From: Candidatus Saccharibacteria bacterium UBA669
GTDB taxonomy: Bacteria > Patescibacteriota > Saccharimonadia > Saccharimonadales > Saccharimonadaceae
Direction: 5' to 3'
Assembly (NCBI GenBank): GCA_002299795.1
Contig: DBNP01000005.1
Span: 1 to 47,715, forward strand
Length of the DNA: 47,715 nucleotides
Part shown: piece after piece, positions 1 through 47,715 of the stretch
Layout of the letters: the number at the start of each line of letters is the position of its first letter
How positions within the stretch are numbered: position 1 is the first letter of the stretch
The notes under the pieces: generated by a model
Told to the model about the DNA's origin: nothing
Seen by the model: the letters and a program-made list of their open reading frames with translations, nothing else
Database searches by the model: none
Position numbers and translations under genes: made by a program

Positions 1-15
1 CTACGGGAATTTACT

Positions 16-90
16 TGGCTGGGGTGGAGGGATTTGAACCCCCGAATGCATGGACCAAAACCATGTGCCTTACCACTTGGCGACACCCCA
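16..90 (-). tRNA. tRNA-Gln(TTG)
   Basis: Reverse complement TGGGGTGTCGCCAAGTGGTAAGGCACATGGTTTTGGTCCATGCATTCGGGGGTTCAAATCCCTCCACCCCAGCCA: cloverleaf, TTG anticodon, GGTTCAAATCC T-loop, encoded CCA. Confidence 0.97.
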
Positions 91-214
91 CTGCGATATG
101 TGGATATATCTACTATAGCGCACTATCGGCACACGATAGTATAGCATAATTCACACCACTTGCACCCTGCTCGCTCATGGCATATGCTAGAGCTACTATA
201 TAAGGAGACTGGCA

Positions 215-427
215 ATGGCAAAACGAGTACATGAACGTACCACGCAAAAAACTGGCAACATACTGCGAACCATCCTGATATGGACCGGTGGCCTGCTGGC
301 TGCTGCGGCCGGCACATGCCTGCTGAGCGGGTTGGTATCAGAAAAGGTTGCACTATACATGCTCGTGGCCACAGCGGTGGTCTATGGATTCGTCCTGCTA
401 GATTTTGATGTCGATGACGACGACTAG
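215..427 (+). CDS. small two-TM membrane protein, hypothetical
   Basis: SD AAGGAG upstream, two hydrophobic segments, overlaps start of next gene. Confidence 0.7.
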   Translation: MAKRVHERTTQKTGNILRTILIWTGGLLAAAAGTCLLSGLVSEKVALYMLVATAVVYGFVLLDFDVDDDD

Positions 428-1226
428 TCGTAAACAACAGATCATCGCTCGTATCCGTCAGTGGCCAGGCGGTGTCATGCTGTCATTTATCGTGCGTCAA
501 GCGTGGGCGGCGCTGTTTGGTGGCTTGCTGCTCATTGCGATTGTTGTTACGAGCTACGTCGAGTTGCCTTGGCTGTCGCGCTACGACTGGCTATTTGTTA
601 TTGCGGTGCTGATCCAGCTTGCGATGCTGGCGTTTCGTCTTGAGCGCCCCCGTGAAGTACTAATCATTCTCATATTTCACCTCGTCGGCCTCGCTATGGA
701 GCTATTTAAAACCAGCCATTCGATTCAGTCATGGACGTACCCTGAGGAAAATATTATCCGGCTCGGCACGGTGCCGCTGTTTAGTGGATTTATGTATGCG
801 GCGGTGGGTAGCTATATTGCCCGGGCGTGGCGCGTATTAAATCTACGCTTTACGCACTATCCGCCTAGGCGATGGACGATACTGCTGGCTGTGTTAATCT
901 ATGGCAATTTCTTTACGCACCACTACCTGCCCGATATCAGAGTATTGCTATTCATTGGTGCCGCACTCCTCTACTGGCGTACGCGTGTGTACTTTACGCT
1001 GAATCTTCGCGAGCATCATATGCCGCTGCTTGTCGGATTCACTCTCATTGCATCCGTGATATGGGTTGCGGAGAACGTTGGCACCTACACAAAAGCTTGG
1101 CTGTACCCGACACAGGCGACGACATGGGAGATGGTGGGCATCAGCAAGCTCGGCGCATGGTTCTTGCTCATGATCATTAGTTTCATTATGATTGAGCTGA
1201 TGAACTATTTGCGTACTCGACGATAA
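405..1226 (+). CDS. DUF817 (YoaT-like) membrane protein
   Basis: Family motifs RYDWL, FHLVGLAMELFK, SWTYP, VPLFSGFMYAAVGSY, IWVAENVGT, KLGAWFLLMIISF. Confidence 0.88.
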   Translation: MMSMTTTSRKQQIIARIRQWPGGVMLSFIVRQAWAALFGGLLLIAIVVTSYVELPWLSRYDWLFVIAVLIQLAMLAFRLERPREVLIILIFHLVGLAMELFKTSHSIQSWTYPEENIIRLGTVPLFSGFMYAAVGSYIARAWRVLNLRFTHYPPRRWTILLAVLIYGNFFTHHYLPDIRVLLFIGAALLYWRTRVYFTLNLREHHMPLLVGFTLIASVIWVAENVGTYTKAWLYPTQATTWEMVGISKLGAWFLLMIISFIMIELMNYLRTRR

Positions 1227-1287
1227 TATTTTACATATACTGTCGTGATGCGTACAATAGGTAGCAAGCTAAACCGACGGAGGACAT

Positions 1288-2775
1288 ATGCGGCATACTG
1301 GCGAATCAATTATTACGCGTGAATTAGATCGACGCGAACGTGAAGAAGGCGTACGGCGGCCGATAATTGTTCTGGGCGGCATGGGTGTCGATATTTCGAG
1401 CAAACGGCTCGCTGGCGCGGTGGCGTCGAGTGGTGAGTTCGCAACTTTGTCAGAAACTGGTGGTGCAATCCGCATCGCGAGGGTGTTGCAAGATGGTGAC
1501 CCGGACGGTCACGTACGTGAATCACTGCAATCATTTCCCAACCAGGAAATGGTAGCGTATGCGCTAGGTAAGTTCTACCAAGAGTCTGGCAGGCTGGAGA
1601 AGCTGCGAAAAAAAGCTGGCAAACTCTATCGTCCTGTTCCAAAATATGAAATTGAGAATCGAGCCGATCCCCGCGTGGGCGTTCCGCTGGTCGAGATGTT
1701 GACTGTACTTGATGCGTTTGAGCAGGTCGTAACCGCGCGACGCCTAGCAGGTGGAAGAGGCTTTATTGGTATGAATGGCCTTGGAAAAATTCCACTACCT
1801 ACAGCTGCCGCGCTCTATGGCGCGATGCTGGGCGGGGCGGACTATACGGCACGTGGTGCCGGTGCCAAGGCTGACATTCCTGCGGTGATTGATACGCTTT
1901 ATGCGGGTAATCCGCTTGATTACTCCATTGCCGTTGATTACGTGCCGGCTGGCAGCAGGTGGCAGCATGCAGCGGTACATTTCGATCCAGCGCCATATGG
2001 CGGTACGCCCGCTTCAAAACCAGAGTTTTGGGCAATTGCAGGCACGGTGGCAGGCGCGCGGCACTATATCGATAACGGGGCGGCCGCAATTGTGGATGAG
2101 CGTCGAATTGCTGGTGGACACAATATGCCAGATGGTATTCCAGAGGATCCCTACGAGGCATTTCTCGAACTCGGAGTGCCCGTGGTGCTCGCAGGTGGTG
2201 CGGCTCGTGCCTATGCCGACGTAGAACGTGTGGGTGGTGCGGGTGTGCAAATCGGGAGTTTGTTCGCAGTTGCTCAGGAGTCCGGCATGTCGCCACTGGA
2301 GCGCGGCAAGGTGGTGATGAGCGCGCTACTCGGCAAGCTGCGAGTTCATAGTAATAAAGGCGTTTCACCCACCGGCTATCCATTTGAGGTGGCGGAGGTT
2401 GATGGCACCCTTTCCGACCCAGATGTCTACCAGGCGCGAACGAGGGTGTGTGATTTGAGCGTGCTACGCACGCCATACGTCAATGCTGACGGTGATATCG
2501 GCTGGCGTTGCCCTGCAGATGATAGTGATAAAATGTCTGGACGTTTCCGTGGTCCGTTTGCAGCGAAAAAGATTGGTGAGGCTGCCTGTCTATGTAATGG
2601 TTTGTTCGCAAGCGCCGGTATGCCGCAGATTGATCTGACGCGCGGCACCAAGGAGCCAAGTATCATTACGCTTGGGGAGAACGCTGGTAATGATATCCGC
2701 GGTGTCGTTGCCCAGTTTGGTCGTCCAATCACGGCACAAAAAGTGATTGATTATGTGCGCTTACCGAATGCCTAA
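1288..2775 (+). CDS. nitronate monooxygenase / 2-nitropropane dioxygenase-like flavoprotein
   Basis: GGMGV N-terminal motif, AGGHN, VVLAGG, GVQIGSLF, SPTGYPF, CDL..LR..Y, RCP, CLCNGL; SD GGAGG. Confidence 0.85.
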   Translation: MRHTGESIITRELDRREREEGVRRPIIVLGGMGVDISSKRLAGAVASSGEFATLSETGGAIRIARVLQDGDPDGHVRESLQSFPNQEMVAYALGKFYQESGRLEKLRKKAGKLYRPVPKYEIENRADPRVGVPLVEMLTVLDAFEQVVTARRLAGGRGFIGMNGLGKIPLPTAAALYGAMLGGADYTARGAGAKADIPAVIDTLYAGNPLDYSIAVDYVPAGSRWQHAAVHFDPAPYGGTPASKPEFWAIAGTVAGARHYIDNGAAAIVDERRIAGGHNMPDGIPEDPYEAFLELGVPVVLAGGAARAYADVERVGGAGVQIGSLFAVAQESGMSPLERGKVVMSALLGKLRVHSNKGVSPTGYPFEVAEVDGTLSDPDVYQARTRVCDLSVLRTPYVNADGDIGWRCPADDSDKMSGRFRGPFAAKKIGEAACLCNGLFASAGMPQIDLTRGTKEPSIITLGENAGNDIRGVVAQFGRPITAQKVIDYVRLPNA

Positions 2776-2826
2776 ACCGTAGTACGATAGATTGACATGC
2801 GTCGGCACCCCAACTACTATAGGCAT

Positions 2827-4878
2827 ATGCGATTTAGTATTGTGCCGAGTGTGTTTAGCTATAAAAAGAAGTATCTGAAATCCGATATCATCGCGGCACT
2901 TGTGGTGACCGCCATTGCGATTCCTGAGTCATTGGCGTTTGCGGTTATTGTCGGGCTTCCACCGGTGACAGGCCTCTATAGTGCGCTGTTTGCACCAATC
3001 GTATTTGGGCTGCTTGCAAGCACGCGGCGACTGGTTATCGGCGCTGATTCGGCAACGGCAGCGTTGATTGCTGGTGGTGCGGTGCTAGTGGCGCAGGCGG
3101 GTACGGTAGAGTACGCTGGCGCGGTGGCACTACTGGGTATTTTGACAGCGCTGATACTGTTTGTCATGGCAGCTTTCAAGCTTGGTTTTCTGGCCGATCT
3201 GATATCGAGACCAGTGATGGTGGGGTTCCTGGCGGGCGTTGGCGTGCAGCTGATTATTACGAAATTGCCAGAAATGCTAGGAATTGCAGCGCACGGCAAT
3301 CTCTGGGCGCATCTCTCAGCTGTTTTTTCTGGGATTGGATCAGTCAACGGTATGGCTGTCACGATATCAGTGCTAGTGGTGGGTATCATTCTCATTACTC
3401 GGAGTACGCGCTTGCCGGGTGAGCTGATGGGTCTCGTGCTGGCGGGCGTTTTTGTATGGGTCTTTCAGGCCGAACAGTATGGAGTGAAGCTGGTCGGTGC
3501 GCTACCGCACGGACTACCACCGATTGGTGGGATGGCATTGCAGTTTGGTGATATTTTGACATTGCTGCCGGCTGCTCTGTCGATCGCGCTGGTGGTGTTG
3601 GCGCAGAGTTCGTCGGTGATACGTAGTCTTGCGGGCGAACACGACGATAAAGTCAGGCTCAACCAAGATCTTTTCGCGCTCGGTTCGGCTAATATCGTGT
3701 CGGCGCTGACACGTGGCTTTGCGGTCAACGGTAGCCCACCGCGCAGTGTTGCGAGTGATCTCGCTGGCGGGCACACGCAGCTGGTGAATATTCTCATGGG
3801 AGCGACTGTCGGCCTACTTTTGCTGTTTGGAGGCGGTCTATTCCGCTATGTGCCAAGCGCCGCACTGGCGGCAATTGTGTGCGTGATTGGCGTCTATCTT
3901 ATTCGTTTTCGGGAGCTACGATACATCTGGACCGCGCATCGTCTGGAATTTGTTGTCGCCATGGTTGCCCTTGTTGTGACGGCACTATTCGGGGTGCTTC
4001 AGGGTATTCTGATCGCCGTGATCGTTTCGCTTATGGAGCGATTGAGCCGCCAGTATCACCCGCGTGACGAGGTGCTGCTGCGAGATGGGCAGCTTTCTGA
4101 GTGGGCCAAGGAGCGTATTACTCACCACGATCAGCACGATGCACATCCAAAGGGCCTGCTCGTCTATAGCTTTGAGAATTCACTATTTTTCGAAAACATC
4201 ATATATTTTTCAGAGCGGCTGCGCCAGGCGATCGATGCCGCTAAAGACCCTGTGCACTACGTGGTTATTGATGCGGGTGCGATCGACAGTATCGACTACA
4301 CTGCCGTTGAGCATATGAAGCAGCTCTATCGTCAGCTTAGTGCCGACGGTATTAAGCTTGGGTTTGCGCATGTTTCGCCAAACTTGTATGAGCAGTTTGA
4401 CGAATATGGCATGACAGACCTTATGGGTAACGAAAACATTTTTTCTACTCTCAACGCGGCGATACGCGCACACCCGATGGAGCACCATTCTGTTGTTGAA
4501 CGAGTGAAGAAGCTTAAACTGCCGGCCGATGAGTACGTGGTCATCGGTGGCGCAGTGCTTGATGCGCTGCATCTTAGGAATACGTCTGATATCGACCTTG
4601 TGGTGAGTGACCAAGTGTACCGAGAATATCGAGATACGCGCCATTGGAGTGAGTATGTTCAGGACAACGGAAAACGTATTTTGTCCCGCGATGGCTACAA
4701 CTTAATGCATACCTGGCTTGGTCGTTCCTTGCGTAGTCTATCTCACGGCGCACAGATGATCGATGGCGTACGGTTTATGTCACTTGAGAAACTTATCGAA
4801 CACAAGCGTCACCTATCAAGGCGAAAAGACATGTCAGATATTACGCTGCTGCGCGACTACCTGCGCACGCATCGGTAG
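2827..4878 (+). CDS. SulP-family anion transporter with STAS domain and C-terminal nucleotidyltransferase-like domain
   Basis: DIIAALVV..IPESLAFA..GLPPVTGLYS SulP signature; STAS motifs LFFEN and DAGAIDSIDYT; C-terminal VIGGA...SDIDLVV...RRKDMSD; start placed at the ATG just after TACTAT. Confidence 0.9.
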   Translation: MRFSIVPSVFSYKKKYLKSDIIAALVVTAIAIPESLAFAVIVGLPPVTGLYSALFAPIVFGLLASTRRLVIGADSATAALIAGGAVLVAQAGTVEYAGAVALLGILTALILFVMAAFKLGFLADLISRPVMVGFLAGVGVQLIITKLPEMLGIAAHGNLWAHLSAVFSGIGSVNGMAVTISVLVVGIILITRSTRLPGELMGLVLAGVFVWVFQAEQYGVKLVGALPHGLPPIGGMALQFGDILTLLPAALSIALVVLAQSSSVIRSLAGEHDDKVRLNQDLFALGSANIVSALTRGFAVNGSPPRSVASDLAGGHTQLVNILMGATVGLLLLFGGGLFRYVPSAALAAIVCVIGVYLIRFRELRYIWTAHRLEFVVAMVALVVTALFGVLQGILIAVIVSLMERLSRQYHPRDEVLLRDGQLSEWAKERITHHDQHDAHPKGLLVYSFENSLFFENIIYFSERLRQAIDAAKDPVHYVVIDAGAIDSIDYTAVEHMKQLYRQLSADGIKLGFAHVSPNLYEQFDEYGMTDLMGNENIFSTLNAAIRAHPMEHHSVVERVKKLKLPADEYVVIGGAVLDALHLRNTSDIDLVVSDQVYREYRDTRHWSEYVQDNGKRILSRDGYNLMHTWLGRSLRSLSHGAQMIDGVRFMSLEKLIEHKRHLSRRKDMSDITLLRDYLRTHR

Positions 4879-7419
4879 TCATCGAGGCTCGGCCTGATAG
4901 CCTTTATTGAAGAAAGCGCGACCGATCCATTTGTGTAGCTCAACGACTGCAATCAGAACAGTGATTGATACGAGTGAGATATATGCAAGGTCGCCGACCG
5001 CAATAGGTGCGGCGCTTAACATAGCTTGCAGCGGCCCAAACACGGCTAGGGTCTGTAGCACTATGGCAATAGCGAGACCGATGTAGAACGGTAGGTTTGG
5101 CTTGGCAAGTCGACGCCATAGCGGCTCGTAATCGCTCCGCATACATAGTGCGCTCGCCCATTGCATGGCGACCAGCGAGCAGAAGGCCACGGTGCGCGCG
5201 TAGTCGTGACCATAGGCGGCGTTGTAGCTAGCATAGAGAGAAAGTGTAATGGCTGCCATTGTGCCCGCAAGGATGACGATACGAGATATCATGAACCTGC
5301 TAAGAAGCGGTGCGTCGGAGGCCTGTGGTGGTCGATTCATATTGCGCTTCTCTCCTGGTTCAAGGCCCAGAGGAATAACCATCGCGGAGTCGGTCACAAG
5401 ATTGATCCATAGAATTTGAACTGGCAGGAGCGGTAGCGGTAGCCCGATGACCAATGAGCCAATAGACACGAGCACCTCGCCAAGACTAGTGGAAAGGAGG
5501 TATACGAGCATGCGCTTGATATTGGCATAGATGGTGCGCCCTTCATGGATCGCCGATATAATGGAGCGGAAATTATTATCAAGCAAAATGATATCTCCGG
5601 CATCTTTGGCGATCTGCGCGCCGGTCCCCATTGCGATACCGACATGCGCGTTGGTGAGGGCCGGTACGTCATTTACCCCATCGCCTGTCATGGCAGTGAT
5701 GTTGTGTCGTTTGAGAATAGCAAGAATGCGGTGTTTGTGCTCGGGTATGACGCGTGAAAAAACACGTGCGGTGACGAGCTCTTCCTCTAGTTTATCGTCT
5801 GTCATATGCGACATACGACGACTATCAAACACTTCCTCGCGTCTTGTCACAAGACCGATCTGCTTGCCGATATGGTAGGCTGTCTCAAAATGGTCACCGG
5901 TGATCATGCGCACAGTGATGCCGGCTCGCTGTGCTGTTCTGATGGCGGCACGTGCCTCTGGGCGCAAAATGTCGGCAATCGCAACGAGACCATCAAACTC
6001 AAATCGCTCTCCTTTTGGTAGTAGTTCGAGCGACTCAATTTCTTTAGGGAGTGTCGTGTGTGCGAGTGCGACAACCCGGTATCCGAGCCCGGTCATATGA
6101 TGGAGCCTCGCATGGGCTTGCTCGCGTTCATTCTCTGTCAGATCACTTCGCTGAATGACCTGTTCGGGGGAGCCCTTGATGTATAGCTCGAGCGTATGAC
6201 CGTGGTGATAGAGCGCTCCACTCATCGCGAGTGCCTGTGTAAATTGATAGGCATGAATTTCCGGATGCGATACTACTTCGTGATGAGCAGCGGCATATTC
6301 TCCAAACGCAGTATCCAACGGGTCGTGGGCTTTGGTCTCCGTGCGCAGCCCAAGAGTGGCGCGGGACATTGTGTGTAGCGCGGCAGCTTGATTTGCGTGA
6401 GGATGCCACACTTCTTGGACGGATAGTTTGTTTTTGGTGAGTGTGCCAGTTTTGTCTGTGGCAATCGTGGTGACTGTGCCGACTGACTCGATTGCGCTCA
6501 TCGTACGCACCAGCGCTCGACGAGCTGCCATGCGCCGCATACCGAGCACCAATACCACAGAAATGGCAATTGGCAGTCCCTCGGGTACCGCACTGACACT
6601 GAGTGCAATGACGAAGCGCAGCGCATCCGCCAGTTCAATGCCACGGTAGATCGACAGTCCAAATGCGACAATTGCTAGGGCAACGACAACGGCGATGATC
6701 GAGCTAATCAAACGATCAATCTTTTTCTGCACAGGGCTAGCCTCGACCGCCTCAGCCGACAATTCTGCCAGCCTACCAAATTCGGTGTTATTGCCAGTGA
6801 GGGTGACAATGGCCTGCGCGGTGCCTCCGATGATAAATGAACCCTGAAAAACCATATTTGACTGCTCGTATATCTCTTTGTCTGCTGCAAGTGTATCGAT
6901 ATTTTTTGTGATAGCAAGTGACTCGCCGGTCAGCTGTGACTCATCAACGCGCAGTGACTGCACTTGAACCAGTCGCGCATCGGCGGGCACTTTATCTCCT
7001 TCTTCGAGCAGTATGATGTCACCCGGCACAAGCGCTATTGCATCAATTTCAGTTACAATACCCTTCCTATACACTCGGACGACTAGTTTTGTATGAGCCT
7101 GGAGCGAGCGGAGGATTCTCTCGGTAGAAAACCGCTGCACGTAATAGATACCAGCGCTAATACTGATAATAATGAGGATGATAACCGCATCAAAAACTGC
7201 TTGATAAAAAAAGCTGATGATGACTGCGAGGAACAGTACGCCCATAAATACCGAGCGAAACGGCTCAATTATCTTACGCCATAGCGGCTCACCATGTACG
7301 GTAATGACATTGGGCCCATAGTGAGCAAGGCGCTCTTGCGCCTCGGTGTCAGACAGCCCAATATTGGTCGAATCGAGCTCAGCGAACACTTTGTCGACCG
7401 ACTTTGTATAGAAAAGCAT
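4879..7419 (-). CDS. cation-transporting P-type ATPase (P2-type)
   Basis: TGES, PEGL, DKTGTLT, KGSPE, MITGD and TGDGVND motifs. Confidence 0.95.
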   Translation of the reverse strand: MLFYTKSVDKVFAELDSTNIGLSDTEAQERLAHYGPNVITVHGEPLWRKIIEPFRSVFMGVLFLAVIISFFYQAVFDAVIILIIISISAGIYYVQRFSTERILRSLQAHTKLVVRVYRKGIVTEIDAIALVPGDIILLEEGDKVPADARLVQVQSLRVDESQLTGESLAITKNIDTLAADKEIYEQSNMVFQGSFIIGGTAQAIVTLTGNNTEFGRLAELSAEAVEASPVQKKIDRLISSIIAVVVALAIVAFGLSIYRGIELADALRFVIALSVSAVPEGLPIAISVVLVLGMRRMAARRALVRTMSAIESVGTVTTIATDKTGTLTKNKLSVQEVWHPHANQAAALHTMSRATLGLRTETKAHDPLDTAFGEYAAAHHEVVSHPEIHAYQFTQALAMSGALYHHGHTLELYIKGSPEQVIQRSDLTENEREQAHARLHHMTGLGYRVVALAHTTLPKEIESLELLPKGERFEFDGLVAIADILRPEARAAIRTAQRAGITVRMITGDHFETAYHIGKQIGLVTRREEVFDSRRMSHMTDDKLEEELVTARVFSRVIPEHKHRILAILKRHNITAMTGDGVNDVPALTNAHVGIAMGTGAQIAKDAGDIILLDNNFRSIISAIHEGRTIYANIKRMLVYLLSTSLGEVLVSIGSLVIGLPLPLLPVQILWINLVTDSAMVIPLGLEPGEKRNMNRPPQASDAPLLSRFMISRIVILAGTMAAITLSLYASYNAAYGHDYARTVAFCSLVAMQWASALCMRSDYEPLWRRLAKPNLPFYIGLAIAIVLQTLAVFGPLQAMLSAAPIAVGDLAYISLVSITVLIAVVELHKWIGRAFFNKGYQAEPR

Positions 7420-7495
7420 TAGCTGTATTATATCATCTGAATCCTACAAACATAACCGGGTTGCGTCTCGATATCGATTCCTATACACTATAAGC

Positions 7496-7687
7496 ATGTC
7501 TACAAAAGCTCAAAAATCGAAGCCGTCTGTCACAAAAAAGATTCGAATAGCGAAAAAACCTACCGCAAAGCCGCGTCCATCGCAAAAGGTCGACTACTAT
7601 CCGAATCGAATGACGGTTGCCGTATCGGCACTTGCCGGCACGATACTTGTGCTACTCGCTATCATCGCAGTCCTTGGTTCTCGCTAA
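7496..7687 (+). CDS. small basic single-TM protein
   Basis: Leaderless start after TACACT; Lys-rich N-terminus, C-terminal hydrophobic helix. Confidence 0.65.
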   Translation: MSTKAQKSKPSVTKKIRIAKKPTAKPRPSQKVDYYPNRMTVAVSALAGTILVLLAIIAVLGSR

Positions 7688-7716
7688 ATCAGATAACGTG
7701 AGGTATAATACGCCAC

Positions 7717-8853
7717 ATGAAAGTACGCATTGAAATAGATACGAAAACATTTGTTCGCTTTTGGCTAGTGGTTATTGGGTTCGCATTCGTGATTTTGGCA
7801 CTCTACAGCGCAAGAACCGCACTGACTATTATCGGTGTTGCCTTCTTCTTGGCGCTTGCACTCAACGGTCCCGTGAGTCGCCTTGCAAAAGTACTACCAG
7901 ACCGGAGTCGCACGCTGAGTACCGCGATTGCGTTTACGGTGGTTGTGGCGATACTGGCCGCTGTGGTATTCCTCGTGGTACCGCCAATCGTACAGCAAAC
8001 GGCCAAATTTATTGACTCGGCACCGGGGCTACTGCGAAGTATGTCCGAGCAATGGCAGGGCCTTGGTAGCCTGATTGAGAAGTACCACATTCAGCCACAG
8101 GTAGACCAAGCCGTGAAGTCACTGCAGGCTGACTCAACACGCTGGGCCGCTGGGTTTGGAAAAAACTTCATATCAGGCATTGGTTCTGCGATGTCGATGT
8201 TTGCCGCTGCACTACTTGTTCTCGTGCTCACTTTCCTGATGCTCGTCGAAGGCCCGGGCTGGCTACAAAGAATATGGGGCATCTACCGTGATGAGCGTAA
8301 AATGAAGTATCACAAACACCTTGTGAATCGCATGCATAGCGTCGTGTCTGGCTACGTCACAGGACAGCTGACCGTGACGGGCATAGGTGCCGCGTGCGCA
8401 GGAGCGATGGTGTTTATTCTCAGTCTATTTTTCCCAGAAGTGCCGGCCAACCTTGCACTACCTACGATCGCTATTACCTTCACGCTTGCACTTATCCCAA
8501 TGTTCGGCGCAACGATTGCCGGTGTGATTGTGTCGCTCCTGCTTGTGCTCAATAGTCTACCTGCAGGTATTATCTTTGCCGTGTATTTCATGATTTATCA
8601 GCAGGTTGAGAATAACTTTATATCACCGACTATCCAGGCTCGTCGGATTGAGCTGTCGCCGCTCGCCGTGCTTGTTGCGGTGACGGTTGGACTATATGTG
8701 TTTGGTATCGCTGGTGGAATCATTAGTATTCCGGTTGCCGGATGCCTCAAGGTACTGGTAGAGGAATACTTTGAGAATAATCACAAAGAACGAGTCGAGC
8801 AAGACAAGCCACTCACCAAGCTTGTAAAGAAGCTTACTGGCGAAGAAGCCTAG
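7717..8853 (+). CDS. AI-2E family transporter
   Basis: LALALNGPV..L, IPMFGA, YQQVENNFISP, LSPLAVLVAV..G...GIAG...IPVA. Confidence 0.92.
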   Translation: MKVRIEIDTKTFVRFWLVVIGFAFVILALYSARTALTIIGVAFFLALALNGPVSRLAKVLPDRSRTLSTAIAFTVVVAILAAVVFLVVPPIVQQTAKFIDSAPGLLRSMSEQWQGLGSLIEKYHIQPQVDQAVKSLQADSTRWAAGFGKNFISGIGSAMSMFAAALLVLVLTFLMLVEGPGWLQRIWGIYRDERKMKYHKHLVNRMHSVVSGYVTGQLTVTGIGAACAGAMVFILSLFFPEVPANLALPTIAITFTLALIPMFGATIAGVIVSLLLVLNSLPAGIIFAVYFMIYQQVENNFISPTIQARRIELSPLAVLVAVTVGLYVFGIAGGIISIPVAGCLKVLVEEYFENNHKERVEQDKPLTKLVKKLTGEEA

Positions 8854-10334
8854 TTGGTATACGACCAGATAGTGCCAGACGCAGTATCGCGCACCGTGAT
8901 GCCCTGTGCCGCGAGAACATCGCGAAGCTTGTCTGACTTTGCCCAGTCTTTGGCGTCGCGAGCACGCTGTCGCTCCAAAATTACTCGCTTGGCATCATCG
9001 CTAATATCGGGCGTATGGGCGAGAAGTTGTAGCCCTAGATAACTATCAATAGCTTCGAGGAAACGCACGAGTCCATGCTGATGGATACTCTCAAGGGGTA
9101 TCGCATCAAGACGAGCAAATGATTCATCAATGATCTTGAGCGCCTCAGGTGTATTAAGATTGTTCATCAACGCCTCATGCATCGCATCGCTGCTTGTCGT
9201 GAAGGACGCGGCATCGTCATCGTCTGACTTCGACGCATCGCTAGCGCTGCCATCGTGTGTTTGATGGCGTAGTGCGGCGTAGTTACGCCAGTTTGCTAAG
9301 CGCCGCGCCGCTGCAGTTAGGTTGTCGAAAGTAAAATTACCTTCATTGGTGTACTGACTTTGCAGAATAAACATACGCAGATCCATCGGCCCGAAGCCAC
9401 GCTGTGCGAGGTCTTGGAGTGTGTAGCCATTGCCGAGGCTCTTACTCACCTTGCCGCCGTCGATTTTGAGGTGGTTATTGTGCACCCAGTAGCGGGCAAA
9501 TTGCTGTCCGCTCGCGGCCTCACTTTGCGCAATTTCATTGGTATGGTGAACGGGAATGTGATCAATGCCTCCTGTATGGATATCGATAGTCGGTCCAAGA
9601 ATACTCATGGCCATAGCTGAGCATTCCAGGTGCCAGCCAGGAAATCCCATGACGGCACTGTTGCTGCCCTCGTCAGCAGTCACTGGTAGTTCTAGCAGGT
9701 CACCTGGTGTCTCCCACTGCATGTCACGAGTCTCGCCGTCTGGGGTAAATTTCCAAAGCGCAAAGTCCCACGGCTGACGCTTTTCGGCGTCTTCTTCAAC
9801 GCGGGCACCTGCTTTCTGTGCCTCGAGATCAAGGTGGGCGAAGTCGGCATAGCTTGGAAATTTGCTTGTATCAAAGTAGATGCCACCAGTTCTTTGGTAT
9901 GTGTAGCCTTTTTCTTTTAGTATACGAACAAGGTCGAGTTGCTGTGGAATAAAATCAGTCGCCTTGACGACGTGCTCTGGCACAATCATGCCAAGTTTTT
10001 CCATGCCGTTCATGAAATCTTCAGCGTAAAATTCAGCAATTTCCCATGCTGTCTTTCCCTCGCGTCTGGCGCCTTTTTCCAGCTTGTCTTCCCCTTCGTC
10101 CGCGTCGCTCACGAGGTGGCCTACGTCGGTGATATTCATGACTCGCTCAACGGTATGGTCGCTTGCGAGCAGTGCGCGCACCAAAATATCCCAGTAGACA
10201 AATGATGTCCAGTTGCCAACATGTGGATGGTCGTAGACCGTTGGGCCGCAGGTATAGAGTGTGATCTTGCTGTCCGCAGTCGGTGCAACGTCCTCAATCT
10301 TTCGAGTCAGTGTGTTATACAGACGTAGTGCCAT
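8850..10334 (-). CDS. cysS: cysteine--tRNA ligase
   Basis: YTCGPTVY, HVGN, DFALWK, GFPGWHLEC, DIHTGG.D...HH.NE.AQ, KVSKS. Confidence 0.98.
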   Translation of the reverse strand: MALRLYNTLTRKIEDVAPTADSKITLYTCGPTVYDHPHVGNWTSFVYWDILVRALLASDHTVERVMNITDVGHLVSDADEGEDKLEKGARREGKTAWEIAEFYAEDFMNGMEKLGMIVPEHVVKATDFIPQQLDLVRILKEKGYTYQRTGGIYFDTSKFPSYADFAHLDLEAQKAGARVEEDAEKRQPWDFALWKFTPDGETRDMQWETPGDLLELPVTADEGSNSAVMGFPGWHLECSAMAMSILGPTIDIHTGGIDHIPVHHTNEIAQSEAASGQQFARYWVHNNHLKIDGGKVSKSLGNGYTLQDLAQRGFGPMDLRMFILQSQYTNEGNFTFDNLTAAARRLANWRNYAALRHQTHDGSASDASKSDDDDAASFTTSSDAMHEALMNNLNTPEALKIIDESFARLDAIPLESIHQHGLVRFLEAIDSYLGLQLLAHTPDISDDAKRVILERQRARDAKDWAKSDKLRDVLAAQGITVRDTASGTIWSYTN

Positions 10335-11331
10335 GATGTACCTTTAGTGCTTTATCAGTTGCCTCGAGTAGTTCGCGCAGTGCGGTCTCGTAATCGTCGT
10401 GAATTTTGAATCCAGCAGCATAGCTATGTCCACCGCCGCCAAAAAATCCGGCAATTTCGCTAGCAGTCGGCGTATTGCAGCGCAGCTTGCCTGTCAGTTT
10501 GCCATCGGGATATGTTTTGATGGCACAGGCAACTTCGACACCCTCGACAAGCCGCATTTCATCGAGCACTAGTACGCTCGGGTTGTAGCGGTCGGAGTAC
10601 TCGGCGATATCTTCCCATGGAATGTGAACTGTGGCGAGCTTGCCATCAAGATGGTACTCGATGCGCTCAATCAGCCGCGCTTTGTAGGCTAGGATGTCGG
10701 CTGGCTTTTTCATAAATTCTCGGCGTCTCAGCTCGATCTCTGCTGGTACGGCGCCAGCCTTCACGAGGTCAGCGACGATTTGGTAGGTTGTTGCGGTTGT
10801 GGACTGTGTGGTCAGACCAAGAGTGTCGCTTGCAATCGAGATATACAGTTGCTCAGCAGCCGCAGCTGATACCTGCCAGTTGGCTACGCGGGCGAGCTCA
10901 TAGATCACCTCGCCGGTTGATGCTGCCGTGGCGCTCATCACAAACTCGTGTGTAAATGACAGATCGTTCATGCTGGCGTCCTCGTCATTTTCGCCGTGGT
11001 GGTCGAGCACGACCACTGGGTGGCTCTCAAGAAAGTGGCGGACGCCTGGTGTTGCAAGCGCTTTTTCGACAAGCGCTTCGGCCGCGGTATCAACGATAAT
11101 AGCCACGTCGGCATCGTAGGGAAAATCATTCACTACCCTATCGCCACCCTGTATGTAGCGGAGGTATTTCGGCATCGTAATGGCACAGTAGAGAGTGACT
11201 TTTTTATCCTGCTCGGCTAGTAATTCTTCAAGTGCCAGGGAGCTTGCCAGGCTATCGCCATCAGGATTTTCACCCTGAATGACGACGACATGCGTGGCCC
11301 TGGTAATGATTTCGAGTGCTTTTTCGTACAT
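10315..11331 (-). CDS. DHH/DHHA1 phosphoesterase (NrnA-like oligoribonuclease)
   Basis: NPDGDS, VD, LDHH, SDT and GGGGH motifs; leaderless start after TATACT. Confidence 0.9.
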   Translation of the reverse strand: MYEKALEIITRATHVVVIQGENPDGDSLASSLALEELLAEQDKKVTLYCAITMPKYLRYIQGGDRVVNDFPYDADVAIIVDTAAEALVEKALATPGVRHFLESHPVVVLDHHGENDEDASMNDLSFTHEFVMSATAASTGEVIYELARVANWQVSAAAAEQLYISIASDTLGLTTQSTTATTYQIVADLVKAGAVPAEIELRRREFMKKPADILAYKARLIERIEYHLDGKLATVHIPWEDIAEYSDRYNPSVLVLDEMRLVEGVEVACAIKTYPDGKLTGKLRCNTPTASEIAGFFGGGGHSYAAGFKIHDDYETALRELLEATDKALKVHHGTTSV

Positions 11332-11434
11332 AAGCACTAGTATAGCATATCTGTTAGGCTTGACGAAATGAAGCAATAGGAGTCTAATATATTGTAGAGG
11401 GTAACGACCGAATCACGAGTTTGGATAGGAGCTG

Positions 11435-11737
11435 ATGACAGGTGAGCTACTCATGACTCAGCGTGCTCGACGTACACGGGTTACGAGACCTGTTGTGAAC
11501 CAAGCGCCTGGCTATAGCCGCGCCCGGTTCACCATCGAGAAGGCCTACGATGCGCTAGCCCTTGCGCCGTGGCGCGGAGTGGATCGACGGCGGTTCTATG
11601 CCGCACTGCGCAAAGCGCGCCTGGCCGACCAAGGCCATGAGCACGAGTACGGCTACGGCTCAGACCCGTTTCTGGGCGACCTGCTGTCGGACCTGGCGTA
11701 CGAAAACGTTCGCATGTGGCTTCGCGCCGCGCCCTAA
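11435..11737 (+). CDS. hypothetical GC-rich cassette gene (alternative start 11453)
   Basis: TTGACG promoter at about 11360, SD AGGAG, own terminator. Confidence 0.65.
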   Translation: MTGELLMTQRARRTRVTRPVVNQAPGYSRARFTIEKAYDALALAPWRGVDRRRFYAALRKARLADQGHEHEYGYGSDPFLGDLLSDLAYENVRMWLRAAP

Positions 11738-11744
11738 CACCACC

Positions 11745-11774
11745 AGCCTCCTACCAAGGAGGCTTTTTCAATTG
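11745..11774 (+). terminator. intrinsic terminator
   Basis: AGCCTCCT-ACCA-AGGAGGCT followed by TTTTCAATTG. Confidence 0.85.
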
Positions 11775-11775
11775 G

Positions 11776-12390
11776 CTACAGTGTGCGACGGCCTTCGAGC
11801 GCATGGCTCAGTGTGATCTGGTCGGCATACTCAAGGTCGACACCAACTGGTATGCCGCGTGCAAGTCGTGTCAGCTTGGTCGTCAGCTTGGCCTGCTCAA
11901 TCTGACGCTGAATAAAGAGCGCGGTTGACTCGCCCTCAACGCTCGCATTGGTGGCAATAATAACCTCCGTCACTTCATCAGACCGTATACGCGCAATGAG
12001 CTCCGGGATATGGAGCTGTTCTGGGCCGACACCATCGATGGGGCTGATAGCGCCACCAAGCACGTGGTAAGTACCCGAGTATTGGCCGGTGCGTTCGAGC
12101 GCTACGATATCAAGCGGCTCTTCGACGACGGCGATCAGCTGCTTGTTGCGTGTGTTGTCGCTGTAAAGCGGAGACACGTCCATATCGGGATCGATAAGCG
12201 CGAATGTGACTGGGCAGACATGCACACCCTGGTGCAGGCTGGCAATCGCCTGGGCCAGCCCGCTCGCGGTTCGCTCCTCAGCACGCAGCAAGTAATACGC
12301 ATAGCGCTCGGCGGTACGCGCTCCAACGCCAGGTAGCCGACCAAGCTCGTCAATAACAGCAAGCAAAGCTTTAGGAAGTAATTGATTCAT
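11776..12390 (-). CDS. recR: recombination mediator RecR
   Basis: LPGVG.RTAER, VVEEP.D, YHVLGGAISPIDG, EGESTA, LARGIPVG..LEYAD. Confidence 0.97.
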   Translation of the reverse strand: MNQLLPKALLAVIDELGRLPGVGARTAERYAYYLLRAEERTASGLAQAIASLHQGVHVCPVTFALIDPDMDVSPLYSDNTRNKQLIAVVEEPLDIVALERTGQYSGTYHVLGGAISPIDGVGPEQLHIPELIARIRSDEVTEVIIATNASVEGESTALFIQRQIEQAKLTTKLTRLARGIPVGVDLEYADQITLSHALEGRRTL

Positions 12391-12410
12391 GCAGTGAGAG
12401 AGGCTACGGG

Positions 12411-12701
12411 CTAGAAGCCGAGTTTGCCGAGTCCGCCCATGAGAGGCTTCATTTTTTCTGCAGCGATTTCCTGAGCCTTTGCCATGCCGTCGCGGATAGC
12501 GATTTCAAGCCAGTGCTCGAGCTCGTGAATATCCTCAAGGTCGACATATTGAGGGTCAATTTTTATACTCTTTACTTTGAGCTCACCAGTTATCTGCACG
12601 ACGACTGCACCGTCCCCCGCCTCAACTTCAACGATTTCGTTGGCGAGCGCTTTTTGGGCTTTTCGTAGGTCGTTTAGCATTTTCATTTGATCAAGTGCCA
12701 T
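12411..12701 (-). CDS. ybaB: YbaB/EbfC nucleoid-associated protein
   Basis: Size, EAGDGAV.V..TG....SIKIDP motif, position upstream of recR. Confidence 0.93.
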   Translation of the reverse strand: MALDQMKMLNDLRKAQKALANEIVEVEAGDGAVVVQITGELKVKSIKIDPQYVDLEDIHELEHWLEIAIRDGMAKAQEIAAEKMKPLMGGLGKLGF

Positions 12702-12739
12702 TACACTATTCCTCCGTCATTACTACTCGTCATTATACG

Positions 12740-14200
12740 CTATGTTGCCGGTGTTTTATAGATATAAAAGCGATCACTATCGTTTGACATACGATTGGTA
12801 ATGATTTGTGTGACCTCACCAGCTGGTTTCGATGAATGATAAAAATCGTGGCTCACAATGGTTAACTGCTTGCCGGGGCTATACGTCGTTGTGACAGTAA
12901 ACCGTGTATCGTAGTAGGCCATCATGGCATAAAACGGTAGTTCTTTCGGAGTGACAACGAGTAGTGTAGTCTTGGCGCTTGGCTGGTTTTTCTCAAATAT
13001 TTGTTGAAGCTGGCGCGTGTCGGTGCTGTAGTGCGAGAGAACCTGCCCGCTGTACAGGTAGTTGCCGGTAAACCTCACGACGCCCGAATACACAATACCG
13101 AGCACTATGGCCGAGAGTGGCAAGAGTCCGGCGATGCGCGCGTAGGGGTTGCGAGGGAAAAGCCGATACCAGTCGGTGATGAGCGTGGCGATACCAAGCG
13201 CAATCATCAGGCAGGCCAGCGGGAACAGGTTGTAGAGACGCTCTGGGTTGAGCAGCACGAGCGGTGCCATGACAAGTCCAAGCATCAGGGTGATATAGCT
13301 ACGCGCCGTGTATTTGTAGGTGATGAGTTTATATACTCCGACGGCGATGAGCAGGAAGAGGCCGAGCGAGTATGCTGGCCGCATAACGTAGCTTGTCGGC
13401 TCTGCGGCAAATCCAAATAGGTTGAGCACGATTTCAGTTAGGTTTTTCATGAGATGAACTTCGCCGGTAGGAAGGCCGAGTAACGTGAGTAGCACTTTGC
13501 TATCGATGGTTGTGGCGTAAATAAGAGGCGTGAGTGATACGAGCGCTAGGCCAATGCCAATCCATAAGCGCGGGCGCGAAAAGCGGAGGATTGTATAGCG
13601 GATATGCGGATGAAAAAATGTGGTTGTTAGCACAGCGATAACCAAATAGATACCAAGAGGAGTATAGACCGCAGTCGCCATCAGCACGCCAGTAAGAACT
13701 TTCCATAGTGTACCGAATGCCTTGTTGCGCGTCACGTAGGTGGCGGCAAATAGCAGCCAGATCATGATGAAACTAAAGGCAATGTGCGAAGTACCATCCT
13801 GCAGCAGGAACAGGAACTGGCTTGAAGTTACTGCGGTGATGGTGGCAATAACCGCGACATTACGTCGAAACCAAGTGCGCACGAGTAGGAAGATGCCAAT
13901 TGTCGTGAGTACGCCTAGTATGACCGATGGAAGCTTGATACCAAGTATCGTCACACCAAATACTGTCATAGTGGCACGCTGCAGAATATGATACGGCAAG
14001 TCAATGACCATGCGCGGTTCAAGCGCTTCGACTGACAGTGCGCCACTTTGTAGAGCAGCGTCAATCTCTCCCTGCCTTAGCGCACCGGGAACATGAAAGC
14101 TAACTAGGTAAAATATTGCGCTTACAGAAGCAATTAAAAAGACGTATCCAATGATATACCGCCAACGGTAGAGTGCATAATCAGTGACCTGCTTTAGCAT
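12740..14200 (-). CDS. GT-C fold membrane glycosyltransferase (ArnT/PMT family 39-like)
   Basis: Multiple TM helices with E in first loop, then LPYH and IKLPSVILG pattern. Confidence 0.7.
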   Translation of the reverse strand: MLKQVTDYALYRWRYIIGYVFLIASVSAIFYLVSFHVPGALRQGEIDAALQSGALSVEALEPRMVIDLPYHILQRATMTVFGVTILGIKLPSVILGVLTTIGIFLLVRTWFRRNVAVIATITAVTSSQFLFLLQDGTSHIAFSFIMIWLLFAATYVTRNKAFGTLWKVLTGVLMATAVYTPLGIYLVIAVLTTTFFHPHIRYTILRFSRPRLWIGIGLALVSLTPLIYATTIDSKVLLTLLGLPTGEVHLMKNLTEIVLNLFGFAAEPTSYVMRPAYSLGLFLLIAVGVYKLITYKYTARSYITLMLGLVMAPLVLLNPERLYNLFPLACLMIALGIATLITDWYRLFPRNPYARIAGLLPLSAIVLGIVYSGVVRFTGNYLYSGQVLSHYSTDTRQLQQIFEKNQPSAKTTLLVVTPKELPFYAMMAYYDTRFTVTTTYSPGKQLTIVSHDFYHSSKPAGEVTQIITNRMSNDSDRFYIYKTPAT

Positions 14201-14253
14201 AACTAGTAGATATTATACCATGCCGCTATCAAGCTCATGCCTATTATGATGCT

Positions 14254-15606
14254 CTACTCGCGTCGTTTGTCGAGTGACATAAACCGTAGTCGCTCAGGGT
14301 GGAAGTAGAGCTGCACTTTGCCGACGGGCCCGTTTCGGTGCTTGGCGATGATAAGATCAGTGATGTTCTGTACCTCTGGGTTGTCAGGCTCATAGTAGCC
14401 CGGTCGATAAATAAAGCTCACGATATCGGCATCCTGCTCGATGCTTCCTGATTCACGCAGGTCAGACAGCTGTGGAATCGGTGGGTTGCGACTCTCGACC
14501 AGACGGCTAAGCTGACTGAGCGCGATCAGTGGCACGTTGAGCTCGCGCGCAATGAGCTTGAGGCCACGGCTAATCTCGCTCACCTCCTGGACGCGGTTTC
14601 CCTTGTAGTCACCGGTTGATTGCATAAGCTGTAGGTAGTCAACGACAATCAGCCCAAGTGGCTGGTCGTGGGCAGCGCGGCGCGCTTTGGTGCGCATTTC
14701 CAGCACACTGAGGCCCGGCGTATCGTCGATAAAGATTGGTGCTTCGGCCATCTCCCCCATCGCTTCACTAATTTTGCTGAAATCATCATCACTTAGGTTG
14801 CCGGTACGAATATTCCAGCTATCAACCCCGCTGGCATCGGCTAGCATACGATCAATAAGCTGCTCTTTGCTCATCTCGAGGCTAAAAAACAGCACCGGTA
14901 GCTTGGCGATAGTCGCCACGTTGTATGCGAGGTTGGTTACGAGCGTGGTCTTACCCATCGCTGGGCGGGCGGCAAGGATAATAAGGTCACTGCGCTGCAA
15001 GCCAGCGGTCATGTTGTCGAGGTCTCGGTAGCCGGTGCGGATACCGCGCAGAGTGCCCTTGTTGCGATGGAGCTCTTCGATACGGTCAAAGCTCTCTGTC
15101 AAAATACTTTCAATACTGACAAGGTCTTGCTTGAGTGACTGATCACTGACGCTAAATAGCTCAGCCTCGGCCTTTTCGAGTAGCTCCTGAGTCGTAGTGT
15201 CTTCATCGAAGCCCATTTCACTAATCTCGGCGCTGGCGCGAATTAGCCGTCGACGCACGGCTTTTTGCTGAACCAGCTCGGCGTATGCTCGAGCGTTTGC
15301 GGCAGTCGGCACGTAGTTTGTTAGCTCGGTCAGGTAAGCGCTGCCACCAACTGTTTCAAGATCATCTTTCTTTTTCAGCTCCTCAGATAGCGTCAGTAGG
15401 TCAACCGGTTTGTGGCGCTCATATAGTCGCATCATTCCAGCAAAGATCAGTCCATGGCGTTTGTCATAAAAATCCTTTGCACTAACAAGTTCACTGGCAT
15501 CGGCCAGCACTTCTTCGTCAATCAATACTGCGCCAAGCAGACTCATTTCGGCATCAAGTGACTGCGGAGGAATCTTGCCTGCGCTAACTTGCTTTTTCTC
15601 GGCCAT
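14254..15606 (-). CDS. dnaB: replicative DNA helicase
   Basis: PPQSLDAE, AARPAMGKT, FSLEM, VDYLQL, LSDLRESGSIEQDAD, KHRNGP; no intein. Confidence 0.98.
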   Translation of the reverse strand: MAEKKQVSAGKIPPQSLDAEMSLLGAVLIDEEVLADASELVSAKDFYDKRHGLIFAGMMRLYERHKPVDLLTLSEELKKKDDLETVGGSAYLTELTNYVPTAANARAYAELVQQKAVRRRLIRASAEISEMGFDEDTTTQELLEKAEAELFSVSDQSLKQDLVSIESILTESFDRIEELHRNKGTLRGIRTGYRDLDNMTAGLQRSDLIILAARPAMGKTTLVTNLAYNVATIAKLPVLFFSLEMSKEQLIDRMLADASGVDSWNIRTGNLSDDDFSKISEAMGEMAEAPIFIDDTPGLSVLEMRTKARRAAHDQPLGLIVVDYLQLMQSTGDYKGNRVQEVSEISRGLKLIARELNVPLIALSQLSRLVESRNPPIPQLSDLRESGSIEQDADIVSFIYRPGYYEPDNPEVQNITDLIIAKHRNGPVGKVQLYFHPERLRFMSLDKRRE

Positions 15607-16982
15607 TACAACGACACCTCTTCTCCACCACCCATAATATCAAGAACAGCCGCTGTTGTGCTATCGCTGGCCGGCTTTGGCTCGGCAAGCACCGTCACCT
15701 CAGTGTCATTGACGCCAAGTTGCTGCAGGCAAGAGGCTATACTGCTCATTGACTTTTCAAGCTGTTTTTTGGCAAATGGTTTGCCGGCATAGATGACCAA
15801 ATGCCCCGGGCTGTAGTGATAGCCGCATTTAGACAGCATTGTGCTAGCCCCCATCGAATCAGCTTTGAGTGCTATCAAAAAATCTTGCCAAGGGAACTCG
15901 GCCTCCTCTTGTATCGGAGCGACTGGTGTGGGAACTGGCGGTACGGCGGGTGCTGCCTGAGCGGCCTTTGCTGGCTTGACGACGGGTGGTTTAGGCGCGG
16001 CAACGGGCTTACTGGCAGGCTGGGCTGCGGTGGGTGGTGGCGTCGACATACGACTGCCAAGTGCGGTTAAGAGTTTGATGTGCGGCCACGCACTTCGGGG
16101 TATTTCGAGTAGCCTATCAAGCAGCGGCAGTAGCTGTGGCTCTGTTGCAATGCGGGTGCGAATAGTGCGAATCAACTGCTCGGCAAGTGTTGCGGCGGGC
16201 GTACCGCGCTGCTCGTTGTCATCAATGAGCTGTACTAGCGTGGCGAGGTCATTGGCTTGATATGCATCAAGAATGCGCTCGACGGTATCGGTGTCGGCGA
16301 GCCCCAAGACTCGTTCGATCAGATCTGGGCTGATTGTATCATCACTAATGTTTTGCAGCTGGTCTAGCAGGCTAATGCTGTCGCGAAAACTGCCGCGTCC
16401 ATGGTGTGCGATGAGCGCGAGCGATTCATCACTGATCGCGATATGCTCGGCGTCGGCAATGGTGCGTAGGTGACGCGCGGCATCTTGCTCAGTGATGGCG
16501 CGGAAGTTGAATCGCTGAACCCGGCTAATAATCGTGGGCGGCAGCTTGTCGACATCGGTTGTAGCTAGGATAAATACCACATGCTCGGGCGGCTCCTCGA
16601 GAGTTTTGAGCAGCGCGTTGAATGCTTGTTTGGACAGCATATGCACCTCGTCGATAATGTAGATTTTTTTGCGAGCACTCGTGGGCGCAATTTGCACCTT
16701 GTCGCGTAGGTCGCGAATGTCATCAACCCCGTTGTTGCTTGCCGCATCGATCTCAACGATATCAAGATGAATCGACTCGTCGGTATAGGGTAATTTGTTT
16801 ATTTCGTGTGCCAATATGCGCGCAATGCTAGTCTTGCCAACACCGCGTGGGCCGGTCAGCAAGTAGGCATGTGCAACTTTGTCGGCGCTAATGGCTCGCT
16901 GCAGTAGATCGGTAATGTGTGACTGCCCGACGATCTCGTCGAGCGATTTACTCCGATATTTGCGGTATAGCGCCTGCCCCAT
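15606..16982 (-). CDS. dnaX: DNA polymerase III gamma/tau subunit
   Basis: LYRKYR, GPRGVGKTS, EIDAASN, IDEVHML, NALLKTLEEP; Pro/Ala linker; leaderless start after TATAAT. Confidence 0.97.
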   Translation of the reverse strand: MGQALYRKYRSKSLDEIVGQSHITDLLQRAISADKVAHAYLLTGPRGVGKTSIARILAHEINKLPYTDESIHLDIVEIDAASNNGVDDIRDLRDKVQIAPTSARKKIYIIDEVHMLSKQAFNALLKTLEEPPEHVVFILATTDVDKLPPTIISRVQRFNFRAITEQDAARHLRTIADAEHIAISDESLALIAHHGRGSFRDSISLLDQLQNISDDTISPDLIERVLGLADTDTVERILDAYQANDLATLVQLIDDNEQRGTPAATLAEQLIRTIRTRIATEPQLLPLLDRLLEIPRSAWPHIKLLTALGSRMSTPPPTAAQPASKPVAAPKPPVVKPAKAAQAAPAVPPVPTPVAPIQEEAEFPWQDFLIALKADSMGASTMLSKCGYHYSPGHLVIYAGKPFAKKQLEKSMSSIASCLQQLGVNDTEVTVLAEPKPASDSTTAAVLDIMGGGEEVSL

Positions 16983-17079
16983 TGCCCTCATTATATCGTT
17001 TTGCGCCGACAAATACTGTTGTCGAATTGGCTAAACAGTAAGCATTTTATATCACTAAGTTGCAGTATATGTAACTTTA

Positions 17080-17580
17080 ATGTATGATACGAACAATATG
17101 TTTGAGTCACGAAAAGGTAAAAGAAAATTTGATGCATGCGCACTAAAACGTGTCGAGTATATTGAACAAGTAGGGGTCATTAGACAAGGAGTGAGAATAA
17201 GTATTCCGGTAAGCTCATTGCAAGTTGGAGAAGATGCCAATTCTAGCAAAGGCGTGAAACCCATACTTACCTGTCCCAAGCTCGACGAGCTTGGTCTATC
17301 TATTTATTCTGATAGGGAGCGAGAGCCCTATGGATATGGGGGAAAAACCAATGCACTAGAGAATATTCGTGCAATTGCTGGCAAAACAGTCTGTGCAAGC
17401 TGTGAACTTGCCGGTATGACGGCGACTCAGGTTGCCGATAGGCGGCGCGAAGTGGCTGAGGCAGAGGCACGCGCGCTGATTGCAGAAGCGAACCTGAACG
17501 CGCTTCAATCCAAAGTTGCTGCTGGTGATACCATCATCCAAGATTTACCTCCAGATGGTGGCTTGTATCCGCAGGTGTAG
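17080..17580 (+). CDS. hypothetical protein, Cys motifs plus coiled coil
   Basis: Long ORF filling the gap; CPK and CASC motifs; start uncertain. Confidence 0.65.
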   Translation: MYDTNNMFESRKGKRKFDACALKRVEYIEQVGVIRQGVRISIPVSSLQVGEDANSSKGVKPILTCPKLDELGLSIYSDREREPYGYGGKTNALENIRAIAGKTVCASCELAGMTATQVADRRREVAEAEARALIAEANLNALQSKVAAGDTIIQDLPPDGGLYPQV

Positions 17581-17601
17581 CTTGTGCTTGCAACGCGAAC
17601 C

Positions 17602-18240
17602 CTACGATAGCTCTGCTAGGTGGTAGCATGCTCCACAAAGGGCGCGGTAGGTAGTCAGTGGCCGTTCGGTCGCCGCGCTGCCTTCTTCGTCAATCGCGGT
17701 CTGCTCACCAACAAAGGTAAAGATACCATTAATCAGCCTGGTGTTAAACCTAGCTTGGTTGCCGCACTCACCTAGCTGGTACCCGTCGCAGACACTCGGT
17801 AGCCAAATCGTGTCGTCGGCCAGCTCGCGAAGCCGCTGTGAGCCCGGGAAAAAGTGGCGCTGAAAATCAGTCTCAATGCCGTAGCTATATACCGACACGC
17901 CGTATTCGTCAGTTAGCTCACGAAACTGTGCGGCCTGCTGGGGTGTAATAAACTGCGATTCATCGCAAATCAGCGCGAGCCGGGGCGCCTGCGGGTGGAG
18001 AGACGCTGCCACTGCGTGGACGCGCTCAATTGCATCGTCATCTGGGCCAAGCAAAAAATCAATGTCTTCTTGAATCCTGCCCTTAAACCGTGTTTCAATG
18101 CGTGTCTCTGCTTTGGTATCAACGGGCGATTTGCAAGCAATGACGCCAAAGTGTCGCCGCGCCAGATTGTAGCGCATACGCATAGCTTCGAGTGTCTTGC
18201 CGCTGCCCATCGCGCCGACTGTGTTGATAAATTCTGCCAT
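17602..18240 (-). CDS. tdk: thymidine kinase
   Basis: GAMGSGKT, DESQF, YGI.TDF...F.GS, YRALCGACY; SD GGGAGG. Confidence 0.95.
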   Translation of the reverse strand: MAEFINTVGAMGSGKTLEAMRMRYNLARRHFGVIACKSPVDTKAETRIETRFKGRIQEDIDFLLGPDDDAIERVHAVAASLHPQAPRLALICDESQFITPQQAAQFRELTDEYGVSVYSYGIETDFQRHFFPGSQRLRELADDTIWLPSVCDGYQLGECGNQARFNTRLINGIFTFVGEQTAIDEEGSAATERPLTTYRALCGACYHLAELS

Positions 18241-18304
18241 ATACCTCCCGTGCTGTCGAAGTATAGTATAGCGAACTGCCACATCCTTGTCGTGGGTGAT
18301 TTTT

Positions 18305-18345
18305 ACAATGAAATGCCGCGCAGACTGAGCCTGCGCGGTGGGTGG
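18305..18345 (-). terminator. hairpin terminator of 18346 cassette
   Basis: CCGCGCAG-GCTCAGT-CTGCGCGG then CATTTCATT. Confidence 0.7.
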
Positions 18346-18633
18346 TCAGAGTAGGGATTCCTCCGACAGGTTTGACCTGTTCTTGTACAGGTAGTCCTGT
18401 CCGGCCAGGATGACAAGGCTGAAGGCAAAGATGGCCAGTGAGCCAAGCGTCATGCGTGTTCCACGCTCATCGCCAAACACGGTGAGCCCGAGGCCGATGG
18501 CGGTGCCAAATGCGCTCGCCGTACCGATCAGCGTGAGCGGAACAGTAACGCAGATGAACAGCACGGCCATCAGCGTGTCGTTTAGCGCACCGATCAGCCA
18601 GCGTACAGCACGCCGCAAGCGCTGAATGACCAT
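18346..18633 (-). CDS. small membrane protein (cassette gene 2)
   Basis: Hydrophobic segments; ATG lies 1 nt after the stop of the upstream micro-ORF. Confidence 0.7.
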   Translation of the reverse strand: MVIQRLRRAVRWLIGALNDTLMAVLFICVTVPLTLIGTASAFGTAIGLGLTVFGDERGTRMTLGSLAIFAFSLVILAGQDYLYKNRSNLSEESLL

Positions 18634-18634
18634 A

Positions 18635-18802
18635 TCAGGGCACCTTCCAGTTGGCAATCAGCAGGTACGCACCGGAAAAGACCATGGTGGCACCGGTGTA
18701 GAACGCTATGGTCGCCCAGCGCCCACCATGCACGGCACTGGCAAATGCGCCCGCAGCCAGAAGGTATCCACCAGCAACGAGGATAAGAATGAACAGTGCC
18801 AT
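18635..18802 (-). CDS. 55-aa two-TM membrane protein, not in ORF track
   Basis: Hand translation MALFILILVAGGYLLAAGAFASAVHGGRWATIAFYTGATMVFSGAYLLIANWKVP*; SD GAGGAG; promoter TTGCAT..TATAAA at 18848-18875. Confidence 0.75.
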   Translation of the reverse strand: MALFILILVAGGYLLAAGAFASAVHGGRWATIAFYTGATMVFSGAYLLIANWKVP

Positions 18803-18911
18803 GACGACTCCTCTACTCGATACTCGAAGAACAACCCTTAAGCACTATTTATACCACAAAAAGACACACATGCAAATACAGCAGGTGTGCCAAATGTGTG
18901 ATGCGACGTGG

Positions 18912-19427
18912 CTAGAGTGCTGCTTCGACAGCTGCCCAGGTAGCGTCTGGGTTGTCCTCGGGGACGATAATCGTGACTTGATCACCAATGTTGATACGGA
19001 AATAGGTGACGCTTGCCAGGAGAATACGGTACTCGCGACCGCTTGCCTCAACGTAGTAGGCGCCGTCGTGTTGGACGAGTGTACCGATGATTTGCCTGCG
19101 TGCGATCGGCCCAATTTGCTTGTAGATAAAGCCGCCGTCATCAGCGATCGTCAGCTTTAGGATGTCTCCCTCGACGAGCTTGCTTTTGCTGGCGTAGTTA
19201 GCGGGTACCGGGTAGCTTTTGCCGTCAGGGCCAATCATGACTTGTCCGTCGAATACGCCCTCAATCACCTTGCCGGTTACTTCTTCACGACTGTTGGTGG
19301 GGGTTACAACGGTGCCATCGTCGCCAATGACGCTAATCAGCAGCTCTTTTGCGGCCGCTAGGTTTGTTTCTGCCTCTTGAATGAGCGACTTCAGTCGCTT
19401 GACTTGTTTTTCTGGTAACTCAGACAT
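18912..19427 (-). CDS. conserved hypothetical protein (CPR-type)
   Basis: IEGVFDGQ.M...DGK.YPVPANYASKSKLVEGD.LKLTI pattern; SD AAGGA. Confidence 0.8.
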   Translation of the reverse strand: MSELPEKQVKRLKSLIQEAETNLAAAKELLISVIGDDGTVVTPTNSREEVTGKVIEGVFDGQVMIGPDGKSYPVPANYASKSKLVEGDILKLTIADDGGFIYKQIGPIARRQIIGTLVQHDGAYYVEASGREYRILLASVTYFRINIGDQVTIIVPEDNPDATWAAVEAAL

Positions 19428-19598
19428 ATTAGTTCTCGCAATCCTTGTCTGTTTTGGTAGTAATACCCTCATTATATACCGCGCGCGACGTTCGCTGTCA
19501 AGCCTGAAATTTTCCACACGCCGGCGAGAGGTAGATGAAAAATCGTTGTAATTTTTATATATTATCAGACAATATTGCCCAGTGTTTGGCGATATCAC

Positions 19599-19653
19599 CA
19601 ATTGAAACGACCCGGCATCCCAGTCCCGCAGGGGGGAAAGGATGCCGGGTCGT
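19599..19653 (-). terminator. long hairpin terminator
   Basis: 14-bp stem ACGACCCGGCATCC/GGATGCCGGGTCGT then TTCAATTG. Confidence 0.85.
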
Positions 19654-19661
19654 GGTGGCCG

Positions 19662-19727
19662 TCAGCGAGGGCGGTCCTCGTCAGGCCAGCCGGTTTCCCG
19701 GTCTTCGGCGTCGTTGTACTGCGTCAT
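19662..19727 (-). CDS. 21-aa acidic micro-ORF, not in ORF track
   Basis: MTQYNDAEDRETGWPDEDRPR*, preceded by GAGGAGGTG SD and followed directly by the terminator. Confidence 0.6.
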   Translation of the reverse strand: MTQYNDAEDRETGWPDEDRPR

Positions 19728-19764
19728 ACTATCACCTCCTCAGTGTATGGTGATCGCGTAGTCG

Positions 19765-20310
19765 TCAGCGCCACTTACGGCGCAGGAGCCGCGGGTCCTC
19801 CGGCGCCATGAGATGGCGCGGCAGGATGGTGCGCGGCTTGGCGGTTGGCTGCGGCTGTCGGCTGGCCGCATTTTTGGTGCGGACCGGGCTGACCGAGCGC
19901 TCCTGTCGGGACCGCTCAAGACCGAGGCCGAGAAGTTCGTAGCCGGACCGCACATACCGCATGTTCGAGATTTCTCCCAGGCCGGGGTAGTTGGCATCGA
20001 TGGCACTGGTCCCGCTGTCGTCGGCGCCCCACGTAGCGGCGTCATCGCGACGACGCTTGAACGCAGCGGTATGGCCCCGCTCGATGGACTCGTCGATCTT
20101 CGCATATCGTTCACTGGCACGGTTGCGCCGCGCGCGCGTCATCGGCTGACGCGGCCGGAAGGTCGGCCACTCGAAGGTCTCAGTCTCCCGCACGGGGAGC
20201 CCAAACCGGTCTTTGGCAATCGGCGTCAGGCCGAGTGCCTTGATCAGACGCTGGTCCTTGGTGCGGACAACACCGATGCCCGGTGCGTACTCGTAGGTGG
20301 TGCGAGCCAC
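19765..20310 (-). CDS. Arg-rich hypothetical cassette gene
   Basis: GTG start with AAAGGAG SD and a perfect promoter upstream. Confidence 0.7.
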   Translation of the reverse strand: MARTTYEYAPGIGVVRTKDQRLIKALGLTPIAKDRFGLPVRETETFEWPTFRPRQPMTRARRNRASERYAKIDESIERGHTAAFKRRRDDAATWGADDSGTSAIDANYPGLGEISNMRYVRSGYELLGLGLERSRQERSVSPVRTKNAASRQPQPTAKPRTILPRHLMAPEDPRLLRRKWR

Positions 20311-20350
20311 TTGGTTTTCTCCTTTATTTGGAGGTGGACTTTATAATTTC

Positions 20351-20379
20351 ATTATAGCACAATCAATATAAAATGTCAA
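20351..20379 (-). promoter_or_regulatory. sigma70 promoter
   Basis: TTGACA-17nt-TATAAT with TG extension. Confidence 0.9.
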
Positions 20380-20416
20380 TACCTCGGGACAGTGTGCTTC
20401 CCCGTAGTGCCAACAC

Positions 20417-20445
20417 AAAACCACCCCGTATCGCTACGAGGTGGC
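20417..20445 (-). terminator. rplJL terminator
   Basis: CCACCTCGTA-GCGA-TACGGGGTGG-TTTT. Confidence 0.75.
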
Positions 20446-20527
20446 GTGTAAGCACAATGTGGTCGTTCCCATAGAACACAGCGATGTATAGTACATCGGC
20501 GTTTTCTGGGGTATTCTCTCTTGGTGA

Positions 20528-20905
20528 CTAAGCGAGTTCGACAGCTGCGCCAGCTTCTTCGAGAAGCTTCTTGGCGTTTTCAGCGTCGTCTTTGCCGACT
20601 TTTTCGAGGATAACACTTGGTACGTTGTCGACCAGTGCTTTTGCCTCACCAAGGCCAAGGCCGGTGATTTCTTTGACGGCTTTGATAACAGCAACTTTCT
20701 GAGCACCGCCGTCTTTGAGGTTGACAGTGAATTCAGTTTTTTCGTCAGCAGCAGCGCCAGCGTCAGCAGCTGGGCCAGCGGCAACAGCAACTGCAGCAGC
20801 AGCTGGCTCAATGCCATATTCGTCTTTGAGGACGTTCTTTAGTTCGTTTACTTCAAGTACAGTAAGCTTTGTGAGCTCTTCTGCAAGTTTCTTTACGTCT
20901 GCCAT
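20528..20905 (-). CDS. rplL: 50S ribosomal protein L7/L12
   Basis: [34 protein letters not shown]; SD AAAGGAG. Confidence 0.98.
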
Positions 20906-20949
20906 AAAAGTAGACTCCTTTATATTCATTAAAATTGGTTAATGCGTGA

Positions 20950-21474
20950 TTACGCAGTAGCTTTGGCTTCAACGCCATCAAGCAACGCATGAAGGTTGCC
21001 AGAGAGAGCGTTGGTAACATCGTGAACAGGTGAAAGTAGTTGTGCCACCACTTCAGCGATGAGCTGGTTCTTGCTTGGTAGGCTGGCGAGTGCAGTGACG
21101 TCGGCTGCGCTAAGAGCGAGGCCTTCACCGCTATAGCCGGCTACAAGGGCAAGCTCGGGGTGGGTTTTGGCAAAGTCGTTGAGGACTTTTGCGGGCATCA
21201 CCTCATCGCTATCGCTAAACGCGTAGAGCAGCTGTCCAACAAGTGCGCTGGTATCAGCACCCTTATAGACAGTTGATTCGTTCATCGCGACGCGCACAAG
21301 GCGGTTTTTGACGACTTTGATAGAAACTCCTGCAGCGCGAGCGCTTTTGCGAAGTTCCTGTAGGTCGGCCACGCTGATACCCTGGTATGCAGCAACGGCT
21401 GTTCCCTTTGCTGATGCAAATAGTTCACTCAGTTCACCTACCAAAGCTGATTTCTTATCTTTGGTGATAGCCAT
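20950..21474 (-). CDS. rplJ: 50S ribosomal protein L10
   Basis: YQGISV..LQELR, KVVKNRL, LASLPS; upstream of rplL. Confidence 0.97.
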   Translation of the reverse strand: MAITKDKKSALVGELSELFASAKGTAVAAYQGISVADLQELRKSARAAGVSIKVVKNRLVRVAMNESTVYKGADTSALVGQLLYAFSDSDEVMPAKVLNDFAKTHPELALVAGYSGEGLALSAADVTALASLPSKNQLIAEVVAQLLSPVHDVTNALSGNLHALLDGVEAKATA

Positions 21475-21504
21475 TGATAATCATCCTTTCGTTTGGTTAA
21501 TATG

Positions 21505-21640
21505 CGACCACATTGTTAAGTTTCGACATGTGGTGATGAAACAAAAAGGCTTTGGTTCATCACCAAAGACCATGGAAAAAGTGTGATTTCCCTCGGTAGC
21601 GAATTAAGTGATTTCTCACAGCCACTGTCTTTGGTAAATG
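21505..21640 (-). promoter_or_regulatory. L10 leader (autoregulatory cis-RNA)
   Basis: CCAAAGACAGTGGC...TTAA...GCTACCGAGG matches the L10-leader pattern; downstream hairpin TGGTGATGAA..TTCATCACCA. Confidence 0.8.
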
Positions 21641-21742
21641 TCTGTAGAGTATGGTACTACAACAGCGGTCGCATGTCAAGCGTATAGAGGTGCGCTCGGC
21701 TTGTGATAAAAATATAGAAAATATGTTATAATAGCATAATCT

Positions 21743-22840
21743 ATGAGAGAACACCTCCACAGCGAACCGGTAGTGCCGGAGATTTCATATGAGGAAAACG
21801 CGCGGCGTGCCCTCGATGGGTTGATTGTGTGTGGGTGGTCGCCAAAAGGCTATGATGACGTGTCAGTTGAGGACATTCACCCAACACCGCTTGATTCCGA
21901 GCGTGTGCAGCTGGCCGCCTCTGAGCACGACCAGCCTGGCCACAACCGTCCACTAGGGTACTATGAAGCGGCGATGATTGAGCTTGGTGCGCGCGCCCAC
22001 GAGGCGTGCGAGCGTGCTGGTCTGCCTGAGGGCTGGGAGCTCAATGTGATTGATGAGATTGTTGCCCAAAACACCATCCGCGTCAGTCACAACAGCGATG
22101 CTTATGCGCGGCTGCGCCAGGCGCTCGAGCAGCGCCCAGCGAGTGTCGACCTGCTTCAGTCGATTCAGCGTGCTCGCGGTGGCATGGCGAGTACTGCCGA
22201 AATGGTGAGTCTGCTGGCTGCATATCCCGAGATGGTGAGCATTGAAACACACAAAATCACCAAGCCATTTGATAGTGAATTGTTCGATGAGGTTGACGCG
22301 CGGATTCGCTACGAGCTTGCGGCGCTGCAGCACATGGCACTGCCGGGTGGTGAGATTATTATTGCTCTTAGCAACATGGAGGGTGAGCCGTTCGGGAGCT
22401 GGACGTTTCTTGATACCAACGGCACACTGGTGGAAAAGCAGGTGGTGGCAGAAATCAATGTGCCTGGCAATCGCTTCGAACTAATCCGCAAAATGACGAC
22501 CATGATCATGCCTGGCGAGCTACAGCTGACTGGCGTGGCGCCGCGGTTCCGGCTGGTAGACTTGCCAGATGGCAACGAGCTATTCATCAACGCGCAGCCA
22601 CTCAGCCTCACCTACTACATGAGAACGTACGATTACCGGCAGCGACTGGCATATGCCGAGCAGGCGCCAGTGCCTCATCCGCTTGTCGGCGCACGTGCGA
22701 TCAAGGCGGCGCTAAAAGACTATGACCTTGGGCTCGTCGGCGATGCAAACGCAGCAGTACTTGCGCAGATTCCCGATCAATCAGCACGTGATATGGTGTA
22801 TGAATCGATTGTGGCTGCGCTGCAGCGAAGTGGCCCGTAG
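21743..22840 (+). CDS. hypothetical protein
   Basis: 365-aa ORF with a TATAAT box just upstream; no recognisable motif. Confidence 0.75.
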   Translation: MREHLHSEPVVPEISYEENARRALDGLIVCGWSPKGYDDVSVEDIHPTPLDSERVQLAASEHDQPGHNRPLGYYEAAMIELGARAHEACERAGLPEGWELNVIDEIVAQNTIRVSHNSDAYARLRQALEQRPASVDLLQSIQRARGGMASTAEMVSLLAAYPEMVSIETHKITKPFDSELFDEVDARIRYELAALQHMALPGGEIIIALSNMEGEPFGSWTFLDTNGTLVEKQVVAEINVPGNRFELIRKMTTMIMPGELQLTGVAPRFRLVDLPDGNELFINAQPLSLTYYMRTYDYRQRLAYAEQAPVPHPLVGARAIKAALKDYDLGLVGDANAAVLAQIPDQSARDMVYESIVAALQRSGP

Positions 22841-23509
22841 CTAGACGCGGCGCAGTAGGCCGCGTAGCCATATAAGCTCGCGGATTTGCTGCTGTACGAC
22901 TGCTGCCGGAGGGCTGGCTTCGATCAATGGAAGATGATCGCGCGCGGCAATATGCAAGTAGCGGTTGTCGACAGCGGTTTGAAATGCATCACCCATTGAC
23001 TCAAATGTGTCGGGCACCTCTAGCTCGCCACGACTACTGATACGTGTTGCGCGGACATAGGGATCGACGTATAGGATTACCTCGAGGTCTGGGCTCATAT
23101 ATAGCTCATCTGTCGCTACCGCAGTCATATTGCGGATAAGTTCGTATGGCAGACCCTGGCCGCCGCCCTGGTACGCTTCGGTCGACCGCCAGTTACGTGC
23201 GCGTAGTACCGCTTTGCCTCTGTCGATATAGTGTTCGCGTCCGTAGCGATTACTCTCGCTGCGCGACTCGGTGAACCAGGCTAGATTTTGCTCTGGCGTT
23301 CTGAGGATTGTGGCGTCTTTAATCATGCGACGCAGTTCTTGGCAGCGCTCGGTTGGCCCGTCTGGTTCGTGAATGGTGAGTGACTCTGTGCCATAGATAT
23401 TCCACAGCCAGTCTGCAAGCATTTCTACTTGCGTCGATTTACCCGTTCCGTCATTACCCTCGATCACAACCGAGAGACCACGCTCATTTGTTGTCCCTGT
23501 TCTTGACAT
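22841..23509 (-). CDS. tmk: thymidylate kinase
   Basis: IEGNDGTGKSTQ, EP, R....S..AYQG, PDL..IL; SD GGAGGGG. Confidence 0.9.
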   Translation of the reverse strand: MSRTGTTNERGLSVVIEGNDGTGKSTQVEMLADWLWNIYGTESLTIHEPDGPTERCQELRRMIKDATILRTPEQNLAWFTESRSESNRYGREHYIDRGKAVLRARNWRSTEAYQGGGQGLPYELIRNMTAVATDELYMSPDLEVILYVDPYVRATRISSRGELEVPDTFESMGDAFQTAVDNRYLHIAARDHLPLIEASPPAAVVQQQIRELIWLRGLLRRV

Positions 23510-23614
23510 ATGTTCCCCTCCAAAACGGCGACCCATACCGGGCCGCCCACTTACTGCCCAGTATACCACTATTGCTTTACATTTGTGGTAAATGCACTAT
23601 TATAATTTTTGTAT

Positions 23615-24128
23615 ATGACACATGAAATGATTGTTGCCTACGGGCGAAATAGAGAGATCGGTAGCCATAACCATTTGCCATGGGCGTATGGCACGATGTC
23701 GGCTGACATGCGTCGATTTCGTAACCTCACCGAGGGCAAGGCGCTGATTATGGGCCGCAAGACCTTTGAGTCACTCGATCATCCCCTCACAAGCCACGAT
23801 AGAACCAACATTGTCGTCACCTCTCATCGATTGGCGCATGATATCGGAGTGTCGGCCGTCGGAACACTTGCGGCCGCCTATGAACTCGCCGATCGGAAGC
23901 ACCGCCAGGCAATCGTCATTGGTGGACAAATGATGTACTGCGCGGCGCTGTCGCAGACGGATACACTGTATGCCACTGAGATTGCGGCGGATTTCCCTGG
24001 CTGTGACGCATATTTTCCAGCACTGCCGGCAGACGAATGGTCAGAGGTAGCGCGCGAGCATTTCCCTGCGCGCCGCGGACTGAACACTCACCCAATGGAT
24101 TTTGTTACTTACCAGCGCTCTATATCAC

Positions 24129-24151
<23 letters not shown>
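23615..24151 (+). CDS. folA: dihydrofolate reductase
   Basis: IVA, IG....LPW, DM..FR..T, IMGRKTFES, RTNIVVT, VIGG, CDAYFP. Confidence 0.95.
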
Positions 24152-25085
<934 letters not shown>

Positions 25086-25143
25086 ATTTACCCTCCTATC
25101 AACTCGTGTTTTACAGTAGTATGATGGATGCATTTAACAAAAA

Positions 25144-25164
25144 CTAGGGATATTTTTACCCTAG
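25144..25164. promoter_or_regulatory. palindromic candidate operator
   Basis: CTAGGG-ATATTTTTA-CCCTAG between divergent thyA and wHTH-NUDIX starts. Confidence 0.5.
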
Positions 25165-25183
25165 ACACTAGTACAATTAGAGT

Positions 25184-25891
25184 ATGGAATATAACATCAA
25201 GTTGCACCCCGCACAGACAAGTGTGCTTGTGACGCTGCGCCACGCCACGAGGGCTCGGTATGGTGAGCTTCGGGTTCCTACTGGGCTAGAAAGTGACATA
25301 TTTAAGTACCATTTGCGCAAATTGGTTCGGGCGCACTATGTGGTCAAGGCAGACGACGGCATATATGAGCTCACTGCTGAGGGCAAGGAGTTTGCGAACC
25401 GTCTTGATGACGCAACGGGGCGTGAAATTGCGCAGCCGAAATCATCAATGCTACTGGTGGTGCGTACTGACGCCGGTGGTGTGGTGCGCTATCTGGCGCA
25501 TCGACGGACGCGCGAGCCCTTTCGTGATTACTGGGGCATTGCCAGCGCACCACTGCTGCGTGGCGTGCCAGCGCTTGACTCGGCTGCCCGCGAGCTACGC
25601 AAGCAGACTGGTATTGACGCGCAGTTTCGGGTTGCGGGTACATTCCGCGTGATCGACGCGCGTACCGACGGGACTGTTCTCGAGGACAAACTTTTTTGTG
25701 TCATGGCGGCGGTTGTCGACGACGCACCTGAGCCCAGTCCCTGGACGGGCGGCGTGAGCCAGTGGATGACAAAGCGTCAGCTGCTAGCGCAGCTAAAACT
25801 GTTTCCTACCACTGCTCGTACGCTTGAGCTAGTAGAGGGCGGTGCCGTGTTTGATGAAGCAGTCTGCTACTATGCCGGCGACGAGTACTAG
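25184..25891 (+). CDS. winged-HTH plus NUDIX-fold protein
   Basis: N-terminal F.YHL.KL....YV.K..G.YELT..G wHTH; C-terminal R..EPF...WG...G.....SAAREL..QTG degenerate Nudix box. Confidence 0.8.
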   Translation: MEYNIKLHPAQTSVLVTLRHATRARYGELRVPTGLESDIFKYHLRKLVRAHYVVKADDGIYELTAEGKEFANRLDDATGREIAQPKSSMLLVVRTDAGGVVRYLAHRRTREPFRDYWGIASAPLLRGVPALDSAARELRKQTGIDAQFRVAGTFRVIDARTDGTVLEDKLFCVMAAVVDDAPEPSPWTGGVSQWMTKRQLLAQLKLFPTTARTLELVEGGAVFDEAVCYYAGDEY

Positions 25892-25924
25892 CGATACCAC
25901 AAATATTACGGTCGACACAGAATA

Positions 25925-25953
25925 TTGACAAATAATAAAGCTTATGATATAAT
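25925..25953 (+). promoter_or_regulatory. sigma70 promoter, leaderless
   Basis: TTGACA-17-TATAAT, with ATG 6 nt later. Confidence 0.88.
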
Positions 25954-25959
25954 GAAGCT

Positions 25960-26925
25960 ATGATAACAAAGGAACCCGTGCCTACGTTTTTCGTGCCACC
26001 TAATGAGATAGATGCTGATCTAATGGCTGTGCTTGATGATGAGCAGCCAAAGAACTTTATTTTGCCAGAAGGGACAGACTACCTAGCGACGTATGAAGAA
26101 CCGACGGGTATTCCTCCTGAAGAGTGCTATGTCGATGTGGATGATGATGAGAGACAGCGATTACTCAGAAGGGGTCGGTACCGTAACGACAGCTATTATT
26201 TCAATGATAGTCTCAATAGTCGTATGACAGTTGGTCCCGAGTGCCAGGAGCTATACCCATGGCTAATGACTGATCATTACGCTTATGATTGGCTACTAGC
26301 CTCAGTTGAGCTACGCGAAATGATCGCTTCATCAACGCTTGCGGTGCTTGATGATGCCGAGAAGTTTACGACTATCGTTGGTGAAGACACCAGTGGGCGC
26401 ATAGCCGCCCTAATCGTTGCCAAAGCGATGAATATCGTCCGTGAGCTAAAGGGTCTTTCGCCTGCGCGACGATTGTTTGTGTCCGGTCGGATCGATGAAT
26501 CGCAAGCTCCAAACTTTCGAGCGCATGACGAGGACGACAGAGCCTTGCTCGTAACTGAATACGTGTGCACAGGGGACTCTGTCAATGGTGCGGCTGATGC
26601 ATTGCGCCAGGCTGGATTTATGGCGCCTAGCGTACTGACACTTGATCGACATGGCGACGAGAGCGATATTTATGCTGACAAAGTGTATATGGGGGCACGC
26701 AACACCTACACCGGGCGCGCAGATGACCATCTGTATGGACTCTCCGTCGCTCTCAAGGGTGTCACAAAGGAATCTGGTGATGCGCATTCGTCGCGCGCTA
26801 GTTTGAGCCCCGGTCAACGACAGCATCTGATCAAGCTCCGTGCGGACATCGACCACTTCGCGCATGAACTCGTGGGCATATGGCTCATACGCCAGCGAGA
26901 GCACGAAAACGAAGTATCCGCATAG
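25960..26925 (+). CDS. hypothetical protein with type I phosphoribosyltransferase-like domain
   Basis: IVGEDTSGRIAA and ALLVTEYVCTGDSV resemble PRTase loops (DD replaced by TE); acidic N-terminus. Confidence 0.65.
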   Translation: MITKEPVPTFFVPPNEIDADLMAVLDDEQPKNFILPEGTDYLATYEEPTGIPPEECYVDVDDDERQRLLRRGRYRNDSYYFNDSLNSRMTVGPECQELYPWLMTDHYAYDWLLASVELREMIASSTLAVLDDAEKFTTIVGEDTSGRIAALIVAKAMNIVRELKGLSPARRLFVSGRIDESQAPNFRAHDEDDRALLVTEYVCTGDSVNGAADALRQAGFMAPSVLTLDRHGDESDIYADKVYMGARNTYTGRADDHLYGLSVALKGVTKESGDAHSSRASLSPGQRQHLIKLRADIDHFAHELVGIWLIRQREHENEVSA

Positions 26926-26973
26926 TATTTCCCTACTTTTATCAGTATAAGGTCTGTCCAATTTGCAATTAAT

Positions 26974-27001
26974 AGCAACACCCGATAGTACGGGTGTTGC
27001 T
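26974..27001. terminator. hairpin, probable original rplA terminator
   Basis: 11-bp stem AGCAACACCCG-ATAGTA-CGGGTGTTGCT. Confidence 0.75.
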
Positions 27002-27022
27002 CCTTTGTCGGTGGACGGTATC

Positions 27023-27057
27023 TAGTTCACTTGGTTTTGAGCTCGATACCAGGGCCC
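27023..27057 (-). repeat. degenerate duplicate of rplA 3' end (direct repeat with 29619-29654)
   Basis: tagttcacttggtttt-gagctcgataccagggccc versus tagttcacttggttttcgagcttgatgccagggccc: 33 of 36 positions identical. Confidence 0.92.
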
Positions 27058-27065
27058 GATGACGG

Positions 27066-27488
27066 TTACCGCCGGGGGTTTGGTGATGATCTTCTGATAT
27101 AGTCGAGGATAGTGTGAAGTGTCGGGTTGTTTTCACTTGTCGGCTCGAGGCCGAACCGCTCAGTCGGGGAGTTGCTTTCTTGGTCATCATAATTCTCTAC
27201 GACGACGGCATATTCGCCTGCTTCGTCTACTGTGTAGGTCACTCGAGCTTCACCCTCGCCGAAGTCAACCTGCACAAGGACAGCCCTTGGTCTCGCAGAG
27301 ATAATGTCGACACTGCGGTCGTGTAAAGTGTAGTGGCTGATAAATGGCTTATTGGGGTCGTGGGGCCTGTTGTAGGTGTTGCGGAACGTGTAGATTGCTT
27401 GCATAAGGTAGGCTAGCATCGTCTCGTAGGGCACTTCCTGTACGCCTGGTATGTATAGAATTTCGGTCGGTGGAATTCGTTCGCTCAT
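27066..27488 (-). CDS. hypothetical protein, translationally coupled to upstream 689-aa gene
   Basis: TAATG stop/start overlap at 27488. Confidence 0.75.
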   Translation of the reverse strand: MSERIPPTEILYIPGVQEVPYETMLAYLMQAIYTFRNTYNRPHDPNKPFISHYTLHDRSVDIISARPRAVLVQVDFGEGEARVTYTVDEAGEYAVVVENYDDQESNSPTERFGLEPTSENNPTLHTILDYIRRSSPNPRR

Positions 27489-29557
27489 TAGATTGCAACC
27501 CTTTCGTCGTGGGGTGTTCGTTTAACGCGAGGGCGACGCTTGATCCACCCACTTGATCCGCTGAGTTCGAGCTTTGTCACGTTTGACGTAGTAGGCTCCA
27601 TATCAAGCGGGTCACCCTTTCTCCTGCCAAAGAGGAGGATCCCTCGAGTGTCCTGGTATGGATCAAAATGCACGCTGGTAATATCATCGGTGCCTAGCAC
27701 TATCGTATTAGTGTCGGCTGATTCGGTAAGTGTGGCCTCAGCTACCGAGGGAGTCAATTCGGTACTTACGTCACTATAACATGATGCAAAGATGATTCGT
27801 TTTTTGCCGAAGGCAGACGGGCCGCCTACGTGTTTGGCGCCGCACATATATTCGCTGACGATGCGCCGAATCTGCGATTGGTCAATATTTAGCTTTGGAC
27901 GGTGGTCCCAGTAGACATCACTCACCCGTGCTGTGCTTTGTATAGTAAATCCGTCGAAACCTGTTCCAGCGGACATACGACTTGGGTTGCCATGCAATGA
28001 AAATACGAGATTGCAAAATTGAACGTTGCGTTTCTTGAGGAGAATGAGGGCACGATACAGGTCTGATGGTCGTGTCCATGGCACGATGACGCGCGAAGAG
28101 GTATCATTGGTTGGCCGGAGCAGATGTAGGGTGACTGCCATTGCTTCATTCGTACTACCGTATGAGTCAAATGGGATCACAGATACATCACTGGCCTGCA
28201 GTCGCTGTATCACCGTAGAGTCATCGTCGAGCAAGCCGAGCCAGGTAGCAACATCATTTTCCGTAAACATATCAATGGCTCCGATATCGATTGTTTTATG
28301 TAGTCGCTCTAGTGCATGTGCGCCGAATTTCTCGTGTAATATCACTAGTCTTCGCAAAGTGCCCGCGAAGCCTGCATTATATATGCCCTCGGGGGTGTAT
28401 TTCCTGGGTGTGAGTGAGTCGGCCATGCGGCACGAAAACCTCGTCGCAAAACCAGGTGTTTCGAACAGGTGCCTACACAGTTGATGCTGGACGCCTATGG
28501 CCGCAGCGTTATAGTTGATTGTTTGGTCTGGGTTACCGGTAGATGTTTCAAAGTTTGTTGGAGGAATTGCTCGAATCAGCAGCTCTGCGTACGAACCGGC
28601 ACTTTCGGCAAGTGCTTGTATTTCGGGATGCGACCGAGCTTCATCTCCCGTGAGGCCGCCAGGAAAGTATCCGTTGAGAGCGGTCAGGACCGAATCGCTG
28701 TTATCTTGTGTCCTGATGTCGTTTTGAGCGGCACAGGATAAGAGCAGTATTCCAAACTTCTCCCACACCGCCTTGTCACAGGTGTCTCGCACACCGGCCA
28801 GGAGTTGTTGACTAGTGATCGCTCCAAAGGCGTATCCCAGGTCGGGGCTGGATTCGGGTATCTCTGTAATGCGTTTGATGTATTCAGTAACCTCACGATC
28901 AGACATGAGCCCACCCATACTGTTGAGTCTTATACACCAGTCTTCGAGGTGTCGATCTTCTCCCCACTGGCTTTCCTGCTCTTCGGGCTTAGCTAAGCGG
29001 TCCATACTTTCAAACAATCCTGCTATCGTCTCAGTGCGCAGCTCGCGTTTTCGTGTATTTATGGCATTCTCAACACTCTGCGCTGGTGGCTCACCATCTG
29101 GGGTGTAAGTGACAAGCCCCTCTGCCCATGCTTTGTCTGCTGCCTTGCGCGCTAGGTTGGGGTGTCTGTATATGAATTCGTCTATCGCCTTGTGGCTGTC
29201 ATCGAGCACATAGCCATCACGGCGATCGAGAGCATACATAGCAAAAGCTGTTATGAGGGGCTGCTGCTCCTGGGTATCAGTATCGGGGTCTTGTTGAGAA
29301 GCTTGTGCCAGGCATTGCTCTTGGGCGCGTCGCCATACTTCTTCATGTGAATCACCCGGCTGGTATGCCTGTGCGCATGCCTCAGCAATACTGTACATAA
29401 TGCTGTGTGTTGCATGGTGCGTCTCGTGGTCATAGAGCGACCCATCGGAATCATGGATATGCTGCATGCGGTTGCCTATCGCATCGACAACAATTGAGTC
29501 TTCAATCTTATCAAAACTCTGTTTGACGGGAGTGGTTAGCACGCGCTCACTTGCCAT
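27488..29557 (-). CDS. large acidic protein with C-terminal caspase/CHAT-like (clan CD) His-Cys motifs
   Basis: NLVFSLHGNP and RIIFASCYS; leaderless start after TACAAT. Confidence 0.7.
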   Translation of the reverse strand: MASERVLTTPVKQSFDKIEDSIVVDAIGNRMQHIHDSDGSLYDHETHHATHSIMYSIAEACAQAYQPGDSHEEVWRRAQEQCLAQASQQDPDTDTQEQQPLITAFAMYALDRRDGYVLDDSHKAIDEFIYRHPNLARKAADKAWAEGLVTYTPDGEPPAQSVENAINTRKRELRTETIAGLFESMDRLAKPEEQESQWGEDRHLEDWCIRLNSMGGLMSDREVTEYIKRITEIPESSPDLGYAFGAITSQQLLAGVRDTCDKAVWEKFGILLLSCAAQNDIRTQDNSDSVLTALNGYFPGGLTGDEARSHPEIQALAESAGSYAELLIRAIPPTNFETSTGNPDQTINYNAAAIGVQHQLCRHLFETPGFATRFSCRMADSLTPRKYTPEGIYNAGFAGTLRRLVILHEKFGAHALERLHKTIDIGAIDMFTENDVATWLGLLDDDSTVIQRLQASDVSVIPFDSYGSTNEAMAVTLHLLRPTNDTSSRVIVPWTRPSDLYRALILLKKRNVQFCNLVFSLHGNPSRMSAGTGFDGFTIQSTARVSDVYWDHRPKLNIDQSQIRRIVSEYMCGAKHVGGPSAFGKKRIIFASCYSDVSTELTPSVAEATLTESADTNTIVLGTDDITSVHFDPYQDTRGILLFGRRKGDPLDMEPTTSNVTKLELSGSSGWIKRRPRVKRTPHDERVAI

Positions 29558-29617
29558 ATATGCTTATTGTAGCATCTCCTGGCCGGGAAAGTCGTGCCAC
29601 TAGAGAGAAAGTGACGG

Positions 29618-30622
29618 TTAGTTCACTTGGTTTTCGAGCTTGATGCCAGGGCCCATGGTGGTAGCAACAGCGGTTGACTTCACGTACACACTCTTGAGGC
29701 TACTTGGCTTCTGGCTCTGTAGGCTGGCGAAGAACGCAGCAGCGTTTTCCTCGAGCTTCTTAGCGCCAAAGCTTACCTTGCCAATGCTCAGGTGAATGGT
29801 TGCTTGCTTGTCGACACGGTACTCTACCTTGCCAGCCTTTGCCTCAGTAACAGCCTTCACAACATCGGTTGCGACGGTACCGCTCTTTGGGTTTGGCATC
29901 AGGCCGCGTGGACCAAGCAGTCGGGCGTACTTGCCCAGTTTTGGCATGTAGGCAGGAGTGGCGATCAGTACATCAAAATTGAGATCTTCTTTCTCGAGCT
30001 GTTTGACGAATTCCTCGTCACCGGCGATGTCGGCACCAGCCTTTTTGGCAGCTGCAGCGTCGGCTTCTGGTGCGAATACGGCAACACGAATGATTTTACC
30101 AGTACCGTGTGGCAAGCTAACGGTTGCGCGGACGTTTTGGTCGGCCTGGCGCGGGTCAACGCCCAGTCGTACGTGCACTTCGACGCTCGCGTCAAATTTG
30201 CTTGGGTTGGTTGTTGCGGCCAGCTCCATAGCTTCGCTGAGGGTGTATACTTTGCTGCGATCAACTAGTTTGGCTGCGGCTTGGAACTTTTTGCCACGGC
30301 GCTCGACGAGTGGGCGGATTTTTGGTGCAGGGCCCTTTTTGTGATGGTCTGCAGCGTCAGCATCTTGAGGAGTAGTATCGCCAGCTTCTTTGCGGGCTTC
30401 CTTGTCTGCTTTTTCTTCAGACTCTTTGAGAGCCTTTTCGCTACGCTTACCGGCCTTTGCCACCTCAGCATCACGCTCAGCAACAATTTCTTTTTCGACC
30501 TTTTCGCGCTTTTCAGGCTTGGCGCCAGCAATCAATGCTTCGATATCAGCAATTGTTGCTTTTGCGGGCACTTCGATCTTTAGCTTTGCAGCCTCTTCTA
30601 ATAGTTCGGCTTTTTTGGCCAT
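29618..30622 (-). CDS. rplA: 50S ribosomal protein L1 with about 100-aa K/E/A-rich N-terminal extension
   Basis: [47 protein letters not shown]; SD GAAAGGA. Confidence 0.97.
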
Positions 30623-30640
30623 CGTGGATAAAATCCTTTC

Positions 30641-30674
30641 TGCGGTAGTAGCGGCGAGTCTGTCGCCTCCCGTC
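30641..30674 (-). promoter_or_regulatory. probable L1-binding autoregulatory site
   Basis: GGGAGGCGA-CAGAC-TCGCCGCTACTACC resembles the 23S rRNA L1-binding element; adjacent to the rplA SD. Confidence 0.6.
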
Positions 30675-30728
30675 ATTGATTTGTAATGCTACGTATTATA
30701 GATTATTTTTGTAAGTTTGTCTAGGCAT

Positions 30729-30752
30729 AAAAATGCCCCTCCGAAGAGGGGC
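30729..30752 (-). terminator. intrinsic terminator
   Basis: GCCCCTC-TTCG-GAGGGGC-ATTTTT. Confidence 0.85.
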
Positions 30753-30761
30753 TGAAGCGAC

Positions 30762-31610
30762 CTATGAGGCCGGCTCCTCGAGGCTATAGATCTTGCACAT
30801 CGTGTCGAGCGCAGCGCGAACGTTGTCGAGTATGCGTTCGAGCAGCTGCTGGCGGTACTCGTCCGGCCGGTCGTAGATAACGAGCAGCGGTATCTGTGTT
30901 TGCAGGGCTTGATCGGCAAGTTCCTCGAGCACTTGTTTGTTGCGCCGGGTCTTGTAGCCGCTGTCTTCAAACCAGCCAAGGCGGGCGGCTTCGTCAACCG
31001 ACTTCGCGCGTTCGATCATCTTGCTGATCCAGGTATCGATGCTCGTGATGAGCTTGATTTGCTCGCGCGTCGCGCTGTGATTCAGCGGATCAGTCAGTAG
31101 CATGCTAATCGCGTGCTGGTGGCTGTCAAGACCGCGGGCATCCCAGAAGTGCGGGTGTGCAATCAGTGCGTTGTAGTTGTAGTAAATACGGTCAAACAAC
31201 TCGGGCGCACCGCAGAGCGCCAGCTGCTCGCGCAGTGTGGCCAGCAGTTCGGCTGGGCTATTTCCCCAAACAATCTTGTCGTCGGGTGTGTTGCTGAAGT
31301 ACTTGATCAGCTGGCTATTCAGACTCACGTCTACGAAGTTCTGCGGAAGATGGATCTCGAATGGCTCGCCGAGCTTCCAGGCGGTTTGATAGTGCACCGC
31401 GTCCGTGAGGCCATCCCACTGATCGAACGGCTCGTTGCCGGGATACGTGACGGTTATCCGGCGCGCACCCTGCGCGCCAACCTTTGCTGATGCAAACCGA
31501 ACAAACACCACGCCGTCTTTCTTCCAGACGGCAACCCAGCCAACGCGCTGTCCAGCCAGGTCAGCTGGCCATTCACGCACGATATCGATTTGAGCAACCG
31601 GAGCCACCAT
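30762..31610 (-). CDS. hypothetical cassette gene
   Basis: SD AAGAGGT, TGATATAAT promoter at about 31668, own terminator. Confidence 0.78.
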   Translation of the reverse strand: MVAPVAQIDIVREWPADLAGQRVGWVAVWKKDGVVFVRFASAKVGAQGARRITVTYPGNEPFDQWDGLTDAVHYQTAWKLGEPFEIHLPQNFVDVSLNSQLIKYFSNTPDDKIVWGNSPAELLATLREQLALCGAPELFDRIYYNYNALIAHPHFWDARGLDSHQHAISMLLTDPLNHSATREQIKLITSIDTWISKMIERAKSVDEAARLGWFEDSGYKTRRNKQVLEELADQALQTQIPLLVIYDRPDEYRQQLLERILDNVRAALDTMCKIYSLEEPAS

Positions 31611-31713
31611 TGCGTCAACCTCTTTTCGTTTCAAGGAGCACTTCACGAACGTGAAGCTTTGTAGATATTATATCATAGATCTGTAGAAAAACAACATTAA
31701 CCAATCCCATGCA

Positions 31714-31756
31714 CAATTGAAAATGCCCAGTTCTGCGGTGATGCAGAACTGGGCAA
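31714..31756 (-). terminator. long hairpin terminator
   Basis: 13-bp stem TGCCCAGTTCTGC/GCAGAACTGGGCA then TTTTCAATTG. Confidence 0.85.
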
Positions 31757-31767
31757 TGGTGGATGCG

Positions 31768-32055
31768 CTACGGCCGGTCGGGGCCGGCTTTGCGTACCGA
31801 CCTGGGCATGTGTCGCAGCTGCTTGAGCGCACGCTTCCAGGCCGCAGCCTGGTTGGGCGCACTTGCCGTGCGGCCGGCGAGCTCGTCGGCAAGCCCCTGA
31901 TAGTCATCAGGATCGCCGCCGAGTTGGGCCATCACCCCGGCATCGTGACGCTGGGCCAATCGCCTGCGCGAGTGAGCTCGCATCAGGATCGCTGTGCCGA
32001 GGAGCACTGCCCCACCGACGGCTGCGCCGCCGATCAGTTTGCTTCGCCGTTGCAT
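31768..32055 (-). CDS. small N-terminal-TM protein, cassette gene
   Basis: SD GAAGGGA, TATAAT upstream, GC-rich, own terminator. Confidence 0.7.
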   Translation of the reverse strand: MQRRSKLIGGAAVGGAVLLGTAILMRAHSRRRLAQRHDAGVMAQLGGDPDDYQGLADELAGRTASAPNQAAAWKRALKQLRHMPRSVRKAGPDRP

Positions 32056-32132
32056 ACTGAAGTTCCCTTCGTTGTCGTTGAGCGAGTAAGATAATTATAC
32101 TATAATTCACGATATTTTACCATAGCCATACG

Positions 32133-32160
32133 AAAAACACCTCCGACCGCTCGGGGGTGA
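32133..32160 (-). terminator. intrinsic terminator
   Basis: CACCCCCGA-GCGG-TCGGAGGTG-TTTTT. Confidence 0.75.
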
Positions 32161-32179
32161 TTCTTCGTCCTGCGTGGCG

Positions 32180-32419
32180 CTAGCTGACGCTAAGTAGCGT
32201 CCAGCCGGTGCCGCTCTGTCGCAAGCAGAAGCTCTGGCTGCCATCACTGATGGTGACGGTGCTCCAGATATTCTCACCACGACGGATGGTAGCGCGGATG
32301 CCACGGTCAACAAAGTTGTACGTGCGCCCGGCCCATTCCATACGCTTTGGAATTGGCTGCATATCGCGGCCAAACCCTACGGCGGTGACAGAAACAGGAC
32401 TGTAAATGTGATTGTTCAT
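32180..32419 (-). CDS. small beta-rich hypothetical protein
   Basis: SD AGGAG; P..MEW.GRTY pattern; own terminator. Confidence 0.75.
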   Translation of the reverse strand: MNNHIYSPVSVTAVGFGRDMQPIPKRMEWAGRTYNFVDRGIRATIRRGENIWSTVTISDGSQSFCLRQSGTGWTLLSVS

Positions 32420-32542
32420 AGCATACTCTCCTATGATATTACGTGTTTGTAAGTGGTGGAGTATGAACGACAAGACCGCTGACCTGCCCCACTTTACTAG
32501 CGAGAACAGCGTATGTCTGAAGTCGTGATAACGGTAGTGCAG

Positions 32543-32611
32543 TCAGACTGACCGAACTACGTGTGCATATATGGCCTGGCTGTGGAAATGCACGAGTGCA
32601 AGTACAACCAT
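32543..32611 (-). CDS. putative 22-aa leader peptide
   Basis: MVVLALVHFHSQAIYAHVVRSV* starts 11 nt after TACAAT. Confidence 0.35.
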   Translation of the reverse strand: MVVLALVHFHSQAIYAHVVRSV

Positions 32612-32701
32612 AACCTATATCTATTGTACGATAGGCTAGCTAATCATGGTCAAGACGATAATTGTAGTAATATTTATTGGCTATGCTAGACATTAGTAGG
32701 C

Positions 32702-33166
32702 ATGGAGCGGTACTATGACAATACAATGAATACTGTTGGTGGATATTTGGCCCCCGAGTGGTGCGACTGCGGCCCAGTGCGTCGTCTTATTGAGCATGCT
32801 GATGGCCTTGAGGTGGCAAAAAAGGCCGAGACTGACCTGGCGTTTAACCCGGCGACATTAGACCTTATAGTGGAACAGCTATGTGATGCCAGCGGCATCA
32901 GTGAGAGTGACGCCCGTGCCGTGGCGACGGAAAAACACGGTGATTTTTTGAAACTTGTGGCTGAGCAGCTCAATGCATTTGACGATGAGATAGCGACGAG
33001 TCAGTCGGTGTGCGAGAAGTTGACCGCAGAGTGCCCCGGGAGAATGCGCGTCCAGCAAACGGATGCGCTCGGACGCCGCGTGGTGCTCTATGTTTGCTCG
33101 TCACCACTTATTGATGCGCTCGATGGGAGCGGTGTGGAGCCTGTCGTCGTGGAGCGTATCAACTAG
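32702..33166 (+). CDS. hypothetical protein with Cys motifs
   Basis: CDC, C.....ECPG and VCSSP motifs; start uncertain. Confidence 0.7.
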   Translation: MERYYDNTMNTVGGYLAPEWCDCGPVRRLIEHADGLEVAKKAETDLAFNPATLDLIVEQLCDASGISESDARAVATEKHGDFLKLVAEQLNAFDDEIATSQSVCEKLTAECPGRMRVQQTDALGRRVVLYVCSSPLIDALDGSGVEPVVVERIN

Positions 33167-34065
33167 CCTGCGTAGTCGCCGCCGGTGATACCATAGTACT
33201 GCTCAAGTGTCTGAATACCCTTTGTTTTCATATCTTTTGCGACAGCCGTGCCGACGTAGCGCCAGTGCCAGGGCTCAGGTTCGTAGCCGGTAATGCTTGT
33301 GAGACCCTCTGGATAGCGTTGGATAAAGCCATAGTCAACCGCGTGTTCGGCTAGCCAGTAGTACTGGCTGCTGCCACTGAAACAGCTCAGCACGCAGCTG
33401 CCCGCTTTGACATCGACTGCGAGGCCGCTCTGGTGTTCGCTGTAGCCTGGTCGAGCGCTGTAGGTATCGGCCTGTATGCTGCCGCTGATACTCACCCAGT
33501 AGTTGTAGGTAGTAATTTGCGTAGTGTAGGAGCGATAGCTACTGCTGACGCCGAACCCTTGCCCCGCTACGGTAGCTGCTGTGGACATGGCCTGGAACTG
33601 CGTCGAAGCTTCGGCGCGCAGTAAAGTGCCCGCGGCATCGACTAGGTCGCTTGGTGCCCAGTCAAGTGGTGAAAAGCAATGTTTTTTGTTGACGACAACC
33701 TGTAGTGACTCGGGACTTTTGACGGCGCAATTTGTAGCGTTGGCCGTCGACGACAGCGGGACTTTTAGCGCTGTTTGTGCGGCGCGCGCCTTTGCATCAG
33801 CCTCGGCGCTAGCCCTGGCTTCGGCTTCGGCTTGACGAGCATCGTCGATACGCTTTTGCAGGGTTGCTTTCACCTGAGCATCGATTTTGGCAAATGCAAC
33901 TTTTTGATCAGCAGCGAGCTTCGTAGCTGCAGCCACCTGCTGATTGTTGCTATAGGCCAAAAATAGCAAACAAAGAGCTGCGGTAAGGGTCGGAATAAAG
34001 ATAATGAGCCAGTGACGGCGCACAAACGAGGGTGCACTGTGCGTGTGGCTACGGCGGTATCTCAT
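33163..34065 (-). CDS. M15B (VanY-like) D-Ala-D-Ala carboxypeptidase, membrane anchored
   Basis: VVNK, SSYRSY..Q, SARPGYSEHQSGLAVD, YGFI.RYP, EPWHWRY. Confidence 0.95.
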   Translation of the reverse strand: MRYRRSHTHSAPSFVRRHWLIIFIPTLTAALCLLFLAYSNNQQVAAATKLAADQKVAFAKIDAQVKATLQKRIDDARQAEAEARASAEADAKARAAQTALKVPLSSTANATNCAVKSPESLQVVVNKKHCFSPLDWAPSDLVDAAGTLLRAEASTQFQAMSTAATVAGQGFGVSSSYRSYTTQITTYNYWVSISGSIQADTYSARPGYSEHQSGLAVDVKAGSCVLSCFSGSSQYYWLAEHAVDYGFIQRYPEGLTSITGYEPEPWHWRYVGTAVAKDMKTKGIQTLEQYYGITGGDYAG

Positions 34066-34083
34066 GCGCCTAGTATACCTGAA

Positions 34084-34125
34084 AATGAAAACCCCCGCTC
34101 CGCGGTGCGGAACGGGGTGTGTGGG
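34084..34125 (-). terminator. hairpin terminator
   Basis: CCCCGTTCCGC-ACC-GCGGAGCGGGG then TTTTCATTTT. Confidence 0.8.
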
Positions 34126-34782
34126 TCAGGGCGTCGCGTCCTGTGGGCCCAGTGGGCTACGCTTCAGGTACGGTTCGTCCTGGTCCATTTGCCGGAAGAG
34201 CAGCCTGTCGATCTCTTCGTCAGACAGCGTGGGACCAGTACCTGCCAGGTCCCTCACTAAGGCCTTCAGTCCGGCTGTCAATGTGGAACGACGGCTGTAG
34301 AGCACGCGTGCGTTCTCGACGCCGATTTCGACGGCACTGACCATGCCGAGGGTTGTCACGACCGTGCCAACCTGTGAAGCAGGGTGCTTACGCACCAGCG
34401 ACGTTCCCGTCCTGAGCTGGCGAGCGCCAAGCCCAACCGAAATGAGGCTACCAATGACATTGCCCACCACGGCCGAGGTATCAAGATTCTTTGGGCCTGC
34501 TTCCGCTGCAACCGACGGATCCCGCCGCTGCAAGAGCCAGTAGGTGTTTGCCGCCATGGCGCCAAGGTTCAGTGTGGCCATAGCCGCATTACTGAATCGT
34601 CGACGTGGCGTCAGCGGCCGACTGTCTTTGACGCAGCACACGTCGTAGCCGCGCAATGCGCTTACGCTGCGTACGCCGATTGCGATCGCCGAAAATGTGA
34701 TACTTGTCACGAGGCGTCGGGTGCTGGTGCGCTTCCCCGATGCCGCCATCGAGTCTCTGAAGGTTTGAGCGTTGCTGGACAC
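34126..34782 (-). CDS. hypothetical membrane protein, cassette gene
   Basis: GTG start, SD GAAAGGGG, promoter TTGATG-17-TATAGT at 34831-34859, several hydrophobic segments. Confidence 0.72.
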   Translation of the reverse strand: MSSNAQTFRDSMAASGKRTSTRRLVTSITFSAIAIGVRSVSALRGYDVCCVKDSRPLTPRRRFSNAAMATLNLGAMAANTYWLLQRRDPSVAAEAGPKNLDTSAVVGNVIGSLISVGLGARQLRTGTSLVRKHPASQVGTVVTTLGMVSAVEIGVENARVLYSRRSTLTAGLKALVRDLAGTGPTLSDEEIDRLLFRQMDQDEPYLKRSPLGPQDATP

Positions 34783-34875
34783 AGGTGCCCCTTTCGATTG
34801 TAGGTGCTCGCGTGGTTACGCGTTTACAGTACTATATCACAAAAATAGATAAGCATCAAGTATGTAACACTGCAA

Positions 34876-34916
34876 ATTAAAAATCCCCCGCGCACCCAGT
34901 GTGGGTGCGCGGGGGT
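34876..34916 (-). terminator. long hairpin terminator
   Basis: 14-bp stem CCCCCGCGCACCCA/TGGGTGCGCGGGGG then ATTTTTAATT. Confidence 0.87.
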
Positions 34917-34922
34917 ATGTGC

Positions 34923-35207
34923 TCACTCGTCGCGGAATACCACGATGGGCTCGTCCACTGCAAAGACTCGCGCCACGTACGCGCGCAGGCGCGCCAAGAA
35001 CGTACTCGAGGTGTCGTTCGCGCGTTGAGCCATCAGCTCGGCGAATTCCCTACGTGCGTCTTCAAGCAACACGCTCAGCCGGCTGAAGAGTTCCTCGACA
35101 GCGGCCTTCGCCGCGTCGATCTGCTCGTTCGTGCTGAGTGGGTCAGACACGAGTGTGTCGAGCTCGCTCATTGCCTGCTGAAGCTTCTTGAGAGTTGGCT
35201 TGGACAT
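34923..35207 (-). CDS. small coiled-coil hypothetical, cassette gene
   Basis: SD GGAGG; promoter TTGACG-18-TACACT at 35257-35286. Confidence 0.72.
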   Translation of the reverse strand: MSKPTLKKLQQAMSELDTLVSDPLSTNEQIDAAKAAVEELFSRLSVLLEDARREFAELMAQRANDTSSTFLARLRAYVARVFAVDEPIVVFRDE

Positions 35208-35314
35208 GGAGTCCTCCATGGGGTACGTGCCGCAAGAATATGCGACGAGTCTGTGAAGTGTAGCATAGAGTTTTCAGTATCGTCAATCATAGGCGGTATG
35301 TGGCGCCATATAGC

Positions 35315-35342
35315 AAAACACCCCGGCAATGACCGAGGTGTT
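35315..35342 (-). terminator. rplK transcript terminator
   Basis: AACACCTCGGTCATTGCCGGGGTGTTTT. Confidence 0.75.
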
Positions 35343-35360
35343 CTATGGGGTAGCTAGCTG

Positions 35361-35582
35361 TTAGTCTGTGTGTGGCAGATCTTTGAGATATTTTTCTCGC
35401 TCCTCGGCGAGAGCGCTTGCTATCTCAACGGCGCGTGCGAGGTGGCCCTCGGCACGTCGGCGCTCTAGTGGATCGAGTGTATCGCCATGTTCGTTAAGAT
35501 ACGCCTCGATCGCTACGATGCGAGCTGCAGGGTTGTTACCGCTATGTGGCGCAAGATCTTGCCAGCCAGCAATCGCAGTCAT
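35361..35582 (-). CDS. 73-aa hypothetical coupled to rplK
   Basis: TAATG overlap with rplK stop; lies before the terminator. Confidence 0.65.
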   Translation of the reverse strand: MTAIAGWQDLAPHSGNNPAARIVAIEAYLNEHGDTLDPLERRRAEGHLARAVEIASALAEEREKYLKDLPHTD

Positions 35583-36007
35583 TAGTCGGTTACCTCGACA
35601 CCCATACTACGTGCGGTACCGGCGATAACTTTGACCGCTCCGTCCATGTCGATGGCGTTGAGCTGGTCCATCTTGGCGTTGGCAATTTCTTCAAGCTGTG
35701 CGCGAGTGATTTTGCCTACTTTGTCGGTGTGCGGCTTGCCGCTTCCCTTTTGGATACCGATAGCAGCGCGAATCATATCGTCAACAGGCTGCCCAAGGCT
35801 TTTCCAGGTGAACGTACGATCTTCGTACACTTTGATGTGCACGATGACATCTTTGCCCATGTCGCCCTTGGTTGCATCGTTAAACGGATTGATGAAATCC
35901 ATCATGTTGAGGCCCCACTGACCTAGTGTTGAGCCAACTGGAGGCCCAGCGGTTGCGCGCCCGGCAGGGATGCGTAGTTTCAAGTTACCAATAACTTGTT
36001 TTGCCAT
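35582..36007 (-). CDS. rplK: 50S ribosomal protein L11
   Basis: KL.IPAG.A...PPVG..LGQ.G.N, YEDRTF, IAGTARSMG. Confidence 0.98.
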   Translation of the reverse strand: MAKQVIGNLKLRIPAGRATAGPPVGSTLGQWGLNMMDFINPFNDATKGDMGKDVIVHIKVYEDRTFTWKSLGQPVDDMIRAAIGIQKGSGKPHTDKVGKITRAQLEEIANAKMDQLNAIDMDGAVKVIAGTARSMGVEVTD

Positions 36008-36127
36008 AAAATAGTTTCCTTTTGATTACTAAATATAATGTGAAGCAATATTTAGTGCGTAACAGCGGTGTATTATAGCCTAGACCGCGCTGAAATGCAA
36101 GCAGTGAGGAGGATGCACCGTCGGACT

Positions 36128-37195
36128 TTAGGTAATCACGATATGCGGATGGGGACTTTTGGTCGTGAGTTGGTCGAGCTCGGTCGCGGTGAGCCCGAGA
36201 CACTGGAGGACGCGTGGCGTATACCCAACGGCTAGTTCACTGCGCGGTAATTGGTCGAGCACATCGGCAAGCTCCCAGAGCACGGGACTACTCATGTCAA
36301 ACGTGGTGTGCTCTATGCGGCCCAGTCCTACCGCGAAGCGCACGGCTGGGCTACTAGGTGCAGCCGATAGGACTTGTTTGAGCGCCGGGACGACGGAATT
36401 GCGAGCAAAGCGTGCGACGGAGGGGCCAGACAGCCGGTCGTACTGTGGTGATGGAATTTCAAACGCAAAGGCCTGCCCGTCGCCAGTGGAACCAAGGAGC
36501 TGCCCGCCATGTGCTGCGACAAACTGGTGGTATAGTTCACCGTACACAGTGAGATGATCGCGCAGTCGTGGATACTGGGTGCGTGCCGCCTGCCGTGAGC
36601 CGGACATATCCCAGGCGACAACAAATGCGTTGGGTGTGGTAGGCACGTCGAGCAATAGCGCATCACTTACCGACTGGTTGGGATAGCGAGAGGCATAGTG
36701 GCGTAGCGTCGCGAGGTGTGGCAGACAGGTTGGCTCAACGCGCGCCCACTGCTGCTTGATCGTCGCGAGCTGTTCGGTCGTCGGCAGTCCGAGCCCTTTG
36801 GTGAATGCGAGCTGAAAAACGCTTGCTGCACGTACCCCGAGCTGCTCTGGGATATGAATGCCCGCAACGGCATGCTCGGTATTCATGGCGCTGTCCGCAA
36901 GCTCGTAGCGGCCAGTTGTAAACGTACTGCCAAGCGTTGAAACGCTCAGGTCAACTCGGCGTCCCGCGATGTGGTCGTGCTGGAACTGCAGACGTGTGCT
37001 CGATGCGGCTGGAGCATTTGCCTGGAGAATTGCACCGGCACTGTCTGGATGGTAAAGATCTTGCTGAAACAGCGCAAAGCCCTCAAATGACGGTATATCA
37101 TGAGCAATTTCAGCAGCAAGTGGCTGGATTGCCTCGCGAATTTGGCTGCGTACTGCGACCATGGTTGCACGGTCATGTGCGTCAAAGTGATGCAT
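36128..37195 (-). CDS. putative class III nucleotidyl cyclase-like protein with N-terminal sensor-like domain
   Basis: VVAWDMSGS, GGQLLGSTGDG and VRFAVGLG match the cyclase metal-binding D..D layout. Confidence 0.6.
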   Translation of the reverse strand: MHHFDAHDRATMVAVRSQIREAIQPLAAEIAHDIPSFEGFALFQQDLYHPDSAGAILQANAPAASSTRLQFQHDHIAGRRVDLSVSTLGSTFTTGRYELADSAMNTEHAVAGIHIPEQLGVRAASVFQLAFTKGLGLPTTEQLATIKQQWARVEPTCLPHLATLRHYASRYPNQSVSDALLLDVPTTPNAFVVAWDMSGSRQAARTQYPRLRDHLTVYGELYHQFVAAHGGQLLGSTGDGQAFAFEIPSPQYDRLSGPSVARFARNSVVPALKQVLSAAPSSPAVRFAVGLGRIEHTTFDMSSPVLWELADVLDQLPRSELAVGYTPRVLQCLGLTATELDQLTTKSPHPHIVIT

Positions 37196-37225
37196 AGTGT
37201 CTCGATTATACTCCACTTTTCCCTA

Positions 37226-37254
37226 TTGACAAAATCAACAAAGTGTGCTAGTAT
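37226..37254 (+). promoter_or_regulatory. sigma70 promoter driving a long non-coding leader
   Basis: TTGACA-17-TAGTAT with TG extension. Confidence 0.8.
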
Positions 37255-37511
37255 GGAATTAGCGTTATATCTTGCACACAAACACGTGTAGTTTAGTAAG
37301 GGGAAGAACATCGACGTTCTCTAGCGAATGCCATAACAAAAATCATAGGCACGGGAGAATCGTATTAAACATTGTTTTTGATTGTTTTACCCCTGAATCT
37401 ACAGGATGTAATGCAAGCTATACCAGGCGCCCCGTAGTCACAGTCGGGGGCTCGTACCACGCGAGGTATGGCGCTCGAGCGATACAATTTAATGGAAAGG
37501 ACAATTCGTAC

Positions 37512-37550
37512 ATGACAATACTTATGTTTGGCACAGTGGGCGTGGCGTAG
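37512..37550 (+). CDS. putative 12-aa uORF
   Basis: MTILMFGTVGVA* behind GAAAGGA. Confidence 0.35.
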   Translation: MTILMFGTVGVA

Positions 37551-37750
37551 TCCCTGTTTGTAAGGTACTTTCTATCTTGCAAGCATCTACCGCCTACCGT
37601 CACATCGGGCGATATCAAGATATTTTCAAGATTGATAGTAGCTTTAACTTACCGTGATCGATTGCAATCATCTCGGAACCCCGCGGATACTCGCTGGTTC
37701 TGTTTGACGTGCAGTTGACCACTCCAACAACAAAAACAAAGGAGTACACT

Positions 37751-39553
37751 ATGCTGTTTGCCGACCTGCGCACGATTATGCGCCAAATGCAATCCGACCC
37801 AACAATCGCTCCAGAACTACCCGTGGTAAAGCGTGCCATACGACGCGCGTTTCTATGGGAAGTGCTGAGCGAAGTCCTGCAAGTATTGCAGGCGGTTCCA
37901 GTCATGTTTTTCATGAATGAACTGGCGCACCCAAGCGCAAACACCCCACAAACGATCGGGCTGATTGCCCTTGCGATCGTCGTTCTTTTCAAACTCAGTC
38001 AAATCGTCGCCAATCGCATGGGGCTTCATCGCAATGATGTGTTTTGGGGCGCCTGGCGTGTATGGTGGGGATATGGCAATCGCCTACTCCTCCGACAAAG
38101 TACCGACTGGCACACCGCACACAGCACTGGCGAGAAGGACTCATTGATTGGCAAAAACATCACTCGTTTTCAAGAGCTGTTTGATGAAGCGCTGTTCAAC
38201 ACGATTCCCGTGCTGCTGCGTGTCACATTCACTACCATCTTCATGTTCTTCATTGGCTGGCAGGTTGGTATCGTTGCTGTAGTGACGATGCTTATCTACG
38301 GCCTTGTGCTCCGCCGCACCGAGCGCACTATGCGTGCGCACCGTGAGGAGTTTCAGGAGCAAATGAAGGCTGTCGAAGATAATGGAAGTGAGCTGACTCG
38401 TAACTGGCGAACGATTCGTACGCTCGGTCTCGAAGAGCGATTTAGTGACCACAACGAGCATATGCTGCGAGATTTTTGGCACAACGAACATCCGCGTCAC
38501 AAACAATGGACGAAGGGTATCGCGCGCCAAGACGACGTGCTGCTCATGAGTCGTGCAGTGCTCTACCTAGTGCTCGGGATCACCGCGTATCATTCGGGCG
38601 GGCTTGTCACGCTTGGAAGTGTGGCGCTTGCAACGAACTGGATGGAGCGTGCCTATAGTCACTACTGGCGCCTGATTGATTTTCAGCGATTGCTGGGCCG
38701 TGGCCAAGAGGCACTGCGCGAGCTAGTTGCCTTTCTCGCCACCAAGCCAACAGTTGTCAATACTGATGAGCCGCAGTGGCCAGGCGTCGTAACTGGCGCG
38801 GTGCAGTTTAGTAATGTGTCATTTGCCTACGCGGATAGCCATGATGATCATACGATCAGTGAGTTTAATCTGTCGGTACCGGCATACACATCGCTCGCGT
38901 TTGTGGGCGAAAGTGGCAGCGGAAAATCGACCCTGATGCGCCTGCTGGCTCGTGAGTACGATCCGTGTGGTGGTACCATCACGGTCGATGCTATCGACCT
39001 ACGTGATATCGATTACCAGCGGTACCGTCATGAGCTGATTGCAGTTGTCAGCCAAACGATTGAGCTATTCAATCGCACGGTTGCCGATAACATTCGGATT
39101 GCTCGCCCCCATGCGAGCGATCAGGAAGTTGAGCAAGCGGCACGCGCTGCCGGCGCGCACGAGTTCATCATGAACATGCCCCATGGCTACAATAGCCGAG
39201 TCGGCGAGGACGGTATTCAGCTGAGCGGTGGGCAGCGACAACGTCTCGCGATTGCCCGGGCGCTTATCATGGAGCCAGCAATTCTGATTCTGGATGAAGC
39301 GACTTCGGCACTTGATGCAATGAGCCAGGCTGAAGTGCAGCAGACGATTGATGATCTGATGAAGCGACGAGTGTGTACGGTCTTTGTGATCGCGCACCGG
39401 CTAAGCACCATCCGTGATGCTGATCGTATCGTCGTGATGGATGGTGGCTGCGTGTCGGCAATCGGCTCACATGACGAACTGTTTAGAACGAGTGCCATTT
39501 ACCAGCGTATGAATGGCCTCGAGCATGGCCGTCAACTCCAGCGTGTTGGATAA
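37751..39553 (+). CDS. ABC exporter, fused TMD-NBD half transporter
   Basis: GESGSGKST, LSGGQRQR, LILDEATSALD, IAHRLST; SD AAAGGAG. Confidence 0.95.
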   Translation: MLFADLRTIMRQMQSDPTIAPELPVVKRAIRRAFLWEVLSEVLQVLQAVPVMFFMNELAHPSANTPQTIGLIALAIVVLFKLSQIVANRMGLHRNDVFWGAWRVWWGYGNRLLLRQSTDWHTAHSTGEKDSLIGKNITRFQELFDEALFNTIPVLLRVTFTTIFMFFIGWQVGIVAVVTMLIYGLVLRRTERTMRAHREEFQEQMKAVEDNGSELTRNWRTIRTLGLEERFSDHNEHMLRDFWHNEHPRHKQWTKGIARQDDVLLMSRAVLYLVLGITAYHSGGLVTLGSVALATNWMERAYSHYWRLIDFQRLLGRGQEALRELVAFLATKPTVVNTDEPQWPGVVTGAVQFSNVSFAYADSHDDHTISEFNLSVPAYTSLAFVGESGSGKSTLMRLLAREYDPCGGTITVDAIDLRDIDYQRYRHELIAVVSQTIELFNRTVADNIRIARPHASDQEVEQAARAAGAHEFIMNMPHGYNSRVGEDGIQLSGGQRQRLAIARALIMEPAILILDEATSALDAMSQAEVQQTIDDLMKRRVCTVFVIAHRLSTIRDADRIVVMDGGCVSAIGSHDELFRTSAIYQRMNGLEHGRQLQRVG

Positions 39554-39567
39554 GAGATCAGCGCAAA

Positions 39568-39600
39568 AGCCCCGCATCGACATGATGCGGGGTGTTTTAT
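39568..39600 (+). terminator. intrinsic terminator
   Basis: CCCCGCATC-GACAT-GATGCGGGG-TGTTTT. Confidence 0.8.
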
Positions 39601-39605
39601 GTTGC

Positions 39606-39662
39606 AAAATAAAAGCGGACAGCACAGGGCGCAGATTGTATCTGCATCCCTGTGCCGCCCGT
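39606..39662 (-). terminator. long imperfect hairpin terminator
   Basis: CGGGCGGCACAGGGATGCAGAT..ATCTGCGCCCTGTGCTGTCCG then CTTTTATTTT. Confidence 0.78.
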
Positions 39663-39666
39663 GTGG

Positions 39667-40188
39667 TCAGCAGCGGCTGACGCCGCCAGTCGTGCCGTAG
39701 TTGTAGAAGTTCAGGCACACACGGTCGGTGTAGGTGAGGCCTGTCGTAATCCTCACGCCTTTAGCTGTTCCACTAACGGCATATCCATTGCTCGTGCCTC
39801 CACGGATGATGTTGTACGCGCTCAACTTGATGTAGCTGGTGTTCGCCCATGCGTACGTAGCAGGGACGTCCACCCACCCGTCAGTGACAACCATGTACCC
39901 ATAGCTATCACGGGTAATGGTGATGTACGCACTTGGTTTAGCGTTGGTCGCTAGCCCTGTGAAGGGCAGGTACGCGACGTCCAGGAATTGGCACACGTTG
40001 GGTGAGTTGCCAACTCGCTTCGTGACTCCATACCCCAACGCGATTGAGTCGCATGCGTAGTAGGTCAGGTACGTCGGTGCCGCCACTGCTTGCGCAGGGC
40101 TCGCCGTCAGCACACCGATTGCCACCATGGTGGCAGTAATGAAGCTGGCGAACCAGCCCCAGTGTCGCGACTTTTTCGGAGCGTTCAT
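39667..40188 (-). CDS. secreted hypothetical protein, cassette gene
   Basis: Signal peptide ending LTASPAQA; four Cys; SD GAAAGG; promoter TTGCAT-17-TACATT. Confidence 0.78.
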   Translation of the reverse strand: MNAPKKSRHWGWFASFITATMVAIGVLTASPAQAVAAPTYLTYYACDSIALGYGVTKRVGNSPNVCQFLDVAYLPFTGLATNAKPSAYITITRDSYGYMVVTDGWVDVPATYAWANTSYIKLSAYNIIRGGTSNGYAVSGTAKGVRITTGLTYTDRVCLNFYNYGTTGGVSRC

Positions 40189-40284
40189 TGTGGTGCCTTT
40201 CCCTCGTCGTAAGCCGCGGGGTTCCGAAGCTTATTGTGATAATGTAAACGATAAGGCTGTACTATGCAAGCATAGGTGTATTAG

Positions 40285-40333
40285 AAATGAAAATAGGTGG
40301 TATTTGTGCAGGGTGACTGCACAAATACCACCT
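40285..40333 (-). terminator. long hairpin terminator
   Basis: 16-bp stem AGGTGGTATTTGTGCA/TGCACAAATACCACCT then ATTTTCATTT. Confidence 0.87.
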
Positions 40334-40340
40334 GGTTGGC

Positions 40341-40937
40341 TCAGAGCGCCCCGCCGTCCTTGCGCTCGGCCTGGCGCTGACGGTATGCCTGCTGTGCCGA
40401 GGCAAAGCCACTGGCAATGCCTGCCCATCGAGCCAAGGCTCCATCGAGCGCTCGCTCAGTCTGGTCGGCGGCCGTGGCCCGCAGCCGTTCGAGAGCATTC
40501 GTCAGGCTGTCGATGTCGTCGCTGAACACATCCTGTGAGGCTCCGGCGGCATCGGTCGCCTTGTTGGCGGCAACTTCACCAAGGCTTCCAAGCTGCTCGC
40601 TCAATTCCATCATGCGTCCACCAGCCGCATCGAGAAAGCGCTCAAAAGCGGCGCTGGCGCTGCCATACAGCCGCTCGAATGTCTCGTCCCAGTCGGTGGG
40701 TTCGGCGAGGGGATCGACGGTGCCATACAGTGTCACGAGTAGTTCCTCTAAGGATGGCTTCGCCGGCTCGAGCATCACGAGCGCATCCAGCTCGGCTTGC
40801 ATCTCTTGCGCGCGCCAGTTGAAGACCAGCCGCGTCGTGCTATCATCTGGCGCCTCATTGCTCAGGCGTTGCGCCTCGGCGATACCAGCTTTCAGCATCT
40901 CAACTCGAATGCTGCTTGGGTTCATGGCAGATGCCAT
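40341..40937 (-). CDS. Ala/Glu-rich helical hypothetical, cassette gene
   Basis: SD GAAAGGA; promoter TTGACA-16-TATAGT at 40974-41001. Confidence 0.75.
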   Translation of the reverse strand: MASAMNPSSIRVEMLKAGIAEAQRLSNEAPDDSTTRLVFNWRAQEMQAELDALVMLEPAKPSLEELLVTLYGTVDPLAEPTDWDETFERLYGSASAAFERFLDAAGGRMMELSEQLGSLGEVAANKATDAAGASQDVFSDDIDSLTNALERLRATAADQTERALDGALARWAGIASGFASAQQAYRQRQAERKDGGAL

Positions 40938-41006
40938 CGGTCTTCCTTTCGTCGGACGAATAGAACATTGGTTACTATAGCACATACATGATATGTGTCA
41001 ACCAAT

Positions 41007-41038
41007 CAAAAACTGCCGCACGTGTGACGGCAGTTTTG
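41007..41038 (-). terminator. nusG terminator
   Basis: AAAACTGCCG..CGGCAGTTTT inverted repeat. Confidence 0.8.
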
Positions 41039-41053
41039 TGTGATGGAGTATAT

Positions 41054-41602
41054 TTAAACTTTTTTGACCTGTAGTGCGTCAAGCTCGACTGGGGTATCGC
41101 GGCCAAACATACTGACCATTACCTTGAGCTTACCCTTGGCGGTATCAATTTCGCTCACCGCACCGTCAAAGCCCTTGAACGGACCGTCGGTGATACTGAC
41201 CACTTCGCCTGGCTGGAAATCAATCTGATGCTTAGGGTCTTCGACACCCATGCGCTTTTTGATTTTAGAAATTTCAGCATCTGAAACAGGCGTTGGCTCG
41301 GTGCCGCTACCAACGAACCCGGTGACACCGGGAGTGTTGCGTACGATATACCATGTTTCATCAGTGAGTTTCATTTCAACGAGCACGTAGCCCTGAAAAA
41401 TCTTAGCTTCAACAACTTTGCGCTTACCATTTTTAATCTGAATTTGCTTTTCCTTTGGCACCATAGCGTCAAAGATTTTGTCGGCCATATCGACGGCCTG
41501 AATGCGCGTCCTGATGCTGTCAGCTACTTTTTCTTCGTAGCCACTGTAGGTGTGGATCGCGTACCACTGCCGGGTGCTGTCGTAACGATTTTTTTGTGAC
41601 AT
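41054..41602 (-). CDS. nusG: transcription termination/antitermination factor NusG
   Basis: WYAIHTYSGYE, F.GYVLVEM, VRNTPGVTGFVG, DGPF..F.G, MFGRDTPVEL. Confidence 0.98.
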   Translation of the reverse strand: MSQKNRYDSTRQWYAIHTYSGYEEKVADSIRTRIQAVDMADKIFDAMVPKEKQIQIKNGKRKVVEAKIFQGYVLVEMKLTDETWYIVRNTPGVTGFVGSGTEPTPVSDAEISKIKKRMGVEDPKHQIDFQPGEVVSITDGPFKGFDGAVSEIDTAKGKLKVMVSMFGRDTPVELDALQVKKV

Positions 41603-41608
41603 GTCTGG

Positions 41609-41959
41609 TTACTTTCCTATGATTAGCTTAAATAATTGTTGGAAACCTGCGTCAAGCAATATGATGACTACCAGGAAAAATACGGTGAAGGCGATCAGCG
41701 CGCCGGTCATACCCCAGGTGCTGCGCCTATCAGGCCAGCGTACTTGGCGAAGCTCATACCAAGCTCCTTTTACGTAGCGTACTACTGGGCGGAATGGATT
41801 TACAACGCGTCGGCCGGCCGTAGCTGGCTCTTGTTTGCTGTTGCGCGTAGCTTTTGGTGTTGCTTTTGGCGTCTTCTTGGTTTTTCGCGAGGACGAGCTT
41901 GTATCGCTTGCAGAGATGCGAGTGATACGAGCGCTATCATTGTTATTGGCTTTTGCCAC
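41609..41959 (-). CDS. secE: preprotein translocase subunit SecE
   Basis: ELRQVRWP plus one TM; directly upstream of nusG; GTG start after GGGAG. Confidence 0.93.
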   Translation of the reverse strand: MAKANNNDSARITRISASDTSSSSRKTKKTPKATPKATRNSKQEPATAGRRVVNPFRPVVRYVKGAWYELRQVRWPDRRSTWGMTGALIAFTVFFLVVIILLDAGFQQLFKLIIGK

Positions 41960-42114
41960 GTTGATACTGTCTCCCAATTTAATAAGTCTGCTTGTTGCAG
42001 ACTGTCAATACCATAGTACATCGCAGAGCCCCGATTGTCAAGTCTTCGCCCGACGAGCGATGATATCACGGAGATATTGACCCAGTATGAATATAGTTGT
42101 ATGGTATATGAAAT

Positions 42115-42951
42115 ATGATTGAAAGATATAAACCATCAACACGTGAAGTGCTGCCGCTGAACGACATGAAGGTGCGTGCAAGAGCGACAGTGCTCGAATT
42201 TACCGGGCTCACAATGGAAGGGCTGCTGCTGAAGCCCTACAGTGATGATAGCCTGCACCAAGTGGTAGCGCTGTATGATGAAGATGAGGCGATGATAAAT
42301 CGAAGAGTTGTTGATACGCCGAATCGTCGTCTGGCGAATGCCATGATAGGCCTAGAGGAAGCGGTCCGTACGCTCTGTCAAGTAGAGCCACCGATTGATC
42401 GGATGGAAACGATTCAAGCGAACCGTGAGGTTGTGGATGGAGTGAGCGGCACTGTCTTTGCGTATACTATTTCAGCGGGTCGTGCCGGTTGCGACTTTGG
42501 CACATTGTTACGGTGCGAGTATGACACCCCTGGCCTTGTTGACTCGTATAACAATCCGTTGACTGATTCACGCGCGGTACTTTTGCCTCAGAATAGTTAC
42601 TTACGGCAAGTACTTCGATTTGGCGATCCACATGAGCCTGTTTTTCGGGCAAGTGAGACTGATCTGCTATCTCCTGAATGGTCAACCGTGAGTGAGGAGT
42701 GGCTACCAAACGGCGGTAAGGCAGTCCGCTGGATCAATCTCGATAGAGCGTATAGGCACGAAGATGGTACATTTGCTGCAGGCCAGGTGCGCGACGATAT
42801 ATTTCATCGTGACCATATATTCTACTATCCACTCTATAGCAGCGATGCGCTGGGTCTAGAGAGGTACCTGGAGATTGCACAGGATTTACTGCGAAAGCTA
42901 CTCGACGCGCTCGATGGCGAGCATACTGTCACGCCAAGTGTCGACTACTAG
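42115..42951 (+). CDS. hypothetical protein
   Basis: 278-aa ORF; TTGACC promoter upstream, leaderless-type start. Confidence 0.72.
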   Translation: MIERYKPSTREVLPLNDMKVRARATVLEFTGLTMEGLLLKPYSDDSLHQVVALYDEDEAMINRRVVDTPNRRLANAMIGLEEAVRTLCQVEPPIDRMETIQANREVVDGVSGTVFAYTISAGRAGCDFGTLLRCEYDTPGLVDSYNNPLTDSRAVLLPQNSYLRQVLRFGDPHEPVFRASETDLLSPEWSTVSEEWLPNGGKAVRWINLDRAYRHEDGTFAAGQVRDDIFHRDHIFYYPLYSSDALGLERYLEIAQDLLRKLLDALDGEHTVTPSVDY

Positions 42952-42965
42952 ATTTTTAGTGCGTA

Positions 42966-44597
42966 CTATTCAGGGTCTTTATGCGTGGTTTGCATAGTAA
43001 AGCCAAATGTTGAGCCATGATTCAGTCGTGACGACATTTCTATCTGAATGTCGAGCTTTTTGGATAGTTTGCGCGCGACATACAGCCCCAGCCCGGTGCC
43101 ACCTGTCTCTCGTGTTCGGTAATCCTCGCTGCGCCAAAATTTCTCAAAAATATGCGTTTGGTCACTCTTGCTCATGCCAATTCCGGTATCAGATACTCTG
43201 AAGTCAAGCGTGTCATCGTGCTTTTTCACCCTGACAACCACCTCACCCTCTTTGGTATATTTAATCGCGTTGGTGACAAAGTTTTGCAGTAGTTCTTTGA
43301 GGTAGAGCCGGCTGGCTACGACTTCACCAAGTTGCGGCGATAGGTCGAGATTGAAGTGGAGTCCCTTGGCTTCTGCTTGCGGTGCATACTCGTTGTAAAG
43401 GTCGTGGATGAGCGCACTCACATCGATAGCCTCTGGGGCGTCAGCGACACCACGCTCGGCGCGGCTGAGGGTGCTAAGGTCATTAACCATCTTTGCAAGA
43501 AACAGCACCTGGTCGTGCGCCACCTTCATGTTGTCTTTCAGGGTGGCATCTGGAATATCGTTGCGATCCATCATAATTTGCAGATTGCTCAGAGTACCCT
43601 CTGCGATGGTGATCGGAGTCCGAAGCTCGTGGCTGACGACGCTAATAAACTCATCACGCTCTTCCTCAAGCGATTTCTGCTTGGTGATGTCACGCAAAAT
43701 CACAATATAGCCATCGGAGCCATCGCTGCCATGACTATCGACACCACGAATCGGCGAGTAAATAACACTTAGGTGCAGCTGCTCACCGGCAATCTGGATG
43801 CTGAGGTCGTCCCTATTTTGCACGGTCGTAGCGGCTTTGAGTTCGCGGATAAATTTGAACGGTGTGTTGTCTTTGTCGACCAGTGGCAGGATAGCGTCGA
43901 TTTTTTGTCCCTCAAGACCGGTATTTGTATCAAGCAAGCTGAGACATGCGGCGTTGTACACCTGTATCACGCCGTTTTTGTCGGTGCTTAGGATGGCGTC
44001 GGCCAGGTTGTTCACGATGGTGATCATACGATCACGCTGCAGTAGCTCTTCTGCCTGGCTGCGGGATAATTCTTCGCGGTCAACTTCCTGTGCTTTGCTG
44101 ATTGAGCCAACGATATAGCCAACGGCTAGCGTACCAACAAAGTAGAGAATGTTTTGTATGATGTAGTTTGAGTTTTCAAGATGTAGCAGTATGTCGGCGA
44201 GCGCGGTGGCAAACAATATAAAGATGCTGAGATACAGTCCGTCTGTCGAGAAGTACGCGAGGGACGCGAGGAGCAGGATCACCCATCCGACGGTAAATGG
44301 CATGTCAAAGCCTGAAACAAATAGGAGGTAAGCTGCGGCTAGGATATGGAACAGAATGAGGCGAGCAGCTGCCATACGCTTGCTTTTTGGTGGGACGAGG
44401 AACTGGTAGACGCTAAGCCCGATCCACACCAGCGCAATAAGTATAAACTGCGCATCGCCCGAAAAATGATCGGATTGGATGGCGCCGAGCTGGATGAGTA
44501 GTCCATAAAATATCAAAATAACAGGCAGCAAGAGTCCGGCAAAGCGAATAATTGCAGCAGTTCGTTGGTTCACGCTCAGCCCCGCCCTTTTCATCAT
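42966..44597 (-). CDS. membrane PAS-domain sensor histidine kinase
   Basis: Multiple TMs, PAS domain, SHELRTP H-box, NAIKYT, DTGIG, GTGLGL. Confidence 0.95.
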   Translation of the reverse strand: MMKRAGLSVNQRTAAIIRFAGLLLPVILIFYGLLIQLGAIQSDHFSGDAQFILIALVWIGLSVYQFLVPPKSKRMAAARLILFHILAAAYLLFVSGFDMPFTVGWVILLLASLAYFSTDGLYLSIFILFATALADILLHLENSNYIIQNILYFVGTLAVGYIVGSISKAQEVDREELSRSQAEELLQRDRMITIVNNLADAILSTDKNGVIQVYNAACLSLLDTNTGLEGQKIDAILPLVDKDNTPFKFIRELKAATTVQNRDDLSIQIAGEQLHLSVIYSPIRGVDSHGSDGSDGYIVILRDITKQKSLEEERDEFISVVSHELRTPITIAEGTLSNLQIMMDRNDIPDATLKDNMKVAHDQVLFLAKMVNDLSTLSRAERGVADAPEAIDVSALIHDLYNEYAPQAEAKGLHFNLDLSPQLGEVVASRLYLKELLQNFVTNAIKYTKEGEVVVRVKKHDDTLDFRVSDTGIGMSKSDQTHIFEKFWRSEDYRTRETGGTGLGLYVARKLSKKLDIQIEMSSRLNHGSTFGFTMQTTHKDPE

Positions 44598-44638
44598 ATG
44601 TGTGTATTATACTGCATATGGTTGCGCACGCAAATGCA

Positions 44639-45337
44639 CTATACGGCCGGCGAATGTTTTTTGAGGAGCTTGCGGTGAGTGAGGTAGAGTGGATCGATCG
44701 CTTCGACCTCCCGCCAAAACGCGGGGCTGTGGTTCATTTCGCGCGTATGGCATAGCTCATGAACGAGCACGTAGTCGATAAGTGTATCAGGCAGTTTCAT
44801 AAGTGCAATGTTGAGGCTAATTACGCCGCGGCTGCTACAGCTTCCCCACCGCCCGGTACTATGGCTGAAGCGGATAGTAGTGTAAGTAAACCCACGATCA
44901 GCCGCGATACGCTCAAGTCTGCTGGGTAGTAGTAGCTTGGCCTCTTTGCGATAGACTTTCGCCACTACATCTCGGATCATCTGCTGAACATCGCGGTCAT
45001 TGACACTGTGGTTCGGAGGGAGTTTAACTACGATCTTGTCGCTCAGCAGCTGTACGTGAGGCTGCTTGACCATCGTTGTCGGTACGTGGACAAGCGTGTG
45101 TTGCTTGCCGATTTGCTGGCCCCATGTGTATGGCTGGGACTGACCCGCGCTATGCGCAAGCTTCCGCAGCTCGCTTCGTGAGCGCTCAATCATTTGCCTC
45201 ACAAATAAAAGCGGCGTGAGGGGCGGTACGGTGGCGACATAGCGACCATCGTTCCCAATCATAATGCGAACATAGCGTGCACGTGCGACGCGGCGAACAG
45301 TGATCTCGCCAAACTCTGGATCAGTGATAGTGGACAC
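44639..45337 (-). CDS. YgjP/DUF45-type zinc metallopeptidase-fold protein
   Basis: RWGSCS, DYVLVHELCH..EMNHS..FW. Confidence 0.92.
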   Translation of the reverse strand: MSTITDPEFGEITVRRVARARYVRIMIGNDGRYVATVPPLTPLLFVRQMIERSRSELRKLAHSAGQSQPYTWGQQIGKQHTLVHVPTTMVKQPHVQLLSDKIVVKLPPNHSVNDRDVQQMIRDVVAKVYRKEAKLLLPSRLERIAADRGFTYTTIRFSHSTGRWGSCSSRGVISLNIALMKLPDTLIDYVLVHELCHTREMNHSPAFWREVEAIDPLYLTHRKLLKKHSPAV

Positions 45338-45345
45338 GAGACGTG

Positions 45346-45918
45346 CTACCTAATCACGATAGGCCGGGTAGTTGGCCTTGGAGGTACGGCTGTATGGAGC
45401 TTTGGCAACGGCTCAGCGCTTGCTCGGTTTTCGCGGCTCAGGTATGACAAGACAACTTTGAGCTGGCTATTAAACGTATGCTTGCCGCTGATCACGATCG
45501 CTTTTTCGTCAGGATGTGGTGCGCTAAAGTCGCGTAGATAATCGTGAAACTCATCTTTATTAAGTGAGCCATTTTTGAGCGTTCGGGAGAGCGATGTTAC
45601 TTGGTCTGTCTGTACCCAAATAAGCAAGGGCTGAAATCCCCTCGACCTGGCCCATCGGAAAAACTCGGTTCGTCGGACTCTGCTGTCGCTATTGCCCTCG
45701 AACACAAACGTTTGTCCGCATTTTGCGACCTCGCCCATAATAATTGAGATGAGTTTGCCGGCGGCCTCTGAGTCCTGCGCGAGTGCCTCAATGACCAGGC
45801 TGTCGACGTAGGGTGCGTGAAACATTTCAGCAAATTTTGCTGCAAAAAAAGTCTTTCCACTCCCCGGAATCCCCACCATCATGATTGCATGCGGGCGCGC
45901 TAGTCGTAATGATTGCAT
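45346..45918 (-). CDS. P-loop kinase-like protein (AAA_33-type)
   Basis: MVGIPGSGKT Walker A; leaderless start after TATACT. Confidence 0.8.
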   Translation of the reverse strand: MQSLRLARPHAIMMVGIPGSGKTFFAAKFAEMFHAPYVDSLVIEALAQDSEAAGKLISIIMGEVAKCGQTFVFEGNSDSRVRRTEFFRWARSRGFQPLLIWVQTDQVTSLSRTLKNGSLNKDEFHDYLRDFSAPHPDEKAIVISGKHTFNSQLKVVLSYLSRENRASAEPLPKLHTAVPPRPTTRPIVIR

Positions 45919-46020
45919 AGCTATAGTATAGCAAAACTCCTCGGCTTATGGGTAGAGATGTGTGTGCTATATCTCAACTTTACGCCGTAGAGCATAAGCA
46001 ATATATACTATCATAGATCA

Positions 46021-46049
46021 TTGACAAATTGTAAATACATTAATATAAT
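46021..46049 (+). promoter_or_regulatory. sigma70 promoter
   Basis: TTGACA-17-TATAAT. Confidence 0.9.
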
Positions 46050-46090
46050 AAAATCTAATTATAAACTGTTTGCGAGACAGGAGATGTGAG

Positions 46091-47668
46091 ATGAATAAGG
46101 TGAAAGCATTAGTAATTAGCGTCATTGCCGCGGTGGTGTCATTTGCCGGATACGCCTACGTAGCGGGAGATACGATACAAGCCCTTAACCCGTCTGCGCG
46201 TGATTGCACCACCAATTCGATTATCTACTGCGGTGCCATCACCCCTGATGAGCTAGTCACAAAATATGCTGCAAATAAGACTGGTGACCTGCCGGCGCTT
46301 TACAGCCATTACGGCATTTCTGCTGCCATGATAAATGGCAAAACACAGAAGCAGGGCTATGTGACGCGCACCGGTGACGTCTATTACAATGGCAAAATTG
46401 TGGCCCGTAAAGCAATCAGTGTTGGCCGCGAGTACCGTGCGAATAGCTGGACTCTCTCGGTTGGTGGTAACACATACTACGAACGCTATGCGGGCACTAA
46501 CTACGCTGCCACCACCGATGCCATCGCTACACATCTCTGGTTTGACGCAAATGGTAAATTTATTGGTGGCATTATGTATTCATGCGGAAACCCTGTGCGA
46601 GCAACGCCAGAGGAAGTGCCAGTTGCAGTATGTGAAAGCCTGGTAGTCGACAAGATTAGCCGCACGAAGTTTCGACTAACTGGTAAAGCAGTTGCAAGTG
46701 GCGGCGCGACAATTAGCGCGATCCATTACTACGTCTATGATGCTGCAGGTACTCCTGTGGCTAGCGTACCTGGGCCAGATGGTCAGGCAACGAGTAGTGT
46801 TGAAGTGACAATTTCTACGCCAGGTACCTATAAAGTGCAAGCAATCGCGCTGACATCTCTTGGCAACAAAACAAGCGATGCCTGTACTCGCATGGTGACC
46901 GTCGATCCCGAACCATGTACTGTTCCTGGAAAAGAAAATCTGCCCAAGGATAGTCCGCTGTGCGTAGAGGATAAGCCGAGTGTCAAGGTTGAAAAAACCG
47001 TCAATGGTAAAGAGCTTGCTACGGTCAAGGTTGGAGAATCTTTCACCTACGAGATTACGGTCACAAATACGGGCAATGTAGTGCTGAAAGACGTGGCGGT
47101 GAGCGATACGGCACCAGCCGGCATTAGCTTCCTGACGGCAGACAGCGGTACGCTGCAAAATAGCACCTGGACCCATACGATTGCCGAACTTAAGACCGGT
47201 GAATCAAAGACATTTACCCTAACTGCGAAGTACAACGAGTATCGCGGTGGCACGCATACAAATACCGTCTGTGTTGATACGCCGACAGTACCTGGCAAGC
47301 CGGATGACTGTGACGATGCGAGCACAAACACCAAAGAAGATATTACGGTTTGCGATACAAAAACAAATCAAATCATTACGATTGATCGCAGCCAGCTCGA
47401 TAGTTCTCATATGACTACAGATCAAACGAAATGTGGCGACATAAAGGTCTGTGTACTTGCTGACAAAACCGAGAAGACAATTCCAAAAAATCAGTACAAT
47501 ACTTCATTGCACACAACTGACATGAGTAAATGTGCCAACCCTAAGGTTGACCCACCCATCGAGCTTCCTCACACTGGTATCGCTGATGTCCTGAGTGGTG
47601 GCATTGGTGTCAGTAGCCTGATCGGCGCTACCACTTATTACGTCGCCAGCCGACGCGCAATACGCTAA
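46091..47668 (+). CDS. cell-surface protein with DUF11-like Ig domain and LPxTG-type sorting signal
   Basis: Signal peptide; VEKTV..G..FTY.ITVTNTG...L.DV.V.D; Cys-rich Thr/Asp region; ELPHTG-hydrophobic-RRAIR tail. Confidence 0.85.
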   Translation: MNKVKALVISVIAAVVSFAGYAYVAGDTIQALNPSARDCTTNSIIYCGAITPDELVTKYAANKTGDLPALYSHYGISAAMINGKTQKQGYVTRTGDVYYNGKIVARKAISVGREYRANSWTLSVGGNTYYERYAGTNYAATTDAIATHLWFDANGKFIGGIMYSCGNPVRATPEEVPVAVCESLVVDKISRTKFRLTGKAVASGGATISAIHYYVYDAAGTPVASVPGPDGQATSSVEVTISTPGTYKVQAIALTSLGNKTSDACTRMVTVDPEPCTVPGKENLPKDSPLCVEDKPSVKVEKTVNGKELATVKVGESFTYEITVTNTGNVVLKDVAVSDTAPAGISFLTADSGTLQNSTWTHTIAELKTGESKTFTLTAKYNEYRGGTHTNTVCVDTPTVPGKPDDCDDASTNTKEDITVCDTKTNQIITIDRSQLDSSHMTTDQTKCGDIKVCVLADKTEKTIPKNQYNTSLHTTDMSKCANPKVDPPIELPHTGIADVLSGGIGVSSLIGATTYYVASRRAIR

Positions 47669-47680
47669 TCTCGGAATACA

Positions 47681-47706
47681 CAAAAAAACCGAGCTCATCA
47701 CTCGGT
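47681..47706. terminator. hairpin with A-tract (terminator, probably for a convergent gene)
   Basis: AAAAAAA-CCGAG-CTCATCA-CTCGG-T. Confidence 0.55.
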
Positions 47707-47715
47707 GCTTGGCAG

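Follow-up and report, generated by a model that had tools for sequence, protein, structure and literature searches.

A genome-wide class of GC-rich, self-contained transcription units in Ca. Saccharimonas, and the possibility that an actinobacterial host reads them

Phage morons are independent promoter-ORF-terminator units that lie between conserved genes and differ in GC content from their surroundings (Juhala/Hendrix; the accessible part of PMC3594210). The units described here resemble them in this layout, but they sit in a bacterial chromosome, where they make up about 5% of the genes, no donor was found for them, and their odd GC content is often kept and is confined to the transcript, leaving out the promoter. 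Integron gene cassettes are promoterless ORFs arrayed beside intI, with attC after the ORF. Like cassettes, the units join unrelated ORFs to a palindromic 3' element; unlike cassettes, they have their own promoters, lack the attC core (0/9), are dispersed rather than arrayed and come with no extra integrase. Phage host-takeover (early) and auxiliary metabolic genes are likewise small orphans that evolve fast, have strong promoters and SDs, use host-like codons and carry cargo such as ThyA/ThyX, PyrE/PyrF or an RpoA-CTD mimic. The present units, however, belong to a cellular epibiont that has ribosomes of its own, and, in contrast to phage takeover genes, we know of no route by which an epibiont message could reach the host. 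Agrobacterium T-DNA genes share with them parasite encoding, host-suited expression signals and delivery by a type IV secretion system (T4SS), which for our units is a proposal; the units differ in showing no border repeats or relaxase, in their native-looking promoters and in having a bacterial host. The putative T4SS effectors of Nanosynbacter lyticus TM7x are also parasite products for which an effect on an actinobacterial host has been proposed, but the accessible parts of the sources place these six genes inside the T4SS locus and consider them secreted as proteins (10.1101/2022.03.25.485537, PMC12592800), whereas the members of the present class are scattered and recognised by their transcript. 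The cargo of the essential, relaxase-less Saccharibacteria T4SS and the means of host control are an open question in the accessible text of PMC10633639.

The window, the whole 47,715-nt stretch of DNA that was analysed, belongs to a 692-kb genome that is 71% complete (G000), and was compared with a complete sister genome (G013) and other Saccharimonadales. Gene calls were our own, and some start positions are off. A first-pass annotation had described nine units with a shared architecture, and direct reading of all nine bore this out (Table 1). In each unit a sigma70-like promoter lay 36-56 nt 5' of the first start, together with an SD-like tract and a GC-richer ORF; GC3 of the ORFs was 0.65-0.79, where the genome averages 0.54 (sd 0.08). 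A hairpin lay 5-12 nt past the last stop, and two of the nine units held two genes. The seven C/A spacers and six tails (three TTTCAATTG, three TTTCATT) were present as described, and the 30762 unit indeed lacked a spacer, so that the original observation is confirmed. Near-consensus promoters and strong GC hairpins, ascribed to every unit, were found in most: the 31768 promoter had no clear -35, and the hairpins of 11435 and 30762 were modest (-13 kcal). The neighbours were nusG, rplK, rplA, rplJL, dnaX and recR, with no phage or prophage genome. The promoter type and MART start of unit 3 were common to G013, G003, G022 and G012 (GC3 0.84, 0.93, 0.96 and 0.79).

Table 1. Layout of the nine window units and their homologues (percentages are identities; GC3 in brackets refers to the homologue).
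Unit	Span	Strand	Promoter	ORF	3' hairpin	Tail	Remarks	Homologues
1	11360..11774	+	11360-11388	11435-11737 (100 aa, GC3 0.68)	11745-11764	TTTCAATTG	C/A spacer before hairpin	Same slot: G013 38-42%, G003 51%
2	18308..18875	-	18848-18875	18635-18802 (55 aa, GC3 0.65); 18346-18633 (95 aa, GC3 0.74)	18316-18338	TTTCATT	Both ORFs small, hydrophobic	G013 orthologues 80% and 86%, long stretches of identical DNA
3	19599..20379	-	20351-20379, consensus	19765-20310 (181 aa, Arg-rich, GC3 0.79); 19662-19730 (22 aa, own strong SD)	19607-19653	TTTCAATTG	Behind rplL	
4	30730..31694	-	31667-31694	30762-31610 (282 aa, GC3 0.71)	30735-30752, short		Before rplA; no C/A spacer	G020 27% (GC3 0.49)
5	31714..32123	-	32094-32123, extended -10, weak -35	31768-32055 (95 aa, one predicted TM, GC3 0.74)	31724-31755	TTTCAATTG		G013 82% (GC3 0.72), G020 37% (GC3 0.86)
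6	34085..34859	-	34831-34859	34126-34782 (218 aa, GC3 0.69)	34093-34117	TTTCATT		G013 58%
7	34875..35286	-	35257-35286	34923-35207 (94 aa, helical, GC3 0.78)	34885-34915		Behind rplK operon; leader hairpin	G013 57%
8	39605..40269	-	40241-40269	39667-40188 (173 aa, Sec-type signal peptide, GC3 0.72)	39616-39661 (-37 kcal)		Predicted 5' hairpin	Missing from corresponding G013 slot
9	40287..41001	-	40974-41001	40341-40937 (198 aa, helical, GC3 0.69)	40295-40333	TTTCATT	Behind nusG	G013 73%, identity mosaic along length

The class was confirmed as genome-wide in Ca. Saccharimonas and some other Saccharimonadales, at about 5% of genes (37/779 in G000; 53/1047 in G013). We pooled G000, G013 and 300 kb of G020 and compared 132 high-GC3 genes with 1890 others. 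The results showed that high-GC3 genes more often had a hairpin of <= -17 kcal (76% vs 15%), a promoter score >= 13 (46% vs 8%) and an SD (63% vs 28%). Among hairpin-bearing genes, the C content of the 7 nt past the stop was 0.43 in high-GC3 genes and 0.27 in others. The tail TTCA[T/A]T followed 18/99 high-GC3 terminators, 3 of which had TTCAATT, compared with 1/231 low-GC3 terminators; it followed 0/88 low-GC3 terminators with a U-tract, a set chosen for T-richness, which disfavours the motif. Spacer and tail were thus not equally common after core-gene terminators, and the proposed 3' signature survives as a terminator style, with long stems (15 vs 8 pairs) and usually a short, interrupted U-tract, but not as a fixed word: TTTCAATTG, put forward as a shared 3' tag, has 6 copies in the 692-kb genome, just 3 of them at these units. 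When orphan units were picked without GC3, 12/14 in G000 had GC3 >= 0.63 and 22/24 in G013 had GC3 >= 0.66, while the remaining, non-unit orphans lay at the genome median; the architecture predicts the GC-rich dialect. Searches of 200 kb from each of G030 and G033, both with VirB4, found no member of the class, and in G018 it was weak. Oral Nanosynbacter loci also hold such units.

Across 75 units, the promoter region had a GC content of 0.21-0.26 (about 23%), and C-rich sequence with a GC content of 0.51-0.56 started about 10 nt past the -10 box; the GC-rich style is limited to the transcript and begins at about the predicted transcription start. Unit promoters were more AT-rich than native ones, with a near-consensus -35 and an extended -10 (T at -15 in 93% of units vs 48%), and units favoured the lagging strand (22/26 vs 96/185). 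Codon usage set the units apart from core and ribosomal-protein genes: proline codon CCG reached 0.42 (0.11 in the parasite's ribosomal-protein genes) and AAG 0.83 (0.49), a shift off ribosomal-protein preferences toward those of mycobacteriophage Myrna. Unit SDs preferred AGGTG over AGGTA (16:5 vs 72:94), a difference confounded with GC. The caution that an SD alone is not diagnostic proved right: in both G013 and G020 an ordinary CCTCC core sits in the 16S tail. Additionally, the genes were not conserved across the phylum.

We consider it the likeliest reading, with a probability of roughly 0.4, that the units yield parasite-transcribed, stabilised mRNAs that are translated in an actinobacterial host. 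The units would be lineage-born, fast-evolving parasite genes, each behind an AT-rich promoter, with a GC-rich, extra-folded message ending in a long 3' hairpin. Homologous recombination anchored in flanking core genes may swap units between species, and no recombinase would be needed because natural competence would allow exchange. The messages would leave through the relaxase-less T4SS, and ribosomes of the host, probably an actinobacterium, would translate them into host-takeover proteins. This reading draws on the architecture and its spread, the composition switch near the predicted start and the over-folded ORFs, and on searches that found neither Lgt nor LspA nor TatC in the genomes covered. 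The first-pass interpretation of parasite promoters with host-like transcripts gains support from the GC switch, the often-kept GC3 and the lipoproteins without Lgt/LspA; its 3' tag does not hold as a fixed word.

The other first-pass interpretation, a cassette capture route, fared poorly. The attC pattern (RYYYAAC...GTTRRRY) was found in 0/9 units, one tyrosine recombinase in 4/5 genomes (two in G020) and none within the window, as had been stated; 8/9 slots held homologues in the sister genome, and no close donor appeared. RVT_1 was present in 3/5 genomes and not in G000, which is 71% complete, and a search for retro-capture of host mRNA found no source gene. On the attC and recombinase counts, capture through attC or an integrase was rejected; capture through reverse transcriptase was set aside for the genomes searched.

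It is rather unlikely, in our judgement, that the units are moron-like imports from high-GC hosts or their phages, taken up by competence, given a native promoter, kept for the parasite's own use and slowly decaying. They do carry the moron hallmarks of own promoter, own terminator and odd GC listed in the accessible part of PMC3594210. Several of the highest-GC3 units in G000 had no match in G013, and a few units outside the window had actinobacterial-world relatives at 30-35%; some units look like true imports, among them one with 30% identity to Myrna gp223 and a BMP-family gene at GC3 0.98. A clean filled/empty site was found in oral Nanosynbacter-type loci; a search among close Saccharimonas loci gave no new pair, and 19/19 matches were oral Nanosynbacter-type. 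Large protein libraries, however, held no close donor for 30762, 39667 or 40341. The first had 3 homologues only, the named one from Saccharibacteria, and no viral-contig relative; 39667 found only itself among 5.8 billion proteins; and 40341 found, besides itself, one 79% relative and one weak match. For 34126, neither a donor nor a phage match was found. Pfam, PHROGs and Rfam gave no window unit above cut-off, and 5/110 class proteins matched PHROGs. A ThyX-like identity of 30762 was ruled out, and its model (pLDDT 65) had no fold match in PDB or BFVD and no Atlas match. Atlas look-alikes of 39667 (Actinomycetota clusters, 0.79-0.80) were not counted, because shuffled proteins reach that score a third of the time.

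The persistence of the GC-rich style bears on import as well. We modelled decay from a starting GC4 of 1 under the substitution spectrum of core genes, which brought GC4 down to 0.53-0.62 when C-G differences were about 0.3. Of six picked orthologue pairs, four lay above the most lenient decay bound (P < 0.05), while the window's two saturated pairs (GC4 0.59-0.68) were close to the decay floor, as imports would be. The family in the rplL slot had GC3 0.79-0.96 in five genomes, its four aligned proteins being 21-26% identical to the window copy. Maintenance was uneven: GC3 was 0.74 vs 0.57 for C1_24571, and the G020 homologue of 30762 had fallen to 0.49. GC3 thus often outlasts what decay of an imported gene allows, and the model on these picked pairs suggests that selection may maintain it. 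In G027 (median GC3 0.42), pyrE and pyrF had GC3 0.76 and 0.82; of 9 organism-labelled pyrF homologues among the 120 listed, 8 were Patescibacteria and 1 was labelled 'bacterium', so a Patescibacteria-type pyrF bears the GC-rich style. Moreover, a gene imported as a block from a high-GC donor should have arrived with a GC-richer promoter, whereas unit promoters are more AT-rich than native ones.

Message folding was assessed against synonymous shuffles. ORF folding z was -1.8 in units and -0.4 in controls, with sense exceeding antisense (P = 0.004); ribosomal-protein genes were likewise over-folded (-1.4), and Myrna ORFs gave -0.9. The ORF of unit 1 reached -4.0, and unit 8 reached -6.8 as a whole and -5.3 for its ORF alone. 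These values also suit stored or long-lived mRNAs made for the parasite itself, for example for a free swarmer stage, with GC3 a by-product of folding selection. That this is what the units are seems to us rather improbable, and the same holds for its corollary that the products work on the surface of the parasite or leave it in protein form. In its favour, the sense-strand folding excess grew with GC3 (rho -0.48), many units had leader hairpins in addition to their long terminator stems, and the SDs can be read by the parasite's 16S tail. Five window units (5, 6, 7, 8 and 9) were also found in RNA-library contigs, with contigs from 3 runs for unit 6, 3 for unit 8 and 2 for unit 9. Among the matches listed, 12/16 exact pieces fell on units (three metatranscriptomes of one study, on the stretch used to find the runs), and on an independent 19.9-kb stretch 0/4 RNA pieces fell on its three units. 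An expression ranking was dropped, since assembled contigs cannot rank genes. Against storage, 30762, 40341 and 18635 have high GC3 yet no folding excess, leader folding was not significantly above native (P = 0.08), and both the shift to AGGTG and the lipoboxes are left unexplained.

The lipoboxes stand beside machinery that searches did not find. Lgt and LspA were each found in 0/61 genus genomes, Lgt above cut-off in 0/201 genomes of the order, and TatC in 0/5 genomes; positive controls matched. Lipobox proteins were enriched in G013 units (3/68 vs 3/936) and in a larger count (4/140 vs 3/2392), and not significantly in G000 alone (1/43 vs 6/671); all lipobox units lie outside the window, with none among its nine. 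Six syntenic orthologues make up one lipoprotein family, and at 18-33% identity their sole invariant columns were the lipobox A-C and one Pro. The best-conserved lipoprotein family had ordinary GC3 (0.42-0.52) and occurred in just 7/81 genus genomes, partly via N-terminal matches. An unrecognised lipidation route of the parasite would also explain lipoproteins without Lgt. A profile of the T4SS-locus lipoprotein matched 1/150 other genomes of the order, at a locus without T4SS assignment. LAxTG sorting signals were discarded as a host mark: native low-GC3 proteins carry them too, and sortases occur in 5/5 genomes. Cargo with named families comprised an RpoA-CTD mimic, CdsA, a CDP-alcohol phosphatidyltransferase, an L,D-transpeptidase and ThyA/ThyX, and suits a host role.

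VirB4 was present in 45/45 published genomes of the order (G000 and 44/44 others), and the T4SS locus was annotated. We know of no secretion system that carries mRNA from bacterium to bacterium. If DNA rather than RNA entered the host, host RNA polymerase would transcribe the units, like phage early genes or T-DNA; a foreign polymerase would be well served by the near-consensus -35 and the extended -10, the lagging-strand bias speaks for this route, and the ancestry of the T4SS lies in conjugation systems of monoderms (10.1101/2025.01.22.634366). We hold this to be quite improbable, as the units are dispersed among core genes with no common border repeat seen, and the accessible text of PMC10633639 describes a Saccharibacteria T4SS in which neither a relaxase nor a coupling protein is recognisable, as well as reporters in the chromosome, under tuf/rpsJ control, that gave no signal in host cells. 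Any export must therefore be selective. Least probable is GC-biased gene conversion at often-recombining loci, leaving a dialect without selective meaning: several units are indeed mosaic in identity between G000 and G013, in a recombination-like manner, and low in pS, but other low-pS genes are ordinary in GC3 (0.48-0.57), the adjoining promoter spacers stay at a GC fraction of about 0.23, and leaders are enriched in C on the sense strand, not in G and C alike.

The class yields a short list of candidate effectors recognisable from sequence alone, and a sharp test of translation in the host is possible in genetically tractable strains because oral Nanosynbacter loci hold such units. If host ribosomes do read these messages, one bacterium would be delivering mRNA to another, a process without precedent to our knowledge. 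Less far-reaching readings, too, have to account for a codon dialect that 5% of the genome retains and for conserved lipoboxes in an order where Lgt was not detected. More broadly, and only tentatively, since we find it doubtful as a whole, Saccharimonadales may parasitise via RNA: about 5% of the genome would be a dispersed arsenal transcribed in the parasite, its folded mRNA exported through the relaxase-less T4SS and its products made, secreted and lipidated by the host. Were this true, the transcript grammar would be a genome-only predictor of effectors and of host GC content.

Direct sequence reading and coordinate mapping confirmed all nine units that the first-pass annotation had described in the window (named by ORF start: 11435, 18346-18802, 19662-20310, 30762, 31768, 34126, 34923, 39667 and 40341). 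The GC richness claimed for their ORFs was borne out, since their GC3 of 0.65-0.79 lies above the genome mean (0.54), and the seven spacers and six tails match the sequence as reported. A genome-wide word count did not uphold TTTCAATTG as a common 3' tag; the tail common to the units is a short, interrupted U-tract, and a TTCA[T/A]T tail followed 18 of 99 high-GC3 terminators compared to 1 of 231 others. None of the nine window units had a Pfam match over cut-off. The source assembly (G000), of which the window is contig C36, comprises 692 kb and is 71% complete, and its nearest labelled rplJ loci were those of Ca. Saccharimonas and Saccharibacteria.

Applied genome-wide, a definition combining a GC3 at least 0.13 over the median with a hairpin energy of -17 kcal or lower placed 37 of 779 G000 genes in the class; for its complete sister G013, the count was 53 of 1047 genes. 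To avoid circularity, a second selection used promoter, SD and hairpin alone, without GC3, and orphans were genes with no match in four partial distant gene sets. The orphan units so selected had a GC3 of at least 0.63 in 12 of 14 cases (G000) and at least 0.66 in 22 of 24 (G013), and the remaining orphans lay at the genome median. Similar genes were present in G003, G020, G022, oral Nanosynbacter loci and G027, a genome of another family in which class GC3 rose to 0.98 (genome median 0.42); the class was weak in G018 and was not seen in the 200 kb examined of each of G030 and G033. In G013, class genes were concentrated toward the terminus half and lay mostly on the lagging strand (36 of 48, compared to 33% of other genes). 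Pfam matched 17 of 126 class proteins and PHROGs 5 of 110. The gene class is real and widespread; no description of it was found in the literature, as judged by titles and abstract starts. The units share the layout of phage morons (PMC3594210), yet the class is not a member of that group.

Coordinates of individual features (G000, source genome; G013, complete sister genome; other G, further Saccharimonadales genomes; C, contigs; L, loci)
Feature	Coordinates	Observation
22-aa ORF, very strong SD	window 19662-19730	between 19765 gene and its hairpin; missed by ORF finders
T4SS-locus lipoprotein gene	L187:1501-2373 (G013 857848); L188:1462-2322 (G000 C11:2562)	
Conserved 79-aa gene	window 32180-32419	27 homologues; SD and hairpin; DNA nearly the same in G013 (pS 0.09); GC3 0.66 in window, 0.46-0.67 elsewhere
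Second orphan set	window 17080-17580, 21743-22840, 25960-29557, 32702-33166, 42115-42951	ordinary GC3 (0.39-0.62); without unit layout; -10 box often near start; Pfam search blank
Long AT-rich intergenic stretch	window 37250-37700	inverted repeats; between 36128 gene and ABC transporter; Rfam search without match
tRNA-Pro(CGG)	L021:16408-16485 (G013)	between orthologues of units 34923 and 34126; Rfam finds no tRNA at this site in window
CTA-anticodon tRNA	489889 (G013; L186)	one called by aragorn; tRNA-Arg(GCG) present; Ala(CGC), Val(CAC) and Asn tRNAs not found by aragorn
Second, conjugation-like cluster	L064:12851-20000 and L065:1-2465 (G013 532851-542465); counterparts on G000 C38	pilin-like gene, membrane proteins, NlpC/P60-M23 hydrolase; strong SDs; GC3 raised (0.56-0.75); NCBIfam name for hydrolase only
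Patescibacteria-type pyrE-pyrF pair	L310:12372-14038 (G027)	GC3 0.76 and 0.82; genome median 0.42
Unit upstream of rplJ, oral Nanosynbacter-type	L174:7521-9719, L132, L138, L177, L263	hypervariable sortase-type surface protein, 430-530 aa, GC3 0.6-0.7; slot empty in L259, L128
Reverse transcriptases	G013 927616; G020 174344, 819915; G022 C5, C17	three of five genus genomes
Stand-alone RpoA C-terminal-domain protein	L118:13546-14001	full unit, GC3 0.82; candidate transcription decoy
thyA clade	L101:5271-6065, L103, L112, L116, L118	GC3 0.77-0.79; strong hairpin; kept in five Saccharimonas-like genomes despite saturated divergence
ThyX-like genes	L109, L110, L251, L258	slots similar to those of thyA clade

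About 10 nt past the -10 box, the GC content of the units stepped from 0.21-0.26 to 0.51-0.56, at first with more C than G. The GC of native leaders stayed near 0.4. Hairpin stems comprised 15 pairs in units compared to 8 in native terminators, and the extended -10 T was present in 93% versus 48%. Measured against synonymous shuffles, ORF folding reached a z of -1.8 in units and -0.4 in controls (60 genes each, p 4e-7). This folding was stronger on the sense than on the antisense strand and exceeded that of 30 genes of the mycobacteriophage Myrna; ribosomal-protein genes also folded in excess (z -1.4). Unit codon use was shifted away from the preferences of the parasite's ribosomal-protein genes. 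Given the composition switch, stems, folding and codon shift, it is apparently the transcript on which selection acts. Five window units were present in the RNA libraries of one study, on contigs without a rankable level.

High GC3 could be a relic or be maintained. C-G changes made up less than 3% of fourfold differences in core genes of close pairs, and in a decay model starting at a GC4 (GC at fourfold sites) of 1, the value reached 0.53-0.62 once C-G differences were ~0.3. Among six unit pairs hand-picked from the top of the pair ranking, the lower GC4 of each was 0.70-0.95, exceeding the most lenient decay bound (p < 0.05) in four pairs and not in two. The rplL-slot family had a GC3 of 0.79 in G000, 0.84 in G013, 0.79 in G012, where the protein carries motifs of both subgroups, 0.93 in G003 and 0.96 in G022. 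Against maintenance stand the G020 homologue of 30762, with a GC3 of 0.49, and two saturated pairs of the window, those of 34126 and 34923, with a GC4 of 0.59-0.68. Donor searches were blank for 39667, 34126, 30762 and 40341; a few units outside the window had actinobacterial-world relatives at 30-35%. A GC-rich Patescibacteria donor is possible for the G027 pyrF, whose organism-labelled homologues among the matches listed were eight Patescibacteria and one "bacterium", the six closest being unlabelled.

BLAST found orthologues of seven of the nine window units in G013; the rplL slot there holds a diverged family member, and no counterpart was found in the 39667 slot. More distant genomes carried other units in the same or nearby slots. 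Core genes of G000 and G013 were near saturation (median pS 0.72), and several units had a pS of 0.1-0.45, with long identical tracts extending into flanking core DNA, which we read as probable homologous recombination between species; Saccharibacteria are described as naturally competent in PMC10633639. The attC pattern was absent from all nine window units, and an extra integrase was not seen in four of the five genomes examined, each with a single tyrosine recombinase (two in G020, none in the window). In oral loci, the unit was inserted exactly 3' of a native terminator, and no duplication was seen. Such turnover and recombination would fit a host-parasite arms race.

As the first-pass annotation had cautioned, the SD alone cannot tell parasite from host ribosomes. 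Its one-base extension AGGTG:AGGTA was 16:5 in units versus 72:94, a ratio that leans towards the host (actinobacterial) type and is confounded with GC. The LAxTG sorting signal was rejected as a host mark because native low-GC3 proteins use it too, and sortases occurred in all five genomes. Lgt and LspA were found in none of 61 genus genomes, Lgt over cut-off in none of 201 order genomes, and TatC in none of five genomes. Lipobox proteins were nevertheless enriched in units, and the members of one lipoprotein family, found in three genomes and 30-78% identical, have kept the lipobox, the unit layout and a GC3 of 0.78-0.84. A twin-arginine-like lipoprotein gene inside the core T4SS locus had its own consensus promoter and hairpin, and only the lipobox A-C and one Pro were invariant across six orthologues. 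Lipoboxes without Lgt/LspA may point to host translation and are the best of the hints on whose ribosomes are used; they are only a hint because the T4SS-locus family has ordinary GC3, all nine window units are lipobox-free and the counts depend on the lipobox pattern chosen.

VirB4 was present in all 45 published order genomes. Cultivated Saccharibacteria grow on Actinobacteria, and reporter signal was not detected in host cells, according to PMC10633639. The missing signal speaks against a transfer of DNA in bulk or of RNA without selectivity. Host translation of unit mRNAs is the likeliest single mechanism, at a probability of about 0.4; that the mRNAs are transferred, by which route, and where they are translated are inferences. 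Short, stable mRNAs in the host's codon dialect would likely be made by the parasite's polymerase and pass into the host, most plausibly via the relaxase-less T4SS, where host ribosomes, together with the host's Sec and Lgt, would produce proteins that serve the parasite: membrane and secreted proteins, regulators and nucleotide-supply proteins.
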